A stretch of 64,000 nucleotides of DNA from Leucoraja erinacea. Its lineage: Eukaryota. This document shows, one piece after another, positions 1 through 64,000 of this stretch (position 1 is the first letter of the stretch; each line of letters starts with the position of its first letter). Both the position numbers and the translations under genes were made by a program. The stretch lies in NCBI RefSeq assembly GCF_028641065.1, contig NC_073393.1, forward strand, positions 16,120,001 through 16,184,000, read 5' to 3'. The notes under the pieces are model-generated. The model searched no databases. It was not told the DNA's origin and was given only the letters and a program-made list of their open reading frames with translations.

Positions 1-1210
1 ATTATTAAAAGTCTGATCTTGACCACTTCCTGTTGTTCTATATATTGATTTTTAGAAAAAACGCTGCCACTGATGGCTGTGATTTTTGGCCATCTTACTT
101 AGAGTCCCCTTCCGCTGTGCAGGATAAGAGGATTTTCCCCATGATTAAAAATAAAAGAGTTATTAGTGTTTTTAAAATGTTGAGATTCTCTCTCCTGAAG
201 GGACTATAAAACCCGGAAGTGTTGAGTGCCTCAGTCAGTCTCTGCAAGATGGGGGCGCGAGAGGGTAATGTCTCTCAATCTGAGCTGTAAATAACACTGA
301 ACACATGTCTACTAAACTGTGAGTGGTTTTACTGACCTGTCAGTGCCCTTAATGTGGTTTGAAAATATAGTTTGAAATGCTCAATCTGTGCTGCCTTTGG
401 TTTGGAAATGCTAAAGCTGTGTTGCCTTATTAAAGTTGCCTTGCCTAATTAAAGTTGCATAATTAAAGTTGCCTTGCCTAATTAAAGTTGCATAATTAAA
501 GTTGCCTTGTCTAATTAAAGCTGCCTTGCCTAATTAAAGTTGCCTTGCCTAATTAAAGTTGCCTTGCCCAATTAAAGTTGCCTTGCCTTCAATATAATAC
601 ATGTCTAATCTTGACCACTTCCCGTTTACGCTTTGTATTGATTTTAGAAACAACGCTACCATGTACGGCTGTGATCTTTGGACATCTTACTCAGAGTACC
701 CCTCCACGCATCAGGTGCCAAGGATTTTTCCCATCGATGAAAAATAAAAGAGTTATTATTAGTGTTTTAAAAAATGTTCATATTCTCTCTCCTGTTAATT
801 ACGCCATGAAGGCCCCGCCCCTTCTGGTGGGAGGGACTATAAAACCCAGAAGTGTGGGCGTGGCTCAGTCTCTGCAAGATGTTGGAGAGGTGACGACTGC
901 TGTCTTTAGTGGCCTTGCACCCTGCTTGAAATGGTATGAAACTGCACTTGAATTTGATGGCCTTGCACCCTGCTTGAAATGGAATTTCAAGGAATAGCAG
1001 TGAGTCAACTGCCAGCCCACCAGCCGTGAGTGAGTGAGCTGCCAGCACAACAGGCATGTGTGACTGAGCCGCCAGCCCAAGAATCCATTCGGTCCACTGT
1101 GTCCATACTAGCCCTCTGGAAACCAGTCCCTTCAGACCACAACACCATACTAGCGCTCCAGAAAGCCCCCCCCCCCCACTGGCCACCAAAATTGGTATTG
1201 GTTGAGAGGT
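1..1210. mobile_element. Two adjacent related non-autonomous repeat copies (1-~587 and ~588-1210), possibly Helitron-type
   Basis: 1-190 and 600-795 share collinear blocks: ATCTTGACCACTTCC, GATTTT(T)AGAAA, GGCTGTGAT-TTTGG-CATCTTACT, AAAAATAAAAGAGTTATTA, GGGACTATAAAACCC-GAAGTGT, CTCAGTC...TCTGCAAGAT. No coding capacity. Helitron assignment is inference only. Confidence 0.5.
428..587. repeat. Minisatellite, ~19-nt unit AATTAAAGTTGCCTTGCCT with 14-nt variants
   Basis: About nine consecutive TTAAAG(T/C)TGC cores, read directly. Confidence 0.9.
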
Positions 1211-1535
1211 GGGTTACTTGAAGTTGGAGGTCAATATTCATACCGCTGTAGGGGAAGCTTCCCAAGCGAAATAGTCGGTGCTCTTCCTCCAATTTGCACT
1301 GAGCCCCACTCTGATTGGGATGTTAAAGTGTTTAGTAATGGGAGATCTGGTAGGTTATGCGGAGGTTTATGCTTCGCTACTAAACTGTGGGAAATCGATT
1401 TCCTGTGGTCATTAGGAATAGTCCTTAGCGAAGAGAATTTGCAGATAATTGTCCTGGTCAATCTTGTGGATACTTGATTTTGAAATAAATTATCCAGATT
1501 TGCAGGTATGTGGCCCGCTGCTTGAGTCGGTGGCA
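1211..1535 (-). mobile_element. Penelope-like retroelement fragment (GIY-YIG endonuclease C-terminus)
   Basis: Minus-strand translation EEEHRLFRLGSFPYSGMNID resembles the E..I..L....P.G.N end of Penelope endonucleases. Related sequence recurs at ~14145-14320 and ~59310-59500. Confidence 0.6.
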
Positions 1536-1554
1536 CACGTTCATGGAAATTCAG

Positions 1555-1688
1555 GTGTCAGGGGTTATGGGGAGAAGACAGGATAGTGGAGATAGGAGGG
1601 AGAGATAGATCACCCATGGTTGAATGGCAGAGTAGACTTGATGGGACGAATGGCCTAATTCTATTCCTATCACTTATGACCTTATGAC
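1555..1688 (+). mobile_element. CR1/HER1-type LINE 3' tail
   Basis: GGGGTTATGGGGAGAAG...GAATGGC...GAATGGCCTAATTCT followed by short tandem tail (CTTATGAC)n, like the other LINE ends in the window. Confidence 0.65.
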
Positions 1689-3481
1689 AAGTTAAACTCA
1701 TTCACAAGAGTTAATGTTATTAAACTATTCACAAGAGCAGTAAATTATAATTTCAGATAAGGGGAAATCGAGCTATTGAGAAGCGAGAAGGGAAAGGCAA
1801 ACACGAATAAATTGCTACATCATCCCAAGAGCAAGTGCATACATATGGCCTGTGGCACACTCTGGCATTCACATCATTTCACTATGTCATAGGTGCATCA
1901 GTGGAAAGAATCATAAACAGTTTGCAATTTGTGCACAGTCTTGATATTTATTAAGTTGCATCACCAATCAGTGTGGACGATTTAATTCACACCTTTAGTT
2001 GAATACAGCACAATGGATTTAATGTAAACAAAAATCTGCCTATGTAAGTGACCAAGTGACATACATTTCTGAAGGTCAGTCTGAAGACGGGATCCAATCC
2101 GCGAGGTCGTCTCTCCATTTGCCTCCACAGATTTAGCCTGCCTGCTGATTTCATGCAGTTCAAGATTCCAGCACTTTCAGTCTCTTGTGACACCATATAT
2201 TTTTTCGTAATGAATTATCAGGATCTATTGAAAATCATAATTCATCCAAGACGAATCAATCGTATTTGATTAAATGACATTAGTTTTCCATCTATTTATC
2301 TGATTGATTTCATAATGGGACGTACAGGATGAATACAGTGACAAGTGGGCGCACTGTTTCAGCATCCAGAACACAGTCCGCAGGGAGCTGCATGGACGGT
2401 TACTACACATTACGATATTTGAGACTGCCATTGCTGGGATCTTGAGAAAAACAGCAAAGCGGTGGAGGAACTCAGCAGGCGAGGCAGCATCTGTGGAGGG
2501 AATGGACAGACGACGTGTCAGATTAGAACCCTTCTTCAGAATAGTGTGGATTAAGCTGGAAGATAACTGGGGTGGGACAAAACCGATCCAGTGATAGGTG
2601 GATGCAGATGATGGGTGAAATTGTCATGTCGAGAAGGCGGCAGTTGTATTTCTAAGAAGGGAAGGGTGTGCGTGTGTGTGTCACGGGGTGGGGTGGGGGG
2701 TGGATCTCAGAACACGAGCGCTCAGTCCGCCAAGGTCTGCTGGTACTTCCAGTCACGACATGCTGATGCACGTACTGATTTGCTTTGCTTTTTACGTGGA
2801 ACATATGAAGTTACCAACAGTAATATCTGGGCAAATGGAACCATCCGTGCAGAACTTACATCTTCTGTTCCACTGTAGGTGGCTATGCCACTGACGTCAC
2901 TGAGGCGCTTTGCTCCGCCAGGCTATCATCACATGACTGACTAATACCATTTCATTACAAGTGTATTCATTAGTGGTGCACTTGATTGGTTGATGGGTTT
3001 CTTCGGATTTCCTTCTCTGGTTTGTGTTGACGTTAGAGTATTTCGAAACAAATGAGAGGACAAAGGCTCAGGTGCATTGAAAAAGCATGGAATTTAATGA
3101 AGGGAAAATATATTGGTTGCACAACTGAATAATCGGCGGGTTTTTTAAAAATCAGACATCATTAAGTGACATGTTATCACGAACGGACGTGGCCATAGTT
3201 TCTTCACAAAGCACCAGCGAAATTATTCACATTTGAGAACAGAAGTAAAATAAACAAACACGATTTTTAAAATTTACAACAAATGCAAATTGGCACTTTC
3301 ATCCCTGCTTTCAGAAATGGAAGCGTTGGATGCTTGTTAGATGATGGTCACTTACACCAAAACATTGCCTCAATGCAGGTGAAAACGACCTGCAGCTCCA
3401 ACGATTGTTACCATGGGAGTTAATTAGCTTGGCTGCAATGATCAGAAAGTAGCAATATTTCCGCCTGCAATTATTCACAGT

Positions 3482-3588
3482 CTACAGCTTCGATTCCCAG
3501 CTTCGCTCCTTCATTAAAACATTTCCATCTGCATAAGGTACACGTTTCTCCTTCTGGCTAAATGTTACTGCTGATTGGAGTTGAGTAA
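3482..3588 (-). CDS. Candidate alternative cytoplasmic/terminal exon of IgSF gene A (VTQLQSAVTFSQKEKRVPYADGNVLMKERSWESKL*)
   Basis: TTGCAG acceptor, open in phase 1 like the other gene A exons, own stop. Shares a YAD motif (TATGCAGATG) with the 4408-4553 exon. Confidence 0.3.
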
Positions 3589-4407
3589 CTGCAAGTCGAC
3601 ATGATACAACGTAGAATCTATCATCTTTAGTCTGTGAAAGTAATTTATATCGGCCATTAGTCAATTACCCTCTGGTGGCACAAAGAATACGATTTTGAAA
3701 CAAAATACTACCAGTCTCAAAGAGAATGTATATACATTTCAGGATTCATACTAATCCATGAGACTGCACCAACGTGCAAACAAATATGGAATTGTTATCC
3801 GTCATCTTTAATGATACACGGGCACGGGAATAAAAGTGCTTTACTGCAAGTTGGGGAACTGCTTCTAATGAGTTGAGAAAACAGTAGTTTATTCTAAAAC
3901 TGTATTGCGCGCTACTGCTGGGGTGGATTATTCTGTGTTTTAGTGTTGTTTAGTTGAGTTAGCGATCTTCTAGTGATCTGCCAGTAGCAAATTGTTATCA
4001 GATTTTTTTTGCCATTCTTCATTAATTTTCTTTCCCTAATTTCACTTAGTGTTGATCTTCGGTGCTACTAATCATTCCAGGCCCACAGAACAACATTAGC
4101 TTTCTTCGTTATTGCCGATCATTTGTATGAACGTAAATGGAATCTGCTTTAGGGGGCAGACGAATGGTAGATTTAAAGTAGCAAGCATTTAATATTACGT
4201 ATTAAAAATGCTGATAATGCAAAGTACAATTTTGAGATTCGCTGATAGACAGTTTAACCTATATTCCCATGGGGTAGATTCTACGTTGAACCTGCCTGCA
4301 CAATTGTCAGGAAATCAATGGTCGCTCGGAAATAGAGTTGTTCATATTGTCCTTGGGCTGAAATCATCCAACATTGCGTACTCTACTTATCGAGACCACA
4401 CACAAGA

Positions 4408-7299
4408 TTAGAAGTTGTTCATCCAGAGTTGAACACACGTCTCGGCATCTGCATACAATGGTGTCTGTTCTTGTGCTTCTAGTGCGTGGTGGTGGAAAGA
4501 TTGGTGGAAACAGGGCCGCGACGTGAACGCTCCTTCCTTGACCCCATTGCATACTTGGTAGATTGAAAGTGTTATCACTGCACTCTGCTTAATATCCGTC
4601 GGCTTCGGCACCACTACCGAATTTCGGTGAATTCAGTAACCGATGGAGACAACAAAAATATACGACGATTGAAACATTGACATGGGAAGATGTAAGATTT
4701 ATATCTTGAGATTTATTTTTGTCATTGTTAATGGTCAGTTTTATTCTCAATGGTGTTATTGTTTTACAATCGAATAGCATTTACTGCCCTTGTTTTTTTT
4801 AACCACCATTATGGTTAAGACCGAGAATACCGTAAGATGTGTATCATTCTCACCATTTTGTGTCTTTAATTGGAGCCTTATCAAGATAATGGCCAAAACT
4901 AAAACTGCCAAGCCACCCACTGCGCATCCGATAATTAGGTTTTTATCTGCATCTTATGGATCAAGAGAGAAACAGGGGAAATGTGAACGACATAATATAT
5001 AGAAATATATACACATTTAGGAATTTAGCGATAACATTTGTGATTTTGAAACATTGATCTCTCATTACGAATAAACACGGGTCGTATCTAGCCATTGTCC
5101 CCGTGTTTGAGCAGCTGTATATTTAAATTCTAACCAGGTTGGACATATACACCCGCTCTTGTCTGCAAGTAATTACAATCTTACCTTTTTTGACGGTGTA
5201 GCTAAGAGCTGCTGGCACCTCAAGGGAAACATGATATACCAAGCAGGTGTAAACGGCGTCGCCCCAAGCAAGTTTAATTCCTTCCAAAAAACTGGAAACC
5301 TCATACAATCCTTCTGCGCTTCTATTTTTTACCGTTTCTATTCCGGTCAGAATTTCTTCGTTATTTCTCCGCCAGGAGATTTCTATTTTTTCCGGATAAA
5401 AGCTCGCCGTTTTACACACAAGTTTCCGAGACTGCGATGAAGTTCCTTTAACCGGGATGATTTTCAACGGAGTCGGTGTAGCTTTAACAGAGAGACAAAT
5501 ATATTATGTATTTTGTTTCCTTGGAATGGATGTTCACTCGCTTGTCTCACTTGAGAATTATATCACAATGTTATTATGACGCGTTAACCGCGCTATTGTT
5601 TGAACCGTTTTAAGTTGTCCTATTGTTATAAACTGGTCTCTCGTCGGCAGGAAAGTGACGGGGTAAATTAAAAGCACAAATAATGCGAGTCTATCAACTA
5701 GTGACCCATAAGAAAGGCGCCGCTGCTCTAAATAGGAGTATAAGAGTTAACGCGGGCGAAATTGGTATTAGACATTTGTGTTTCCCTCAAAACGAGGTGA
5801 TTTGTCGAGCTGTTTTAATTTCAGAGATTGCCACGGGAACAAAATGAAATTGTCACAGCTATCTATAATCAAGTGGTTGGGTGCGGCTGAAAACTGGGTC
5901 CTTGCGAGTGTTTGGGCAGTACTGTATTTTAATGCGCGGGGTGAAGGTTTACGAGGGTACAAATTTCATCAGGATAAATGTTTCCCGAACGCGAAGGGAA
6001 TGCTGAATATTTCTCAATCTGGGGAAGTGGCACACTGGAAGTTGAGCGTCGCTAAATAAATCATCACACGCACTGAAGTGGGGGAACTGAACATGCTCCT
6101 TCCCCCATGTTGGAATAACTCAGCGAATCGGCTAGCATCTTTGGAGGTATTGGACGGGTGACATTTCGGGTCGGGACATTTCCTTGGAAAACGTTGTTCC
6201 AGTACTTTTATTTAGCTCCAGGATAAAAACAACTTTCGTTTCTCGCTTGAAAACTACCACACACATCTGCCCAGTATGAACATTTACGAAAATATTCCAT
6301 GCGCAATTTGAAGCCGCGTATCCAAACAGATGCAAATGCAATTCTAACAACATTTCAAAATCAGCACTTTGGATTTAAAGCAGATTCGAATATTATCGCG
6401 ATAATTCTAGACAGTAACACAGAATTGTGTAATATGAATCGACAGGGCTACGTCAACTTTGATGTAAAAATGACCAGGAGAAAAACGAAGAGACAAGCAG
6501 GACAAACTACTTCCCACGCGACGGATTCATCCCGACCGGTTGAATATTCCAGGTATCTACTGGTTTACATGAGTCTTGCACCCTCTGTATCAATATCTTT
6601 CAGCGTTATAAACTGAATTCGGTGTCACATGGCTCTTATTGAGTACCAATATTTTATTTTTCTCGCGATCACTGAGTTTTATCCCCATGGTATGGGGATG
6701 ATAACATGGACTTCCACTGAAAAGGATACTTACCGAATACAGCTAGCAGCGTGCCACTTCCATTTCCGAGAGGTTGTTGCTGCTGTTTGATATGACAATA
6801 ATATTTCCCGGAGTCTGCGATATTCACATTCAGCAGAGTGAACGAACCGCTGCCCTTGTTTATATTAAATTGCTTTCTGCTGTCTGGCCGTATAAATGCA
6901 TTCTCGCTCTCTCTCCACCAGTAGACATCAGGAATAACTTGTAATATGTGATATTTGCAGAAAATTGAAACATTTCCACCTACGGCTTCATGCAAAACAA
7001 TCGGGAATTGGTCCACTTTGCTTGACGTTACTCTGGCGCCTGCCCCCCAAAATAAGGAAGATCATGGGCAGCAGTTGGTTAAGGTGATAACATGCAAAAA
7101 CAAAGCACAAGAGACATAAAATACAGAAATAAAATTACGATCCAGCATACGTCGAATTCGACAGGGATTACAATCAAGTATGTCGTGCCTGATTAAGGTG
7201 AACATTTCCAAATTAAGATTTTGTATTCAGGAAAATAAGCGTACCTTGCCAAACTATACTCAAGAAAGCCATGCAGCTAACTGCAACCTCCGCAGACAT
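4408..7299 (-). CDS. IgSF receptor gene A: leader + VJ-type V domain + C1-set domain + TM + cytoplasmic tail (~300 aa; SIRP/NKp30/VJ-C1-like)
   Basis: Phase-1 exons with GT/AG ends. Leader 7299-7245 (MSAEVAVSCMAFLSIVWQ). V 7039-6734 (FC..YWWR..DSGKYYC..GNGSGTLLAV). C1 5481-5185 (LVCKTASFYP..ISW..YTCLVYHVSL). TM 4952-4854 (NLIIGCAVGGLAVLVLAIILIR). Provisional tail 4553-4408. Joined length 903 nt with no internal stop. Confidence 0.85.
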
Positions 7300-7660
7300 A
7301 CTACAGAGAGAGGGTTTACCACGGCAAAAGAAAATGGTGTCCTCAAAGTGTGTTCAATAATTAAAATTTCATTACTGTATGTATAAAGCATGCGTTGCCC
7401 ACAACGGACATCACATGACAGTGCAATAGATTTCACTACATTTCTGCTTGGTCGATATAAGATGTCAGGGTTAGGTCTCCTCCCACCGCCAATTGGGTTT
7501 TTTTTCCATTTTTCCGGGAACTGCGTTCAAAAATCTAACTTACCCCATTTAATCACTCGTTCGCCATCTTCTCGATTCTGAACATATGATACGAGCTAGA
7601 GCTATGGACCAGCCTTCAACACATAACTGAAAGGACGGTCCATAGAGGAGCAGGGATAGT

Positions 7661-7670
7661 GGGGATTTCC
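7661..7670. promoter_or_regulatory. Putative NF-kB site upstream of gene A
   Basis: GGGGATTTCC matches the GGGRNNYYCC consensus, ~360 bp 5' of the gene A ATG. Motif match only. Confidence 0.3.
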
Positions 7671-8105
7671 AAGCATTCCTCTCGGTGTACACTTGGGGAT
7701 ACAAGTTTCTAGTTTATTTCATCTTCTTTCACCTCTGGGAACGTGAAAGCCTTTAGGCAAATCATTCACTTCACTCCAAGTTAAAAACAAAGAAGCGGGG
7801 CCAGTCGGGCTTTTCACCCGAAGAAAAGGTGAAGGTCTCTCCCCCTTCAATGAGCTCTGTAATGTAACTCGATGAAAATGATAAGTTTGCTACTGTTTTT
7901 TTTCTGTTGAGTTTAATTGTGTTGCTTGATATTATCAAATGTTAAATAGTCAACAGATAGAATCAAAAGTATAAAGCTATACCGCACAGAATCTAGCTAC
8001 TTGGGCCCAACTCGGCCATTGCCTAACCAACCTAGTCCCACTTACCTGCCACTTCTATGTCACTCCAAAAACATTCCTGCACAAATATATTTAAATATCA
8101 ATATG

Positions 8106-8137
<32 letters not shown>

Positions 8138-10317
8138 ACGATACCGCTTTCTTTGGCATCTTTTTCCATATCTTCCATGTCGCTCTTCACCTCCGATGTG
8201 GGAAATGGACCATTGTCCCTTTTAAATCTTCATTTTTTCCAATTCTTCACTTAAGACTTGGTCATTAAAAGATGACTGCAGACCTTCTCGGCGAAGCTGC
8301 CATGCAACCTAAGGAGAGGAACAAAAATAAGAACCATCTATGCTGAAAACACTTTCCTGTTATGTGATGCACGCTCGAAGGACCGAATGGCCTAACCCTG
8401 CACCTATGTTTCTATGTTTCTATGCTGATCATAATGAAGAGAGATTTTAGGGATCATGCCGCAAATTATTTTTTGAAAAGCATAATGAAGACGCTAACAG
8501 AAAGATGTGAGAATCAATGCAGATAAATCGCTCCCTTAGGATTCGGCAGATGGTTGCCTCAGTGACAGCGCTTCTGTTAACTGAAGGGTTATGACGTGTT
8601 GCCCCATTCCAAGGACCTCAATATTGATATTGCCGATATTGTATTCAAGAATGGAAGATTTGCTGTGCTTCCATAAGTTTGTCAAAATCGTCAATATTGC
8701 GGCTTAATAATAACAAATATTTATATTCCCGCCAACATCGAGATGAATTGATGACTGACGCGGTGATATTCGTCAGTTAAGCACGAAGCCTTCCCATTAC
8801 GTTAATGGCGAGATTAAGTACATCCATGACCAATCTAATTGTCAATAAACACGCCGAGGAACTCGAGGACTTTCCCCAAGGACTTTCAATCTTTAAACCT
8901 GGATTTTTCTTTCACATTTATATATTTGAAAATGTTTAACTATGTTTTTAAAGTTTATAACTGATTAATCTACGGTTTAAATATGTTGATATATTTTTTA
9001 TTTTAAAGTGCATTAAGAAGAATTGTTTTGCCAGTTTGACCAAATCTGCGGATTGGCTGTCAGAATACTTTTGAATATATAAATTGGGTATTTGGCCAGG
9101 TTTCTAGATCTCCGTTGACAACATCAAGCTGTTACAGTGTGCAATGACTGATTCTCGGCGAATTTCCCAAATGATCTCCGCAGTCTCGCATCGGGAAAAT
9201 TGCTAGAGTTAGTTTTGCTGTGCTCCTCTTAGCAATGTCACTGGCGAGCCCTGTTCTATTGCTGCTAGCCAGAAAATGAACACCAGTGTTTGTTATGGAA
9301 ATGCTGAAGATATTAGAAATAATCTGCATTATTTGCTGCATCTTCTGGGTTAGTGAGATAAACGGGTTAAGAAGCATTCATGACTTCAATATGCAGAAAC
9401 TTTAAATCAGATGCACCCTGACTTGCTGGTAACTTTCAGCATTCGTTTTGTAATGTTTAATCGTTAGCATCTACAGTGTTTTTCTTCCATCATGAAACTG
9501 GCATTCAACTGATTTCGCGATAAGTGGTTCGCATTTTGTTCAAAATAACATGCCCTGGATGGAGGAAACACAGACATTTTCAGAATTAGTTTACCAAGTA
9601 AATTAGTTACATAAAAATTCTTACCCTTTAATTAAGCGTTAAAAGCGATAAAGTGCGAAACTGCAATGTACTTGTTTGTGGCCCGAGAAACCCATAACCG
9701 CAGAGTTTCCATGATGTCGCAAGCAGATTCGAGCATGCAGTTGATTGTTCGTGATGTGCGTCCACTTCTTGTAGCTCGATCTGCAAATAGTTGTGTCCTG
9801 AGTTATTACCTTGAAGTCATGAGCTTTGTTCAGAGTTATGTTTTCATATTAAAGTTGAAAATGATTGTAATTAAGCATTGGTTAGCACGAATCACACATA
9901 GCTAAAAGCTAAAATAAATGCGTCTCCACAGATTACATACCTTCATCAGAATGGAACAATGTACAGCACTACAAAATATGCACGTAATATCGTACAATAG
10001 TTTCCACACATAGTTTCCTTTCACTCTGATATCATTATCGCGCCTCAGTGGTGCTTTACAAGAAACTTTACAATCGGGTTTTGATTCTGAGCCGCTTAAG
10101 TTAAGTTGGGCCCCGTGAGTGAAACTCTGAATACAAAACGTAGGTTTTCAGAAGTACCTGAAATAAGAACAGAAGCAAGAAGCGTTGTCAAAGCAATTTT
10201 AGGGTTAGTGTAAGTCATGGCCCACCGTGGAAAATAAATGAAAGTTGGAGATGCCTGGGAGATTAATTGATGTACATGGTTGAGGCGTTATCCTTCTATA
10301 GGTCTAACATTTAGCTA

Positions 10318-11250
10318 AATCCTGGTCCAAGACTCTCCCACTAGTGGAAACATCCTCTCCACAGTCACTCTATCCAGGTGTTTCACTATTCGGTGAGTTT
10401 CAATGAGGTCCCGTGTCATCCTTCTAAACTCCAGTGAGTGCCCAATGGCTTCAAACGCTCAGCATATGTTAACCTAATCATTCCGGGAATGATTTTCGAA
10501 AACCTCCTCTGGACGCTCTCCGACGCCAACACACCCTTCCTCAGATCTGGTGCGCAAAACTGCTCACAATATTCCAAATACGGTCTGACCAGAGACTTAT
10601 AAGTGTCAGCATTACATCCCTGTTTTTTATTTTTTGTATTCTAGCCCTCTCGAAATAAATGCTAGCATTGCATTCGACTACCGATTCGACTTGCAAATGA
10701 ACTTTTTGGGGGAATGCCGCATCAGCACTCCCAAGTCCATTTGCACCTCCGATTTCTGAATTGATTTAGAAAATACTCCATGCCTTTATTCCTACTACCA
10801 TGCATGTTTTTACACTTTGCCACCCATTTGCCACTTCTCAGTCCACTCTTCCAACCTGTCCATGTCCGTCTGCAGTGTCCCTGCTTTCTCTACACTACCC
10901 GCTCCTCCCTCCGCCTATCTTCGTAGCATCAGCAAACTTGGGTACAAAGCCTTCAATTCCCTCAGCCAAACCATTGACATACATTGCAGAGTGTTGCGGC
11001 CCCAGCACCAAAGGAACACCGCTAATCACGGGTAGCCAACCAGAAAAAACACTCTAGTGTCACTCTTTGCCTTCTGCCATCCAGCCATCCTGCTACCTGT
11101 GCTAGTATCTTTCATCTGATACCATGGAGTCTAATCTTCTTTGGCAGCCTCGCGTGCTGCACTTTATCAAAGTCCTTCTGAAAATCGAGGTAAACAACAT
11201 CCACTGAATCTCCTTGTCTATCCTGCTATTAATTTCCTCAAAGAATCCGA
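10318..11250 (-). mobile_element. Decayed CR1-type LINE RT fragment
   Basis: Minus-strand remnants FFEEINSRIDK..., plus reverse-complement matches to the RT regions of the 16038-17428 and 31322-32500 copies. Confidence 0.75.
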
Positions 11251-11289
11251 ACAGGCTTTTCGGGCAAGATATCTCTTTCACATGCAAAA

Positions 11290-11790
11290 ATGCGTTTTTT
11301 TCTTCTTTGTTGTTTTCAATCTGTTGTTAAATATATGTGTTAGTGTTGTATTAGTTTTGTATTATGTATGGTGTAGGCGGTAGGGAAAACTTTTTTATCT
11401 CTTTCCTCCACGGAGATGCGACATATTTTTCTTATTGTATCTCCGTCCGCACTGCAGCCTAACATCGCTACACAGGCGACCTCTTGCTGGGGATTCAACC
11501 GCGGGAGCTCCAACCGCGGGAGCCAGCGGACTTAACATTATGGAGCTCGCGGTCCCAGGTTAGGGACCGACTTCCTGAACTCCAAACGTCGGCCGCCCCC
11601 ACGCGGGAGCTTCGATCGCTGGCTGCGGGAGCTTGATCGCCCCAACTGCGGATGGTTCGACTGCCCCGACCGTGGAGAAAAGATGACAAGACTTTATTGC
11701 CTTCCATCTTGTTGCTTTTTTGGTATGACTGTATGGCAAAATCAAATTATTTGTATGTGGAAACCATACTTGGTAAATAAATCAATTACG
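11290..11790. repeat. Unclassified interspersed repeat with GC-rich internal CGCGGGAGC repeats
   Basis: Recurring (C)GCGGGAGC / GGAGCT(T)(C)GATCGC units at 11498-11640; abrupt composition change from flanks. Confidence 0.4.
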
Positions 11791-12087
11791 ATTACAATTA
11801 AAATTATGCCGACGTCGGCCTATTGTGTGAGTGTGGCCAGGGTATTGCGGAAATGGTGTGATGATTTTAGCCACCTTCTTGGGGAAGAGCTACATGTGGA
11901 TCTATTCAATTGTTGGGAATGTCAATATGCTCGACGAAATAGTTAATGTCCTACAGTTTCTGCAGACTCGTTCGTTCTTGGATGATGCAACTGGTAAGTA
12001 TGGTTTGCAGTTTACAACTGCAGAAGTTCAGAGACATGCAGAACATTTTGGAAAGCAGTGGCAGGATCGGTCAAGGTCTGTATTTAT

Positions 12088-13350
12088 TTATGAAGGGGAA
12101 ATCAAGCTTGACTAAACTTCTATAGGTCTAACATTTTTTGGAGGATGTAACAAGTAGAATGGATAAGGGAGGGCAGTGTATGTGGTGTATCTGGACTTTC
12201 AAAAGCCTTTGACAAGGTCCCCCGCAAGAGACTGGTGTGCAAAATTAGAACATGGTACTGGGGGTAGGGTAGGATAGAGAACTTGTTGGCAGACAGTAAG
12301 CAAAGAGTAGGATTTCACAGGTCCTTTTCAGAATGGCAGGCAGTGACTAGTGGGGTGCCGCAAGGCTCGGTGCTGGGCCCCCAGTTATTTACGATATATT
12401 AAAGTTTTGGCCGAGGGAATTAAATGTAACATCTCCACACAAAGCTGGGTGGCAGTGTGATCTGCGAGGAGGATGCTATGATACTGCAGGGTGACTTGGA
12501 TAGGTTGGGGGCGTGGGCTGATGCATGGCAGGTGCTCTGTAATGTAGATAAATGAGTCTTTATCCAATTTGGTGGCGAGAACAGCAATCAGATTATTAGT
12601 TCTGAATGGTGTCAGATTAGGAAAAGGGGAGGTGGAACGAGACCTGGGTGTGCTTGCACATCAGTCACTGAAAGTATGCATGCAGGTACAACAGGCAGTG
12701 AAAAAAGCTAATGGCATGTTGGCTGTTATTGCGAGAGGATTTGAGTTTAGAGGCAAAGAGGTTCTCCTGCAGTTGTTCAGGTCCCCGGTGAGACCGCACC
12801 GGGAGTATTGTGTGCAATTTTGGTCTCCCAATTTGAGGAAGGACGTTATGGCTATAGAGGGAGGGCACCATGGATTCGTTCCCCGGGTTAATTCCCGGAT
12901 GACGGGACTGACATATGATGAAATAATTGGTCGACTGGGTTTATATTTAGAAGGGCGAGAGAGAATCTTCTAAGAAGCATATACCATTCTTAAAGGATTG
13001 GGCAGGTTATATGCAGGAAACATGTTTCTGATGTTCGGAAAGTCCAGAACCAGGGGTCACAGTTTAACAATAAGCGGTGGGCCATTTAGGACTGAGATGA
13101 GGAACAACATTTTCACCCAAAGCGTTATGAATCTGTGGAATTCTCTGCCACAGAAGGCAATGGAGTTCAATTCACTGGATGTTTTCAAGAGAGTGTTAGA
13201 TTTAACTCTTAGAGCTAAAGGAATAAAGGGATAAGGGGAAAACGCAGGAATGGGGTACTGATTTTCGATGATCAGACATGATTATATTTTATGCCGGTGC
13301 TGACTCGAAGGGCCGAATGGCCATCTCCTGCACCTATTTTTCTATGTTTC
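12088..13350 (+). mobile_element. CR1/HER1-type LINE, 5'-truncated, frameshifted RT plus 3' tail
   Basis: ORFs ERDLGVL..QAVKKANGML..RPHREYCVQFWSP and [16 protein letters not shown]; ends GCACCTATTTTTCTATGTTTCTAT. Confidence 0.9.
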
Positions 13351-13984
13351 TATCTTCTCAAACTTCTGTGGAAGTGGAGACATTGCAGAGATTTCTCTGT
13401 GATGACCACAATGTGCCAAGTGAGACGTGGTCAATATTTACCAGTTCGATCAAACACACAAATCCCATGGCTGCCCTGCCAGTTTGCTTCAGGATCCTAG
13501 TATCCTGTGACGATTCATTAGCAACATTACATTCAAATATTCAACGTTACATTTAAAGTGACCATCGTTCTCCACTAACCGTTCCGTTTGATTCCCTGTG
13601 ACCACTGAAAGCACCATGCCTATTTGACTATGATGAAAATACTTTCAATCCGTTGCTTGAACATCATTCCAAAACTCACGTGAGTTTATTGTTGTGGGCA
13701 ATGTTACCTGGCATATCCCATCTGCACAAATTATTAAATGAGCATTTTTGTGTCACGTAGATTTAATCAGCAACTTTCAGTAAATTAAATGAACCCATGC
13801 ATTTGCATTATGATAGGCCTTACTGTCATTTATCATGTCCTATATGCCTTCTGATCATGACACTTTTACGTGCTGATTGGAGTAGAGGAGAGAAAGCCTC
13901 TTCCACTGCACATTCATCCATTCATCTTAGATTCAGTATGTCGATGAGTACTCAGTTTAACCTCTGCAGGTGCCAGGTAGAGGT

Positions 13985-14325
13985 GTTGGAAGGAAGTGCA
14001 GATGCTGGTTTATACCGAGGACATACACAAAAGGCTGGAATAACTCAGTAGGTAGCATCTATGGAGAGGACATGGATGCAAGGATGCAAACAGTGGATCT
14101 ACTAGGACGACAAGGGTGGAGGGGGGGGGGGGGTAGGAATTGAGGTGTTACTTGAAATTAGAACCATCGACATTCATACCACTGGGTTGTAAGCTGCTCA
14201 AGCGAAAAATGAAGTGATTGTGGCTTCCTTCTGAGAAAGGAGGAAGCACAGGACAGAAGGGTCAGGTTGCCAATCGGAAGGGGAGTTAAAATGTTTGGCA
14301 ACTGGGAGATTGCATGACAGATTGT
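13985..14325 (-). mobile_element. Penelope-like retroelement fragment
   Basis: Minus-strand NLPVAKHFNSPSDWQPDPSVL; terminal block GAAGGAAGTGCAGATGCTGG..GGAATAACTCAG shared with 37340 and 59110. Confidence 0.55.
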
Positions 14326-14329
14326 GTTT

Positions 14330-15070
14330 AATCCGAACAAGTGTGAGGTATTGCACTTTGGGAGGCCCGATGTAAGGGGAGAAATATGCAGTCAAAGACA
14401 AGACCCTTAAAACAGCAACTCCCTGAAAACAGCAATAACACTTGATAGAGTGTAAAGAATGCGTATGCTATGCGTGCCTTCGTCCGTCCCGGCATTGAAT
14501 ATAAGTGGCAGAATGTCATGTCGCAGCTTGACGAAACATTGTTTAGGCTGCATTTAGAACACTGTGTGCATTTCCAGCCACCCCGATACAAGAAGGACGT
14601 GAAGACTTTTGAAAAGGGGCAGGAGGGCCACTAAGATTATTCGTGGACTATCGGTTATTAGCTATAACGAGAGGTTGGAAAGGCTGGATTGTTTTCTCTG
14701 GAGCGTCGGGGGCTGAATGGATGACTGATAGATGTCTGCAATATTATAAGAGGCATAGATTGGGTAGATTATCCGGATGTTGTTCCTAGGGTGGAAAAAC
14801 TAAACCCCGAGAGCATAGCGTTAACGGGAGAGGAAGAAAGTTCAAAGAAGATGTGCGTGGCTGATTTTATTTTTAACAGAGTGGTAGGTACCTGAACCGC
14901 GGCCAGGGTTGGTGGTGGGGCCAGATACGAAGGCAGCGTTTCAAGAGGGTTTTAGAAATCCGTATGAATAGGCAGAGATCGGAAGAAAGTGGACCATGTC
15001 CAGTCAAAAGGGATTCGTTTAATTTGGTATCATGTTCGGCATAACAACGATGGGCCGAAGGGCCCATTCT
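14330..15070 (+). mobile_element. Old degenerate CR1-type LINE 3' part
   Basis: AAGTGTGAGGTATTGCACTTTGG (KCEVLHFG), TGTGTGCATTTC.., and terminal ATGGGCCGAAGGGCC. Confidence 0.65.
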
Positions 15071-18000
15071 TTAAAACCGCGCATGCATAGATTGGTCTCC
15101 TTTCCTGTCAGTCACCCGGGGCGGCGGCGCCCAGACTGGTACGGCGACGTCCCTTCCGGCGCACCATCGCCGCACTGATTGGCCGTCTCCTCTGTCACGA
15201 TAAAGCTGAAGGAGCGGAGCGAGCAGTGTTTGTGCATCAGTGGAGTGCGGAGCGGCCCAAAGCCTGTCTGACTGCGAGGCCCACTGCTGCAACCTCTAGA
15301 CCTTGCGGAAGTGAGGAGGGAGAGTGGTGGATTGAGGGAGACGGGCACAGGTGGGGCCAGGGCTGGGCGCTGGGTGCTGGAGGGTCATTCCCCCCACAAC
15401 CCTTCCCCCGTCCATCCCCATCCTTTTGCATCCCACCCCCCTCAGCGGCAGTCCACGTCAGCGGCAGCAGTAGGCCACGGTAGAGGCATGCCATGGCAGC
15501 GGTAGGCCATAGCAGCGCCCCCTCCCCCACCAGCCCCCGCTGGCCCTCACCTGAAGCCACCCCACTCCATGGGCCGCTGAACGATCCTACCGGCCCTCCC
15601 TGAAACCATTCCCATCCTCACCTGCAGGGCACTCCCCCCCCCCCCCCCCCCCCCCCCCCCAGGTCAACCGACCCCCACCGGAACGATCCCCACGTGTCCC
15701 TGCCTGAAGCCGGTGGGTCGCGCCAGCAGTAGGCCATGACAGCAATAGGCCATGACAGCAATAGGCCATAAACAGAGGAAACATAGAAATTAGGTGCAGG
15801 AGTAGGCCATTCGGCCCTTCGAGCCTGCACCGCCATTCAATATGATCATGGCTGATCATCCAACTCAGTGTCCCGTACCTGCCTTCTCTCAATACCCCCT
15901 GATCCCCTTAGCCACAAGGGCCCACATCTAACTCCCTCTTAAATATAGCCAATGAACTGGCCTCAACTACCCTCTGTGGCAGAGAGTTCCAGAGATTCAC
16001 CACTCTCTGTGTGAAAAAAGTTCTTCTCATCTCGGTTTTAAAGGATTCCCCCCCTTATCCTTAAGCTGCGACCCCTTGTCCAGGACTTCCCTAACATCGG
16101 GAACAATCTTCCTGCATCTAACCTGTCCAACCCCTTAAGAATTTTGTAAGTTTCTATAAGATCCCCTCTCAATCTCCTAAATTCTAGAGAGTATAAACCA
16201 AGTATATCCAGTCTTTCTTCATAAGACAGTCCTGACATCCCAGGAATCAGTCTGGTGAACCGTCTCTGAACTCCCTCTATGGCAATAATGTCCTTCCTCA
16301 GATTTGGAGAACAAAACTGTACGCAGTACTCCAGGTGTGGTCTCACCAAGACCCTGTACAACTGCAGTAGAACCTCCCTGCTCCTATACTCAAATCCTTT
16401 TGCTATGAAAGTCAACATACCATTCGCTTTCTTTACTGCCTGCTGCACCTGTATGCCTACCTTCAATGACTGGTGTACCATGACACCCAGGTCTCGCTGC
16501 ATCTCCCCCTTTCCCAATCGGCCACCATTTAGATAATAGTCTGCTTTCCCGTTCTTGCCACCAAAATGGATAACCTCACATTTATCCACATTATACTGCA
16601 TTTGCCCACTCACCCAGCCTATCCAAGTCACCTTGCAGTCTCCTAGCATCCTCCTCACAGCTAACACTGCCCCCCAGCTTAGTGTCATCCACAAACTTGG
16701 AGATATTGCCTTCAATTCCCTCATCCAGATCATTAATATATATTGTAAATAGCTGGGGTCCCAGCACTGAGCCTTGCGGTACCCCACTAGTCACTGCCTG
16801 CCATTGTGAAAAGGATCCGTTTACTCCTACTCTTTGCTTCCTGTTTGCCAGCCAGTTCTCTATCCACATCAATACTGAACCCCCAATGCCTTGTGCTTTA
16901 AATTTGTATACTGTACTAATCTCTTATGTGGGACCTTGTCGAAAGCCTTCTGGAAGTCCAGATACACCACATCCACTGGTTTTTTCCCCCCTATCCACGC
17001 TACTAGTTACATCCTCGAAAAATTCTATAAGATTCGTCAGACATGATTTACCTTTCGTAAATCCATGCTGACTTTGTCCAATGATTTCACCACTTTCCAA
17101 ATGTGCTGCTATCCCATCTTTAATAACTGACTCTAGCAGTTTCCCCACTACCGATGTTAGACTAACTGGTCTGTAAATTCCCCATTTTCTCTCTCCCTCC
17201 CTTCTTAAAATGTGGGGTTACATTTGCTACCCGCCAATCTTCAGGAACTACTCCAGAATCTAAAGAGTTTTGAAAGATTATTACTAATGCATCCACTATT
17301 TCTGGAGCTACTTCCTTAACTACTCTGGGATGCAGCCTATCTGGCCCTGGGGATTTATCGGCCTTTAATCCATTCAATTTACCCAACACCACTTCCCGGC
17401 TAACCTGGATTTCACTCAATTCCTCCAACTCCTTTGACCCGCGGTCCCTGCTATTTCCGGCAAATTATTTATGTCTTCCTTAGTGAAGACGGAACCAAAG
17501 TAGTTATTCAATTGGTCCGCCATAACAGCGATAGGCTACAGCAGTGGCAGCAGCAGGCAACAGCAGTGGCAGGCACTGCAGCACGACCCCCCACGCCCCG
17601 CACTGGCCCTCGACAGCCCACACCTGAAGCCGTCCCCATCCCTCGGCTGCAGGAGACTCATTGTTTGGGATGAATGCCCAATCATTAGGAGGGAGAGCTT
17701 TGAAGCGGTGGACAAAACTCTTCAAGATGTAAACACCAACACTAAGCCTTTTGGCGGCATTCTTACCATTTGTTGTGGCGATTTTTGACAAATCCTTCCT
17801 GTAGTGAAAAGGGGAAATGATGCTGATGTTGAAAATTCCTGCATCAAGAAATCCGACGTGGAGACTTTTTACCAAGTTTCAATTGCAGACGAATATGCGA
17901 TTGAGAGAGGGAGAAGACGACTATTCTCAATTTTTGTTGAAAGTTGGAGAAGACGAGATTTTAAAGAATGAAGACGATGAAATTGAAATGCCAGAAGACA

Positions 18001-19378
18001 TGGTTCTATCAGCAAAAACACTGGAGGATTGTATTGATTTCATCTATCCCGCATTTGACATCCTGCAGAATTATTCTCCGACAATTGTATCCTGGTTCCG
18101 CACAATGATACAATGAGAAACATCAATTCTACATGTATCTATCAGACGCTTCCCTGAAATCATTAAGGAGTATTTTCTTTCATTGCTGTCACTTAGGGAA
18201 CTATTGCTACTCACTTCCCAACAGAATTCCTTGATTCACGCGAGATCTCTGGATTACCACCACACAAATTGTAGTTGAAAAAAGAATCTATGATCATGTT
18301 AATGAGAAACGTGGAACCCTCAAAGCTATGCAATTGAATGAGGATGATTGTGGAAGAGTGACACAATAATCTGATTGTTGCAAGAATCAACATGGGAGCC
18401 TTCAAAGATGACATTGTTCTCATTCCGAGGATAATGCTCAATTTGACATTCCCCTTCAGTGGAGCCAATTCCCGATTCTGTCAAGTTTTGCTATGACGAT
18501 CCGTAAAAAGCAAGGACAAACCATGGAGAACGTGTTGATATACCTCGCGAAACTGATATTTCAGCATGGACTACTAATGTGGCTCTTAGCTGAGGAAAGG
18601 TGAAGGAAAATGTCAGAGTATTTCTGAAGGATGGAACATCGACCAAGAATGTTCATTAAACACGTGCTTGGTTGAACGATGACTTCTGAGTTAATTCTCA
18701 GATTTTCTTCATGTTAAAGTTTGACCATTCAATAATGTCTCTATATTAAAACTGTGTCTTTTTTTCATCAACAGCAAAGCGACATTGAGACGCAGTGAGC
18801 AACAAAACGGAACAAGAGATGCAGCAAGAACTGACCTCAATAAATCTCATCTTTAACTTTAAAATTGTTGTTATATTTTAAGAGTTATTAACATTTTAAG
18901 CTTTAATAAATCCCTTTTCCACTTGCCGTGCCCATCAGCTGCGCATGCGCAGTAATAACTGCGTGTTCTACGTCAATGGGAACCCTATGGGCGGGAATGG
19001 CTGTACCGTCGGAGAGCTGCTAAGAGTGGATGGAGGGATTGAGGGGGGGGTGGAGTGAGTGCAAGGAGGGCGGGTGAAGGGCAAGTGGGGGGAGGGGAGG
19101 GGGGGGGGGATTGAGGGGAGGGAGGGGGTGCAAGAGGGGAGGTGGAGGGAGTGTGGGGAGGAGGAGGGGGGTTGAGGGGGAAGGAGGGTGAGGGGAGGTG
19201 GAGTGAGTGTGCGGAGGGGGGTGGAGGGGGTGGGGGGGGGGGGGGGGTGAGGGGGGGGTTGAGGGGGGATCGGAGGGGGGGGGGACAACGGGAACCCGTC
19301 AGCCGTGCCTGCGCAGTTGCGGGGCTATGGGTGAGTGGTGGAATATTGCGTTGGGGGACCAGGCCTCCCGCGCGACAC
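15071..19378 (+). mobile_element. Helitron remnant with pseudogenised PIF1-like helicase, interrupted by a LINE (15778-17520)
   Basis: 17648-18670 translates, with stops and shifts, to LIVWDECP..FEAVDKTLQD..KPFGG..GDF*QILPVV, LQTNMRL, PTEFLDS..SGLPPHKL, IMLMRN, VLIPRI, FAMTIRKKQGQT. These are Helitron helicase motifs. Outer boundaries approximate; no CTAG terminus seen. Confidence 0.75.
15778..17520 (-). mobile_element. Young CR1/HER1-type LINE (RT domain and 3' tail), nested in the Helitron
   Basis: Minus-strand ORFs [68 protein letters not shown]; tail AAACATAGAAA at 15779. Confidence 0.95.
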
Positions 19379-20123
19379 ATGGCTGGCAACATTTAATACA
19401 AATGTTAAGCCAATTTCAATACCAAAACCTGTTCTTCCAGAACAACAATTACCCTTGATGAGCTGCCCCTGAAACTCCAAACTTTGTGGCGATTGGATAA
19501 AGACACGTGACTCCAATTTAAATCTAATTTTCCTAATCCATATATGCACTCCCACGTTTTCACCGAACATAATTACACTGTCATCAAATTAATTTTTATA
19601 TTAATGGGGAAGTGATGCACCCTCGGGTTATCCTCCTACGTTCCAGTGCAGTTGTGACATTATGCATTTATTTCGGTGCCGCGAATTTCTTTGTCCGGTT
19701 TGAGCCAATGTGTATTTCATAACAAGCATTTCATAATACATCGAGTCATTGATGGCTTTGAAAGACAAATATTTTAGGTAAGTGAAAATATACTCGGTAT
19801 TAAAATTTGCGTAATTGTCGTTTTCTTACAAGGCATCATTTAGCGGCAACATATCACAAGCGGTCTTTGCGAGGTTTTGATCAAAACACAACAGCAAGTT
19901 GTAAAGAGCGAGAGCAGAATTTAAGTTGCAGCCTCTGGAAAAAAATGGACAATTTATGCAAAATAATATCCTGTGATGAAAATTATCCGTTCACTTCCCA
20001 GGATCGTAGGTGTAATAGAGATCACCAATTCTTAAAATGGCTGCAATAAACGATTATGAACCATACTACAAAACCTAATTCATTACTAATCTACAGCAGC
20101 GGCATGCATTTAGATTCTGGGCC

Positions 20124-20188
20124 TCACACATTTATTGAGCTGTTTTCATCTGCATTCACTGCGCCGAAGTTTTCTTTGTTTTGCGAAG
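20124..20188 (-). CDS. Candidate alternative terminal exon of gene B (ASQNKENFGAVNADENSSINV*)
   Basis: CTGCAG acceptor, phase 1. Aligns without gaps to the 21181 exon (TGA..ACA, CAATAAATGT at the same offsets), with Tyr replaced by Asn. Confidence 0.25.
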
Positions 20189-20478
20189 CTGCAGATATAT
20201 CACATCGTATATTCCACTAGTTATAGTCTGGAAAGTAATCAAATACCATCCGTTAATTCATTAACACGCATGACGAAAGACAAAATTGCCACGAATTTAT
20301 CAATTACCACCTTCAGTTTTTTTAAAGGCAAATACTAATTTTGAATGTCTGCGTATCACCGACTATGCCAGTATTGACAGTCATCCACAATTGCCCTTCA
20401 GAATTTAGACTTGGTCTATATTTGTGCACCCTAGTGGGTGAAAGGGAAGTACAGTATTGCAGTTCACCCATGCACCTG

Positions 20479-20612
20479 CTACACTTCGTTCTTGTGCTGC
20501 TTTAAAGCGCAGGTTCCGAGGGGGCGGGTATATTTTAAATAGCTTAGGAGAGTAACTCTATTGTATTCGTCGATAGGATTCTCTGCACTCACTGCATCTT
20601 GTGGTGGAAGAG
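20479..20612 (-). CDS. Candidate alternative terminal exon of gene B (ALPPQDAVSAENPIDEYNRVTLLSYLKY...)
   Basis: TTCAG acceptor, phase 1, own stop. VSAEN..DEY parallels LSATN..SDY of the 21181 exon; QDAVS parallels QSAVT of the gene A 3588 exon. Confidence 0.25.
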
Positions 20613-21059
20613 CTGAATGTTTAGGATTCAGCAGGACCATTTTAATTGGATGGTGATTCACTTCGTGGGAAATGCGGATAGTGCCGTCTTCCAGGCAACT
20701 GGAAAGTACATAACCGCACGCCAAATTCCTTTGTTTAGATGTTGGAAGGGTCTTAATATTAGGAGTTGTTTTTAATTTGCCAAATGAATGTAACCAATAG
20801 CTAGTTGTTGTAGCCATGGTATCTCTTGGACTATTTCGGTTGAAAATCTGGTCAGTAATTAACCCCCAGAATATTAATCGTCATAGTCTCGACCTGCTAT
20901 GCTATTGAATACCAATTCTTTCTTGTTGGAAATAATCATTGTCTGGCATTGTTATGATATGAATGAGGCCGGCTCATTTAGATTGTATATCTCTGTTATT
21001 TCCTCCGTTTTCTTTTTTGATTTGATAGAAGCGACTCTTGACTAACAATAGTTCCTTAT

Positions 21060-24000
21060 TTAAATGCAAAACAAAGTTCGCGTGAATGTTGATGTCTCTT
21101 GGTGTCTCTTTTGTTTGGAGACATTTATTGCAATGTAATCACTTTGAATATTTGTAGCCGATAATTGACTGTTAGTTTGACCTGCAGAACACATGACAGT
21201 ATTTCTAAGGCTGTAGTTCTTTACCCACATGCAATTTATAGTCAGCATATGGATTGCGGAAATTTGCTGACGCTGTAGAAAATGACAGATAGAAACACGG
21301 TTTATTGTTTTCACATGTCTGGTATTCTGTTGTATAGTCTGATTTGGCACCTCATTTTAGTCTGGTCTCTCTGTCCACTGCCTATTGTGTACATCTATTT
21401 ATGAGCACTGAATGGAAATGTTTTCTGTTGCTTAACTGACGATTGCCATTGCGTCTTGCGCTCCAAAATTAGCTTCACGTTAGGCTACCTGTTTCAATCC
21501 TCTTACATCACTGATATTCATCTGACGATATGTAAAAATTCCTCAGACATATCTTGCTCGAAAAGCATGGCAATTACAATCGGCTAAAGGCCGCTCAATC
21601 CGACCAGTTCCAATGATCAGTCAAGAGTGGAAGACATAATCAAGGTTGCTATCAAGTAGCACTTGCTCACCAATAATTTCTCAGCGCTACTCAATTTCGG
21701 TCTTCCTAAAATGATGCTGCTCCACTATTTGGTCGACAAATTGACCAGAATTCCCACAGATTACATGATATTAATTACATATTCCACCAAGTAAGGTGAT
21801 TTAAGGTCTTAATGCAATCTATAAGTTTGCTAAAAATTGCGGATGCATGGGCATATCCAAGGTTGGAACTTATCTCAAGTATAGAAACTGGTGGTCAGGG
21901 ACAAATGCCTCACATGTAAAATTACTGTTCCAAGTACTCTTCACATTAAGGCAGCATTTGACTAACTGTGGAAATAGGAAGCCCCCGAAAAATGGAATTC
22001 ACTGGGCATCAAAGTGAACAATCGATAGTTAGTTTACCTCTTACAGGAAACAATATGGTTGTGGTTGTTGGAGTTCCCAGCCTGGAACATCTCCTTCGAT
22101 GTTCTCCAATGCAACATCCTATGGGCAGCCACCTTAAGCTCCTTTATCAAAACATGTTGCTGCAATGCTAAGGTCATAACTGGGTATGTTAGATGATGAT
22201 TGCACAAAGCTCTGTTCCATTTGGAATGTTTCAGCAGACACGGGACGACGTACCCACGCCTCAGACCATCCTTGAGCGGATTTGCTGGCTTTACCTTGCA
22301 TTAAAGGTTATTCCCTTATCATGTATCTATGCACTGCAATTGGATCGATTGTAATCATGTATTGTCTTTCTGCTGACTGGTGAGCACGCAACGAAAGCTT
22401 TTTCACTGTACCTCAGTACACGTGACAATAAACTAAACTAAACTTGAACAGCATTTCCATCTCGGCTGATAAGTGACTTTCATATTCAGCCTTTCAAGAA
22501 GACACCCCATTTTCTTTTACGCGGTGGCCCTACCAGTAATGCCTTCATCCAGAAAACGTGTAAAAGAAAAGTACTTAAAACTGATGCTTCATATCGACCT
22601 AGTTGGATAAATGCAAATAATATTCCTAAGGGCGGATCTGATACGGTTAGCTGCAAGTTTTAACTGCAAGTTTTAACTGCAATTATAGAATATAGGAGTG
22701 TTTTCCTTCTATATACTGTTCTACGATATTTAGAAGATAAATTACATATATTTTAATTGCTGAATCTAATACTTCGGCTACGACTCCAATACTCCATTCC
22801 TTTATTCAAATATGAATGTAAATAGAATTTTATGCTTACCCGTTTTTCACTCGATTTGCTTCCATGTAATTTCTAATAACGCCTTGGAACAGAAAAGAAA
22901 ATCATTTAAAATAAAAATGCCCAGTTAAAATGAACTTACTCCTTTGATACTAATTGCAGTTATTCTCTAAAGTCTGTCTGGAGATGTTTATGTCAAATTG
23001 ATGTAATATTTTTTCTGGTGCACTACACTCCTACACTCTCCTGTTCCTTGACTATACTACCCTCAATTTAATGGATCTTGACGTGAACCAAATTGCGTAA
23101 AACCGATAGCGTATCAATAGCCTGGTTATCTCTCACAATTACAATTAAAATCAAGATCAAACAGACGATACCAGATGGTCAATAAGTTAACAACTGTTAC
23201 AAATCATTAGCGAAAATCAAGCTTCAAATTATTACTTTATGCTGTTTGATCTGCTGGTGAATTCATATCTACAAAGTGTAAAATATGATTAATTTCAGGT
23301 AAAATTGCAATCTTGATGTGCGATAGATTGGTGAATAATTCGAATAGCGAGGCGAAATGTTTTCACTACAAGTTATAGTTTAAATTTCATAATGAATGAT
23401 CAATCAGATAGAGCTTTGAAAATCACGTATCTTTCTTAATGATCACTATGTTAACATTTGAATTTACAAATGTAAACATTTGTTGCAACAGACAGCGCTC
23501 TTACCATTTAATGGTTTGTACATTAGTTCTGCAAAAATTATTAACAGAGCTATCAATGCCAATCCGCCCTGCACACACGTGAGAATCAAGATAATGGAAT
23601 TGGGATCTACAAGAACAAAATATTAAAAAGTTAAAAAATATATGCATATGTAAGTACGTACATAAATAGTGCACGAGGTAGAGCATTTCAAAGATGTATT
23701 TAAATCCTCACAGCACATAAAATATACAAACAATACCAAATGCACGTTCATGATGGGATTTATGAAGAAAAGCAAATCCCATTCCAAAAGGTCAGCCATT
23801 TTGACGAAAAACGTTTGCTTTTCTATTACAATACCACACCAGGTAATGGAAACCAACCGCAACAAGCCGCGCCAGCCTTCTATATTTCTGGTTGAATACT
23901 GAATATTTGCCTTAACACGTTTTACAGAGAGCGGTTAGCACAATAAGATAACCCAAGACAGGTCATAAGACCCTTAAACACTTAACATATAAAATTGACA

Positions 24001-27000
24001 CGAATTGACGTATTATGATATATTAGAGGGCCTGACCAAACAATAATCGATAAGAATAAATATCTCTCCATATGAAGACATCTATATGTATCTCTCTTGG
24101 AATCGTATCTGGATCAGCAAGATTATGACTATTTTATCTGACTATATGACTGTGGACTCAATCCACTCAATATTTTCCTGGAGAAATGGCCCATTCATCT
24201 GGAAAACTATCAGCTAATTCAATGTTGGATAACTTGGATATCGAGCACCAATTCATTCAGGGCACCACTGCATATTCCACTGGAGCTGTCCAACAAGTCC
24301 GCTATGGAATTGCCATATAATGTTCTTGCTATTGCTCTCACCCTCGTAGCATTCACCCTGTTAGCAATACCCGCATGTACATTTTACGGTTTTGAATAAG
24401 CATGTCGTTACACAATCTACCATCTCAATTTTGAATGAAATACTTCCTTTCTGTTCTCTCTTTTCTATGGTTCTACTCAAAACAGGCACTGACTTTTAAC
24501 AATGTCCTTGTCTGTATGGCATCGACATCCCACTCCGAGCATATCATCCCACCCTTCAGCACTCGATATGTCTTTAGTGTAGTCTGGAGACACAGCGCGG
24601 AAAAAGGCCCACCGAGTCCGCACCCACCAATGATCCCGCACAATCACACTATCCTACACACACTAGGGTCAATTTACAAATATCAAGCCAATTAACCGAG
24701 AAACCTGAACGTCTTTGGAGTGTGGGAGGAAATCGTAGGTCTCAGACAAAAATCCACGCGGTCACGGGGAAAACGTACAAACTCCGTACAGACGGCACCC
24801 GTGGTCGGGGTCGAACCGGGTTCTCCGGCGCTGCAAGCACTGCAAAGCTGCAACTCTACGTCTGCGCACATGCACGTTTGCGTCTACGTCTATAGAAGTA
24901 TGAGGAGCAGATATTTCTCCAATTATAGTTCATGAGGTTCAACGCAATTATTTCTCTTCCTTGCCACATATTCTGTTCTGATGACACTTTTGGACCACAC
25001 TTGAATGCCTTCAATAACATTTACATTTCGGTAACATTGATGGACTGCCTATCCCCCACTCTATCTTGCTTCCTCCAAGTCCTTCATTCTGGCACTTGCC
25101 ACCCAGAGACCTGGCTATTCCTGATCAGATTTTCTTAATCTACGCAGCATAACCGCGAGGTCTCGCAAAACACATCACAAGCCCGAGAACAAATCCCATT
25201 ACGTATCAAATCATTGTTTTTTTGTCATGTTTATTCCGTATTAATTTGATTTTCAAATTTGTAATTTGTTCACATCACTGCCTGACTTTCTTGCTCCTTA
25301 TGTCTACTAACTCGTTCGTCCGTGCGACTTCCATCAAAGGGTCTCGACCTGAGGCGGAGTTTCTTCCCACAGGACATCAGGACTGTAAACTCTGATCTCA
25401 CCAGAGAGTAATTGCTGTTGTGTCTTTTTTTAAATGTAAATACTGGTTCTGTACTGTTCTGTTGTTCTGTTGTTTTGCACAATGCCGCAGGCATTGTCAC
25501 TTTCATTTCACTGTACATCTTGTATGTGTATGTGACAAATAATGTGGACTTGACTTGACTTGACCCGTTCCTTCTCTCCATGGATGATGCCTAGCCCGCT
25601 GAGTTGCTCCAGCATTTTCGACTTCTATGAAATGTATTTTGTCCCTTTATCGTTTTCAAATCGATTTACTCCCAATGCAATTTTCTCCCACTCATTAAAG
25701 TGCGGCATTCTCTTATTCTACTTCACGTTTCTTCTTTTAAAATTGTCTTAAGGTCGGCATTGTGCAAGCATTTAATCATCTGCCCATTGGGATGATTAAT
25801 GCTGGTACATTGAAGCGTTGGTGTAAAAATGATTCACTCTTTCTCCTTATATTATTTCTATAGATCTAAAATTGTAATCCGCTATTCTGATCATTCTCAA
25901 CTGCAAATATTCCGAGTCTTACCTGGTTCGACGATGTAGGTGAAACTGGCCGGTACCTTAAGTGAGATATGCGATACTAAACAGGTGTACACATCTTGAC
26001 CCCGGGCAGGCTGCGCTATTTCCAAAACGCTGGAAGCTTCATACAATCGTTCCGCATTCCTGTATTTCACGGTTTCAATGCCGGTTAGAATGTCCACATT
26101 ATTTTTTCTCCAGAAGATTTCTAATGTCTCTGGATAAAACGCATCTGTTTTACACACGAGTTTTGGAGCAGCCAAACTATCTTCAAGTGAAACAATTTTC
26201 AAAGGAGTTGGGGAATCTTAAGCAGAAGAAAAAAAAAGTTATATTGCATGTTTCCATTACACTTCAGTGAACTATATTATAATTATATATTACGTTGGTT
26301 AACCATGGATTTTTTTGAACACTGGATATACAAACTGAGCGATTTTAGACATTATACAAGGAGGGTTAATATTTGGGTAATATGGGATACAGGCGCCAAT
26401 GTTCTGAATGGAAACGACTGGCTTTCTATGTTAACTTTAACGCTTGGGACTTTATCGGTATTTCCTTTATTGAAAATAATGGTATTAAAGTAGAGATGTC
26501 ACAGATTTCTCGAGTCGGGTGGTTACGTGCATTGTTAGGGTGTAGTTACGTTCATTGATTACATTTCGGTGCCCAAAATTGATTGGTCAATTGATGTTCA
26601 GATCTTGGGATGGAGATTTTCAATGGTGCATACTTCACTATGGGAATGTACAGAGTTCAACACGGTCATGCGCCGAGTCAAATATAAGATTTGGATATCG
26701 AAGCATCAGAAAGATACCTGGGCAATGAATGAACACGGGAAGCAGCTGAAGTGGAATATCAGTGATGTTGCTGATATGGAATATCCCAACTTTAATGTTG
26801 CGTACAATACCTAATCTAGGGGAAAGTTGCTAAAATTGTTCGCCATTTCTTTCCTCGGTGAAAGGAAAACTGACTTTCTACCACAGCTATTCATTTCAGT
26901 TCAAGACGCAGTTCAAATCGTCCATTCCATTATATTTCTTGGGATTTATTAGCACCGGCATTTTATCAAGGAACATTTTATAGACAACGAATTTATATGT

Positions 27001-27601
27001 AAATGACAGAGAACTGAAAATCTCTTAATTTTCGAACATGCACACTCACCGAGCACAGTGAGCAGACAGCCACTTCCATTCCCAATGTGTTGATTCTGGT
27101 GCTTTGCTTGACAGTAATATGTTCCCGAGTCTGCAACATTGACATTATGGAGAACAAATGTTCCGCTCCCGCTACCTACATGAAATTGTTTTCTCGTATC
27201 TGGTTCCAATGATGTTCTCATGCCTTCTCTCCACCAAAAAATGGAAATAGTATCTTGCGATATGGGAAATTTGCAGAACATGGTGAAGTTTGCACCGATG
27301 GGGACATCTGCATCATTAGGAAATTGATACACTGAGCTCGAAGATACTTCCACAACTGCCGAAAATTAAGTAAGACATTAGTTGCATTTACTGGATAAGG
27401 AACAAATAGCAGATTAATACAAAACAATCATGGAAGAAGGGCATCCAAATGGAAGGGGCATTTTTGCTACATCTGCCGGATGTAAACAGGAAAAAAATGT
27501 AAAATATGAATTGCAATTCAGGAACAACACAAATATCTAAACTCACCATGCCAAACTATACCACATAGCGCCATGTACCGTACAGGCAATTTCGCCAACA
27601 T
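21060..27601 (-). CDS. IgSF receptor gene B, paralogue of gene A: leader + VJ-type V + C1-set + TM + cytoplasmic tail with ITIM-like SDYIAI
   Basis: Leader 27601-27547 (MLAKLPVRYMALCGIVWH). V 27355-27050 (306 nt, same length as gene A). C1 26216-25923. TM 23606-23505 (SIILILTCVQGGLALIALLIIFAELMYK). 43-nt exon candidate 22882-22840 (GVIRNYMEANRVKN). Provisional tail 21181-21060. Ectodomain and TM exons are solid; the 3' end is uncertain. Confidence 0.8.
24575..24860 (-). mobile_element. tRNA-derived V-SINE (HE1-like)
   Basis: Reverse complement of the 40085-40375 copy: ACGCGGTCACGGGGAAAACGTACAAACTCCGTACAGAC; B-box-like GGTTCGACC on the minus strand. Confidence 0.75.
25340..25564 (+). mobile_element. 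LINE 3' end (Rex1/Babar-like) with (GACTT)n tail
   Basis: AGTTTCTTCCCACAGG-CATCAGG (SFFPQ.IR), ...ATGTGACAAATAA followed by GACTTGACTTGACTTGAC. Family assignment is inference. Confidence 0.5.
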
Positions 27602-28112
27602 ATTAGGAAAAGTGGCTTGTCCACTCGGTGTAAATGAATGTGGTTTATTTGCAAGTTTGTCTAGTAAATAGGATCTCTTGTATGGAACATGTGATCCTGA
27701 CGTCCGGTATCACATGATTAACGAGGCTTTCTGTAGGTTAGTGTATGTCTGAGGTACAATGCTCCCCCCACCCCTCGCCACTCTCGGGGTGGTTGCTTTT
27801 AAGTGATCTACATTTACATCCTCTATCAAACAACTTCCACATTTCCTGATTCTGAATTCACCGTTGTGATCATTGGCGTGAACTTTTTCCCACCCTTCAT
27901 ACAAGAGATAATTGTTCTTCAGTGGGGGCTGCCAAATATTAGTCACTGACACTTGTGACTGAGAGGACTTCCAATTTTCCCCAACTTCCATTAAAAAAAA
28001 AGGCTTGAAGCCGCTGGAGTCCAATTTTAATGTTATTGTTCGGTGGATTCTAAAGGGCTATTTCGAATAGCAACAAAACTGCAAAGTAAAACTGTCCAGA
28101 ATGACCAACGCT

Positions 28113-28508
28113 ATAGAGGGGATCTTATAGAAACATATACAATTATAAAAGGACTGGACAAGCTAGATGCAGGAAAAATATTCCCAATGTTGGGCCAGTC
28201 CAGAACCATGGGTCACAGTCTTAGAATAAAGAGGAGGTCATTTAAGACTGAGGTGAGAAAAAACGTTTTCACCCAGAGAGTTGTGAATTTATGGAATTCC
28301 CCGCCACAGATGGCAGTGGAGGCCAAGTCACTGGATGGATTTAAGAGAGAGTTTGATAGAGCTCTAGGGGCTAGTGGAGTAAAGGGATATGGGGAGAAGG
28401 CAGGCACGGGTTATTGATAGGGGACGATCAGCCATGATCACAATGAATGGCGATGCTGGCTTGAAGGGCCGAATGGCCTCCTTCTGCACCTAGTTTCTAT
28501 GTTTCTAT
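28113..28508 (+). mobile_element. CR1/HER1-type LINE 3' fragment
   Basis: [32 protein letters not shown]; tail TTTCTATGTTTCTAT. Confidence 0.9.
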
Positions 28509-29599
28509 AGCACAATAATACAAAATATTTGAATAAAAGCGAGACACATTCAAAATTCAGTCTATTGCACGTTCTTTGCCCGATGTCGGCCGAGGCCAAG
28601 TTAGATCATTTGCAACAGGAGGTGAAAATCAATCAGTAGCATTTTCCTTGTGTGATTCTTTGGTAATAGCGGGGGATGGCACGTCTGACCGTTACACCAG
28701 AAAGGATGTCACCCATCTATCCTTATTATTCATAACTGAAAATACTTTTATTTATTATGTTTGTGTTTAAGGAGAAAACACTTGTCTATTTTCTTCACTT
28801 GCCAGAATTATTTCACCACCTCATTTTACGTTCGCTCTCCACACTCTCACTTTTCTAATGTGCAACTCTCGGGTTGGAAAACAACATTCCAGCAGAGGCC
28901 TAACCAGGAAAGGCTTAACATAATTTAGTTCTCTATAAATAAAGGATTGGGTGTGACTTTGAGAGCAATCTCATATGCTCTATCAACTTAAAACATTTGT
29001 GAAGTAACAATGACAGTTCTGTCTGTAACTCCGTCTTTCATATTTTGTAGAGTTCGTTGGCACTGAAATGTTCATTCCCTCTACAATCAGTGAAATGTGG
29101 TCATTGGGGTTAATATATCCTTTCTGTTCCATCTTCAGTTATATGGACATGAGAGCAGATCTACTTATTTCGAATTGCATTCCCAAGGATCTGTAATAAA
29201 AGTTTGATTGCTTCAGTGTCGGCTGAGTTATTTTTATAACCTTCTTTTATTATTGAGGTTCAGAAATTAGCCAGACCTTTGCTCTTTTAGTTGAGTCCGT
29301 TGCCTCCGATGATACTTTAATGCCAGCGCTGAATGAACCCTGAGGGAGCTTAGCAATGGTTGCAATGCTTCTGCTACTGAAATAAACGTGAACTGAAATG
29401 TTGAGCGGAATAAAACTGAGTTACATTTGTTACTGAATAGACTACTGGATAGAACCCAAACATTGGATCAATACAACGCTGAGAACAAAAGAAAAACTGA
29501 GATTATTAAACTAAAAAACCTGGAAAATGAAAATAAATATAAAATATTGTGTGCATCACGACTCAAGGGAACTTTGGAGAATTGGGCTGCTAAAGCAAT

Positions 29600-29764
29600 A
29601 ATGGTCTGCATCCCAGAGTACTCAAGGAGGTGGCCCTAGAAATCGTAAATGCGTTGGTGATAATTTTCCAATGTTCTCTCGACTCTGGATCAGTACCTGT
29701 GGACTGGAGTGTAACCAATTTGTCAACTACACGTTTTAAGAAAGGGGGGGGGGGGGGGGGGGAA

Positions 29765-29795
<31 letters not shown>

Positions 29796-31023
29796 GAGTG
29801 GAGGGGTGGGGGGGGGGGGGAGGGGGGGGCATGGGGAATTATAGACTAATTCGCCTTACATCGGTAGTGGGAAACATGTTGAAGTCGATTATTAAAGATG
29901 TTGTAGCAGCGCATTTGAAAAGCAGTGGCTGCATCTGTCAAAGGTAGCATGGATATATGAAGGGGAAACCATATTTGACTAAAGCGCATATTTTGAGGAT
30001 GTAACAAGTAGACTAAGGGAGAGCCAGTGGATGTGGTATATTAACGATTTAAACGAGGGAATTAAATGTAACATCTCTAAATTTGCGGATGACACAAGGC
30101 TGGGGGGGGGGGGGGGGGGGGGGGGGCAGTGTGAGCTGCGAGGCGGAAGCTATGACGCTGCAGGGTGACTTTCTTAGGTTGGGTGAGTGGGCAAAAGGCA
30201 GATACAATAACATGTGGATAAACGTGATTTTATCCACTTTGGTGGCAAGAACAGGAAGGCAGATATTTATCTGAATGGTGTCAGATTAGTAGAAGGGGAG
30301 GTGCAATGAGACGTGGGTGTGCTTGTAGATCAGTCACTGAAAGTAAGCATGCAGGTACAGCAGGCAGTGAAGAAAGCCAATGGCATTTTGGCCATTGCGA
30401 GAGGATTTGCGATTAGGAGCAAGTAGGTATTATTGCAGTTGGACAGGCTCCTGGTGAGGCCGCACGTGGAGCATTGTGTGCAATTTTGATCTGCTAATTT
30501 GAGGAAGGACATTATTGCTATGGAGGGAGTGCAACGTAGGTTCACCAGGTTAATTCCCGGGATGGCGGGACTGGCATATGATGAAAGAATGGGTCGACTG
30601 AGCTTGCATTTGCTGGAATTTAGAAGAATTAGTGGATCGTACAGAAACATATAAAATACTTAGATGATTGGACAGGGTAGATGAGGGAAATGTTTTCCCG
30701 ATGCTGGGGGAGTCCAGAACCAAGGGGTCACAGTTTAAGATTAAGGAGAAGGCCATTTAGGACTGAGATGAGGAAACACTTTTTCACCCAGCGAGTTGTG
30801 AACCTGTGGAATTCTCTGCCACAAAAGGCAGTGGAGGCCAATTCATTGGACGTTTTCAAGAGAGAGTTAGATTTAGTTCTTAGCGCTAGGGGAATCAAAG
30901 GTTATGGGGGAAAAGCCGGGACGGGGTACTGATTTTGGATGATCAACCATGATCATAATGAATGACGGTGCTGACTCTATGGGCCGAATGGCCTATCCTG
31001 CACCTATTTTCTATGTTTCTATG
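29600..31023 (+). mobile_element. CR1/HER1-type LINE, internally deleted, with expanded poly-G runs
   Basis: Collinear with the reverse complement of 15778-17350; tail GCACCTATTTTCTATGTTTCTATG at ~31000. Confidence 0.9.
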
Positions 31024-31321
31024 ATCAGTCAGCTATCTTCTTAAATGTTGCATGACATTCGTTCAATCTTTACAAGTATTCATTTCAATTTCTAAATATC
31101 ATTACTTTTGGAATAATATGCCTGACTTTGTTCCGATTAATTCCTTGAGGAAAGGGACTCAAGACCATGTCACTACCCTTGAAGGGTAGCGCAACGGCAA
31201 TAAGTCTGACAGAGCGTTCTATCTTTTCAAATTTCCCTTCTAGCGAAACTAACATGTTTACTCTAGCAATCAGGGTCACAGAGTCATAGACAGGTACAGC
31301 ACGGAAATATACCCATATTCC

Positions 31322-32580
31322 CAATCTTCTTGAATTTTTTGAAGATGTTACTCGGGAAATTGATGAGGGTAAAGCAGTGGATGTTGTGTATATGGACTTC
31401 AGTAAGGCCTTTGACAAGGTTCCTCATGGAAGGTTGGTTAAGAAGGTTCAATGGTTGGGTACTAATGGTGGAGTAACAAGATGGATTCAACAGTGGCTGA
31501 ATGGGAGATGCCAGAGAGTAATGGTGGATGGTTGTTTGTCGGGTTGGAGGCCAGTGACGGGTGGGGTGCCACAGGGATCTGTGTTGGGTCCACTGTTGTT
31601 TGTCATGTACATCAATGATCTGGATGATGGTGTGGTAAATTGGATTAGTAAGTATGCAGATGATACTAAGATAGGTGGGGTTGCGGGTAATGAAGTAGAG
31701 TTTCAAAGTCTACAGAGAGATTTATGCCAGTTGGAAGAGTGGGCTGAAAGATGGCAGATGGAGTTTAATGCTGATAAGTGTGAGGTGCTACATCTTGGCA
31801 GGGCAAATCAAAATAGGACGTACATGGTAAATGGTAGTGAATTGAAGAATGTAGGTGAACAGAGGGATCTGGGAATAACTGTGCACAGTTCCCTGAAAGT
31901 GGAATCTCATGTAGATAGGGTGGTAAAGAAAGCTTTTTTGGTGTGCTGGCCTTTATAAATCAGAGCATTGAGTATAGAAGTTGGGATGTAATGTTAAAAT
32001 TGTACAAGGCATTGGTGAGGCCAATTCTGGAGTATGGTGTACAATTTTGGTCGCCTAATTATAGGAAGGATGTCAACAAAATAGAGAGAGTACAGAGAAG
32101 ATTTACTAGAATGTTGCCTGGGTTTCAGCAACTAAGTTACAGAGAAAGGTTGAACAAGTTAGGGCTTTATTCTTTGGAGCGCAGAAGGTTAAGGGGGGAC
32201 TTGATAGAGGTTGTTTAAAATGATGAGAGGGATAGACAGAGTTGACGTGGAAAAGCTTTTCCCACTGAGAGTAGGGAAGATTCAAACAAGGGGACATGAC
32301 TTGAGAATTAAGGGACTGAAGTTTAGGGGTAACATGAGGGGGAACTTCTTTACTCAGAGAGTGGTAGCTGTGTGGAATGAGCTTCCAGTGAAGGTGGTGG
32401 AGGCAGGCTCGTTTTTATCATTTAAAAATAAATTGGATAGTTATATGGATGGGAAGGGAATGGAGGGTTATGGTCTGAGCGCAGGTATATGGGACTAGGG
32501 GAGATCATGTGTTCGGCACGGACTAGAAGGGTCGATATGGCCTGTTTCCGTGCTGTAATTGTTATATGGTGTTATATGGC
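31322..32580 (+). mobile_element. CR1-type LINE (second subfamily), near-intact RT C-terminal half
   Basis: [55 protein letters not shown]; tail (GTTATATG)n. Confidence 0.95.
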
Positions 32581-32789
32581 TATATTAACACTAAAGCACA
32601 AAGTTCTGGAGGAACTCAGAGGGACAAGCAGGACTGTGGTGGAAATGTACCGGCGCCATTTCTGTCCAACGCATTTTATGCTCTCTCATTCCCATCAATG
32701 GCGCGCAGACTCTCCCATTATGTCACCTGCCGTGAACGTTATTGAATGTTTCCTTTATCCATTTGGTAATCACATGCTCAGGTAGAGAT

Positions 32790-33010
32790 TGGTTTTGTTT
32801 AGTGATACAGCGCGCAAACTGGTCTTTCAGCCAGAGAGTCCGCGCCGAGCAGCGATCACTCCGTGCCCCGCACTGTCCCTCACACTAGGGACAATTTACA
32901 ATCTTTATTGAAGCCATTTAACCTACAAGCCTGTACGTCTTGCGGGAGTGTGGGAATGTGGAGACAAATCGGAGCACCCGGGGAAACCCACGCAGTCACA
33001 GGGAGAAGAC
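32790..33010 (-). mobile_element. V-SINE fragment
   Basis: CACACTAGGGACAATTTACA..GGAGTGTGGGA..GGAGCACCCGGGGAAACCCACGCAGTCACAGGGAGA, matching the 24575 and 40085 copies. Confidence 0.7.
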
Positions 33011-34139
33011 AGAGATAAACCAGATTGCAGATACTGGAAACTGTAGCAAAAAACAAACAAACTGCTGCGGGATCTCAATGGATTAAACAGCAAAACTGGC
33101 GGGGAATAGACAGTCGACTGTTCAATCCACTCGATAGATACTCCCTGATCCGCTGAATTCCTCCATTTCGTTTTTCGTAAATTACTCCTCTTGCGTTTCA
33201 AGTTAACCTCTAGCAGCCAGCGACTTTGAGCCACGGAAACATTCCACGACGTCATCAGCAGACTGGCGGCTGAAATGTTCTTCTCACGCTGTCTCTTACT
33301 AGTGAATCGAAATCCAAATATGTTTGCGGTATGTCTGTTTGTTAAAGAGAAAAATAACCTTGGTTCAATCTTTTTCGAGACATGTTGCAAAAGTTTGTAC
33401 TTAGCCAATGGTAATATTATTAGAGCGAACTCTAAAGTAGTTATCTCTTTCAAGACGACGTGACCCTCCATCACGATGGAACAACATATAAAAATACCGA
33501 AAAGGAACCGAGTAAACCTTAAATCGAGGCAAATAAGCAGGCATGCTGCATGTATTTGTGGGAAGCGTAGAGCAATAAATATGTCTATATTTAAATATGC
33601 GCAGGTCCATGTTTCGGTTCAAGACCCTTCAGTAGGACTGAAAGAATAGCTGGTTGAAGGGTCCCGATCCGACACCTCGATTCACCATTTCCCTCCAGAG
33701 ATGCTGCCTGATCTGCTGAGAGCCTCCTGCAGATTTGTTTATTTTCTTTGCGCCAGATTCCAGTATCTGCAGGAATGGACCTTCACGCATTTAAATATAG
33801 CTGTAAAACTGCTTTATGTTCCCCCAAAATACACATACTTTCATTTATTCAGAGCTTTTTATGTTCTCAAATCCCCTCGGCGGTGTTTCACAGGAATATG
33901 ATGAACAATTTTTAATCCCATTAATATTAAGTAACGCGTCTGATTGTCTAAACAAAAATTGGATTCCAATTAGTTTTTGGACGAGATAATTTAAGAACAA
34001 ATTTCAGAGTTAAGGTGTGGCATTTTCACCTCGTGGCAGCGATATGAAAATAGTGGGAATTCAGGATGCGATGAGAGCAATAAGGCTATGGGTATGAAGG
34101 TCGGCGCAGAGATAAGGTGTGAGGTCATGGAGAGATTTA

Positions 34140-34890
34140 GAAAATAAAACGGTACAGCAAAGAAACATGCCCTTCACCCCACAATATCAGTAGCGAAAAT
34201 GATTGCAAACCAAACTAATCTCCTCTGCCTATACATGATCCATATCCCTCTATTCCCTGCATATACATTCTGAAAACCTCCTAAACTTTACTTTTGTATG
34301 TCTCCATCAGCCCCCGAGTAACAAATCAGGCCCAACACATCCCCTTTAAACTTAGCTCCTCTCACCTCTCTTGTGGCCTCCAGTCTTTGACATATCCACC
34401 ATGGCAAAAAGGTTCAGACTGTCTATCTTATATATGATCTTCAACCTGTGACATTCCAGAGCAAATAATCCAAGCTAATACCCTCTAATCAAGGCAGTAT
34501 TCGGGCATGCCCTTTCTGGACCCTCTCCAAAGCCTCCATGTCTTTCAATCAAATTGCACACAATATTCCAAGTATAGCCCAACTAAAGATTTATAAAACT
34601 ACAAGATAACCTCTTGACTTTTATATTCAATGTCCTGCCCGAATGGTAAGCAACCCAGTACCTTCTTCACCACTCTGTCACTTTCAGGGAGCTGTGGACT
34701 TGTTCCCCATAAATGCTGTTAAGGGTCACGCCATTAACTTTATATTTTCCCCTTACCTCCCAAAGCACAACATCTCGCAGATTAAATTCCATCTGCTCTT
34801 TCTCCACCCATTTCAATTACTAATCCATATCTCAGTCAATGCTTTGACAGCCTTTAATTTTGGTGTTCGCTGCAAAATTACTAACCTGTG
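34140..34890 (-). mobile_element. Degenerate CR1-type LINE
   Basis: Reverse-complement similarity to 14330-15070 and 31800-32550 (CCCTCTCCAAAGCCTCCA, TGCACACAATATTCCAAG, TTAAATTCCATCTGC). Confidence 0.6.
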
Positions 34891-35360
34891 AATATGGTGC
34901 AATTATTTGAATATTAGGATTGTAATGAAGATCATGCTGGCTCAGACACAAAAAGTAAATGATCAAGCACACAGACACTGGATGAAGAGTGTATTCTGTG
35001 ATGTGCACACATCATTGACACAGAGCAGGTGACCTAGAGGTGCACACGAATGTGCAGACAAAACACCTACATGCCTATTATATGGGTACACGAAGGCCTA
35101 CACATAGATACACTGGCAGGACTTTGTGTTACTTTTTCTCTCAGCCATCCATCTATTTTCCCCTTACCTATTCCTGTGACATTTCCTGAAAATGTAAAAG
35201 AAAAAATTAAAATTACTACTCAAATGTATTAATTAACAAAGTGATGCTGATGTATATGTTGAATCTTCACACAAGTGGGGGTTGGGGGGGGGGGGGGGGG
35301 GGGGGGTATATGTAACAAACATGAATCTTCAGGCATAGATAAGGGTGTGAAGACAAAGAT

Positions 35361-35391
<31 letters not shown>

Positions 35392-36894
35392 TACTTAGGG
35401 GGCTGGACTTGTATGGGATTAACAAACATTCCGGGATGTTTGTCACAGCCCTTGCACAATGAAGATGTCCTGTCGCTGGGGTGTCTAAGATGAGGATCCA
35501 TCTTCTCAAAAGATAAGGTCAGTTATTGAAGACAAAGATGAGAAAATATTAATTTCCCTAAAAGCAGTGAACTTTTGATGTTTTGTACTTAGGAGGGCTG
35601 CAAATGTTCAGTAATAAAAATACTTGCTAGTTTGTTGCTAATCTAAATTCATGAATTTAATTTGTTTTATTTTATTTTTCAGAATGTGTGTTTTGTTGTC
35701 ATATCTAACTGTCCCTTGGAAGTTGACGTGCAGCCATCTTCTTGCTCTAGGGCATTCATACAGCAAATGTACCTCAACATGTATCAAGTCTTGGAAGAAC
35801 ATCAATCTTCTTAGCCAACGGTAACATCACTTTTTTCAGGATTTAACAGATGTAAATAAAATGGATTTTATCTTGATACACTGGATGTTGGTAATATAAT
35901 GAGTGGGCAGTCGTTTGACAGTAATGCAAAGCATAGTTGCATAACATGAGGATTGGTGTATGTATAATTGTGGCTCCCACCCTCTAAACTATTAGAGAGA
36001 TGGAGTGTTGTGTATAATTACATTTTCGCTTAATTTTAAGAACTAAATTGTGAACTATGCATTATTCCCTGAATTAAAAGCAGAAAAGCCTGTAAACACT
36101 CAGCAGTCAGCGAATAGTTACTCAAAGAGAAACAGGGGATATGTTTTGGTTTGTAAATTCTGTGAAATTGGGAACGTGAATAAACAAGTTAGTTCAAGAG
36201 AAGGAGAGAGAAAGGAGCTGAGGACAATGTAAATATCTCTGAAGTGTGAGGCAGCTTTGTCAAGGCGATTCCACGTTCATGAAGCAATCCGGTTGATGCT
36301 ATCCGGATGGTTGGAGAGGAAGAAATTAAAAGGATTATATAAACAGTGAAATGCATGTTAATGATGCAATATGAATGAAGCATCGAAACATAGAGGATAG
36401 GTGTAGAAAATAGTTGGCCGTTCGGCCCTTCGAGCCAGCAGTTGGGGTTTCTTGCAGGGGACCTCGTTTCGAAGATTTTATTATCTTTAAGTAGGAACTG
36501 GTCATTCAGAAGGAAACACAATAAATATTCTTTGGAAGATGGTAGAAGTCTGGAATTCTTTCCAGAAAAGCAGTCGATATTAATTCGATTGACAGTTTAA
36601 AATCTGATATTAATGGAGTGGCATTAGAGGATATGGAAAAAAAAGAGCATAGTTCAGCTAGATCTCTCTTGTGGATTAGATTAACTGAGCAGTCTTCATT
36701 ATCAGTTGAAGTGACAACACTATTTGCAGTTTTTTTCTGTTTTTATGCAGATTTCAAGCATTCACAATATTTTGTCATGAATCTAAATTCCGTTTTTATA
36801 TAATGTTTTCTTGCTGCCTATTAACCATTGTTATTTTGTTCACGATTCTTATCAGAGTTGTCTTCCATTCATTTTACTACCACTGGAAGGGAAC

Positions 36895-37335
36895 TATAGT
36901 ATCGATCCAATTGCTCGGCGATCTGCGGCGCATTTGCCATTGGCCACACGTGGGCAAAACCAGCACAGAAGGTGCATTCTGAGTGGTTGCAACAGCATCT
37001 GACCTTTCAGCGGCGCTGTTTCGGGAATCATCTGACTTTGCGGCTCGGCAGGTTCTGCCGGGTAGTGTAGTTTCCATTGAAGAATAACAGCCTGGAGTTA
37101 TTAAGGTTGAAAAAGGTGCAGCTGAACTGGGATGAGCTCGAAGAGGCTTCGGACTGAGTCGGGAAATGGTCGCGGAAGGAAAAGACAGCTGACGAGGGAG
37201 ATTGCGGAACTCAACCCGGTGTTGCTGGAAGCGAAGGAGCGAGTGAGCGAGGCCTGGAGCAGAGGGTTAGAGTACTCGCATGGTGAGGAGAAGTGTATCG
37301 GGCCAGGTCCATTGCAGAGAGCCGGGCGGGGGTCG
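36895..37335 (+). promoter_or_regulatory. CpG-rich promoter / first-exon region of OGFOD1
   Basis: Dense CG dinucleotides around the ATG, with a reverse CCAAT (ATTGG ~36939) next to an E-box CACGTG (~36946). Confidence 0.6.
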
Positions 37336-40300
37336 TGTGTAGGAAGGAACTGCAGATGCTGGTTAACACCGTAGACAGATACAAAATGCTGGAGTAACTC
37401 AGCGGGACCGGCACCATCTCTGGAGAGAAGGAATGGGTGACGTTTCGGGTCGAGACCCTTATTCAGACTGAGAGTCAGGGGAGAGGGAAAGCAAAGGGAA
37501 ACTAGCGATACCGAAGGATCAAAGAGGGGGAGCAGCGAGAGAGGGCGTTGCAGAACTCGTCGGGGAGAGGAGAACTTCTTCAAAGTGGACATACCTTGAG
37601 GAGATTTCGCACTGGAGCAGACTGGAGAAATGTGTAGGAAGGAACTGCAGATAGTGGTTTACACCGAAGATAGACACAAAATGCTACACAGCGGGACTGT
37701 TGCCTGTCCTGCTGAGTTACTCCTGCATTTTGTGTCTAACTTCAGCGGGGATCGTACCGGGTAAGGTATGAATGTTGTGAATGGAGACACAATTCAAGTG
37801 TCAATGTGACCCACTCTTGCATCAGTCGAATTCCATTAAAATATTTGAGCACCAAATGTGGCCTGACATCATCAGTGCGGTGGAATATAAAATAATATAA
37901 TAAATAGAAGCAACAGTAGACAAGGCGTACCTTCGATCTTCCAGCATCTGCAGTTCCTTCTTGAACACTTGTAGACAAGACGTGACAGCTTCACTGAGTC
38001 TTATGAGCATGGCTAATATATTCTCTGGAGACACAAGAAACTGCAGATGTGGAATCTTCAGCAAAAGACAAAGTGCTGGAGGAATTCAATGGAGGGAAAT
38101 TTCAGATTGATTGGAGTAGGGGGAAGAAAACTGGAAAAGAGAGGTGGAACAACGCCTAGCAGGTGACAGGTGGATATATATTCTCTGATTGCCTTAGTGT
38201 CTAAAAATATGTTAATCTCAAATGTTCATATGCTCGACGACTGGAGATCCCTGTTTCTCAGTGGATGTATTCAGGCTTAAGGGTGAGTATATTATTGGGA
38301 AGAGGGGTAACTAGAGAGAGAATGGGGCCACTCAGAAACCAAAGTGGTCATCAATGTGTGGAAGTGCAGGAGATGGGAAAGGTTCCCCATCAATATTTCT
38401 CTTCTGTTTTTACGGTGGAGAAAGACCTAAAGACTGGGTAACTTGGGGAAAGTTGATGGAGATATCTTGAGGATAGTCTATGTCTGAGTTGAGCAAGTAC
38501 TGAAAGTCCATGGATGTACAAAGGTAGATGAATCTACTGTCTCATCTGATAAATCCAAGAACACTGTGGGAAGCTGAGGTCTTGTCATTGTTAGACAGAG
38601 GTGAGGTGCCAGACGACTGGAGGATGACTAATGTTATGAATGAATAAGTTTATTGGCCAAGTATTCGCAAATATGCCTGGGTGCTCCGCCCGCAAGTGAC
38701 AATGAGACCTGCAATGTAAGTTGAACCAATACTGCAGTAATTAATAGTTTTGGCAGTCTACAAATATTTTCCCTTTTTTCTATTCGGAGATTATAATCAT
38801 CAGAATTCATCTTTATTTTTGTAAAGAAACTGTAAGAGAAACATGCTTGTGTCTAATTTATTATGGCATAAATGCTTCTTGACAAGTTTACCTATGCCTT
38901 TCTGCCTTCCTTTACAGAACTGGGTCTGCAGGTCAGCACTCAGCCATTCACACACTGTGTGATACCAGACTTTATACAAAGTCAGTCATTCTTGACAGGA
39001 CTTCAAAATGACCTTCTGCAACTAAACTTTCATGAAAAATCCAATGATCTTTATAAATTTAAGCAGGTGAGAAGCAGTTTTGCAGAGAACAAATGAAAGG
39101 GTTGGTTGGAGGGAGACCAAAATGAAATTTATAACACTAAAAGTACAGGGCCTTTTGCTACAATATATGCATGCTAATGAAACTATGCTGTAATGATACT
39201 AATTTCCTTGCTTTGAATGAGCCCAGCATGCATATCATGAAGAGCTTCTTAAGAAGGTTATAGATGTTGGGGTTCTATCGCTAGCAAATGGGCTGTTCGC
39301 ACAATGGGAACAAGAGAACAGGCAAAGGGATAGGATGAAAGAAAGTAGGAGTTAAGTAATTTTCATTTACAAAATAATTTTTGCATCATTTTAGTTATTT
39401 TCAAAACCTTGCAGCCAAATTACCACATTAATATTTTAACCTTAGTTGTAATTTCAGAAAATCTTTATGCAGAATTCTTGGAATAGCAAAGCTGAGGTGA
39501 TGATTAAGGATAAGGGGGAAGTCTTTTAGGACCGAGATGAGAAAAATATTTTTCACACCGAGAGTGGTGAATCTCTGGAATTCTCTACCACAGAAGGTAG
39601 TTGAGGCCAGTTCATTGGCTATATTTAAGAGGGAGTTAGATGTGGCCCTTGTGGCTAAGGGGATCAGAGGGTATGGAGAGAAGGCAGGTACGGGATACTG
39701 AGTTGGATGATCAGCCATGATCATATTGAATGGCGGTGCAGGCACGAAAGGCCATATGGCCTATTCCTGCACCTATTTTCTATGTTTCTATGATTGTATA
39801 ACAGAAACTCTGAAATGTGGGGTGAGGTGCAGAATGTACAGTTTGCAGTGACTTGACAAAGTGGTATTTGACAATCACGTTAAATTCCAGTTACAACGTT
39901 TGCTGGCATTTTAGTTTCTTAATAGAGACAAGATGTTACAGATATTGTTTAAATATAATTTGAAAGATTGTATTAAATTATTGAAAGTAAATTGGAGAGC
40001 ATAAACCACAGCTGATCCCATACAATGGTGCCTAAAGTGGCTGTTAATAGAAGTGATGAGATGAAATTTCGAATGTACATATGTAAAGGCGGCGCAGTGG
40101 TGGAGTCGCTACCTCACAGCACCAGAGACCAAGGGTTGATCTTGTATATAGTTGCTCTCTGTATGGAGTTTGTACGTTCTCCCTGTGACCGCGTGGGTTT
40201 TCTCTGGGTGCTCTGGTTTTCTCCCACATTCCAAAGACGTGTGGGTTTGTAGGTTAATTGAATTCTGTAAATTGTCCTTGGTGTGTAAGTTAGAACTAGT

Positions 40301-43300
40301 GTACGGGTGATCATTGGCTGGCGTGGACTTGGCGGGTCGAAAGGCCTGTTTCCATGCTGTAACTCTAAACTAAATTAAGCTTTTCTGATTGAGCTGACGG
40401 AACGAAGTTCCAGGTAAATATTCAGAGCTAAGGTTTTAATAGTGGAAAATAAATGACGCTATTAAAGGAACAGGTCTAGATGTAAATATATAGTTAGGAA
40501 TGATTGATTTTGCTGGATGTTAATGGTGTCTTTTGCTTCCTGATAGTCAGATGACCTCAGGAGGAGGAAGGGGTACCATATCTCAGCACTAAGGCAAGTT
40601 ACTATTAAACCACAGCTTATCCTCTTGTTACACAACAATGTGATACTTTTTTTAAAAAAATGCATTGCTCTTTTACAACAATGGGAGAGTACAAACATTC
40701 ATTGCTTTATTTGATTTATGAGATTTGCCATAATGCACTTTACAACACAAATTCAACAGACCCTGGTGAGTTGAAAGGCAATGTGGGAACCAGGGCTCAA
40801 AGTATTTAAACGAAGTGTGGTAAATTTGGCCCTCTAAGATGCATGTGAAAACAGAAAACCGATCCCGTGAGTTTAAAAAGAGCACTGGAAACCATTCCCT
40901 ATGAGTTTGGAGGGACCTTGGGATATTGATATGAGAGGCGTTAGAGGAATTGGGACTGCAGTGTGTTTGCAGGGAAAGGGACCCCTGTGATACAAATACC
41001 TAACCATTGGGACTTCCGAAAAGCAGTGAATAATTATTGGAATTATTGAAAATGTCATATCATTATACAGCAGAGAAACAAACCCTTCAGCCCAACCTGA
41101 CCAGGATGCTCCATCAACACCAGTCCCATCTTCCCACATTTGGCTCGTATCCCTCTGAGCCTTTCCTATCCATTTATTTGTGCAAATGTATTTTAAATAT
41201 TGTTTAAGTACCTGCTTCAACTACCTCTTCTGGCAGCTTGTTCCATGCACCCACCACCTTCTGTGTGGAAAAAGTTGCCTCTCGGATTCCTATTGAATCT
41301 TTCTTCTCTCACCTTAAACCTACATCCTCTTGTCTTGGTTCCCTTACCTTGGGAAAAGGATTCTGTGCATTCACCTTATCTATTCCCCTGATTATCTTGT
41401 ATGCCTCTATAAGATCCAGGCACGTGCAGTGTGTAATTACTCAGTCAGTCGACTTTAAAAAAATCTTAAACTGCAGATGCGCAGATTGCTCTCCTCTCCG
41501 TAAGCTGTCAGTCGACTTTTATAAAGTCTTCAAAAGCCATACCTCTTAATAAAGTACCATATTTCCCGGCAATAAAGATGCACCTGCATCGAAGACGCAG
41601 CCCCGTTTTCAGTTGCTAAATTTTGAAAGAAGGCTGGCAGGCATGGAATTTCTTCCGCTCAAAAAAATAAAAATAAAGAAAGTAACAATTCAATTTGCCC
41701 AAGGCTTCCAAATCTCCTTCATTTTGAATTACTGAATGGATGGGGGGTGGAGGGTGACGGTAGGTGGAGAGATGGTAGGAAAAACAGGAGGACACCGGGA
41801 CAAGTTGAATCAGTTGTGATCTTAATGAATGACAACACTAGTTCAAGGGACCAATTGGGAGGGAGAGTTCCTTTCACAGCGTGTGGGGAGTCTGGCCAGG
41901 GGTAAAGTTGTGGGGAGGGCAGGAGCATTGAGAAGGAGGGGGTCAGGGATTCTGCCAGTAACTCACTAACTTACGACTGGACAGCGGAACTGGCCGCCAC
42001 CTCAACGCCTTCTGCCGGCCCGCTCACCTCTGGCAGTGCTCTCCGTCTGAACATCCCTCACCTGCCGCTCGCCGGCCCCGCTCATGTCAGCCGCATTCCA
42101 CAATTGCTTAAATTCCGACTGCCGCCGGGAGCAGGACATGGCCTCACTTGCTGCGCTTGGTGACACTGCATGGTATTCGCTGCCCGGTCCGTGTCTTTCA
42201 ATGTAGTGAGGGGACCAGCTCCAGAGCGAGTCAGCGGGTGATGGATAACAGGACAGCGGGCGTTGGAGCTTACTCCTGTGTCAGCGCGATCAAGGGACCA
42301 TTTGAGGTTACTCGCGCTGACACAGGAGGAAGCTCCACCGCCCGCTGTCCTGTTATCCATCGCCCACTGACCCTTGGGCAGTACGCAGTCTATGGTGCAA
42401 AGGCAGAATTTCAGCTGCTTTCAGCTCCCCTTGTCGTGAAGACTTGAAGCAGCGTCTACAGCACGTGAGCTGCACGTACTTTCGCGTATTACGAGTACTG
42501 TGGATGAAAGGCACGGGACAATTATGCCTATCTAAGAGATCGATCTCTTAGGTAAGCATAATTCTCCCGTGCCTTTACTATTTATATTTAATGATTACCT
42601 TTTTATAATTTTAGTCGGGGTAGGCAGTGCCTATCTTGCCTACCCTGACGGCACGTGCCTGATAAGATCACCCCTCATCGTCCTGTGAGGAATGAAGTCC
42701 TAGTCTGCTTAACCTCTCCCTATCTGCCAGAGCTAACTACTATATCTCTGCAAAGTAATACTTTCATTGCTCCAAAATTGCCTGAGTTCTGATGAAAATT
42801 GATCAATTTGTTTCTTGCACATGATCTATATATTTCCAGTATTATTGTGCATTAATGATATAATTTATCAGAGTTTAGGAGCTGCTGATTGTTCTCTTGT
42901 AACTTTATTTCACCTAGTCTGTTATAATTTGGTTGAATTCATGATCAAACTTGGGTTTAGCTGAGATTGCAAGACCAATTTCTCTCCGGGGATGAATAAA
43001 GTTTTATTGTATCGCATCGATGAAGTTGTTCAGATGATTTTCCTCTATCTCTCTCCAGGAAAATACTTTATGAAGATTTTCGGTTATGGCTCTCAGATAT
43101 TGCAGGTGTAAAACTGGAAAGCACAGTTGATATATCTTGCGCTAAGTATGAATACACAGGTATATGGTGTTATTAAGGCAAATATGGGAGATATTGATTA
43201 CATGTCATTTTACTGTGGGTTCTGCCAATGTTGTATTATCTGGTGTTTCAGTTGCAATGTTGCATGGCATGCACATTTAATTATCTTTGTGAGATGTATA

Positions 43301-46300
43301 GAATGAACATTTTTGCTTTCAGTTTGCTGATATCCAAGGAATATTTTACTATTGGAATTCTATAAATGCCATTTTTACCATAATTGGTGAATCAGAACAG
43401 TGATATCACTAGATATAATGTATGATAATCATGTGTTGTGCTACACAGTGTAAATATTACATACAATTACTTTGTGACTGTTTTAAGGGTGGTCTTCAGG
43501 TTTTCACTGTAGTTGAATTAGAAAATCCTAACAGTCTCTTATGTTTAAAAAGTTGATTGGGAGCAGGTATTTAATATAATGGGCGTGCTTTGAAAAACAC
43601 AGAGCTTATGTCTAATATTGCTTTTATGGCTAAAATCTTGATAAGGTGTAGGATTATTGCTACATCATGTGGAAATGTTACAATTTGTGTACATTGCCTT
43701 ACCTTAAAGTGCTTGAATTGCTACATAGGTAAAATTGACTTTTATGTATAATCGTGAGGTATATAACCAATTAACTTTTCATCCTTGTTGAGTGAGAATT
43801 GTTGGCTGGTTCACCAGAGTTTTTCTCCGTTGTCCACTGTAATCTTCCTATAAGGCGATTGCCATAGATAGAAGACACTTTCTGCAGACTCAGATCATCC
43901 ATGAAGAGGAATGGTAGGGCTAGACACTTCTCATGGTAAAGCAATTTTCATTGCAAAAATGCTGACAATACAGGTAAGAATTGATTTGCAGTGTGAGCAG
44001 TGCATAGAGAAAACTGTGCAAATATAACATTGTACAACCAACTTTACAGAGAGATTTAGTGTGGTTGCTCCTCTCAAATAATATTACTTGTGAACCATCA
44101 GATCAAGCAAAAACTGCTTCTTCTGTAGTAACTGGTAGCTGTCATTATTCCAACCAGCGCAGTTAAAAGTCCAGCTGACAGGATTTTCATATTGGAAGAA
44201 CACCAAAACGCATTCCACAAAATTCAGTGTGCCATTGTTGACATTAAGAAACACAGTAATGTACACATTTTTTTTAAGGCATCTCTTCACGGCATTGCAG
44301 AGCCAAATTTCTGATCCCCTTTTGTAAAGGCATCCTCAGAAGATAAAGCAGTAAAGCATTCCTTTTCCATTTTCCTGGAAAGCTATTTTCATGTATTTTG
44401 CCTGATGTCCAAAATGTTCATGTGAGTCTAGACTTGGTGCCTTAACACCATATTTAATCACAAACCAATTGCAGCTCTTTGTTATCAATTGGTTTTATAG
44501 CAGGCACCAAGAGCTGAAAAATAAGAAAAGTTAATATACTTCTGTTGTCAGGAGAAAATATGATGCAATCCAACAATGGCTTGAGTAACTTAGTATACAG
44601 AATGGTGGATGTAATCAAACCATTAACAAAAGTTATATGATTTGAAAAACACATTTAAAATATTCTGTAAATGTAACAGTTACATTTGTTGAACTGAAAA
44701 TGAAATACTCGGTACTCTTTCATAATTTCTGAGAAAGTCTAATTAAACACCTTTAGGTAGCAACTATATTGATGTTTTGAACCCAATGCTGTTGCAGATG
44801 TGTTGCTCTGTCATGATGATGAATTAGAAGGGCGGAGAATTGCCTTCATCTTGTATCTTGTGCCTGAGTGGCAAGGAAGTGATGGTGGCACCTTGGATCT
44901 ATATGATGCCGATGGTGAGTAGGATTTGCAACATATCACTGACATATCACTTTAGCCATGATGTACTGGTGACTCCCAAAGATGTCTAACATATATTCAT
45001 CATTATGGTGCACATAGTTTCTGCTCATGTTTTAATTCTTAGTAATTAATGTTATAAATACCCTGACAATATCCAATGACCATTTATGTACAAGCATAAA
45101 ACAAACTGCTGAAGAATCTTGGCGAGTCAGGCAGCATTTTTCATTTTTCTTACTCATGAGCTGTTGAGTTCCTCCTGCATAGAATAGTTGGAGGGAATCT
45201 TGTGATTTACCTGTGCCCTGAATCTGGCTTTCACGTGGGGCCCAGTTGTCCTATTAATTACAGCTCGGAGAGGAACAGACATAAAGAATAGTTCATAAAG
45301 CAGTGGTGAGTTTCTCAAACAAGTGGGTTTATTCAAACCCAAAGTGTTTCAAAGATTCACAGCATCCATTGCATTTTATATTCTAACAACATAACGGTTA
45401 CATGTTCATTTTATATATTTTAAATAATTCATCAATGATCAATATCTCTGTAGCCTTTTATCTTGTTTTTATTCCCAGTTATCTTTAATCTTCTGACCCC
45501 TTTTAGAAAACCATTCTTCCCATTTGCAATAAAAACACTATTTCCTGATCAATTTTCTTTCCCTCAAGTTGGTTTACAGCCCTCAATGTTTTTGTTAACA
45601 GGCTAGTTATGCTGTGGAATCTAAACACCGTATTACATCTATTTATTGCTTCTCCTAACATCTTTAAGTTCCCTTCACTCTGTTGGCCTCTTTTCCCATC
45701 ATGCTTCCCCAGCATGTAAGCTCCTGAGTTAAACATATTACAAGCTGCTCATTTTTCTTGTAATTTTCAGATTTTCATATATTTATAAGTGTCATTGTGA
45801 AAGATGCAGATAGAATTTGAGGGTCTTATTTACTATGGGTTTTCAGCAGGGTAAATAGGCCTTGCAGATTTGGGCAAATTCCTTATTGTAGAATTCAGAA
45901 TCAAAATGATTGCCATAGCCGACAAAATTAAAATGTGGAAAGAACATGTATTTATAGAGTCTTAGAGTAATACAGTGTGGAAACAGGCCCTTTGGCCCAA
46001 TTTGCCCACATCAGCCAACATGTCCCAGCTACACTAGTCATGTAGCTACACGTGTTATAAACTAGCTACCCTAGTTATATGCAGTAAAATTAAGATGCAA
46101 CATTTTATTATTGATCAAGGGTCTTTTTACAAGTAATACAAAAGTCTTGATTTAGATGTTGGACTGGATGGACCCATGGTCCATGATAACATCAGCAGAT
46201 TGAGTGCCAACCAGAGAACTCTCATTAGTGTGGGTCCGACAACTCTCCAGCAGTTTGACACCAGTCAGAATAAGGCGGTTCTTCAATCTACCATCATAAA

Positions 46301-49300
46301 CATCCATTCCCTCCACCTCCAGCACACTCTGATTGTCACTCTGATTGTCATGTGTGGTATTTATGAAATGTAGTTACTTGCCTCGGCTACTGTGACACCA
46401 CCTTGAACTTTATGATCTCTACAATAGTCATAAGGGAACACACTTGCCTGCAGATTCAAAAGAAGATGAGGGTGTGCAATCTTATTTCTGAATATGGATG
46501 TGATTTTGGGTAAATGTGAAATTATATTTGATAAGTTATAAGAATATTAAATATATTCTGTTTGTTTTAGAAATTGCAGACTTGCACTGATGCTTTTCAA
46601 TCTAATTGTCTTCTATAGACCATTACCAGCCTCGAGAGATTGTCAAGTCACTAACTCCAACATGGAACACATTAGTTTTCTTTGAAGTTTCTCCTGTCTC
46701 TCATCATCAGGTACAGATGTGGAAAAAGTTCAGAATAAGCTAACTGTAGACAAACAGACAAAGACGTTTCAGATGAAGACTTCAGACATTTGGAACCTTT
46801 GTTCTTGTTTGACGAACTTGATTTAAAGATGTTGTGATATGTATACTGTCACAGGTGTGTTTTTTTCAATATGCCCAAGATATTACTGGAATAGGAATGC
46901 CCTTTGTAAAAATACACAGGAAAAGAAGCATAATAGAGAATGCCAGTTAGATTTGGATGCACCCGAGTCAGGCAGCACCAATCTTGCAGACGGAGATATC
47001 CGCTAACTAGGGACAATTCTGTTGAACTGACTAAATAAACATTGGACTTAAGAAGGACGCAAGAGAAGGTGTGCCAACTGGTACATTGATCAGCGCTAGC
47101 ACAAACTGTAAAAACTGGTGCTGCCAATAACTAACTATCCTGCTGTTATGTTTGGCACCTTCAGGCAGTGCTGTCCAATTGATGTGGGACATTGGAGATT
47201 TCCATTACAGTTTGAGCTTATTTTGCCGTCTTTCCGGTCCCACAACCATTAAAAACATTTGGAATATTGCCTCACTCCTTCACTTGGTCAAGTACTCATC
47301 CCCAGGTCTCTCCTGCCTGGAATCCTGTCAGCCTGTGAATTTTGACTGGTGATTTTGTATTCCAAGCAATCTTTACAGATGTTGAGAAATGTATTAAAAC
47401 TGCTGAAGGTGAAGGGACAATTTTATTCCCATACGACTTTCAAGATTTGGCTCATGATCAAAATGTGATTTGATAAAGTTACAAATGGCTTATTTCAGTA
47501 CGACGTGTAACACAGGTCCACCACCAAGTTTCTAGCATCCTTGGTTGAAGTGCTTTGCTGGATTATCCGTTTTGCCAGAACAACCTACGTCATCGCTTCC
47601 GAGATGGTATTGGAATGGTCCGCATAGGCCATCAGGGAGCCAAGACACCGGCCCACAAAGTCGGCCTTGGAAGTCAGCTATGGGAATGATCTGCTGGTTC
47701 CGGCTGGGCTGGAATTCGAGAGCCCCAACCATTGGGGGCAAATTCTACTTGCAGATCGATCGCGGAAGTCCCAATAAGATCCAGATCGGCCATGTCTTCT
47801 GGCCCAGCTGCCACATTTTCGGGGAGATACCCGTGAGGGATTCCAAGTGAGATCTTGTAATTTAGTCTGGATTAAACGAGGTGCCAGACCACCAGTTGCC
47901 AGAAAGTTGATTGTAGACCTGTATTAATCACTATGTTTTAAAATTTACTGATTAATGCTTTACCTGCTCAGGTGTCCGAAGTGGTGGTAGAGGGCAAATG
48001 CCGTCTTTCTATCAGTGGCTGGTTCTACGGGCCAATGTTGGAGAGGCCACCTCGTTACATTGAATGTCTCTCTCAAGTGCCACATATTGCGTGTGATGTA
48101 AGTTGAGATTTTTCTCACAATCTGCCTTGAATAACCATCTTCTTGTCAAATACACACAAAATAGGTTAAAAAAAAAACACGATTGAGACCCAAACCAAAG
48201 GTTGTCAAACTCTGGCTAACAACCCATTTCACTGCAATGAAGTGTCAATTATATTTTCCTATCAGTTGTAGTCTTTCTAATTGGTGCCAGTTTGTGTCAG
48301 ACCAATATCATGCTGATGCAATGGTTAACATCTTATGATAGTTTTAATTATTGTCTCCTGCATTGTACTCCTTCTGTGCACCAATAATAAAGTTTATTCA
48401 ATTCAATTCAATTCAATTCAATTCAATAATGGAATTTGTAGAATCCACGGATGGCTCATCGGCAATGTTGATACAGTAGTGAATGCAAGTCATCTTCGAG
48501 TCTGAAAAGCAGCTAAAGAGGAAACATTATCTTAATAATTATAATCTTCTTTGGAATGTGCCATTGATTGCACTACTGACTTTATTTTTTTGCACTATTA
48601 TGGTTAATTACTGCTATTCATATATTGTTATTCATATTGCTATTCATATAGTATTATTCCTACTGCTATTCATATAGTATTTCATAACCATAATACTATC
48701 TGGTATTACTGCTATTTATATATTATATTTTGATTATTATGTATGTGTGTGTAACTGTGTTTACAGGACTGGTAAGATGTAGCAAGTAAGAATTGATTTT
48801 GTTCTGCCTCTGGTCCTATGACAATTAAACACCTGACTCTTCTCAAGAGTGAAAATAAATAGGTATTTTTCACATAGGGGACCTGACAAGCAGGGTGATA
48901 CAGGGTAAAATGCTGGACTTGATGTCAAAGATACGTTTGATAAAATCAAATGCAAGTCTGCAATTCTGCTGCTCATAGCTAGGTGGCAATGAGGGCTGTG
49001 ATGGTAAAGTCACATATGGTTGCTCTGGAGATGCAGACAGGTTAAGTAACGTTGGTAGGTAGCAAAAAATAGCAAGACAGATTATTTTTTTTAATCATGA
49101 GAGGTTGAGAAGAGTCATTGTGCATCACCGCAAGTCAGCATGCAGGCAAAGCAAGGAATTAGGAAAACAGGTTATATTTGCCCTCGTCCAAGAGGATTTG
49201 ATTTCAAGAGTAAAAATATCTTCCTGCAATTACAAAGGATCCTTGTGAAACTGCGACTGGAATACTGTGTACAGGTCAGGTTTTCTGACTTTAGGAAGGT

Positions 49301-52300
49301 TATACTTGTGAAAGAGAAAGTACATTGAAAGTTTGCCATATTGATTCCTGGGCAGGAAGGTTTGTTTTATGGATATAGATTAAAGAGATGGGTCAATGAT
49401 TTCTTGAATTTGTGTGATCCCATTGAAATATACAACATTCTTACAAGCTTTAATAAGATAAACAAGGCTATAACAAAATCTCTGGTTGGGGTCTCTAGAA
49501 TCAAATCAGAGGTACAATGTGAGAGGTTAATCATTCAACACTGGCATAACAAATTTCTTGGCCAAGGATATAAATGATAAACTGAGACACTGTGTCCAAG
49601 ATAACTTTGGAGGCACAGATGCTTCACGTAAACAAGACAAAGATGGATTGATGTTAATTAAAAGCAAGGGTTAGTGCATGAGGTTTCGGCTAAATCAAAA
49701 GATCAGAAGCGATCTTGATAAGGATGTCATATCTAAAGGGATGTAATGGCCAGTTTATGTTTCTATTTCTTCCAACTGAGCAGGAAGTTGCATATTGATC
49801 GTGATGAGACATTGATCCTCTGTGACATGCTTTGTCTTAAAATGTTTCAGGAAGAAATACTTTATGAATGGATCAATCCAATTTACATGGATATGTCAGC
49901 TCAAGCGAACATCCAGGAGCAATTTGAAGAAAAATCTGAAATTCTTCTAAAGAATTTTTTCAAGGTAAGTGTGTGGCAGGCACTTATTTGGTTGAATTTA
50001 GAAAATACCGCACACACATGGATAGGAAAATGGATGTGAATCTGTCACCTTGTCCATGAAAAAGTCTTTGGAGTAAATTAATTTATTTGTTATAATGTCT
50101 CTGCTTTCACTGTTAATTGTTTTGTGACAATGATCACCCATAGATGTCATGTATTGGTGGTATCTACATCTGGTTGCTTTAGGAGGCTTTTTTAATTTCA
50201 TTCAATGCTGACAATCAGAACATTATAGAAACGCAAAGCTTTCTTGGCTATTGGAGTGCTACTGATAGCCATTGACAGTAAAAGGCTAAGACAGGCAAAT
50301 AATGTCAGGGGAAAAGTGGTTTTATCCCAAGTTCATGTGGAGAATTCATAATCTATTTAGATTATGTTAAGGGAATAGTCAACATAGAAAAAAGTTGTGA
50401 GCTGCTGTTGCTGTAGATTTAAAGTAATCTATGTGTTCTGTACATCTCACCTGCTGTGCAGTTAAAAAAAATTAAAATCATCTTTAATTCACCCTGTTTA
50501 TGTCAAACCACCTGTGGAGAGATCAAAGAAACAAGAATTCTAAAGGCCCAGGAATTTAATCTGGATTGCAAGATAATTATTTTGTTACGTCTTTTGGTTT
50601 TCTTTCAAATGGTCATTAGGGCAGCCATAAAATAAGATCCTTGAAGTCAGGAACTATTCCGAAACCAAAGAGGTGTATTGTATCAGATTTCAACGGTCAA
50701 CAAAATTCCTTTTTGGTTTTAAGTCAAGGTATTGGAGATACTTTTATTGACATTTCTGCTTCCGTGAGAGTATATTAAAAATAAATCACATTTACACAGC
50801 ACTTTTTTTTGGTCTTGGGAAGTCCTAAAGTGCTTCACATCTGCCTAGTGAAATATTATTGGAATAAATGGTGATAATCTAAAATAAAACAGAAAATATG
50901 GAAATACTTAACGGGTCAGGCTGCAACTGGGGCTAGGCCAACTGAGAATTTTCAGCATTTTCTATATTATTCTTACTGTTCACAAATAGATGTGTTTGCA
51001 TGATAATCTTATAAATGGCAAGCATGACTATATAATAGCTTATAGTAATATTATTTGATAGATTAATGTAACCAAGAGACATTAACCAAATAATTAAATA
51101 ATGTTAACCAAGAGACCTCCACTGCTCTGGTTTAAAAATTGCATTGGGATGTTTTGGTGTGACTCCGAGGCAGGCAGATGGGAGGGGACCATGATTAACA
51201 GCATCATCTGAAAAATAGAACCTCACAGATTGTAGTTTCTTCAAATCAGCACTGCCCTGTCAGCCCAGATTATTTAGAGCCATAATCAAAGAAACGGTCA
51301 TTTTACATAAAACGTCAACCCACTGGTTTATGTTGACAATCAGACTTTGACGTTTGTTCAAAGTTGTGGAGTGTAAATTAACAAAAGCTATGAAATGACA
51401 GCAATTAGAGGATGAGAATCCAAAATAAGAAAGAAATTAAGTTTCAAAATGTAAAATATTGTTAATGCAGGGATACCACAGACGATAACAGTAAAACAAA
51501 CATTTTTCTGCATTTTCTGATCAGAAAGAAAAATTTCAGATGGTATGTGAGGCTATATCTAACCCAAAGATTAAATGGAAGAGAAGAGGACCAGCCAACA
51601 AAAGGTAGGTGGATCAGAAATCTGAAGGATCGGCATTCATGAATATTAAAGATGTTGAATGATTTTTTTTTAATGCACTTATCAATGGAATACTTAACCC
51701 AGAAGCATCTGTGCAGAATTTACAGCAGGACTTTTCTGTAATGTTGTATTGCTCCAAAAATCAAGTGCACCTAAACCTGGAATGGAAGAGAATGGCAGTC
51801 ACCACATTTGCACTTCATTATTTCAGAAATAGAAAAATACATTATTTGTGCTACAGAATGCTTATCTAGGCTTGTAAAAGTTTCATCTTTTTTATCCCTC
51901 TCGTTTTCCTTCCACTTCATGAGATCATAGGAATCATGACCTGTTCACAGGCTCGCTCATTATATTGCTCAGGTGATTTAATGAGCCATGTTTGACCACT
52001 TTATCTAAAATTTCAATCTCTGCAGTAGTATGGTCTTTCAATGCTGCACAATTGTTTCCTTTTGTACAATAGAAGCTAACTTGAGCTTGTGCTCCTAGCA
52101 GATGAGTTGCCAGATGTGTTTAATGTATTTGTGAAATAAGTGACAAACCTTGTTATTGTTCAGAGATCTGGTCAGTTTTCCCTGGATTTGTGGCATGCTC
52201 TCTGATAGTGCCTCTCTGTTTCTTAGATGCTATGATCAAGCAGAGGAAGATGGCTTTCCTGACATTCTTGCCAAATGTATGAAGCTCTTTTATTCTGAGG

Positions 52301-55300
52301 CCATGTTCCTGCTTCTGTCCAATTTTACTGGCTTAAAGCTACATTTCCTGGCAGCCTCAGATGACGATGAAAAAGATGAGCAAGAAGATGACCTGGAGAT
52401 GTCTGATGAAAATGAGCAAGCATGCTCTAGCACTGAAAAGGATGAGAAATCAGATTCAACATTACTTAATGGCAATGATAGCAGAGGAGGCAGTGTACTT
52501 GAAACAACAGAAAAACCAATGCCAACGGACAGTCCACAAAGTAAGATTTATTTTTAAAATATTTATTTTTAGGGCTTGGCAGATGTCCTTACTTGGAACT
52601 ATGGCAGGTAAAAAATAATTGTTCAAGTTAGATGATATTAGTGAAGCTGGATTTTAACAAAATTGGATGTAATACTGGTTTTACACTGTCCAATATTGCT
52701 CCCCTTTGAATCCAACAGTGAATACAATTGGGTGGGTTTAAAGCGATCAACATGTCCAAGCCTTCTCAGTTAGTTAGAAGCAGACTACATTTTTATTTCT
52801 GTTTCTTAACTGTGAAATTTCAGAAATCAGTCTGATTACTGAAGGCACAGAAAAATGTTTAATGGAAACCTCATGGTGTGATGGTAGCAACTAAATGTGT
52901 GTTGGAGGATGCAGATATGTAACCAGTGAGGTTGATCAGAGGCATGATGAAGTTGAGTAAGTTGACAGTACCTGGACGTGCCACCGACGGACGAGAAACC
53001 GATGCAAAGAAGTCGAAGCCAAAGAACCGAATGGAAACGAGGCCGAAATGCCAAAAAACCAAAAGAGTACGAAGACGAAACACCAACTAACCGAAAGGAT
53101 GGGACGCCTAAATGCAAACTAACCGAAAGGGCGGATGCCTAAAAGCGAGAGGAGGAGAGAGAGAGAAGGGAGAGAGAGAGAGAAGGGAGAGATAGAGAAG
53201 GGAGAGATAGAGAAGGGAGATCGGGAAGGGGGAGAGAGAGGAGGAGAGAGAAGGAGGAGAGAGAGAAGGAGGAGAGAGAGAGAGAGAAGAGACAGAGAGA
53301 GGAGGGAGAGAGAGGGATGGGTGAGAGAGAAGGGGGGACGGCAGGGTGGGGGTCATTTTTCCACACAAGCCATAGGTGACTAGGCGGCCAAAGGCGCGCA
53401 TCCCTCGGGACAGCCCCCACTCTCCCACGTGCACCCACCGCGGGCTGTGGATCGAGTGGAGAGGAGGTGTGTGACAATGTTCATCCCTCCACAGTGATGT
53501 GATGGACACGGGGGTCTGGACCAATCGCTGACAAGTGATGTCCGTTATTGGACTTTTCTGCTTGTAGGAGACGCCGCCTTTCGAGTAGGTGGCATTTTGA
53601 CAGAGCAGCCATTTGGTGAGTTTGCTTTTAGGCGACGCAGCTTTTCGGTTAGTTGGCTTTTAGTAGCAATGTTACAAAATTTTGAGATTTAAAAAATCAA
53701 GTCTGCAATTTATCCCATCAGATAAAGCATAACAATAAGTTTAATTTGACACCAAATTCACTTTCATATCTCAAGTATTAAAAAAGTTATGACCATTTTC
53801 ATACTCGGAAATTAGCATCTTGTTCCCTATTGATTTTCAATGGACATTACAAAAAAGCTGTGATCTTGGATAGTCAAACGCCCATTTCTTAAGGAAAGAT
53901 TAACTTTTTTAAATAGCCTAAGTGTCCAAAGATTATTCACAAATAATTCACAATATAACATGATTTTTATATCTAATTTACATTAATTTATAGGCCAAAT
54001 GGAAGGAATTTAGTGTTCAATTGCTGTAAATAAATGCCCATTTAAATCGGCTTTCTAGTGGGTTCATGTGAACGCGCTGGTTTAGAACGTTGACATAGCG
54101 CTGGATTAGTGCCCTCAAATGCCGAGAAAAATACTGCGGGATATAAAAAGCCCAAAATGAACTATTCGTTATAGATAACTTGATGTTCAGGGTTATATAT
54201 ATGCCCCATTTAATGTAAAAATAAGGTACATACCTTTAATTGTTTGCTTTATAAAACCCTGGGGCTGCGAGAGGTTGCGAAATCAGAGAGTAATTTTAAA
54301 ACTATTATAACTATATTATCGAGGCCTATAAAACTAATAATACCTTTTGCGACCGGGTCTTGCAGCAATTTTTCGTTAATGATTTACTAGGCTGAACATG
54401 TGCGATTAGTACAGCCTAGTAAAAATCGCGTTTTAAACCCGCCCCCTCCAAACAGCGCCAAAATCGCGGACATGGCTGTGGGCAGATTCCCAATGACGAT
54501 TCAGGTAGGTTTTGTAACATACCTACTTTTAGGCGACCCATCCTTCTGGTTAGTTGCTGTTTCATCTTCGTACTCTTTCGGTTTTTTTTGGCATTCGGTT
54601 CTTTGGCTTTGACTTCTTTGCTTCGGCTTCTCGTCCGTCGGTGCCATGTCCGCACAGGCAAGTTGACACCTTATTTTAGATTACAGGAAATATTAGCTTC
54701 AATAGGATTTGCTGCAATTAGCAGTCAATCAACATACCACACAGTTAAAGTCAGCACAGATGTACTCAGTTGAACGTTGTGGATATTGACTTCATGCTGC
54801 ACAGTGAAATGGGAGAAGAAAGTTGTAGCTGAAGGTCATTCAGCAACAATTTAATACATTTGAGCAGCAGAGATCTTGGAGTAAAGCCAGAGCATCAATG
54901 TGTCTATTGATGAATATTGTGTGGCAACAAAATTAATAAATGATAAGATGGTAAAGTTAAAAATAACAATGGAGACATTGTTTGGTTCTTCACATACTCA
55001 ATGAAAAGCAAGTGAAAGAGTTTGAAGATGCATCAATCAATTCTTTTTCAGAGCCTGGTGTTCCTGTTTGCCGAGGAGAATTAAGACGTTGGAAAAATGG
55101 ATACTACACACTTATCCATGACACCAATGTGGAAAACACAGAATTTGCCCTGGACCTCTTGTTAAACTGCGGTTGTGAAGGTAAATGTGCTGATTTTAAT
55201 TTACAGGATATGTATTACACACCTGGTGTAATGCTGGATCACAACTTTGCTTTTGTTATACCATTGAGGGGAAGAGCAAAACATTCTATTGGAAAGTGCC

Positions 55301-56862
55301 AGCTTGTGATCGGATTAGGAAATTGAACATGTGTATTTCTCTGTTCCAGGCTGGGATGAGGAATTTGGTGGTGTCACTTCATACATTGCAAAAGGGGAAG
55401 ATGAAGAGGTAGGAACTGAATTAATTCAAATTAATTTCCTAAGGAGATTTAAAACGTTTGAATTAATATAGGCTTAATAAATGCTTACGCGCTGTACCTT
55501 GGTACTTGTGACACTAAAGGACCATTGAAGCATTAAATGTTATTTAGGAATCACAGTAACCAAGTCATGTTGCCTTTTGCATGCAAGTTCCAACAGACAT
55601 TGCATTCTGCAACGAATTAGACTGAATGCTGATACATCACGAGGATCAGTGTGTTACTCTCGTTATTTTTGAAGTAGATTATAGTTTTGATGGGAACTTC
55701 GGTATGATTAGTAAGTTTACAGATGGATTTTAATTTTGACAAGTGCAAGATGATGTATTTTTGGTCAGATAGATGCCGGACAATAAATGTTTGGGTGCAA
55801 ACGATGTTGATGAACAGAGGGACCTTGTGGTTTAAGCCCATAATTTACAGAGAGTAGAAATGCAGATAGTAAGTGTTGTATACAAGGCATGTTTGTCTTT
55901 ATAAATCAGTGGATATAAAGAAGAAGGGTTTCAACCTGAAACGTCACCTGTTCCTTTTCTCCAGAGATGCTGCCTGATCTCCAGCATTTTATGTTTATCT
56001 TCTGTAAAATATAAAAGTTAAAATGCTTTTCTTGCAATTTTACAAAACCTTACTTGAATTGTACTGGTCACAACATTACAGGAAGGATATGGTTACGCTG
56101 GAGATAGTGCAAATGTTGCCTGGATTGAAGTAGTTTAGTTATTGGATATTAATGATTAGATTTTTATTTTCTTGGAAGAAAAAGAGCCTGATAACTGACC
56201 TGCTAACGCTATATAAAGTTTATGGGCATAGGTAGCTATAATTATTTTCCCGTGGTGGGAAGTAATCAACACAAATGGATGTAAATATAAAATGGGATTT
56301 TAGTCAAAAGTTGTCTTTTACAGAATGCTGATTATTTAAATTTATGACCACAGGAGATAGTAATTATATTTGAGAGCCATTTAGAGAGATGTTGAAATAA
56401 GCAAAATAAGGATATGCACCTAATGTAGGCCATTAGCAATGATGCTGATGGCAAACAAAGAAATGGGGGGGGGGGGGCTGAATGACCCATTTCGGGCCTG
56501 CACTGTTCTTTAACTCTGAATCATATGGGAAGGCTCCCTGCATTGATCAGCAAGTATCTCAGCTGGATCCTATAGTTTGATCATGCACCCCCCAACTTTT
56601 TCATAAGAAAAACATAGGGAATCGTGGAGTGATGGAGAATAAATCGGGTGTTACTTTTCTATAACAAAATTCATTTTTAATTATTTATGTTGTATTTCAG
56701 TTACTTACTCTTTGTCCAGAAGACAACGCATTGGCATTGATCTACCGAGATAAAGAAACATTGAAATTTGTGAAACATATTAACCAGAAGAGCATCAATC
56801 AGTTTAACAAGAATAATAAGGGCTGTAGTTTCTGGGACATTTCCTTTGTGTATTATGAGTGA
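37132..56862 (+). CDS. OGFOD1: Prolyl 3-hydroxylase OGFOD1 (2-oxoglutarate/Fe(II) oxygenase acting on ribosomal RPS23), 13 exons, 546 aa
   Basis: Exons 37132-37282, 38918-39066, 40547-40593, 43059-43159, 44798-44914, 46619-46710, 47972-48097, 49851-49964, 51525-51604, 52227-52540, 55052-55180, 55350-55408, 56701-56862 join in frame (1641 nt). Recognisable peptides: [21 protein letters not shown] (HxD), [69 protein letters not shown]. Confidence 0.97.
37336..37745. mobile_element. Penelope-associated non-autonomous repeat(s) at the start of OGFOD1 intron 1
   Basis: GTGTAGGAAGGAACTGCAGAT..ACAAAATGCTGGAGTAACTCAGCGGGAC..GGGTGACGTTTCGGGTCGAGACCCTT, partly repeated at 37632 and again at 59110; shorter copies near 2430, 33620, 37940, 55925. 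Confidence 0.6.
39503..39792 (+). mobile_element. CR1/HER1-type LINE 3' fragment
   Basis: Near-identical to the reverse complement of 15780-16065. Confidence 0.9.
40085..40375 (+). mobile_element. tRNA-derived V-SINE (HE1-like)
   Basis: A-box-like GGCGCAGTGG, then core TGTATGGAGTTTGTACGTTCTCCCTGTGACCGCGTGGGTTT..CTCCCACATTCCAAAGAC and a LINE-like tail ending CTAAACTAAA. Confidence 0.8.
41055..41416 (-). mobile_element. CR1-type LINE 3' fragment, split by a DNA transposon (continues 42662-42722)
   Basis: CACCACCTTCTGTGTGGAAAAGTTGCC..CCTCTATAAGATC | ATAAGATCACCCCTC reads continuously once the insert is removed. Confidence 0.75.
41417..42661. mobile_element. Non-autonomous hAT-type DNA transposon (1245 bp)
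   Basis: Perfect 11-bp TIRs CAGGCACGTGC...GCACGTGCCTG and an 8-bp TSD ATAAGATC (41409-41416, 42662-42669). Confidence 0.85.
47513..47921. mobile_element. MITE-like element (Tc1/mariner-pogo type)
   Basis: Imperfect ~30-bp TIRs CAGGTCCACCACCAAGTTTCTAGCA / TGCCAGAAAGTTGATTGTAGACCTG; TA on the right flank, CA on the left. Confidence 0.5.
48396..48427. repeat. (ATTCA)n microsatellite following AATAAA, probable retroelement tail
   Basis: Six ATTCA units read directly. Confidence 0.8.
48900..49770 (+). mobile_element. Highly degenerate CR1-type LINE
   Basis: [28 protein letters not shown] remnant in ORF 49140-49328. Confidence 0.6.
53148..53338. repeat. Polypurine (GA-rich) low-complexity tract
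   Basis: ~190 nt almost entirely G/A. Confidence 0.9.
53662..54527. mobile_element. Nested TIR element inside the right arm of the 52968-54659 element
   Basis: TIRs AGTAGCAATGTTACAAAA / TTTTGTAACATACCTACT (16/18 match). Removing it restores GGCTTTTAGGCG, with an apparent TTT duplication. Confidence 0.7.
55700..56500 (+). mobile_element. Degenerate CR1-type LINE
   Basis: TTAGTAAGTTTACAGATG, GACAAGTGCAAGATGATGTATTTTTGG, TACAGGAAGGAT..AATGTTGCCTGGATTG remnants. Confidence 0.5.
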
Positions 56863-57277
56863 TTGCACATCTGCCTTCTCTGCCTAAATCATTGCATCTG
56901 ATATGGGATAAAGCGCAAACGTACTCAACACCATGGTCTTCCTGATAAAGCAGATTTCTGTGGTAATATGTGCTGGGCCATTCCAAGATCAGACACATAA
57001 CGGTCCCTGATCACAACTACATTTTCGATGGGTTGGATGTTTGGTTTTCCAGAAGTTGAGTGAGGACTTATTTGACCTGGGACAAGGTACTGCAAGTCTC
57101 ATAGAAGTGATTTAAATCTTTTTCGAACAAATGTGGTTTTTATTCCCTATTAAAAATGTCTGAACAAATGTGAATTACGTTTCCCTTAATTTATCTTGCC
57201 TAACATTGACTGCACTTTGCGGCTAACTATGTTCAGTAAGTGTTCTGGGTTGAGAGGCCCATTGGTTTCATACTTTT

Positions 57278-57288
57278 AATAAAATAAA
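57278..57288 (+). terminator. Candidate OGFOD1 polyadenylation signal (overlapping AATAAA pair)
   Basis: AATAAAATAAA ~415 nt after the stop codon. Further AATAAA at ~57483 and ~57623. Confidence 0.45.
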
Positions 57289-58359
57289 TCTCGTAATACA
57301 TGTATTGATGCTTACAACAGATTTGTTGATGCTGCTATAAACATCTGGTTAATTTGATGGTGATGTATCCTTAAGATGATAGACAACGATATGTGGGAAG
57401 CCAAGGCAAATATTATTTTATTTTCTCTCCATGATGAAATGATGCACAAAGTAACCTGACTTTGATCAGGTCACTCAGAGGCAATAAAGATGATTGGGAA
57501 GCAAAATTTATACGATGTGTAAGAGGTCATTGTCTGGAGTTTAGGATTGTGGATACATTCTCTTCATCTGACAAAACTGTTGAAATATAAAAGTAAGCCT
57601 GATACTCGCTCTTGGTGCACAAAATAAAAAAAATGATTCTAAACTTTCCACACTTTCACTGTGCACAGAGAAGAATGTGGATTAACTAACTGGAGTGGCT
57701 GCCATGATTTTGGGCAGAGAATGGTACCAATCAAAGATTGAGACAACAGTCTGGTTGATATTATAAAACTGGGAAAGGCAAATGGGATGTTAGTCTTCAG
57801 TGGTAAATAAGTTTGGTATAACTGTAATGAAGATATTAGCAAAATAAAATCTAGCCCTTTTAGTTTAGAGATCCAGCGTGGAAACAGGCTCTCTGGCGCT
57901 CTGAATCCATGCCAACCAACAATTGTTCATCCGCTCACACTAGTTTTATATTGTTCTATTTTCCCATCTACTCTTTTGAGATGTGGAATGAAGATTTATC
58001 AAATTACTGATTGATTCCTGAGAAAAGAATGTTCCTTCTGAAGGACATTCGGTCTAATGGCTCTCTGCGTTAGAATGCCTGAGATCTGGGCCTCAGAAGA
58101 AAGCAGACCTCCAGGTTCATCCAAGGTTTCTGGTTGGGGAACAGTGAGGTGGTTTTCATGGGAGAACACTCCACACATTTCCTTATGAAGTTGGTAACAA
58201 TTGGTTTGTTAACCGGGAGAGGTTTATTGCAACTTGCGCCTTGATTTGTCTTTCAGTCCAGATCTGAGGGAGCTGGATATCAGCCACCTGTTGGACGGTA
58301 GGCGAACTGCAATGGGTTACGGTTACTTGGTAGATTAGATTTAATGCATTCCATAACCA

Positions 58360-58640
58360 GCCTCTCACATGATGGTGGATGTCAAGACCACTGGACGGTA
58401 GTTGTTAAGAAATTAGATCTTGATTTTCTATGGCAGTGGGATGATAATGGTCTTTTTTAAGCAGATGTGTACCTCAGAATGGAGGAGGGGGAGATTGAAG
58501 ATGCCTGTGAACACTCCTGCTAGTTGGTCCATGCAGTTCCCATGGACATGGCCATGGGCTCTGGACCAATTATTTTCCATGGATTCACCCTCAGGAAGGC
58601 TGATCAAACTTCTGCAACAGTGACCCTGGGAAGAGTCACC
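58360..58640 (-). mobile_element. Rex1/Babar-type LINE RT fragment
   Basis: Minus-strand CMDQLAGVFTGIFNLPLLHSEVHICLKKTIIIPLP followed by a NYRPVVLT-like segment. Confidence 0.7.
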
Positions 58641-59107
58641 CATTTCATGGATTGATATTTCTGCATTATATAAAACATTGTTTTCCATGCCTATCTTGAG
58701 AGAAGTTTAGAACTAAAATTTAAGTTTAAATTGACGACATTGATATATTTTCCAAAGGCGAGGGACTTATTGGCAGTTGTTAAGAATTAAGAGGTTTAGG
58801 AAATAATAAGTTGCCATGAAACCAGCCATGTTTTTTTACAAGTATCTTCTACTGCTACATTAAAGAAACTTACAAAGAAGAGAAATCATAAACTTAGAGT
58901 GGGTACATATATACACACATATACATTAAAACATCTTTGCAGCTTTTAAGGACAAGTGAATTCAAAGCTTGAGCAAAGCTGTATAAAGCTCCACCCTGTT
59001 TATCCCCATGTTGGGGAAAGTTGATTTTTTAATAAAGTATTTTTATCATTAACACAGTAGATTTAAAATCATCCAATGGTGCCTATAGAAAAAGTAATAG
59101 TCATTTA

Positions 59108-59510
59108 CAGGAAGGTAGACACAAAATACTGTAGTAACTCAGGGGGACAGGCACCAACTCTGGAGAGAAGGAATGGGTGACGTTTCGGGTCGAGACCCTT
59201 CTTCAGGCTAATGTCAGTGGAATGGGCGGGACATAGATAGAACGTAGTCGGAAACAGTAAGACTTGTGGGAGAACTGGGAAGGGGGATGCAGAGAGGGTG
59301 AAAGCAAGGGCTATTTGAAGTTAGATAAGTCAATGTTCATACCGCTGGGATGTAGCTGTCCAAGCGAAATATAAGGTGCTGTCTATCCAATATGCGCTGG
59401 GCCTCACTTTGAGAATGGAGAAGGCCCAGGACAGAAAAATCTGATTGGGAATGGGAGAGGGAGTTTAAGTCCTGAACAAGCGGGAGATCGGTTTTAGAGC
59501 ACGGAATGAG
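59108..59510 (-). mobile_element. Penelope-like element fragment
   Basis: Shares the terminal block with 37340 and the endonuclease-end sequence with 1211-1320 (TTGAAGTT-GA-A-GTCAAT-TTCATACCGCTG). Confidence 0.65.
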
Positions 59511-60832
59511 AACCGTTGTGAAATGTTGTCATTTACAGGATTTTGCTGCAAACTTGCTCTCTTAATCTCTGCTTGTTTCATATCTATTTTTATCTGAATT
59601 AATTTTAGAAACGATAACGACCCAAGTTCACAATGGCTATTGTGCAACACCAGTGAAATGTGTGAACATGTGAAATGTGTGAACATTTTGCATTCTGGAC
59701 CTGAGATACCACACACCTACCTTATATATTGTTGTTATGTGTTTTGAGCGTCAAAAATCAAGACAAGTGAACGTAAATGCATTGTGATGCTCTCAGTGTG
59801 TAAAAAGATAACACAAAAGTTAACTCCTGTTGATGACTTAATTTATTTATTTGAATATGTTAGTTAATAATAAATTATTCTTTACCTTGCAATGACAAGT
59901 TAACTCCTTGTTATCTTAAGCACCCATAAAGAATTTTGATTATTTTTATTCACTAAGACTTTTTGGAACAATGTGCAAAGCAAGCGATCCAAAAATTCCA
60001 GGAATGTAACTAGTTGTTTCAGATGTCAAATGACACAGATTTTTTCACAATTTGAATGTAAAACTGTAACACTTAGAATGGTTGTTTCCCCCAAATATAT
60101 TACAGCAAGAAGAAAGAGCAAGACGATGATCAAACCTTCCTTGGAGCAAATAAGTGAAATCACAGGATAGAGATGGGATTGTCCTTGCTACATATCAAGG
60201 TTTAAATTTGGAAATGATACACGTGTTTGAGTTTCAGCTGCCTCTAAAATATCCCTATTGTGGGGAACATTTCCGTTCAATGTAGCAATCACATCGCCTG
60301 GAGAATCTCGCAAGGGATACGCACAAGCACTGCATGCTGTGTTATCTGCTGAGGGTGAATGTAGAGCCTCTTGTACATTTGGCTTCCCGTGAAGTTAAAC
60401 ATATTTATTCAGCGCAGGAGCAGGACTCTGCAGATCATGGAGTCGAACAACAGAAAGTTGCTGAGCCACACAGCTCCCTGCCTTCACCCCTAACAATCCT
60501 GTCAACCCCACCCCCGCCACACACACCTTGTGATAAAAACTCTGCTTCAATGTGTTTTCGAATTCTTTGAATTAGCCTCAATTTCCATTTCCAGCAGCGA
60601 GCATCTTTCTTCGCAGATCTCAACTGACGTTTGACAGCACTGAAACCGCAAAGCTGCAAGTCTGACATTTAGTTTCGTTTGCACAATATACCCCGCCAAA
60701 AAAAAAGTCCCTCAACATACCGTTATTCCCACCCACCATCCCCAAACCAACGCAGCTGCGTGGCTCAATAACTTTCTGTTGTTCGACTCCGCGGTCTCTC
60801 GTGGCTCCTCAATTGCGAAGTCGGTACTCAGT

Positions 60833-61445
60833 ATGTATGGAAAAAATGAATTTAACCCCTTCCTCATTCTGGCCGTTATTTGCACAGGTATTCTTCAAAA
60901 ACACTTGCACATGAAGCGACGAGTTCACTTAGCAAACTAATGATCATTTGTTTTGTCGCTGTTTTTAATTCATTGTGTCAGGTCTTTGGAAGGTATCTGT
61001 TCATGTGGTGTTTGTACATTAAAGCAAGTCGCCATTTCCATGGATTTGTTAAAATTAACTGAAAGACGAGAAAGTTTGTTGTTGTCCTGAGCCTTTCGTA
61101 AATATACACACTGTTTTCCGTTTATTTTTGCAGCATTCGCCAAGGTTACGCAGGTGCATCAAATGCCGGATAAAGTCTATGCATTGGTAGGGCAGAACGC
61201 GACTTTGCAATGCGCGTTCGGGCTATTTAGAGATAAAAATAACATTAGGATGTATTGGTGGAAAACAGGAGAACGGAAGTTTTTCAAAGAGGGAGAAGAT
61301 TCCAGGAAAGTGTTCCAGGTGGAATCAAAAGCGAGCGCTTCGCTTAAGATTGTGAACGTGAGATTCGGAGACGCCGGAATCTATTACTGCAGAGTGGAGG
61401 GTGAATACACTGGAAATGGAACAGGTGCAACCCTTGAAGTAAAAG
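60833..61445 (+). CDS. IgSF gene C (partial): leader + VJ-type V exon, divergent relative of genes A/B
   Basis: Leader 60833-60887 (55 nt, MYGKNEFNPFLILAVICT, phase 1). V exon 61134-61445 (VHQMP..GQNATLQC..MYWWK..DSRKVF..DAGIYYC..GNGTGATLEV) with TTTGCAG/GTGAG ends. No C1 or TM exon recognised before 64000. Confidence 0.85.
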
Positions 61446-64000
61446 GTGAGCGATCGTTCTCAGCGACATGCTGCCACTTTTGTTTATGAACCTGGTTCGG
61501 GGCAATGTTGATCCGGTGCAGTGCGATAGGAGACTGGAAAGGAATAAAGTAGCTAAAACATATTCCCGTAAAGTTTTCATTTACGATTCATACACTACGT
61601 GTAAATAATGGTCGCTGCCATGCAAAACCTTGCAGCAATGACAGGGGGCACAAGGGAATATTGGTACCGGGCATTGTGAACCACGGGAGACCATGACATG
61701 TATAATAATGGAAGGGGGTATTCGTAAATGAACGCGCCGAATGCACATTTTGTATCATCCCTTTATAATTCCGTGCGGCAAACGCGGGCATCGGCTGAAC
61801 ATATCTGGGGGGGGGGGGGGGGGGTTAAAATCTGGATTGCCGTTGATAGTATTTGTTTTACAAACACTTTTCAGGTGTTCCATCCAAGGGGGATTGCTAT
61901 GCTTTCTACAAACAGCTACTTAATACACAATTCCCGCTACTTAATAAACAATTAGGCTCCCAATTAGTTGCAACATTCCACAGGAAGGGAAATATGGTTA
62001 TTTGGTTATTTCCAGGATAAACTGGAAGAGCTGCCGAAAGGGTGGAAGGCAAATTAACTGGGCTGATGGAAAATGGCGATCTGAGTTATCGATGTATGTT
62101 GGTACATCACTAGTGGTCTGTGTAATATACTAATATACTTCACGGGAGAGTAGCGTATTGATTCATGCTCAAGCATGTTGGGGTAGAATTCTATCTACGC
62201 ACGGGCGCGTTCATTATCCCCTCAGAATGGACTTCCACCCGGGGAACAAAACAAAAATTCCTGGAAAGTCGGGTTGCAATGGGATAATTGCACTGAACTG
62301 TCTCCGGTTAATGCCCTACACGTGCCGTCCGATGGTGCAGTCAATTTAATAACATAAATATATTGGGGAAACTTAATTGGTGCTAACCGCAGTGAACGTA
62401 TCTGGTGCTCTGTATTTAATTTGCTTATTTCCAAAACTGAACAGTTAGTCGCTCGGATAGTATAAACAATATTCTAACTTTAAATTTCCCTTCCCCACCA
62501 GCCGGTTGTATTTGAGATGCATTTGTCTTTAACCGATTGTGTCTGAAGTGGGGCAGTTTGGACTAAATTTGCACAGTTCATTGACATCTTTCGTTTGGTA
62601 ATGTCGCACGAAGTTAAATTACTAATCAAGCCCAGACTCATTCAGCGTTATGTTATTACATACATTGGATTACGTATCGAAAGAATTTCAAAGCCAAATT
62701 GCGAGATTCTACGATTACAAATGGACCAATTCCTCAAACAATCTTACAAAAATATGTGCTAGAGTTGCGCTGTTATTTCAGGGGTCGCGGGTGCCCCGAA
62801 GCGGAAGGATGATGACGGCTACTCGCCCGCTCAAGTTCCATACCTTTATTTTTATTTGATCAGTCCCAAATCTACACATTCAGTTATTCGGTTCTAGAAT
62901 ATTAATCCCATTCCGATTGGAAATTTTAATAATTAAATGTTAAACGTTGAAATATACCAATTTCTCTTCCTTCCCATCCACCAATTGCCCCTGTCTCTAT
63001 TTCAAACCTTGTGTCTTCAGAGGAAAAAGTTGGACGAGTGAATGTGCCAACCAGCGATTGACAAAACAAAAACTTAATTTCTGGACATCTCAATTTTAAT
63101 CGTTATCTGAATAGGCTCCTTTAGGGATTATTTCTGGATATATAAATGATGTAATCTATGTTCTGTAACTTGTGTTTCCAGAAAATCCTGGTTAATTTGT
63201 GCAGTTTACAAGTACTGACACTGGCCTGAAGTTAAATAGCCCTTATTATAATTGCAAGGGACTCATCAGCTTTCATACAACCTACTTTCTTACCGTTTTT
63301 GATTTATAAAAGCCAAATTGACTGACAGACTATCCTCCCAATGCAACATGAGGATATTATTTTATTTAAAGATGTTTCATAGTATTGAGAATGTATGCAT
63401 TATTTCTGTTGCATTCTCTGTCAAAGCATGTGCCTATCCTTTAATAATATGTAATGTTCGCTGCTTTAGATTAAGTATCTATAATTGTATTGGTTTTCTT
63501 TAATTGTAGATGCTTATTAGCATTTTTAACAGAGGATGCAGCAGATAAATTGTACCACTGAAATGCATGATTTAAGCAGACCATCTTACTGTTTAAGAAT
63601 GGGGTTTGGTGGGATGGAGTTAGTGGAAAGGGGTGAGAACAAGTGGCAACAGTGTGAATATTTGGACCAAAGTGTATCATTCCTATAGGTAAAGACCTAT
63701 ATTTCATATGAATGGTCCTGGCAGCCATTTCCCCACATTATCAATTATTATTTAATTATACGATGCAAATTATATATTTTTAATATTCTAAAATGTTTCT
63801 TAATTTATCGGTAATTTATTTGACACTTTGTTACACTTTGTAGACTACAGCTTTGTATGATAATTATGCTAAATTATTTGGCAAGTAGAGTTTATTGACA
63901 TAAGCCCAAATACAGTAAGTTATAAGTACAATGAACAGCTTGCTTACAACAGCATCAAAGGCAGGCAAATTAAACATAAATTATGAAAGCCAGTGCAAAG

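What the first reader, a model, noticed from the sequence alone, without database searches (positions are those of the whole stretch)
6734..7039. Very compact V domains apparently lacking C''/CDR2 (VNAR-like)
Seen: only 53 residues lie between the two canonical cysteines in genes A and B, and 58 in gene C. The WW(R/K) C strand is followed within about ten residues by the D(S/T)RK D-strand motif. Established: conventional V-set domains have roughly 65-75 residues between the cysteines, and shark IgNAR VNAR is known for a deleted CDR2 region. Inference: a short V scaffold, either related to VNAR or convergent with it.
Basis: partly seen in the sequence, partly recalled or inferred. Interest (0 to 1): 0.7.

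Follow-up and report, generated by a model that had tools for sequence, protein, structure and literature searches.

The report
Nanobody-shaped tips on shark paired receptors
This skate exon encodes an unusually short antibody-like domain, predicted to lack the same loop that shark nanobodies (VNAR) lack, and shared by a large family of non-rearranging cell-surface receptors of sharks, rays and chimaeras that likely act as on/off immune sensors and likely reached this compact shape independently of VNAR.

Summary
Confirmed: 53, 53 and 58 residues lie between the cysteines, against 65-77 in 60 other V domains and 59 in the VNAR of this genome. AlphaFold models (pLDDT 93-94) show no C'' strand and at most a one-residue C'. 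Gene A's best structural matches are VNARs, tied with TCR V-alpha and an I-set domain. The short V is not an oddity of this gene. It is standard (53-59) in a family of germline-joined VJ-C1-transmembrane receptors: 30 V exons on this chromosome, with relatives from chimaera to rays. Some members have four-tyrosine SIRP-alpha-like tails and others have arginine-bearing anchors. Kinship with VNAR is unlikely: no RSS, another chromosome (human 16q13-type neighbours), VNAR ranks 25 of 45 against the family profile, and V and C1 trees separate them. A shared origin was not rejected (AU p=0.15). The J-strand Phe/Trp that pairs V domains is absent in 69 of 69, and 45 carry an N-glycan site there. Best reading: a convergent, likely single-domain ligand sensor on an apparently undescribed SIRP-like paired family. 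Gene A's own tail looks degenerate. Several key papers could not be read.

The parts
7245..7299 (-). Gene A leader exon (ATG, 55 nt, phase 1)
6734..7039 (-). Gene A single-exon VJ domain: 53 residues between Cys; predicted strands A A' B C (C') D E F G, no C''; N-G-S-G-T in place of the J motif F/W-G-x-G-T
5185..5481 (-). Gene A C1-set exon (Pfam C1-set 45.5 bits)
4854..4952 (-). Gene A transmembrane exon; no charged residue in the hydrophobic stretch; one Cys near its start
3482..3631 (-). Gene A last-exon homologue, out of frame relative to the two-tyrosine exon of paralogues; no ITIM consensus in the open frame; the preceding tyrosine exon was not found
27547..27601 (-). Gene B leader exon
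27050..27355 (-). Gene B single-exon VJ domain, 53 residues between Cys
25923..26216 (-). Gene B C1 exon
23505..23606 (-). Gene B transmembrane exon
20156..20227 (-). Gene B last-exon homologue, shortened; contains one ITIM-consensus stretch if used in phase 0 (use not shown)
60833..60887 (+). Gene C leader exon
61134..61445 (+). Gene C single-exon VJ domain, 58 residues between Cys; its C1 and TM exons lie beyond the window (G000:C17:16185660, 16190681)

Best explanation
The exon is the germline-joined, non-rearranging V domain of one gene in a tandem family of leader-VJ-C1-transmembrane receptors of cartilaginous fish; all members share a short V predicted to lack C''/CDR2, and they likely work as SIRP-like paired receptors whose V tip likely binds a ligand as a single domain and likely became VNAR-shaped by convergence. 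SHOWN: the exon structure; family-wide shortness; no RSS; two kinds of C-terminus in one cluster (tyrosine-motif tails, arginine in the anchor); location between AMFR/NUDT21-like genes and next to CIAPIN1/COQ9. PREDICTED: the fold. INFERRED mechanism: (1) the BC, C'D, DE and FG loops at the tip bind a self or microbial surface ligand; (2) V-V pairing of the antibody type is disfavoured because the J-strand Phe/Trp is gone and usually replaced by an N-glycan site; (3) tyrosine-tail members recruit SHP-1/2 and inhibit, while arginine-anchor members signal through an ITAM adaptor, probably FcR-gamma/CD3-zeta type; (4) gene A itself has an uncharged anchor and a degenerate tail, so it is likely a non-signalling member, like SIRP-gamma (adhesion, decoy or ligand).
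For: Gene A splices in frame L-V-C1-TM, 252 aa. 18 V exons, each with a C1 exon, lie in 15.91-16.35 Mb, with 12 more at 13.6 and 19.9-20.1 Mb. RSS near 0 of 18 V exons; controls: VNAR yes, 4 of 6 TCR V. In the 18-gene cluster, 7 have tyrosine-motif exons and 4 have an Arg in the anchor, two of them short-V genes. 32 of 67 database relatives have an ITIM-consensus string after the TM, and one of these is only juxtamembrane. 47 of 47 profile hits are cartilaginous-fish proteins or one unnamed record. The family is one clade in the V tree (100/98) and the C1 tree (99/97). VNAR sits among antigen receptors (93/90, not starred) and IgNAR C domains among Ig C domains. VNAR ranks 25 of 45 against the family V profile, and 28 of 45 without the C-D segment; BLASTP gives no alignment of gene A with it. 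At the J Phe/Trp position: N48 K8 D5 E4 T2 S2, no F/W, of 69; N-x-S/T in 45 of 69. The best ESM-Atlas feature hits are SIRP-alpha clusters, 0.96. The family profile aligns over V and C1 of SIRP-alpha, 68.5 bits, and its third domain, 47.3 bits. Recent duplicates: dN/dS about 1.3 in V loops, 0.64 in V framework, 0.36 in C1 (15 vs 3 changes, not significant).
Against: A family+VNAR clade is not rejected (p-AU 0.153, lnL 11.8 lower); the trees use about 100 columns and only one VNAR. Light chains score as high as SIRP-alpha against the profile (70.5 and 68.7 bits), and the C1 profile's best single domain shown is lambda CL, so a special SIRP kinship is not shown. A nearly invariant exposed Trp (62 of 69) with Phe/Tyr and Tyr on the GFC face could be a dimer surface. 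No expression, ligand or signalling data exist here. Glycan occupancy is untested, and 24 of 69 lack the site at that position. Gene A's tail rests on failing to find exons.
Confidence: 0.65

Rival explanations
1. Shared origin with VNAR: the family descends from the same pre-RAG VJ-C1 gene lineage that gave IgNAR its C''-less V, so the short V is homologous.
For: VNARs are the top structural matches of gene A (Z 14.7-15.0, rmsd 1.8-2.1 A, 93-97 aligned). Both occur in the same animals. The C1 domain is of antigen-receptor type. The AU test does not reject the clade.
Against: The structural lead is under 1 Z and disappears for the 58-residue form. Identity to VNARs is 22-28%, the same as to TCR V. 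VNAR ranks 25 of 45 by profile. The C-C' turn differs: W-W-K-x-G in the family, W-Y-R-Q-K-P-G in the VNAR, with 13-15 versus 16 residues from Trp to the D-strand Arg. They lie on different chromosomes, C17 vs C15. The C1 tree keeps them apart.
Confidence: 0.1
2. True SIRP orthologues: the family is the cartilaginous-fish branch of SIRP, with one C1 and a shortened V, moved to another chromosome.
For: VJ + C1 + four-tyrosine tail + short-tailed partners match SIRP as described in PMC7206415. Atlas score 0.96. NCBI automatic names are often 'SHPS-1-like'.
Against: One C1, not two. SIRP-alpha V has 65 residues between the Cys (counted). Activating members carry Arg near the outer end of the anchor (the SIRP-beta Lys is recalled). 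SEP-domain genes (NSFL1C/UBXN2 type; the SIRP linkage is recalled) lie on C4 and C21, and 110 kb around the C21 gene held no Ig domain. No SIRP sequence was available for a tree.
Confidence: 0.2
3. An ordinary I-set adhesion-type domain that was recruited in front of a C1, rather than a truncated V.
For: The predicted topology equals IgI as defined in PMC12051499. NCAM2 Ig1 Z 14.5, tied. Pfam I-set passes its cut-off (24.9 vs 23.7). The W-x-K-x-G turn is I-like (recalled).
Against: Pfam V-set scores higher (31.6). The A-strand Gln is kept (62 of 69). There is a long FG hairpin and a G-x-G bulge (59 and 66 of 69), and no F-strand Asn. It is an N-terminal single exon ahead of a C1. I-set domains were not in the trees.
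Confidence: 0.12
4. The family is already described under another name (PRARP or one of the 'VJC1' genes of Ohta et al. 2019), so only the short-V remark is new.
For: PRARP is a non-rearranging V-C1 receptor with tyrosine motifs (recalled; named in passages of PMC10751288 and PMC11599192). Those primary papers could not be opened.
Against: PRARP is cited as MHC-linked, whereas PBX genes lie on C10, C31 and C39, not C17. Other V-C1 genes of this genome (C13, C1596) are separate lineages. Ten searches listed no paper on this cluster.
Confidence: 0.25

Closest known systems
IgNAR variable domain (VNAR; e.g. PDB 8HT3, 2Z8W, 4HGK)
   Same: Predicted topology without C'' and with a very short C'; closest folds to gene A (Z about 15, rmsd 1.9 A); similar Cys spacing (59 vs 53-58); likely unpaired.
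   Different: Germline-joined VJ with no RSS; one C1 plus TM and tail instead of Ig heavy C domains; another chromosome; 22-28% identity; separate in trees; G-strand glycan site.
SIRP family (SIRP-alpha/beta/gamma; PDB 2WNG, 4I2X)
   Same: J-like V, C1-set domain, four-tyrosine inhibitory tail, short-tailed partners, tandem cluster.
   Different: One C1; V about 10 residues shorter; Arg-type anchors; not at the SEP-gene locus; CD47-like ligand not found (inconclusive).
PRARP / non-rearranging VJ-C1 genes
   Same: VJ-C1-TM with tyrosine motifs (recalled).
NKp30/NCR3
   Same: Single-exon VJ with G-strand Asn; highest identity (30%) among the 50 rows for gene C (6YJP, Z 13.3); Arg anchor (recalled).
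   Different: NKp30 has no C1 and is MHC-linked; the frog NCR3-annotated V domains have 69 residues between the Cys.
UrIg / UrIg2
   Same: Non-rearranging elasmobranch VJ-C1 gene (PMC12227049).
   Different: Secreted, several C1 domains, full-length V (73 between the Cys in the likely UrIg here); lowest score of 45 against the family V profile.
I-set domains (NCAM Ig1, basigin, titin)
   Same: Eight-strand topology; tied Z-scores.
   Different: The family keeps V-type A-strand and J-type G-strand signatures and a CDR3-like FG hairpin.

Membership tests
IgNAR / VNAR | V segment followed by RSS and rearranged with D and J | tested here: not met
   RSS near 0 of 18 V exons; control VNAR positive, 4 of 6 TCR V positive; J strand in the same exon in 30 of 30
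IgNAR / VNAR | No C''/CDR2, very short C' | tested here: met
   AlphaFold models of genes A and C; prediction only
IgNAR / VNAR | Ig heavy-type constant domains, at the antigen-receptor complex | tested here: not met
   One C1 in its own clade; C17, while the IgNAR gene is on C15
IgNAR / VNAR | V domain groups with VNAR | tested here: inconclusive
   Free trees separate them; rank 25 of 45; AU p=0.153; NARTCR V not obtained
I-set domain | (AA')BCC'DEFG topology | tested here: met
   prediction only
I-set domain | F-strand Asn, short FG turn, no J-type G-x-G | tested here: not met
   Pfam V-set 31.6 over I-set 24.9 bits
SIRP | J-like V followed by two C1 domains | tested here: not met
   One C1 exon per V in the 18-gene cluster; a few database models repeat C1
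SIRP | Four-tyrosine inhibitory tail plus short-tailed partners | tested here: met
   definition. Gene A itself lacks the tail
SIRP | Locus beside NSFL1C (recalled) | tested here: not met
   SEP genes on C4 and C21; flanks here are NUDT21/AMFR-like and CIAPIN1/COQ9; which SEP gene is NSFL1C was inferred
SIRP | Binds CD47 | not testable with these tools
   Pfam CD47 search blank, and blank in controls too
SIRP | V and C1 group with SIRP in trees | not tested
   No SIRP sequence could be fetched as a stored protein
PRARP | Orthology by sequence and synteny | not tested
   Paper not held; no sequence available
NKp30/NCR3 | Single V without C1, MHC-linked | tested here: not met
   C1 exon present; no PBX gene on C17
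UrIg/UrIg2 | Secreted V-C1-C1-C1 in MHC or AgR complex | tested here: not met
   TM exon present; separate V and C1 clades
NITR | VJ plus I(J) domain | tested here: not met
   Second domain is C1; definition

The most novel reading that the evidence does not exclude
This family is a living, expanded relic of the pre-RAG VJ-C1 receptor whose C''-less V was the direct source of the shark nanobody domain. VNAR's missing CDR2 would then be inherited, not a deletion from a TCR/Ig V, and sharks would keep dozens of germline 'innate nanobody' receptors with on/off signalling.
Probability: 0.1. Interest if true: 0.85.

Novelty: new variant of a known kind. Interest (0 to 1): 0.5.

Why it matters
If right, cartilaginous fish evolved a CDR2-less, single-domain V twice: once in rearranging IgNAR and once in a large germline receptor family kept from chimaera to rays. 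That gives a natural test of why C'' is dispensable, and a second natural scaffold of about 95 residues, shorter than VNAR, with a glycan rather than polar residues as the likely block to pairing. [quoted passage not shown] It lies outside the MHC and antigen-receptor regions by the markers tested, and is a candidate for shark NK or myeloid paired receptors. Loss of C'' alone is known (PD-L2, VNAR), so the gene at these coordinates is an ordinary member of its family.

Tried and rejected
- Homodimer prediction of the V-C1 ectodomain of the sawfish relative P0002: no verdict, score 0.00, alignment not used. It is not evidence either way.
- Expression: no RNA holder listed. Two small possible RNA runs covered only a repeat. 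Contigs of two related organisms cover the gene as DNA.
- Two degenerate motif searches for VNAR in G000 found none. It was then found through an Ig heavy C domain. NARTCR V was not found in the 50 kb of C989 read.
- Pfam CD47 search blank, controls blank too. Chemokine search gave no C17 hit.
- A V-only profile against PDB sequences was dominated by multi-domain proteins and was uninformative. A V-only homologue search gave 1 hit.
- CTLA-4 and SIRP V domains were not among the 50 rows shown; this does not exclude them.
- CD28 family: rejected, as its members have one V and no C1.
- Elephant-shark genome supplement: no SIRP, V-C1, ITIM or NKp30 hit in the one file held.
- IMGT numbering was not run; positions were assigned from the model and motifs.
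- The automatic 'basic TM' class was too loose (it counts flanking Lys/Arg) and was not used as a count.
- IgM/IgW labels in my trees are tentative and may be swapped.
- Atlas search of the gecko relative gave BTLA-, FCRL- and NCR3-like leads only.

Full report
OBSERVATION. The finding is one 306-nt exon on the minus strand. It splices in frame with a leader (7245-7299), a C1 exon (5185-5481) and a transmembrane exon (4854-4952), all phase 1 with GT-AG ends. The window holds three V exons with 53, 53 and 58 residues between the cysteines. Pfam scores gene A as V-set (31.6 bits, cut-off 26) above I-set (24.9, cut-off 23.7), and the next exon as C1-set (45.5). For comparison, 60 V domains parsed from the best Pfam V-set hits in the same genome span 65-77; only 150 of 904 candidates were scored and I fetched part of them, so the set leans to canonical domains. 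The genome's IgNAR V has 59 (identified by E=1.6e-37 to PDB 8HT3).

THE FAMILY. The window is G000:C17:16120001-16184000. Gene A finds 30 V exons, all on C17: 18 at 15.92-16.33 Mb, 11 at 19.89-20.10 Mb and one at 13.62 Mb (a lower bound). All carry the J strand in the same exon and have 53-58 residues. None of the 18 has an RSS within 120 nt, while the VNAR and 4 of 6 TCR V controls do. Database relatives come from Callorhinchus, Heptranchias, Heterodontus, Scyliorhinus, Mustelus, Chiloscyllium, Pristiophorus, Pristis, Narcine, Mobula, Hypanus, Hemitrygon, Amblyraja and Leucoraja, under mixed automatic names. 65 of 67 parsed have 53-59; 2 were not parsed. The 58-residue form is the widespread one. 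The 53-residue form of genes A and B is a clade within it (98/97) that lost 2 residues in BC, 2 in C'-D and 1 in DE; other members reach 53 by a DE-loop deletion alone. Flanking genes by Pfam are NUDT21 (NUDIX_2), an AMFR-like exon (weak), CIAPIN1 and COQ9, plus a helix-hairpin-helix gene. The first four are human 16q13 genes (recalled). PBX genes lie on C10, C31 and C39 and SEP-domain genes on C4 and C21, so by these markers the locus is neither an MHC paralogon nor the SIRP locus.

FOLD. AlphaFold2 on a 70-row alignment (pLDDT 93.4) gives strands A, A', B, C, a single bridge at C', then D, E, F and a split G, with no C''. Gene C (pLDDT 94.5) has neither C' nor C'' by DSSP. For gene A, VNARs take Foldseek ranks 1-8 and VIA ranks 1-11 (Z 14.7-15.0, rmsd 1.8-2.1 A, 93-97 aligned, 22-28% identity); TCR V-alpha (14.6) and NCAM2 Ig1 (14.5) are tied with them. 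For gene C the VNAR is 13th among ties, and NKp30 has the highest identity, 30%. Passages of PMC12051499 and PMC8470474 state that VNAR, PD-L2 and I-set domains lack C'' and that VNAR and I-set superimpose, so any C''-less V will match VNAR. The domain keeps V/J signatures: A-strand Gln 62 of 69, G-x-G 59 and 66 of 69, and a long FG hairpin.

KINSHIP WITH VNAR. In a 66-row V tree the family is one side of a 100/98 branch. The VNAR lies in the antigen-receptor group (93/90), and the family's neighbours are tetrapod single-exon VJ domains (83/72, weak; those rows were picked because they matched gene A). Forcing family+VNAR costs 11.8 lnL and is not rejected (p=0.153; 34 of the 66 rows, quick tree). 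VNAR ranks 25 of 45 against the family V profile, and 28 of 45 when the C-D segment is left out. In a 39-row C1 tree the family is a 99/97 clade apart from all Ig, IgNAR and UrIg C domains (79/83, weak). Convergence is favoured, not proved.

HOW IT LIKELY WORKS. In the 18-gene cluster, 7 genes have exons with motifs of the form L/T-x-Y-x-x-L and T/V-x-Y-x-x-V/I, and 4 have an Arg in the anchor, two of them 53-residue genes; the rest are unresolved. This is the paired-receptor pattern. SIRP-alpha has V-C1-C1 and four tyrosines, binds through its BC, C'D, DE and FG loops, and has short-tailed partners (passages of PMC7206415). The Atlas puts a full-length member nearest SIRP-alpha clusters (0.96), but light chains score as well by profile. 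The J-strand Phe/Trp that packs in V-V pairs (role recalled) is absent in 69 of 69 distinct sequences, and 45 have N-x-S/T there. I infer an unpaired V with a glycan on the pairing face; a conserved exposed Trp argues for some binding role of that face. Four independent pairs of recent duplicates give dN/dS near 1.3 for V loops (15 vs 3 changes), 0.64 for framework and 0.36 for C1; this is suggestive only. Gene A has an uncharged anchor, no detectable first tyrosine exon, and a last exon out of frame with its paralogues. A direct splice would stop one residue later. It is likely a non-signalling member; transcripts are needed.

LITERATURE. Ten searches listed no paper on this cluster. I read: PMC12227049 part 1 of 8 and passages; PMC11599192 part 1 of 6 and passages; passages of PMC10751288, PMC12051499, PMC8470474, PMC7206415 and bioRxiv 2021.06.11.448072; and a term search of the one supplement held for PMC3964593. 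Ohta 2019, Fu 2019 (PRARP), Flajnik 2012 and 2023, and Dornburg and Yoder 2022 were not held. What I say of them, and of Kinlein 2021 and Janes 2023, is recalled, and they or their supplements may already list these genes. An unreviewed note of this scan on a neighbouring window reached the same paired-family reading; I checked its Arg exon, but it is not independent support.

VERDICT. Real, family-wide, predicted C''-less VJ domain on an apparently undescribed SIRP-like VJ-C1 paired-receptor family; most likely convergent with VNAR. New variant of a known kind; interest 0.5.

Noticed in passing
L147 (G000:C1596:32001-42000), 862-1218 and 4545-4904 +: Another single-exon VJ-C1 gene with a short V (61 residues between Cys) that is outside this family in both trees; possibly a third independent short V.
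   Followed up: partly
L146 (G000:C13:5570001-5580000) and G000:C13:5512769-5514882: Two V-C1 genes whose V carries a CD28H-like E-I-P-P-P FG loop; its C1 is the best non-family scorer (51.9 bits). Candidate PRARP or CD28H-like gene with a C1.
   Followed up: partly
P0080 (gecko), P0034/P0027 (turtles), P0073 (frog): Tetrapod tandem-V receptors with short V domains (51-62 between Cys); the gecko one has a two-tyrosine tail and scores 59 bits against the family V profile, far above the rest. Possible tetrapod survivors without C1; synteny untested.
   Followed up: partly
G000:C17:15985884 and 16110526: Copies (94-96% identical) of gene A's TM exon and downstream 2 kb without their own V and C1; the second sits behind another gene's TM exon, suggesting tail swapping or alternative anchors.
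   Followed up: partly
G000:C17:15957929 and 15959231: One gene has two tandem TM exons, one with Cys and one with Arg at the same place: a possible route from neutral to activating anchor.
   Followed up: no
window 4380-4547: Very high-copy short repeat inserted between gene A's TM exon and last exon.
   Followed up: no
window 16038-17464 (-) and 12548-12973 (+): Broken LINE-type reverse-transcriptase pieces, judged by recalled motifs.
   Followed up: no
window 17504-18116 (+): Fragments resembling a PIF1/Helitron-type helicase, judged by recalled motifs.
   Followed up: no
L141-L142 (G000:C15:44798001-44818000): IgNAR gene: germline VNAR with RSS and at least five C domains, about 0.2 Mb from a TCR-alpha/delta-like V, in line with the linkage in PMC12227049.
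   Followed up: partly

Follow-up and report, generated by a model that had tools for sequence, protein, structure and literature searches.

Three neighbouring germline-joined V genes of a cartilaginous-fish multigene family in Leucoraja erinacea, probably encoding paired innate immune receptors

Introduction

Immunoglobulin (Ig) light chains (lambda/kappa) and other rearranging chains combine a split leader, a V domain whose G strand is of J type, a C1-set domain and phase-1 introns. Non-rearranging genes of related design are known as well. SIRP-alpha, -beta and -gamma join a VJ-type V domain to two C1 domains, with ITIM-bearing and activating-type members in one family; NKp30 (NCR3) and the amphibian XMIV-type genes have a non-rearranging VJ-type V domain, and NKp30 has no C1 domain. 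B7-H6 (NCR3LG1) and the B7/butyrophilin family are built from a V + C ectodomain, a transmembrane (TM) segment and a tail. An NCR3 (NKp30) family of the nurse shark was reportedly described in Immunogenetics in 2021, and a PRARP family is said to have appeared in J Immunol in 2019. In cartilaginous fish, UrIg and UrIg2 have a split leader, a non-rearranging single-exon VJ and C1 domains; UrIg, which is secreted, has three C domains, and UrIg2 has nine or more (PMC12227049). Two further papers refer to PRARP as a VJ gene of the V-C1 type (PMC10751288, PMC11599192). PRARP would resemble the genes described here in combining a non-rearranging VJ, C1 and TM.

We analysed a 64-kb stretch of Leucoraja erinacea DNA (the window). 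It holds three neighbouring genes for type I membrane proteins that belong to a multigene family of cartilaginous fishes, and we consider it reasonably likely that these are paired innate immune receptors.

Results

The window contains three genes, A, B and C (Table 1). Each begins with a 55-nt phase-1 leader exon, followed by a single exon that encodes a whole V domain and reaches the J-like G strand without a break, and genes A and B run on into C1-set and TM exons, all as the sequence-only reading had described. The splice junctions of these exon models, as read from the sequence, are all AG/GT and phase 1. Searched in six frames with the family HMMs, the 64 kb yielded V exons in exactly three places (120-126 bits) and C1 exons in exactly two (132-137 bits), which is far beyond chance. 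Scanning the window for heptamer/nonamer pairs gave four recombination signal (RSS)-like pairs against 0.87 expected from shuffles, none of them at or beside any V exon, in agreement with the earlier statement that the V exons lack RSS. These observations support A, B and C as germline-joined VJ-type V genes with a split leader, to which A and B add C1-set and TM exons, and the exon plan of A and B as that of an antigen-receptor chain. C-terminal exons of OGFOD1 lie between genes B and C and split the cluster; there are no MHC genes within the window. The window is also rich in transposon fragments.

Table 1. Positions of receptor exons and other features in the window
Feature	Position	Strand	Details
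Candidate remnant of family C-terminal tail exon, downstream of gene A	3500..3636	-	..KEKRVPYADGNVLMKERS
Retroelement 5' part, very high-copy	4382..4547	-	outside receptor family; overlaps supposed last gene A exon; starts with HDV/CPEB3-like ribozyme, 4545-4494 (Rfam RF00622, 34.9 bits, E 7e-08)
Supposed last exon of gene A, doubtful	4408..4613	-	open frame running into high-copy retroelement
Gene A TM exon	4854..4952	-	DADKNLIIGCAVGGLAVLVLAIILIRLQLKTQN; membrane span uncharged
Gene A C1-set exon	5185..5481	-	Pfam C1-set 9.7e-12; family C1 HMM 137 bits
Gene A V exon	6734..7039	-	complete VJ-type V domain, end ..GNGSGTLLAVF (GNGSGTLLAV at 6738-6767); Pfam V-set 2e-07; family V HMM 122 bits
Gene A leader exon	7245..7299	-	55 nt, phase 1, MSAEVAVSCMAFLSIVWQ-; ATG at 7299, donor g/gt at 7245/7244
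Candidate ITIM-type tail exon, gene B	20156..20227	-	ends in ..GIYDVIYLQLRKTKKTSAQ and stop
Gene B TM exon	23505..23606	-	DPNSIILILTCVQGGLALIALLIIFAELMYKPLN
Gene B C1-set exon	25923..26216	-	Pfam C1-set 4.1e-10; family C1 HMM 132 bits
Gene B V exon	27050..27355	-	end ..GNGSGCLLTVL (GNGSGCLLTV at 27054-27083); Pfam V-set 1.9e-07; family V HMM 126 bits
Gene B leader exon	27547..27601	-	55 nt, phase 1
OGFOD1 C-terminal exons, neighbour gene	49737..55323	+	Pfam Ofd1_CTDD 5.9e-07 and 0.0087 on open frames 49737-50036 and 54967-55323
Gene C leader exon	60833..60887	+	55 nt, phase 1, MYGKNEFNPFLILAVICT-
Gene C V exon	61134..61445	+	end ..GNGTGATLEVK (GNGTGATLEV at 61412-61441); Pfam V-set 2.6e-10; family V HMM 120 bits
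RSS-like pairs	119, 2009, 10229, 46394		all away from V exons

Gene A has orthologues in Pristis (P0183; 68% identity in V, 75% in C1) and Hemitrygon (P0184). Its TM exon matches those of both proteins, which end just past the TM, and by this orthology gene A is predicted to be of the short uncharged tail type. The cluster had previously been drawn from 4408 to 61445; its V, C1 and TM exons hold, but the exon at its start, 4613-4408, is doubtful, because most of its frame sits inside a very high-copy retroelement. This frame has a poor acceptor pyrimidine tract and a stop codon at position 4408. Contig depths over the retroelement part add up to 2-5e5, where the baseline is 20-80, and loose ends occur there; helices P1, P2 and P3 of its ribozyme are fully paired. 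Further downstream, the frame at 3500-3636, which follows the acceptor ttcacag, was matched by Heterodontus tails in a tblastn search (E 0.11; 47% over 19 aa); a phase-1 join from the gene A TM exon gives Asp and then a stop. Because the alignment is weak, we infer its identity as a tail exon.

Compared with gene A, gene B has 49% identity in V, about 60% in C1 and a weak tblastn match in the leader. Its TM is uncharged, ray TM exons match it with E down to 1.5e-05, and its candidate tail exon, which would be degenerate and ITIM-like, aligns with the Narcine tail ..KLTYASLQLQKSNKTTA (E 0.097). Both genes are complete through the membrane anchor, and the window contains no clean ITIM for either. 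The V domain of gene C shares 34% identity with that of gene A and 58% with the database protein P0101, in which a leader of the gene C type is joined straight to the V domain. The family C1 HMM found no C1 exon between the gene C V exon and the window end, past which the gene continues.

Queried with the gene A V exon, a phmmer search of 1.84 billion representatives returned dozens of single-V proteins of 250-400 aa, and every match whose taxon was looked up came from a shark, a ray or Callorhinchus. Further family searches gave chondrichthyan proteins only, the weakest profile match scoring 170 bits, and no bony-vertebrate member appeared in these word-indexed searches, which may miss distant relatives. 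Sharks, rays and chimaera together contribute about 80 predicted proteins, which bears out the earlier suggestion of a diversified chondrichthyan receptor family, and the searches support a discrete family seen only in cartilaginous fishes. In trees, genes A and B fall in an elasmobranch clade expanded in rays, and gene C and P0101 form a separate branch. Outside the chondrichthyans, multi-V proteins of frogs are among the nearest V matches, and one of these proteins bears the name NCR3. The V-only family forms that were looked up are listed as isoforms, and the locus of one of them, P0094, also has a longer isoform with the C1 domain. Public protein sets already contain the family, annotated with inconsistent automatic names (SIRP-alpha-like, NCR3LG1-like, Ig-lambda-like, tapasin-related-like); in none of the ~80 entries did an author assign the name NCR3 or PRARP.

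Within the V domain, C28, W41, R55, D76, G78, Y80, C82, G94, G96 and V101 are kept in at least 90% of members and W42 in slightly fewer (82%), with entropy peaks at positions 29-40, 44-52 and 83-93. In the AF2 model of the gene A V domain (pLDDT 91.5) just one bridging residue lies between strands C and D, and the model thus predicts a compact, C''-less, VNAR/I-set-like domain. VNAR, the V domain of IgNAR, is likewise compact and C''-less and was the best single-domain V match by profile (54.7 bits), and skate VNAR was the best structural match (Z 15.1, rmsd 1.9 over 96/104 residues, 21% identity); because the lead over NCAM, CD79b and TCR V domains is less than 2 Z units, we read this likeness as one of shape that does not imply ancestry. 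VNARs also differ in being RAG-assembled from V, D and J segments and in their place on IgNAR or NAR-TCR chains. The C1 model (pLDDT 90.5) best matched MHC class II beta-2 among single domains (Z 15.6, rmsd 1.9 over 96 residues).

Over the V-C1 unit, the highest single profile alignment among solved structures was to Ig light chains (85-89 bits), followed by SIRP-alpha (61.9 bits, continuous over d1-d2) and UrIg2 (57.5 bits, with the V domain barely aligned); UrIg2 was the top match of the C1 profile (74 bits over two domains). B7-H6, SIRP and human NKp30 were absent from the best 60 solved chains of the V-only profile. The two-domain model of P0183 best matched B7-H6 (Z 15.5, 184 residues, rmsd 3.4 Å), with PD-L2 and butyrophilins less than 1 Z unit away and Fab light chains at rmsd 8-9 Å; the modelled V-C1 geometry would be B7-like and not Fab-like, which is weak evidence from a monomer AF2 model. 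The sequence-only reading could not choose between SIRP, NKp30 and VJC1/PRARP groupings. Profile comparisons with solved chains support a place outside SIRP, NKp30, B7-H6 and UrIg, and the family could be a divergent branch of Ig, TCR, SIRP, PRARP, NCR3, B7-H6 or UrIg, or could already be named.

Three tail types occur in the family: long tails with at least one ITIM and often an ITSM too (about 29 members), short tails with a TM arginine (about a dozen members, for example ..PRLVLGFLIILGLLGIIVDH..) and short uncharged tails, the type of A-type members. Three such types are typical of paired innate receptors, and the family is therefore read as probably belonging to these and not to the antigen receptors. 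The antigen-receptor architecture claimed earlier is thus retained as an exon plan, and the tails point away from the corresponding function.

Discussion

The family differs from rearranging chains in having neither RSS nor a separate J segment and in its compact V domain without C''. The residue before G-x-G is N or G in place of F or W, and the family carries its own TM and signalling tails, with no evidence for chain pairing. From UrIg and UrIg2, whose genes show linkage to the MHC or to the Ig/TCR complex, it is set apart by a single C1 domain with a TM and by a locus that adjoins OGFOD1.

It is unlikely, in our estimate, that these are cartilaginous-fish B7-H6 (NCR3LG1) or B7-family genes, that is, ligands shown to receptors on other cells. 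Many members are automatically named NCR3LG1-like, A-type members have very short tails, the C1 profile spans the whole B7-H6 C domain (about 44 bits), and the P0183 model fits B7-H6 best; the extended V-C geometry, however, is that of a monomer model. Against a B7 origin, the family V domain has a conserved G-x-G J-type motif and no C'', and B7 V domains are not known to be built in this way. B7-H6 is also missing from the best 60 solved chains over the V-C1 unit, which include Ig light chains and SIRP-alpha, and ITIM/ITSM tails beside arginine-TM variants are features of paired receptors.

Lower in probability is membership of the nurse-shark NCR3 or PRARP families. The VJ-type V domain with its GNGTG motif resembles the GTGNGT motif of NKp30, and the NCR3-named frog protein, the V-only isoforms and the V-C1 type for which PRARP is cited in the passages noted above point the same way. 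NKp30 lacks a C domain, however, whereas a C1 exon is present in nearly all genes of the family, including the P0094 locus behind a V-only form; human NKp30 is outside the best 60 solved V matches, and the ~80 database entries carry no such author-given name. The neighbour within the window is OGFOD1 and not MHC genes, and a white-shark member lies on a 193.5-Mb sequence, whose size suggests that it is not chromosome 19, which carries the MHC of that species (PMC10751288).

We give less weight still to the view that the genes are orthologues or co-orthologues of SIRP in a cartilaginous-fish form. SIRP-alpha-like is the commonest automatic name, the family profile aligns again with SIRP-alpha domain 3 (49.2 bits), and the ITIM tails and activating-type TM variants mirror SIRP-alpha and SIRP-beta. 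Nearly all family proteins, however, have one C1 domain against two in SIRPs, the V topology differs in lacking C'', Ig light chains outscore SIRP over the V-C1 unit, the V-only profile leaves SIRP outside the best 60, and no SIRP-locus synteny is visible beside OGFOD1. Finally, that the three window copies are unexpressed relics is very improbable: no RNA run holding the locus was found, transposon fragments abound, the gene A 3' region has a retroelement and only a degenerate tail-exon remnant and the ITIM-like exon of gene B is degenerate, but leader, V, C1 and TM exons are all open, with ATG, canonical splice sites, conserved phases and every family-invariant residue, the short tail of gene A is that of the intact Pristis and Hemitrygon models, and DNA runs of three further organisms contain the locus with 90-99% identity.

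The gene plan of the family consists of a split leader, a V exon, a C1-set exon, a TM exon and then variable tail exons. The V exon encodes a compact V domain that is joined in the germline and has a J-like G strand (G-x-G-S/T-x-L-x-V), and nothing rearranges. The signalling mode, ligand-binding face and expression that we infer follow from the preferred reading as paired innate immune receptors. By analogy of motifs, long ITIM/ITSM tails would recruit SH2 phosphatases and inhibit, short-tailed members with a TM arginine would activate by pairing with an ITAM adaptor, and ligand may be bound through the variable V-domain loops BC, C-C' and FG, as in SIRP, NITR or KIR-type families.

Exon structure of the three receptor genes

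Exon models of the three receptor genes, here called A, B and C, were read from the DNA and are collected in the table below. All three begin with a leader exon of 55 nt that runs from the ATG to a g/gt donor, and every splice junction in the three genes is AG/GT and in phase 1. The shared phase-1 leader and the single-exon V domain described in the sequence-only reading were both recovered, and the J-like peptides were found where that reading had placed them, each ending a long open frame with the Ig-domain pattern C...W...YxC. Its statement that A and B continue into a C1-set exon and then a TM exon was likewise confirmed by exon reading and by Pfam, which assigned V-set to the V exons and C1-set to the exons that follow V in A (9.7e-12) and B (4.1e-10). 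The finding is real and was correctly read. In all six frames of the window, family HMMs recovered V exons at three places (120-126 bits) and C1 exons at two (132-137 bits), with no further V or C1 exon above noise. Gene C is truncated by the window end, and its C1 exon was absent from 61446-64000 in the same HMM search.

Between A and B, identity is 49% in the V exon and about 60% in the C1 exon; the V exon of C is 33-34% identical to those of A and B. The V motifs of the family (..VxQxP.., NV[ST], WW, DSGxYYC and GNG[ST]G..L.V) are all present in the three V exons, and its C1 motifs (a PTPL start, ..CKTAxFYP.., W and VYTCLVxHxSLxxPA) are present in the C1 exons of A and B.

Features of the window, by position and strand
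Feature	Positions	Strand	Basis or remark
Gene A	leader 7299-7245, V 7039-6734, C1 5481-5185, TM 4952-4854	-	read from DNA
Gene B	leader 27601-27547, V 27355-27050, C1 26216-25923, TM 23606-23505	-	read from DNA
Gene C	leader 60833-60887, V 61134-61445	+	read from DNA
OGFOD1 C-terminal exons	49737-55323	+	Pfam Ofd1_CTDD; between genes B and C
Non-LTR retrotransposon RT fragments and related open frames around gene B	31290-31955 (+), 16041-16923 (-), 12548-12970 (+), 28031-28414 (+)	mixed	RVT_1 5e-23 for 31290-31955
Open frame resembling the C-terminal part of a PIF1/Helitron-type helicase	17808-18113	+	reading only
Overlapping proline-rich low-complexity open frames (PPPPSP-type)	18971-19392	-	downstream of gene B

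Rearrangement signals and locus surroundings

In rearranging Ig and TCR genes, the germline V, J (and D) segments are separate and RSS-flanked. The window genes share with them the plan of split leader, V and C1-set exon, but differ in that such separated segments are absent: the V exons of A, B and C run unbroken through the J-like G strand. A window-wide search for heptamer-spacer-nonamer matches (12/23 +/-1 spacers) returned four RSS-like motifs (119, 2009, 10229 and 46394) against 0.87 expected from shuffles, and none was near any Ig-domain exon. The four are probably A-rich chance matches, and with all of them far away, the claim that no RSS interrupts the V exons stood.

OGFOD1 provides a synteny anchor for the receptor locus; its human orthologue is on 16q. 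No MHC, Ig or TCR gene was found within the window, the remainder of which is largely transposon debris, including reverse-transcriptase fragments. The helicase-like open frame had no Pfam match at E <= 0.01.

A multigene family of cartilaginous fish

Searches were made by single exon, and the natural orthologues P0183, P0026 and P0094 stood in for the whole protein. With the gene A V exon, phmmer against 1.84 billion cluster representatives retrieved dozens of proteins of 220-450 aa, each with one N-terminal V match 35-58% identical to the query. All matches whose sources were looked up came from sharks (Heterodontus, Scyliorhinus, Chiloscyllium, Mustelus, Carcharodon, Heptranchias), rays (Hypanus, Mobula, Narcine, Hemitrygon, Pristis) or the chimaera Callorhinchus. 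A full-length ray member, a V-only isoform from a shark and a profile built on 68 family sequences also served as queries; all three retrieved chondrichthyan proteins only, and the weakest match of the profile still scored 170 bits. The nearest V matches from outside this group came from frogs (multi-V proteins, one of them named NCR3) and reptiles (multi-V ITIM receptors); these proteins are without a C1 domain and have much lower per-domain scores. In several species, many copies lie on one chromosome-sized sequence.

Gene A is 68% identical in V and 75% in C1 to its Pristis orthologue P0183, and 59% in V to its Hemitrygon orthologue P0184; gene C is 58% identical to the homologue P0101. In domain trees, A and B fall in an elasmobranch clade expanded in rays, where A adjoins Pristis, Narcine, Hypanus and Mobula sequences, C and P0101 form their own long branch, and Callorhinchus sequences occupy other clades. 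From the species spread and the domain trees, the family therefore predates at least the split of sharks and rays, and probably also that from chimaeras. The earlier proposal of a diversified chondrichthyan receptor family is supported by the searches.

The automatic database names of the family are mutually contradictory: they include 'tyrosine-protein phosphatase non-receptor type substrate 1-like' (SIRP-alpha), 'natural cytotoxicity triggering receptor 3 ligand 1-like' (B7-H6), 'immunoglobulin lambda-1 light chain-like', 'tapasin-related protein-like', 'HLA class II DO beta-like', 'M1-specific T cell receptor beta chain-like', 'CD276 homolog' and 'PD-L1-like'. Literature searches on PRARP and on SIRP in elasmobranchs, with the main PRARP, shark NCR3 and B7H6/NKp30 reports outside their coverage, found nothing on the family, which may have been described earlier under another name. 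A, B and C are best placed in a large, unnamed family that is specific to cartilaginous fish and consists of non-rearranging VJ-C1 membrane receptors with the features of paired receptors.

Comparison with solved structures

A library of solved structures served as the yardstick for known families. With the V profile, the best-ranked single V domain was shark VNAR (54.7 bits); NKp30, SIRP and B7-H6, considered as nearest V relatives, were all absent from the best 60 solved chains. With the C1 profile, UrIg2 came first (74 bits, two domains summed); Ig constant domains followed, as did MHC class II beta-2 at 45-47 bits and the C domain of B7-H6 at 44 bits. Single V-C1 alignments to the whole-family profile placed Ig light chains (85-89 bits) above SIRP-alpha d1-d2 (61.9) and UrIg2 V-C1 (57.5).

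AlphaFold models were made for the Pristis orthologue (pLDDT 90.5) and for the V exon of gene A (pLDDT 91.5). Both showed the G-x-G bulge in the G strand and a single bridging residue between V strands C and D; with only that residue there, the V domain is modelled without C''. Skate VNAR was the best structural match to the V model (Z 15.1, rmsd 1.9, 96/104 residues), with NCAM, CD79b and TCR/Ig V domains at most 2 Z units behind, and MHC class II beta-2 was the best match to the C-domain model (Z 15.6, rmsd 1.9). For the two-domain model, Z was about 15 and rmsd 2.6-3.4 over 180-187 residues with B7-H6, PD-L2 and butyrophilins, against an rmsd of 8-9 A with Fab light chains. Exon plan and sequence are thus antigen-receptor-like, the predicted V shape is VNAR/I-set-like, and the V-C1 elbow of the monomer model is B7-like.

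Relation to named receptor families

None of SIRP, NKp30, UrIg and B7 accommodates the window genes by its own defining feature (two C1, no C, at least three C and a non-J V, respectively). The family resembles B7-H6 in its C domain and overall modelled shape. B7-type V domains have C'' and are without a J-type G-x-G bulge, with a C domain next, whereas the family V has a conserved G94-x-G96 and is modelled without C'', and its profile does not retrieve B7-H6. SIRP has one V followed by two C1-set domains; in contrast, A and B have one C1 exon each, and nearly all family proteins have one C1. Against the family profile, SIRP-alpha d1-d2 scores below Ig light chains. NKp30/NCR3 consists of a single VJ-type V without a C domain, unlike A and B with their C1-set exon. 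NCR3 is reportedly MHC-linked in sharks, according to a 2021 paper on shark NCR3; OGFOD1 is the sole conserved neighbour in our window, and 64 kb is too short for judging MHC linkage. UrIg and UrIg2 have a VJ domain and then at least three C1-type domains (PMC12227049), whereas A and B pass from one C1 exon to the TM exon. The joined-VJ genes listed in the literature are NKp30, PRARP, SIRP, NITR, CD79 and CD8 (PMC10751288, PMC11599192).

Tails, variability and proposed function

In roughly 29 of about 80 family proteins, the tail is 60-150 residues long and contains one or more ITIMs, typically ..LTYAxLxL..; an ITSM-like TxYxxV is often also present in these long tails. In about a dozen, the tail is short and the membrane span carries an arginine, with a D/E-H pair where the span ends on the inner side. 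The other members, the gene A orthologues included, have short, uncharged tails, and soluble isoforms are also predicted. Such a mix of tail types is characteristic of innate receptor families in which inhibitory and activating members are paired. In the short-tailed shark proteins P0021, P0057, P0061, P0068 and P0186, the arginine is near the outer end of the span and the D/E-H pair at the inner end (e.g. PRLVLGFLIILGLLGIIVDH); conservation of this charged signature suggests an adaptor partner.

Within the family, sequence varies most at V positions 29-40, 44-52 and 83-93, which correspond to the BC, C-C' and FG loops, and the framework hallmarks are near-invariant. Ligands would be bound via these membrane-distal loops. 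Signalling would then run via SH2 phosphatases in long-tailed members and via an ITAM adaptor in arginine-TM members; for gene A and the other short uncharged members, roles as decoys, co-receptors or ligands are conceivable.

In the TM exons of A and B and in homologues, a cysteine marks the outer boundary of the span (..IIGCAVGG.., ..ILTCVQGG.. or ..FGCAGG..). It is conserved in many, not all, family members, and could be an interchain disulfide or acylation site. Separately, V-TM-ITIM forms without C1 are predicted for P0094, P0097, P0023 and P0200; those looked up are listed isoforms, and a longer isoform from the P0094 locus (P0098) has C1. Skipping of the C1 exon, if real, would yield NKp30-like products from V-C1 genes.

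The 3' ends of the genes and a high-copy repeat

The 3' ends are the weakest part of the exon models. The cytoplasmic exon that had been proposed for gene A, the open frame 4613-4408 (stop at 4408), turned out to be mostly retroelement sequence, because a repeat, marked by its depth and by a ribozyme at its boundary, covers most of it. The gene A orthologues P0183 and P0184 end 3-8 residues past the membrane span. At about 3636-3500 there is a weak remnant of the C-terminal exon that is usual in the family (..KEKRVPYADGNVLMKERS versus ..KSAVYAEVNVIKKERS in Heterodontus, E 0.11); spliced in phase 1, it would add Asp and then a stop to gene A. For gene B, a degenerate ITIM-type exon candidate (..VIYLQLRKTKKTSAQ, then a stop) of tentative reading phase is found at 20227-20156.

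A search of sequencing runs for this locus returned no RNA run. Contigs from four public DNA runs, all genomic DNA of other, related species, were compared over 4000-7700. Their summed depth rose to 2-5e5 over about 4372-4619, against a baseline of 20-80, and contig ends piled up by the hundred at 4382, 4468 and 4545-4548. The stretch is thus an interspersed repeat of very high copy number; no second copy of 4382-4547 was found within the window. Rfam RF00622 (HDV/CPEB3-type ribozyme) matched at 4557-4494 on the minus strand at 34.9 bits, where the gathering score is 35 (E 7e-08), and the predicted cleavage site, 4546/4545, is the exact 5' boundary of the repeat. Helices P1 (6 bp), P2 (7 bp) and P3 all pair. 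P3 and L3 are identical to CPEB3, P1 and P2 are fully paired with letters that differ from it, and P4 is almost absent; a 19-nt core, AGCGUUCACGUCGCGGCCC, matches the mammalian CPEB3 ribozyme consensus exactly. Retrotransposon 5' ends with HDV-like ribozymes are well known (PMC3185411, PMC3774820, PMC4035085), and the repeat, at 4382-4557 on the minus strand, looks like a skate retroelement family processed by a minimal HDV-like ribozyme.

Implications for antigen-receptor origins and shark innate immunity

Non-rearranging genes with a VJ-type V and a C1 domain are raw material for ideas on the beginnings of antibodies and T-cell receptors, and every independent VJ-C1 family constrains the picture of the pre-RAG ancestor. 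A far-reaching reading, which we consider quite improbable, is that the compact, C''-less, germline-joined VJ domain is the nearest surviving non-rearranging relative of the V exon from which the IgNAR/NAR-TCR V domains arose and, more broadly, that the family descends directly from a pre-RAG VJ-C1 membrane receptor. If true, cartilaginous fish would retain a membrane-bound 'unsplit' counterpart of an antigen-receptor chain beside UrIg and UrIg2. As a cartilaginous-fish-specific VJ-C1 family, it should be of real value to studies of antigen-receptor origins and of shark innate immunity; it is a further family of a known sort and not a new type of system.

The family is large and membrane-bound, occurs in all three main cartilaginous-fish lineages with inhibitory, activating-type and short-tailed members, and is scattered over six or more unrelated automatic names in the databases. 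Its recognition as one family would allow dozens of gene models to be re-annotated correctly and would give a clean outgroup for V and C1 trees. NK-type receptors are poorly known in sharks and rays, and the family would offer a candidate paired innate receptor system in these animals.
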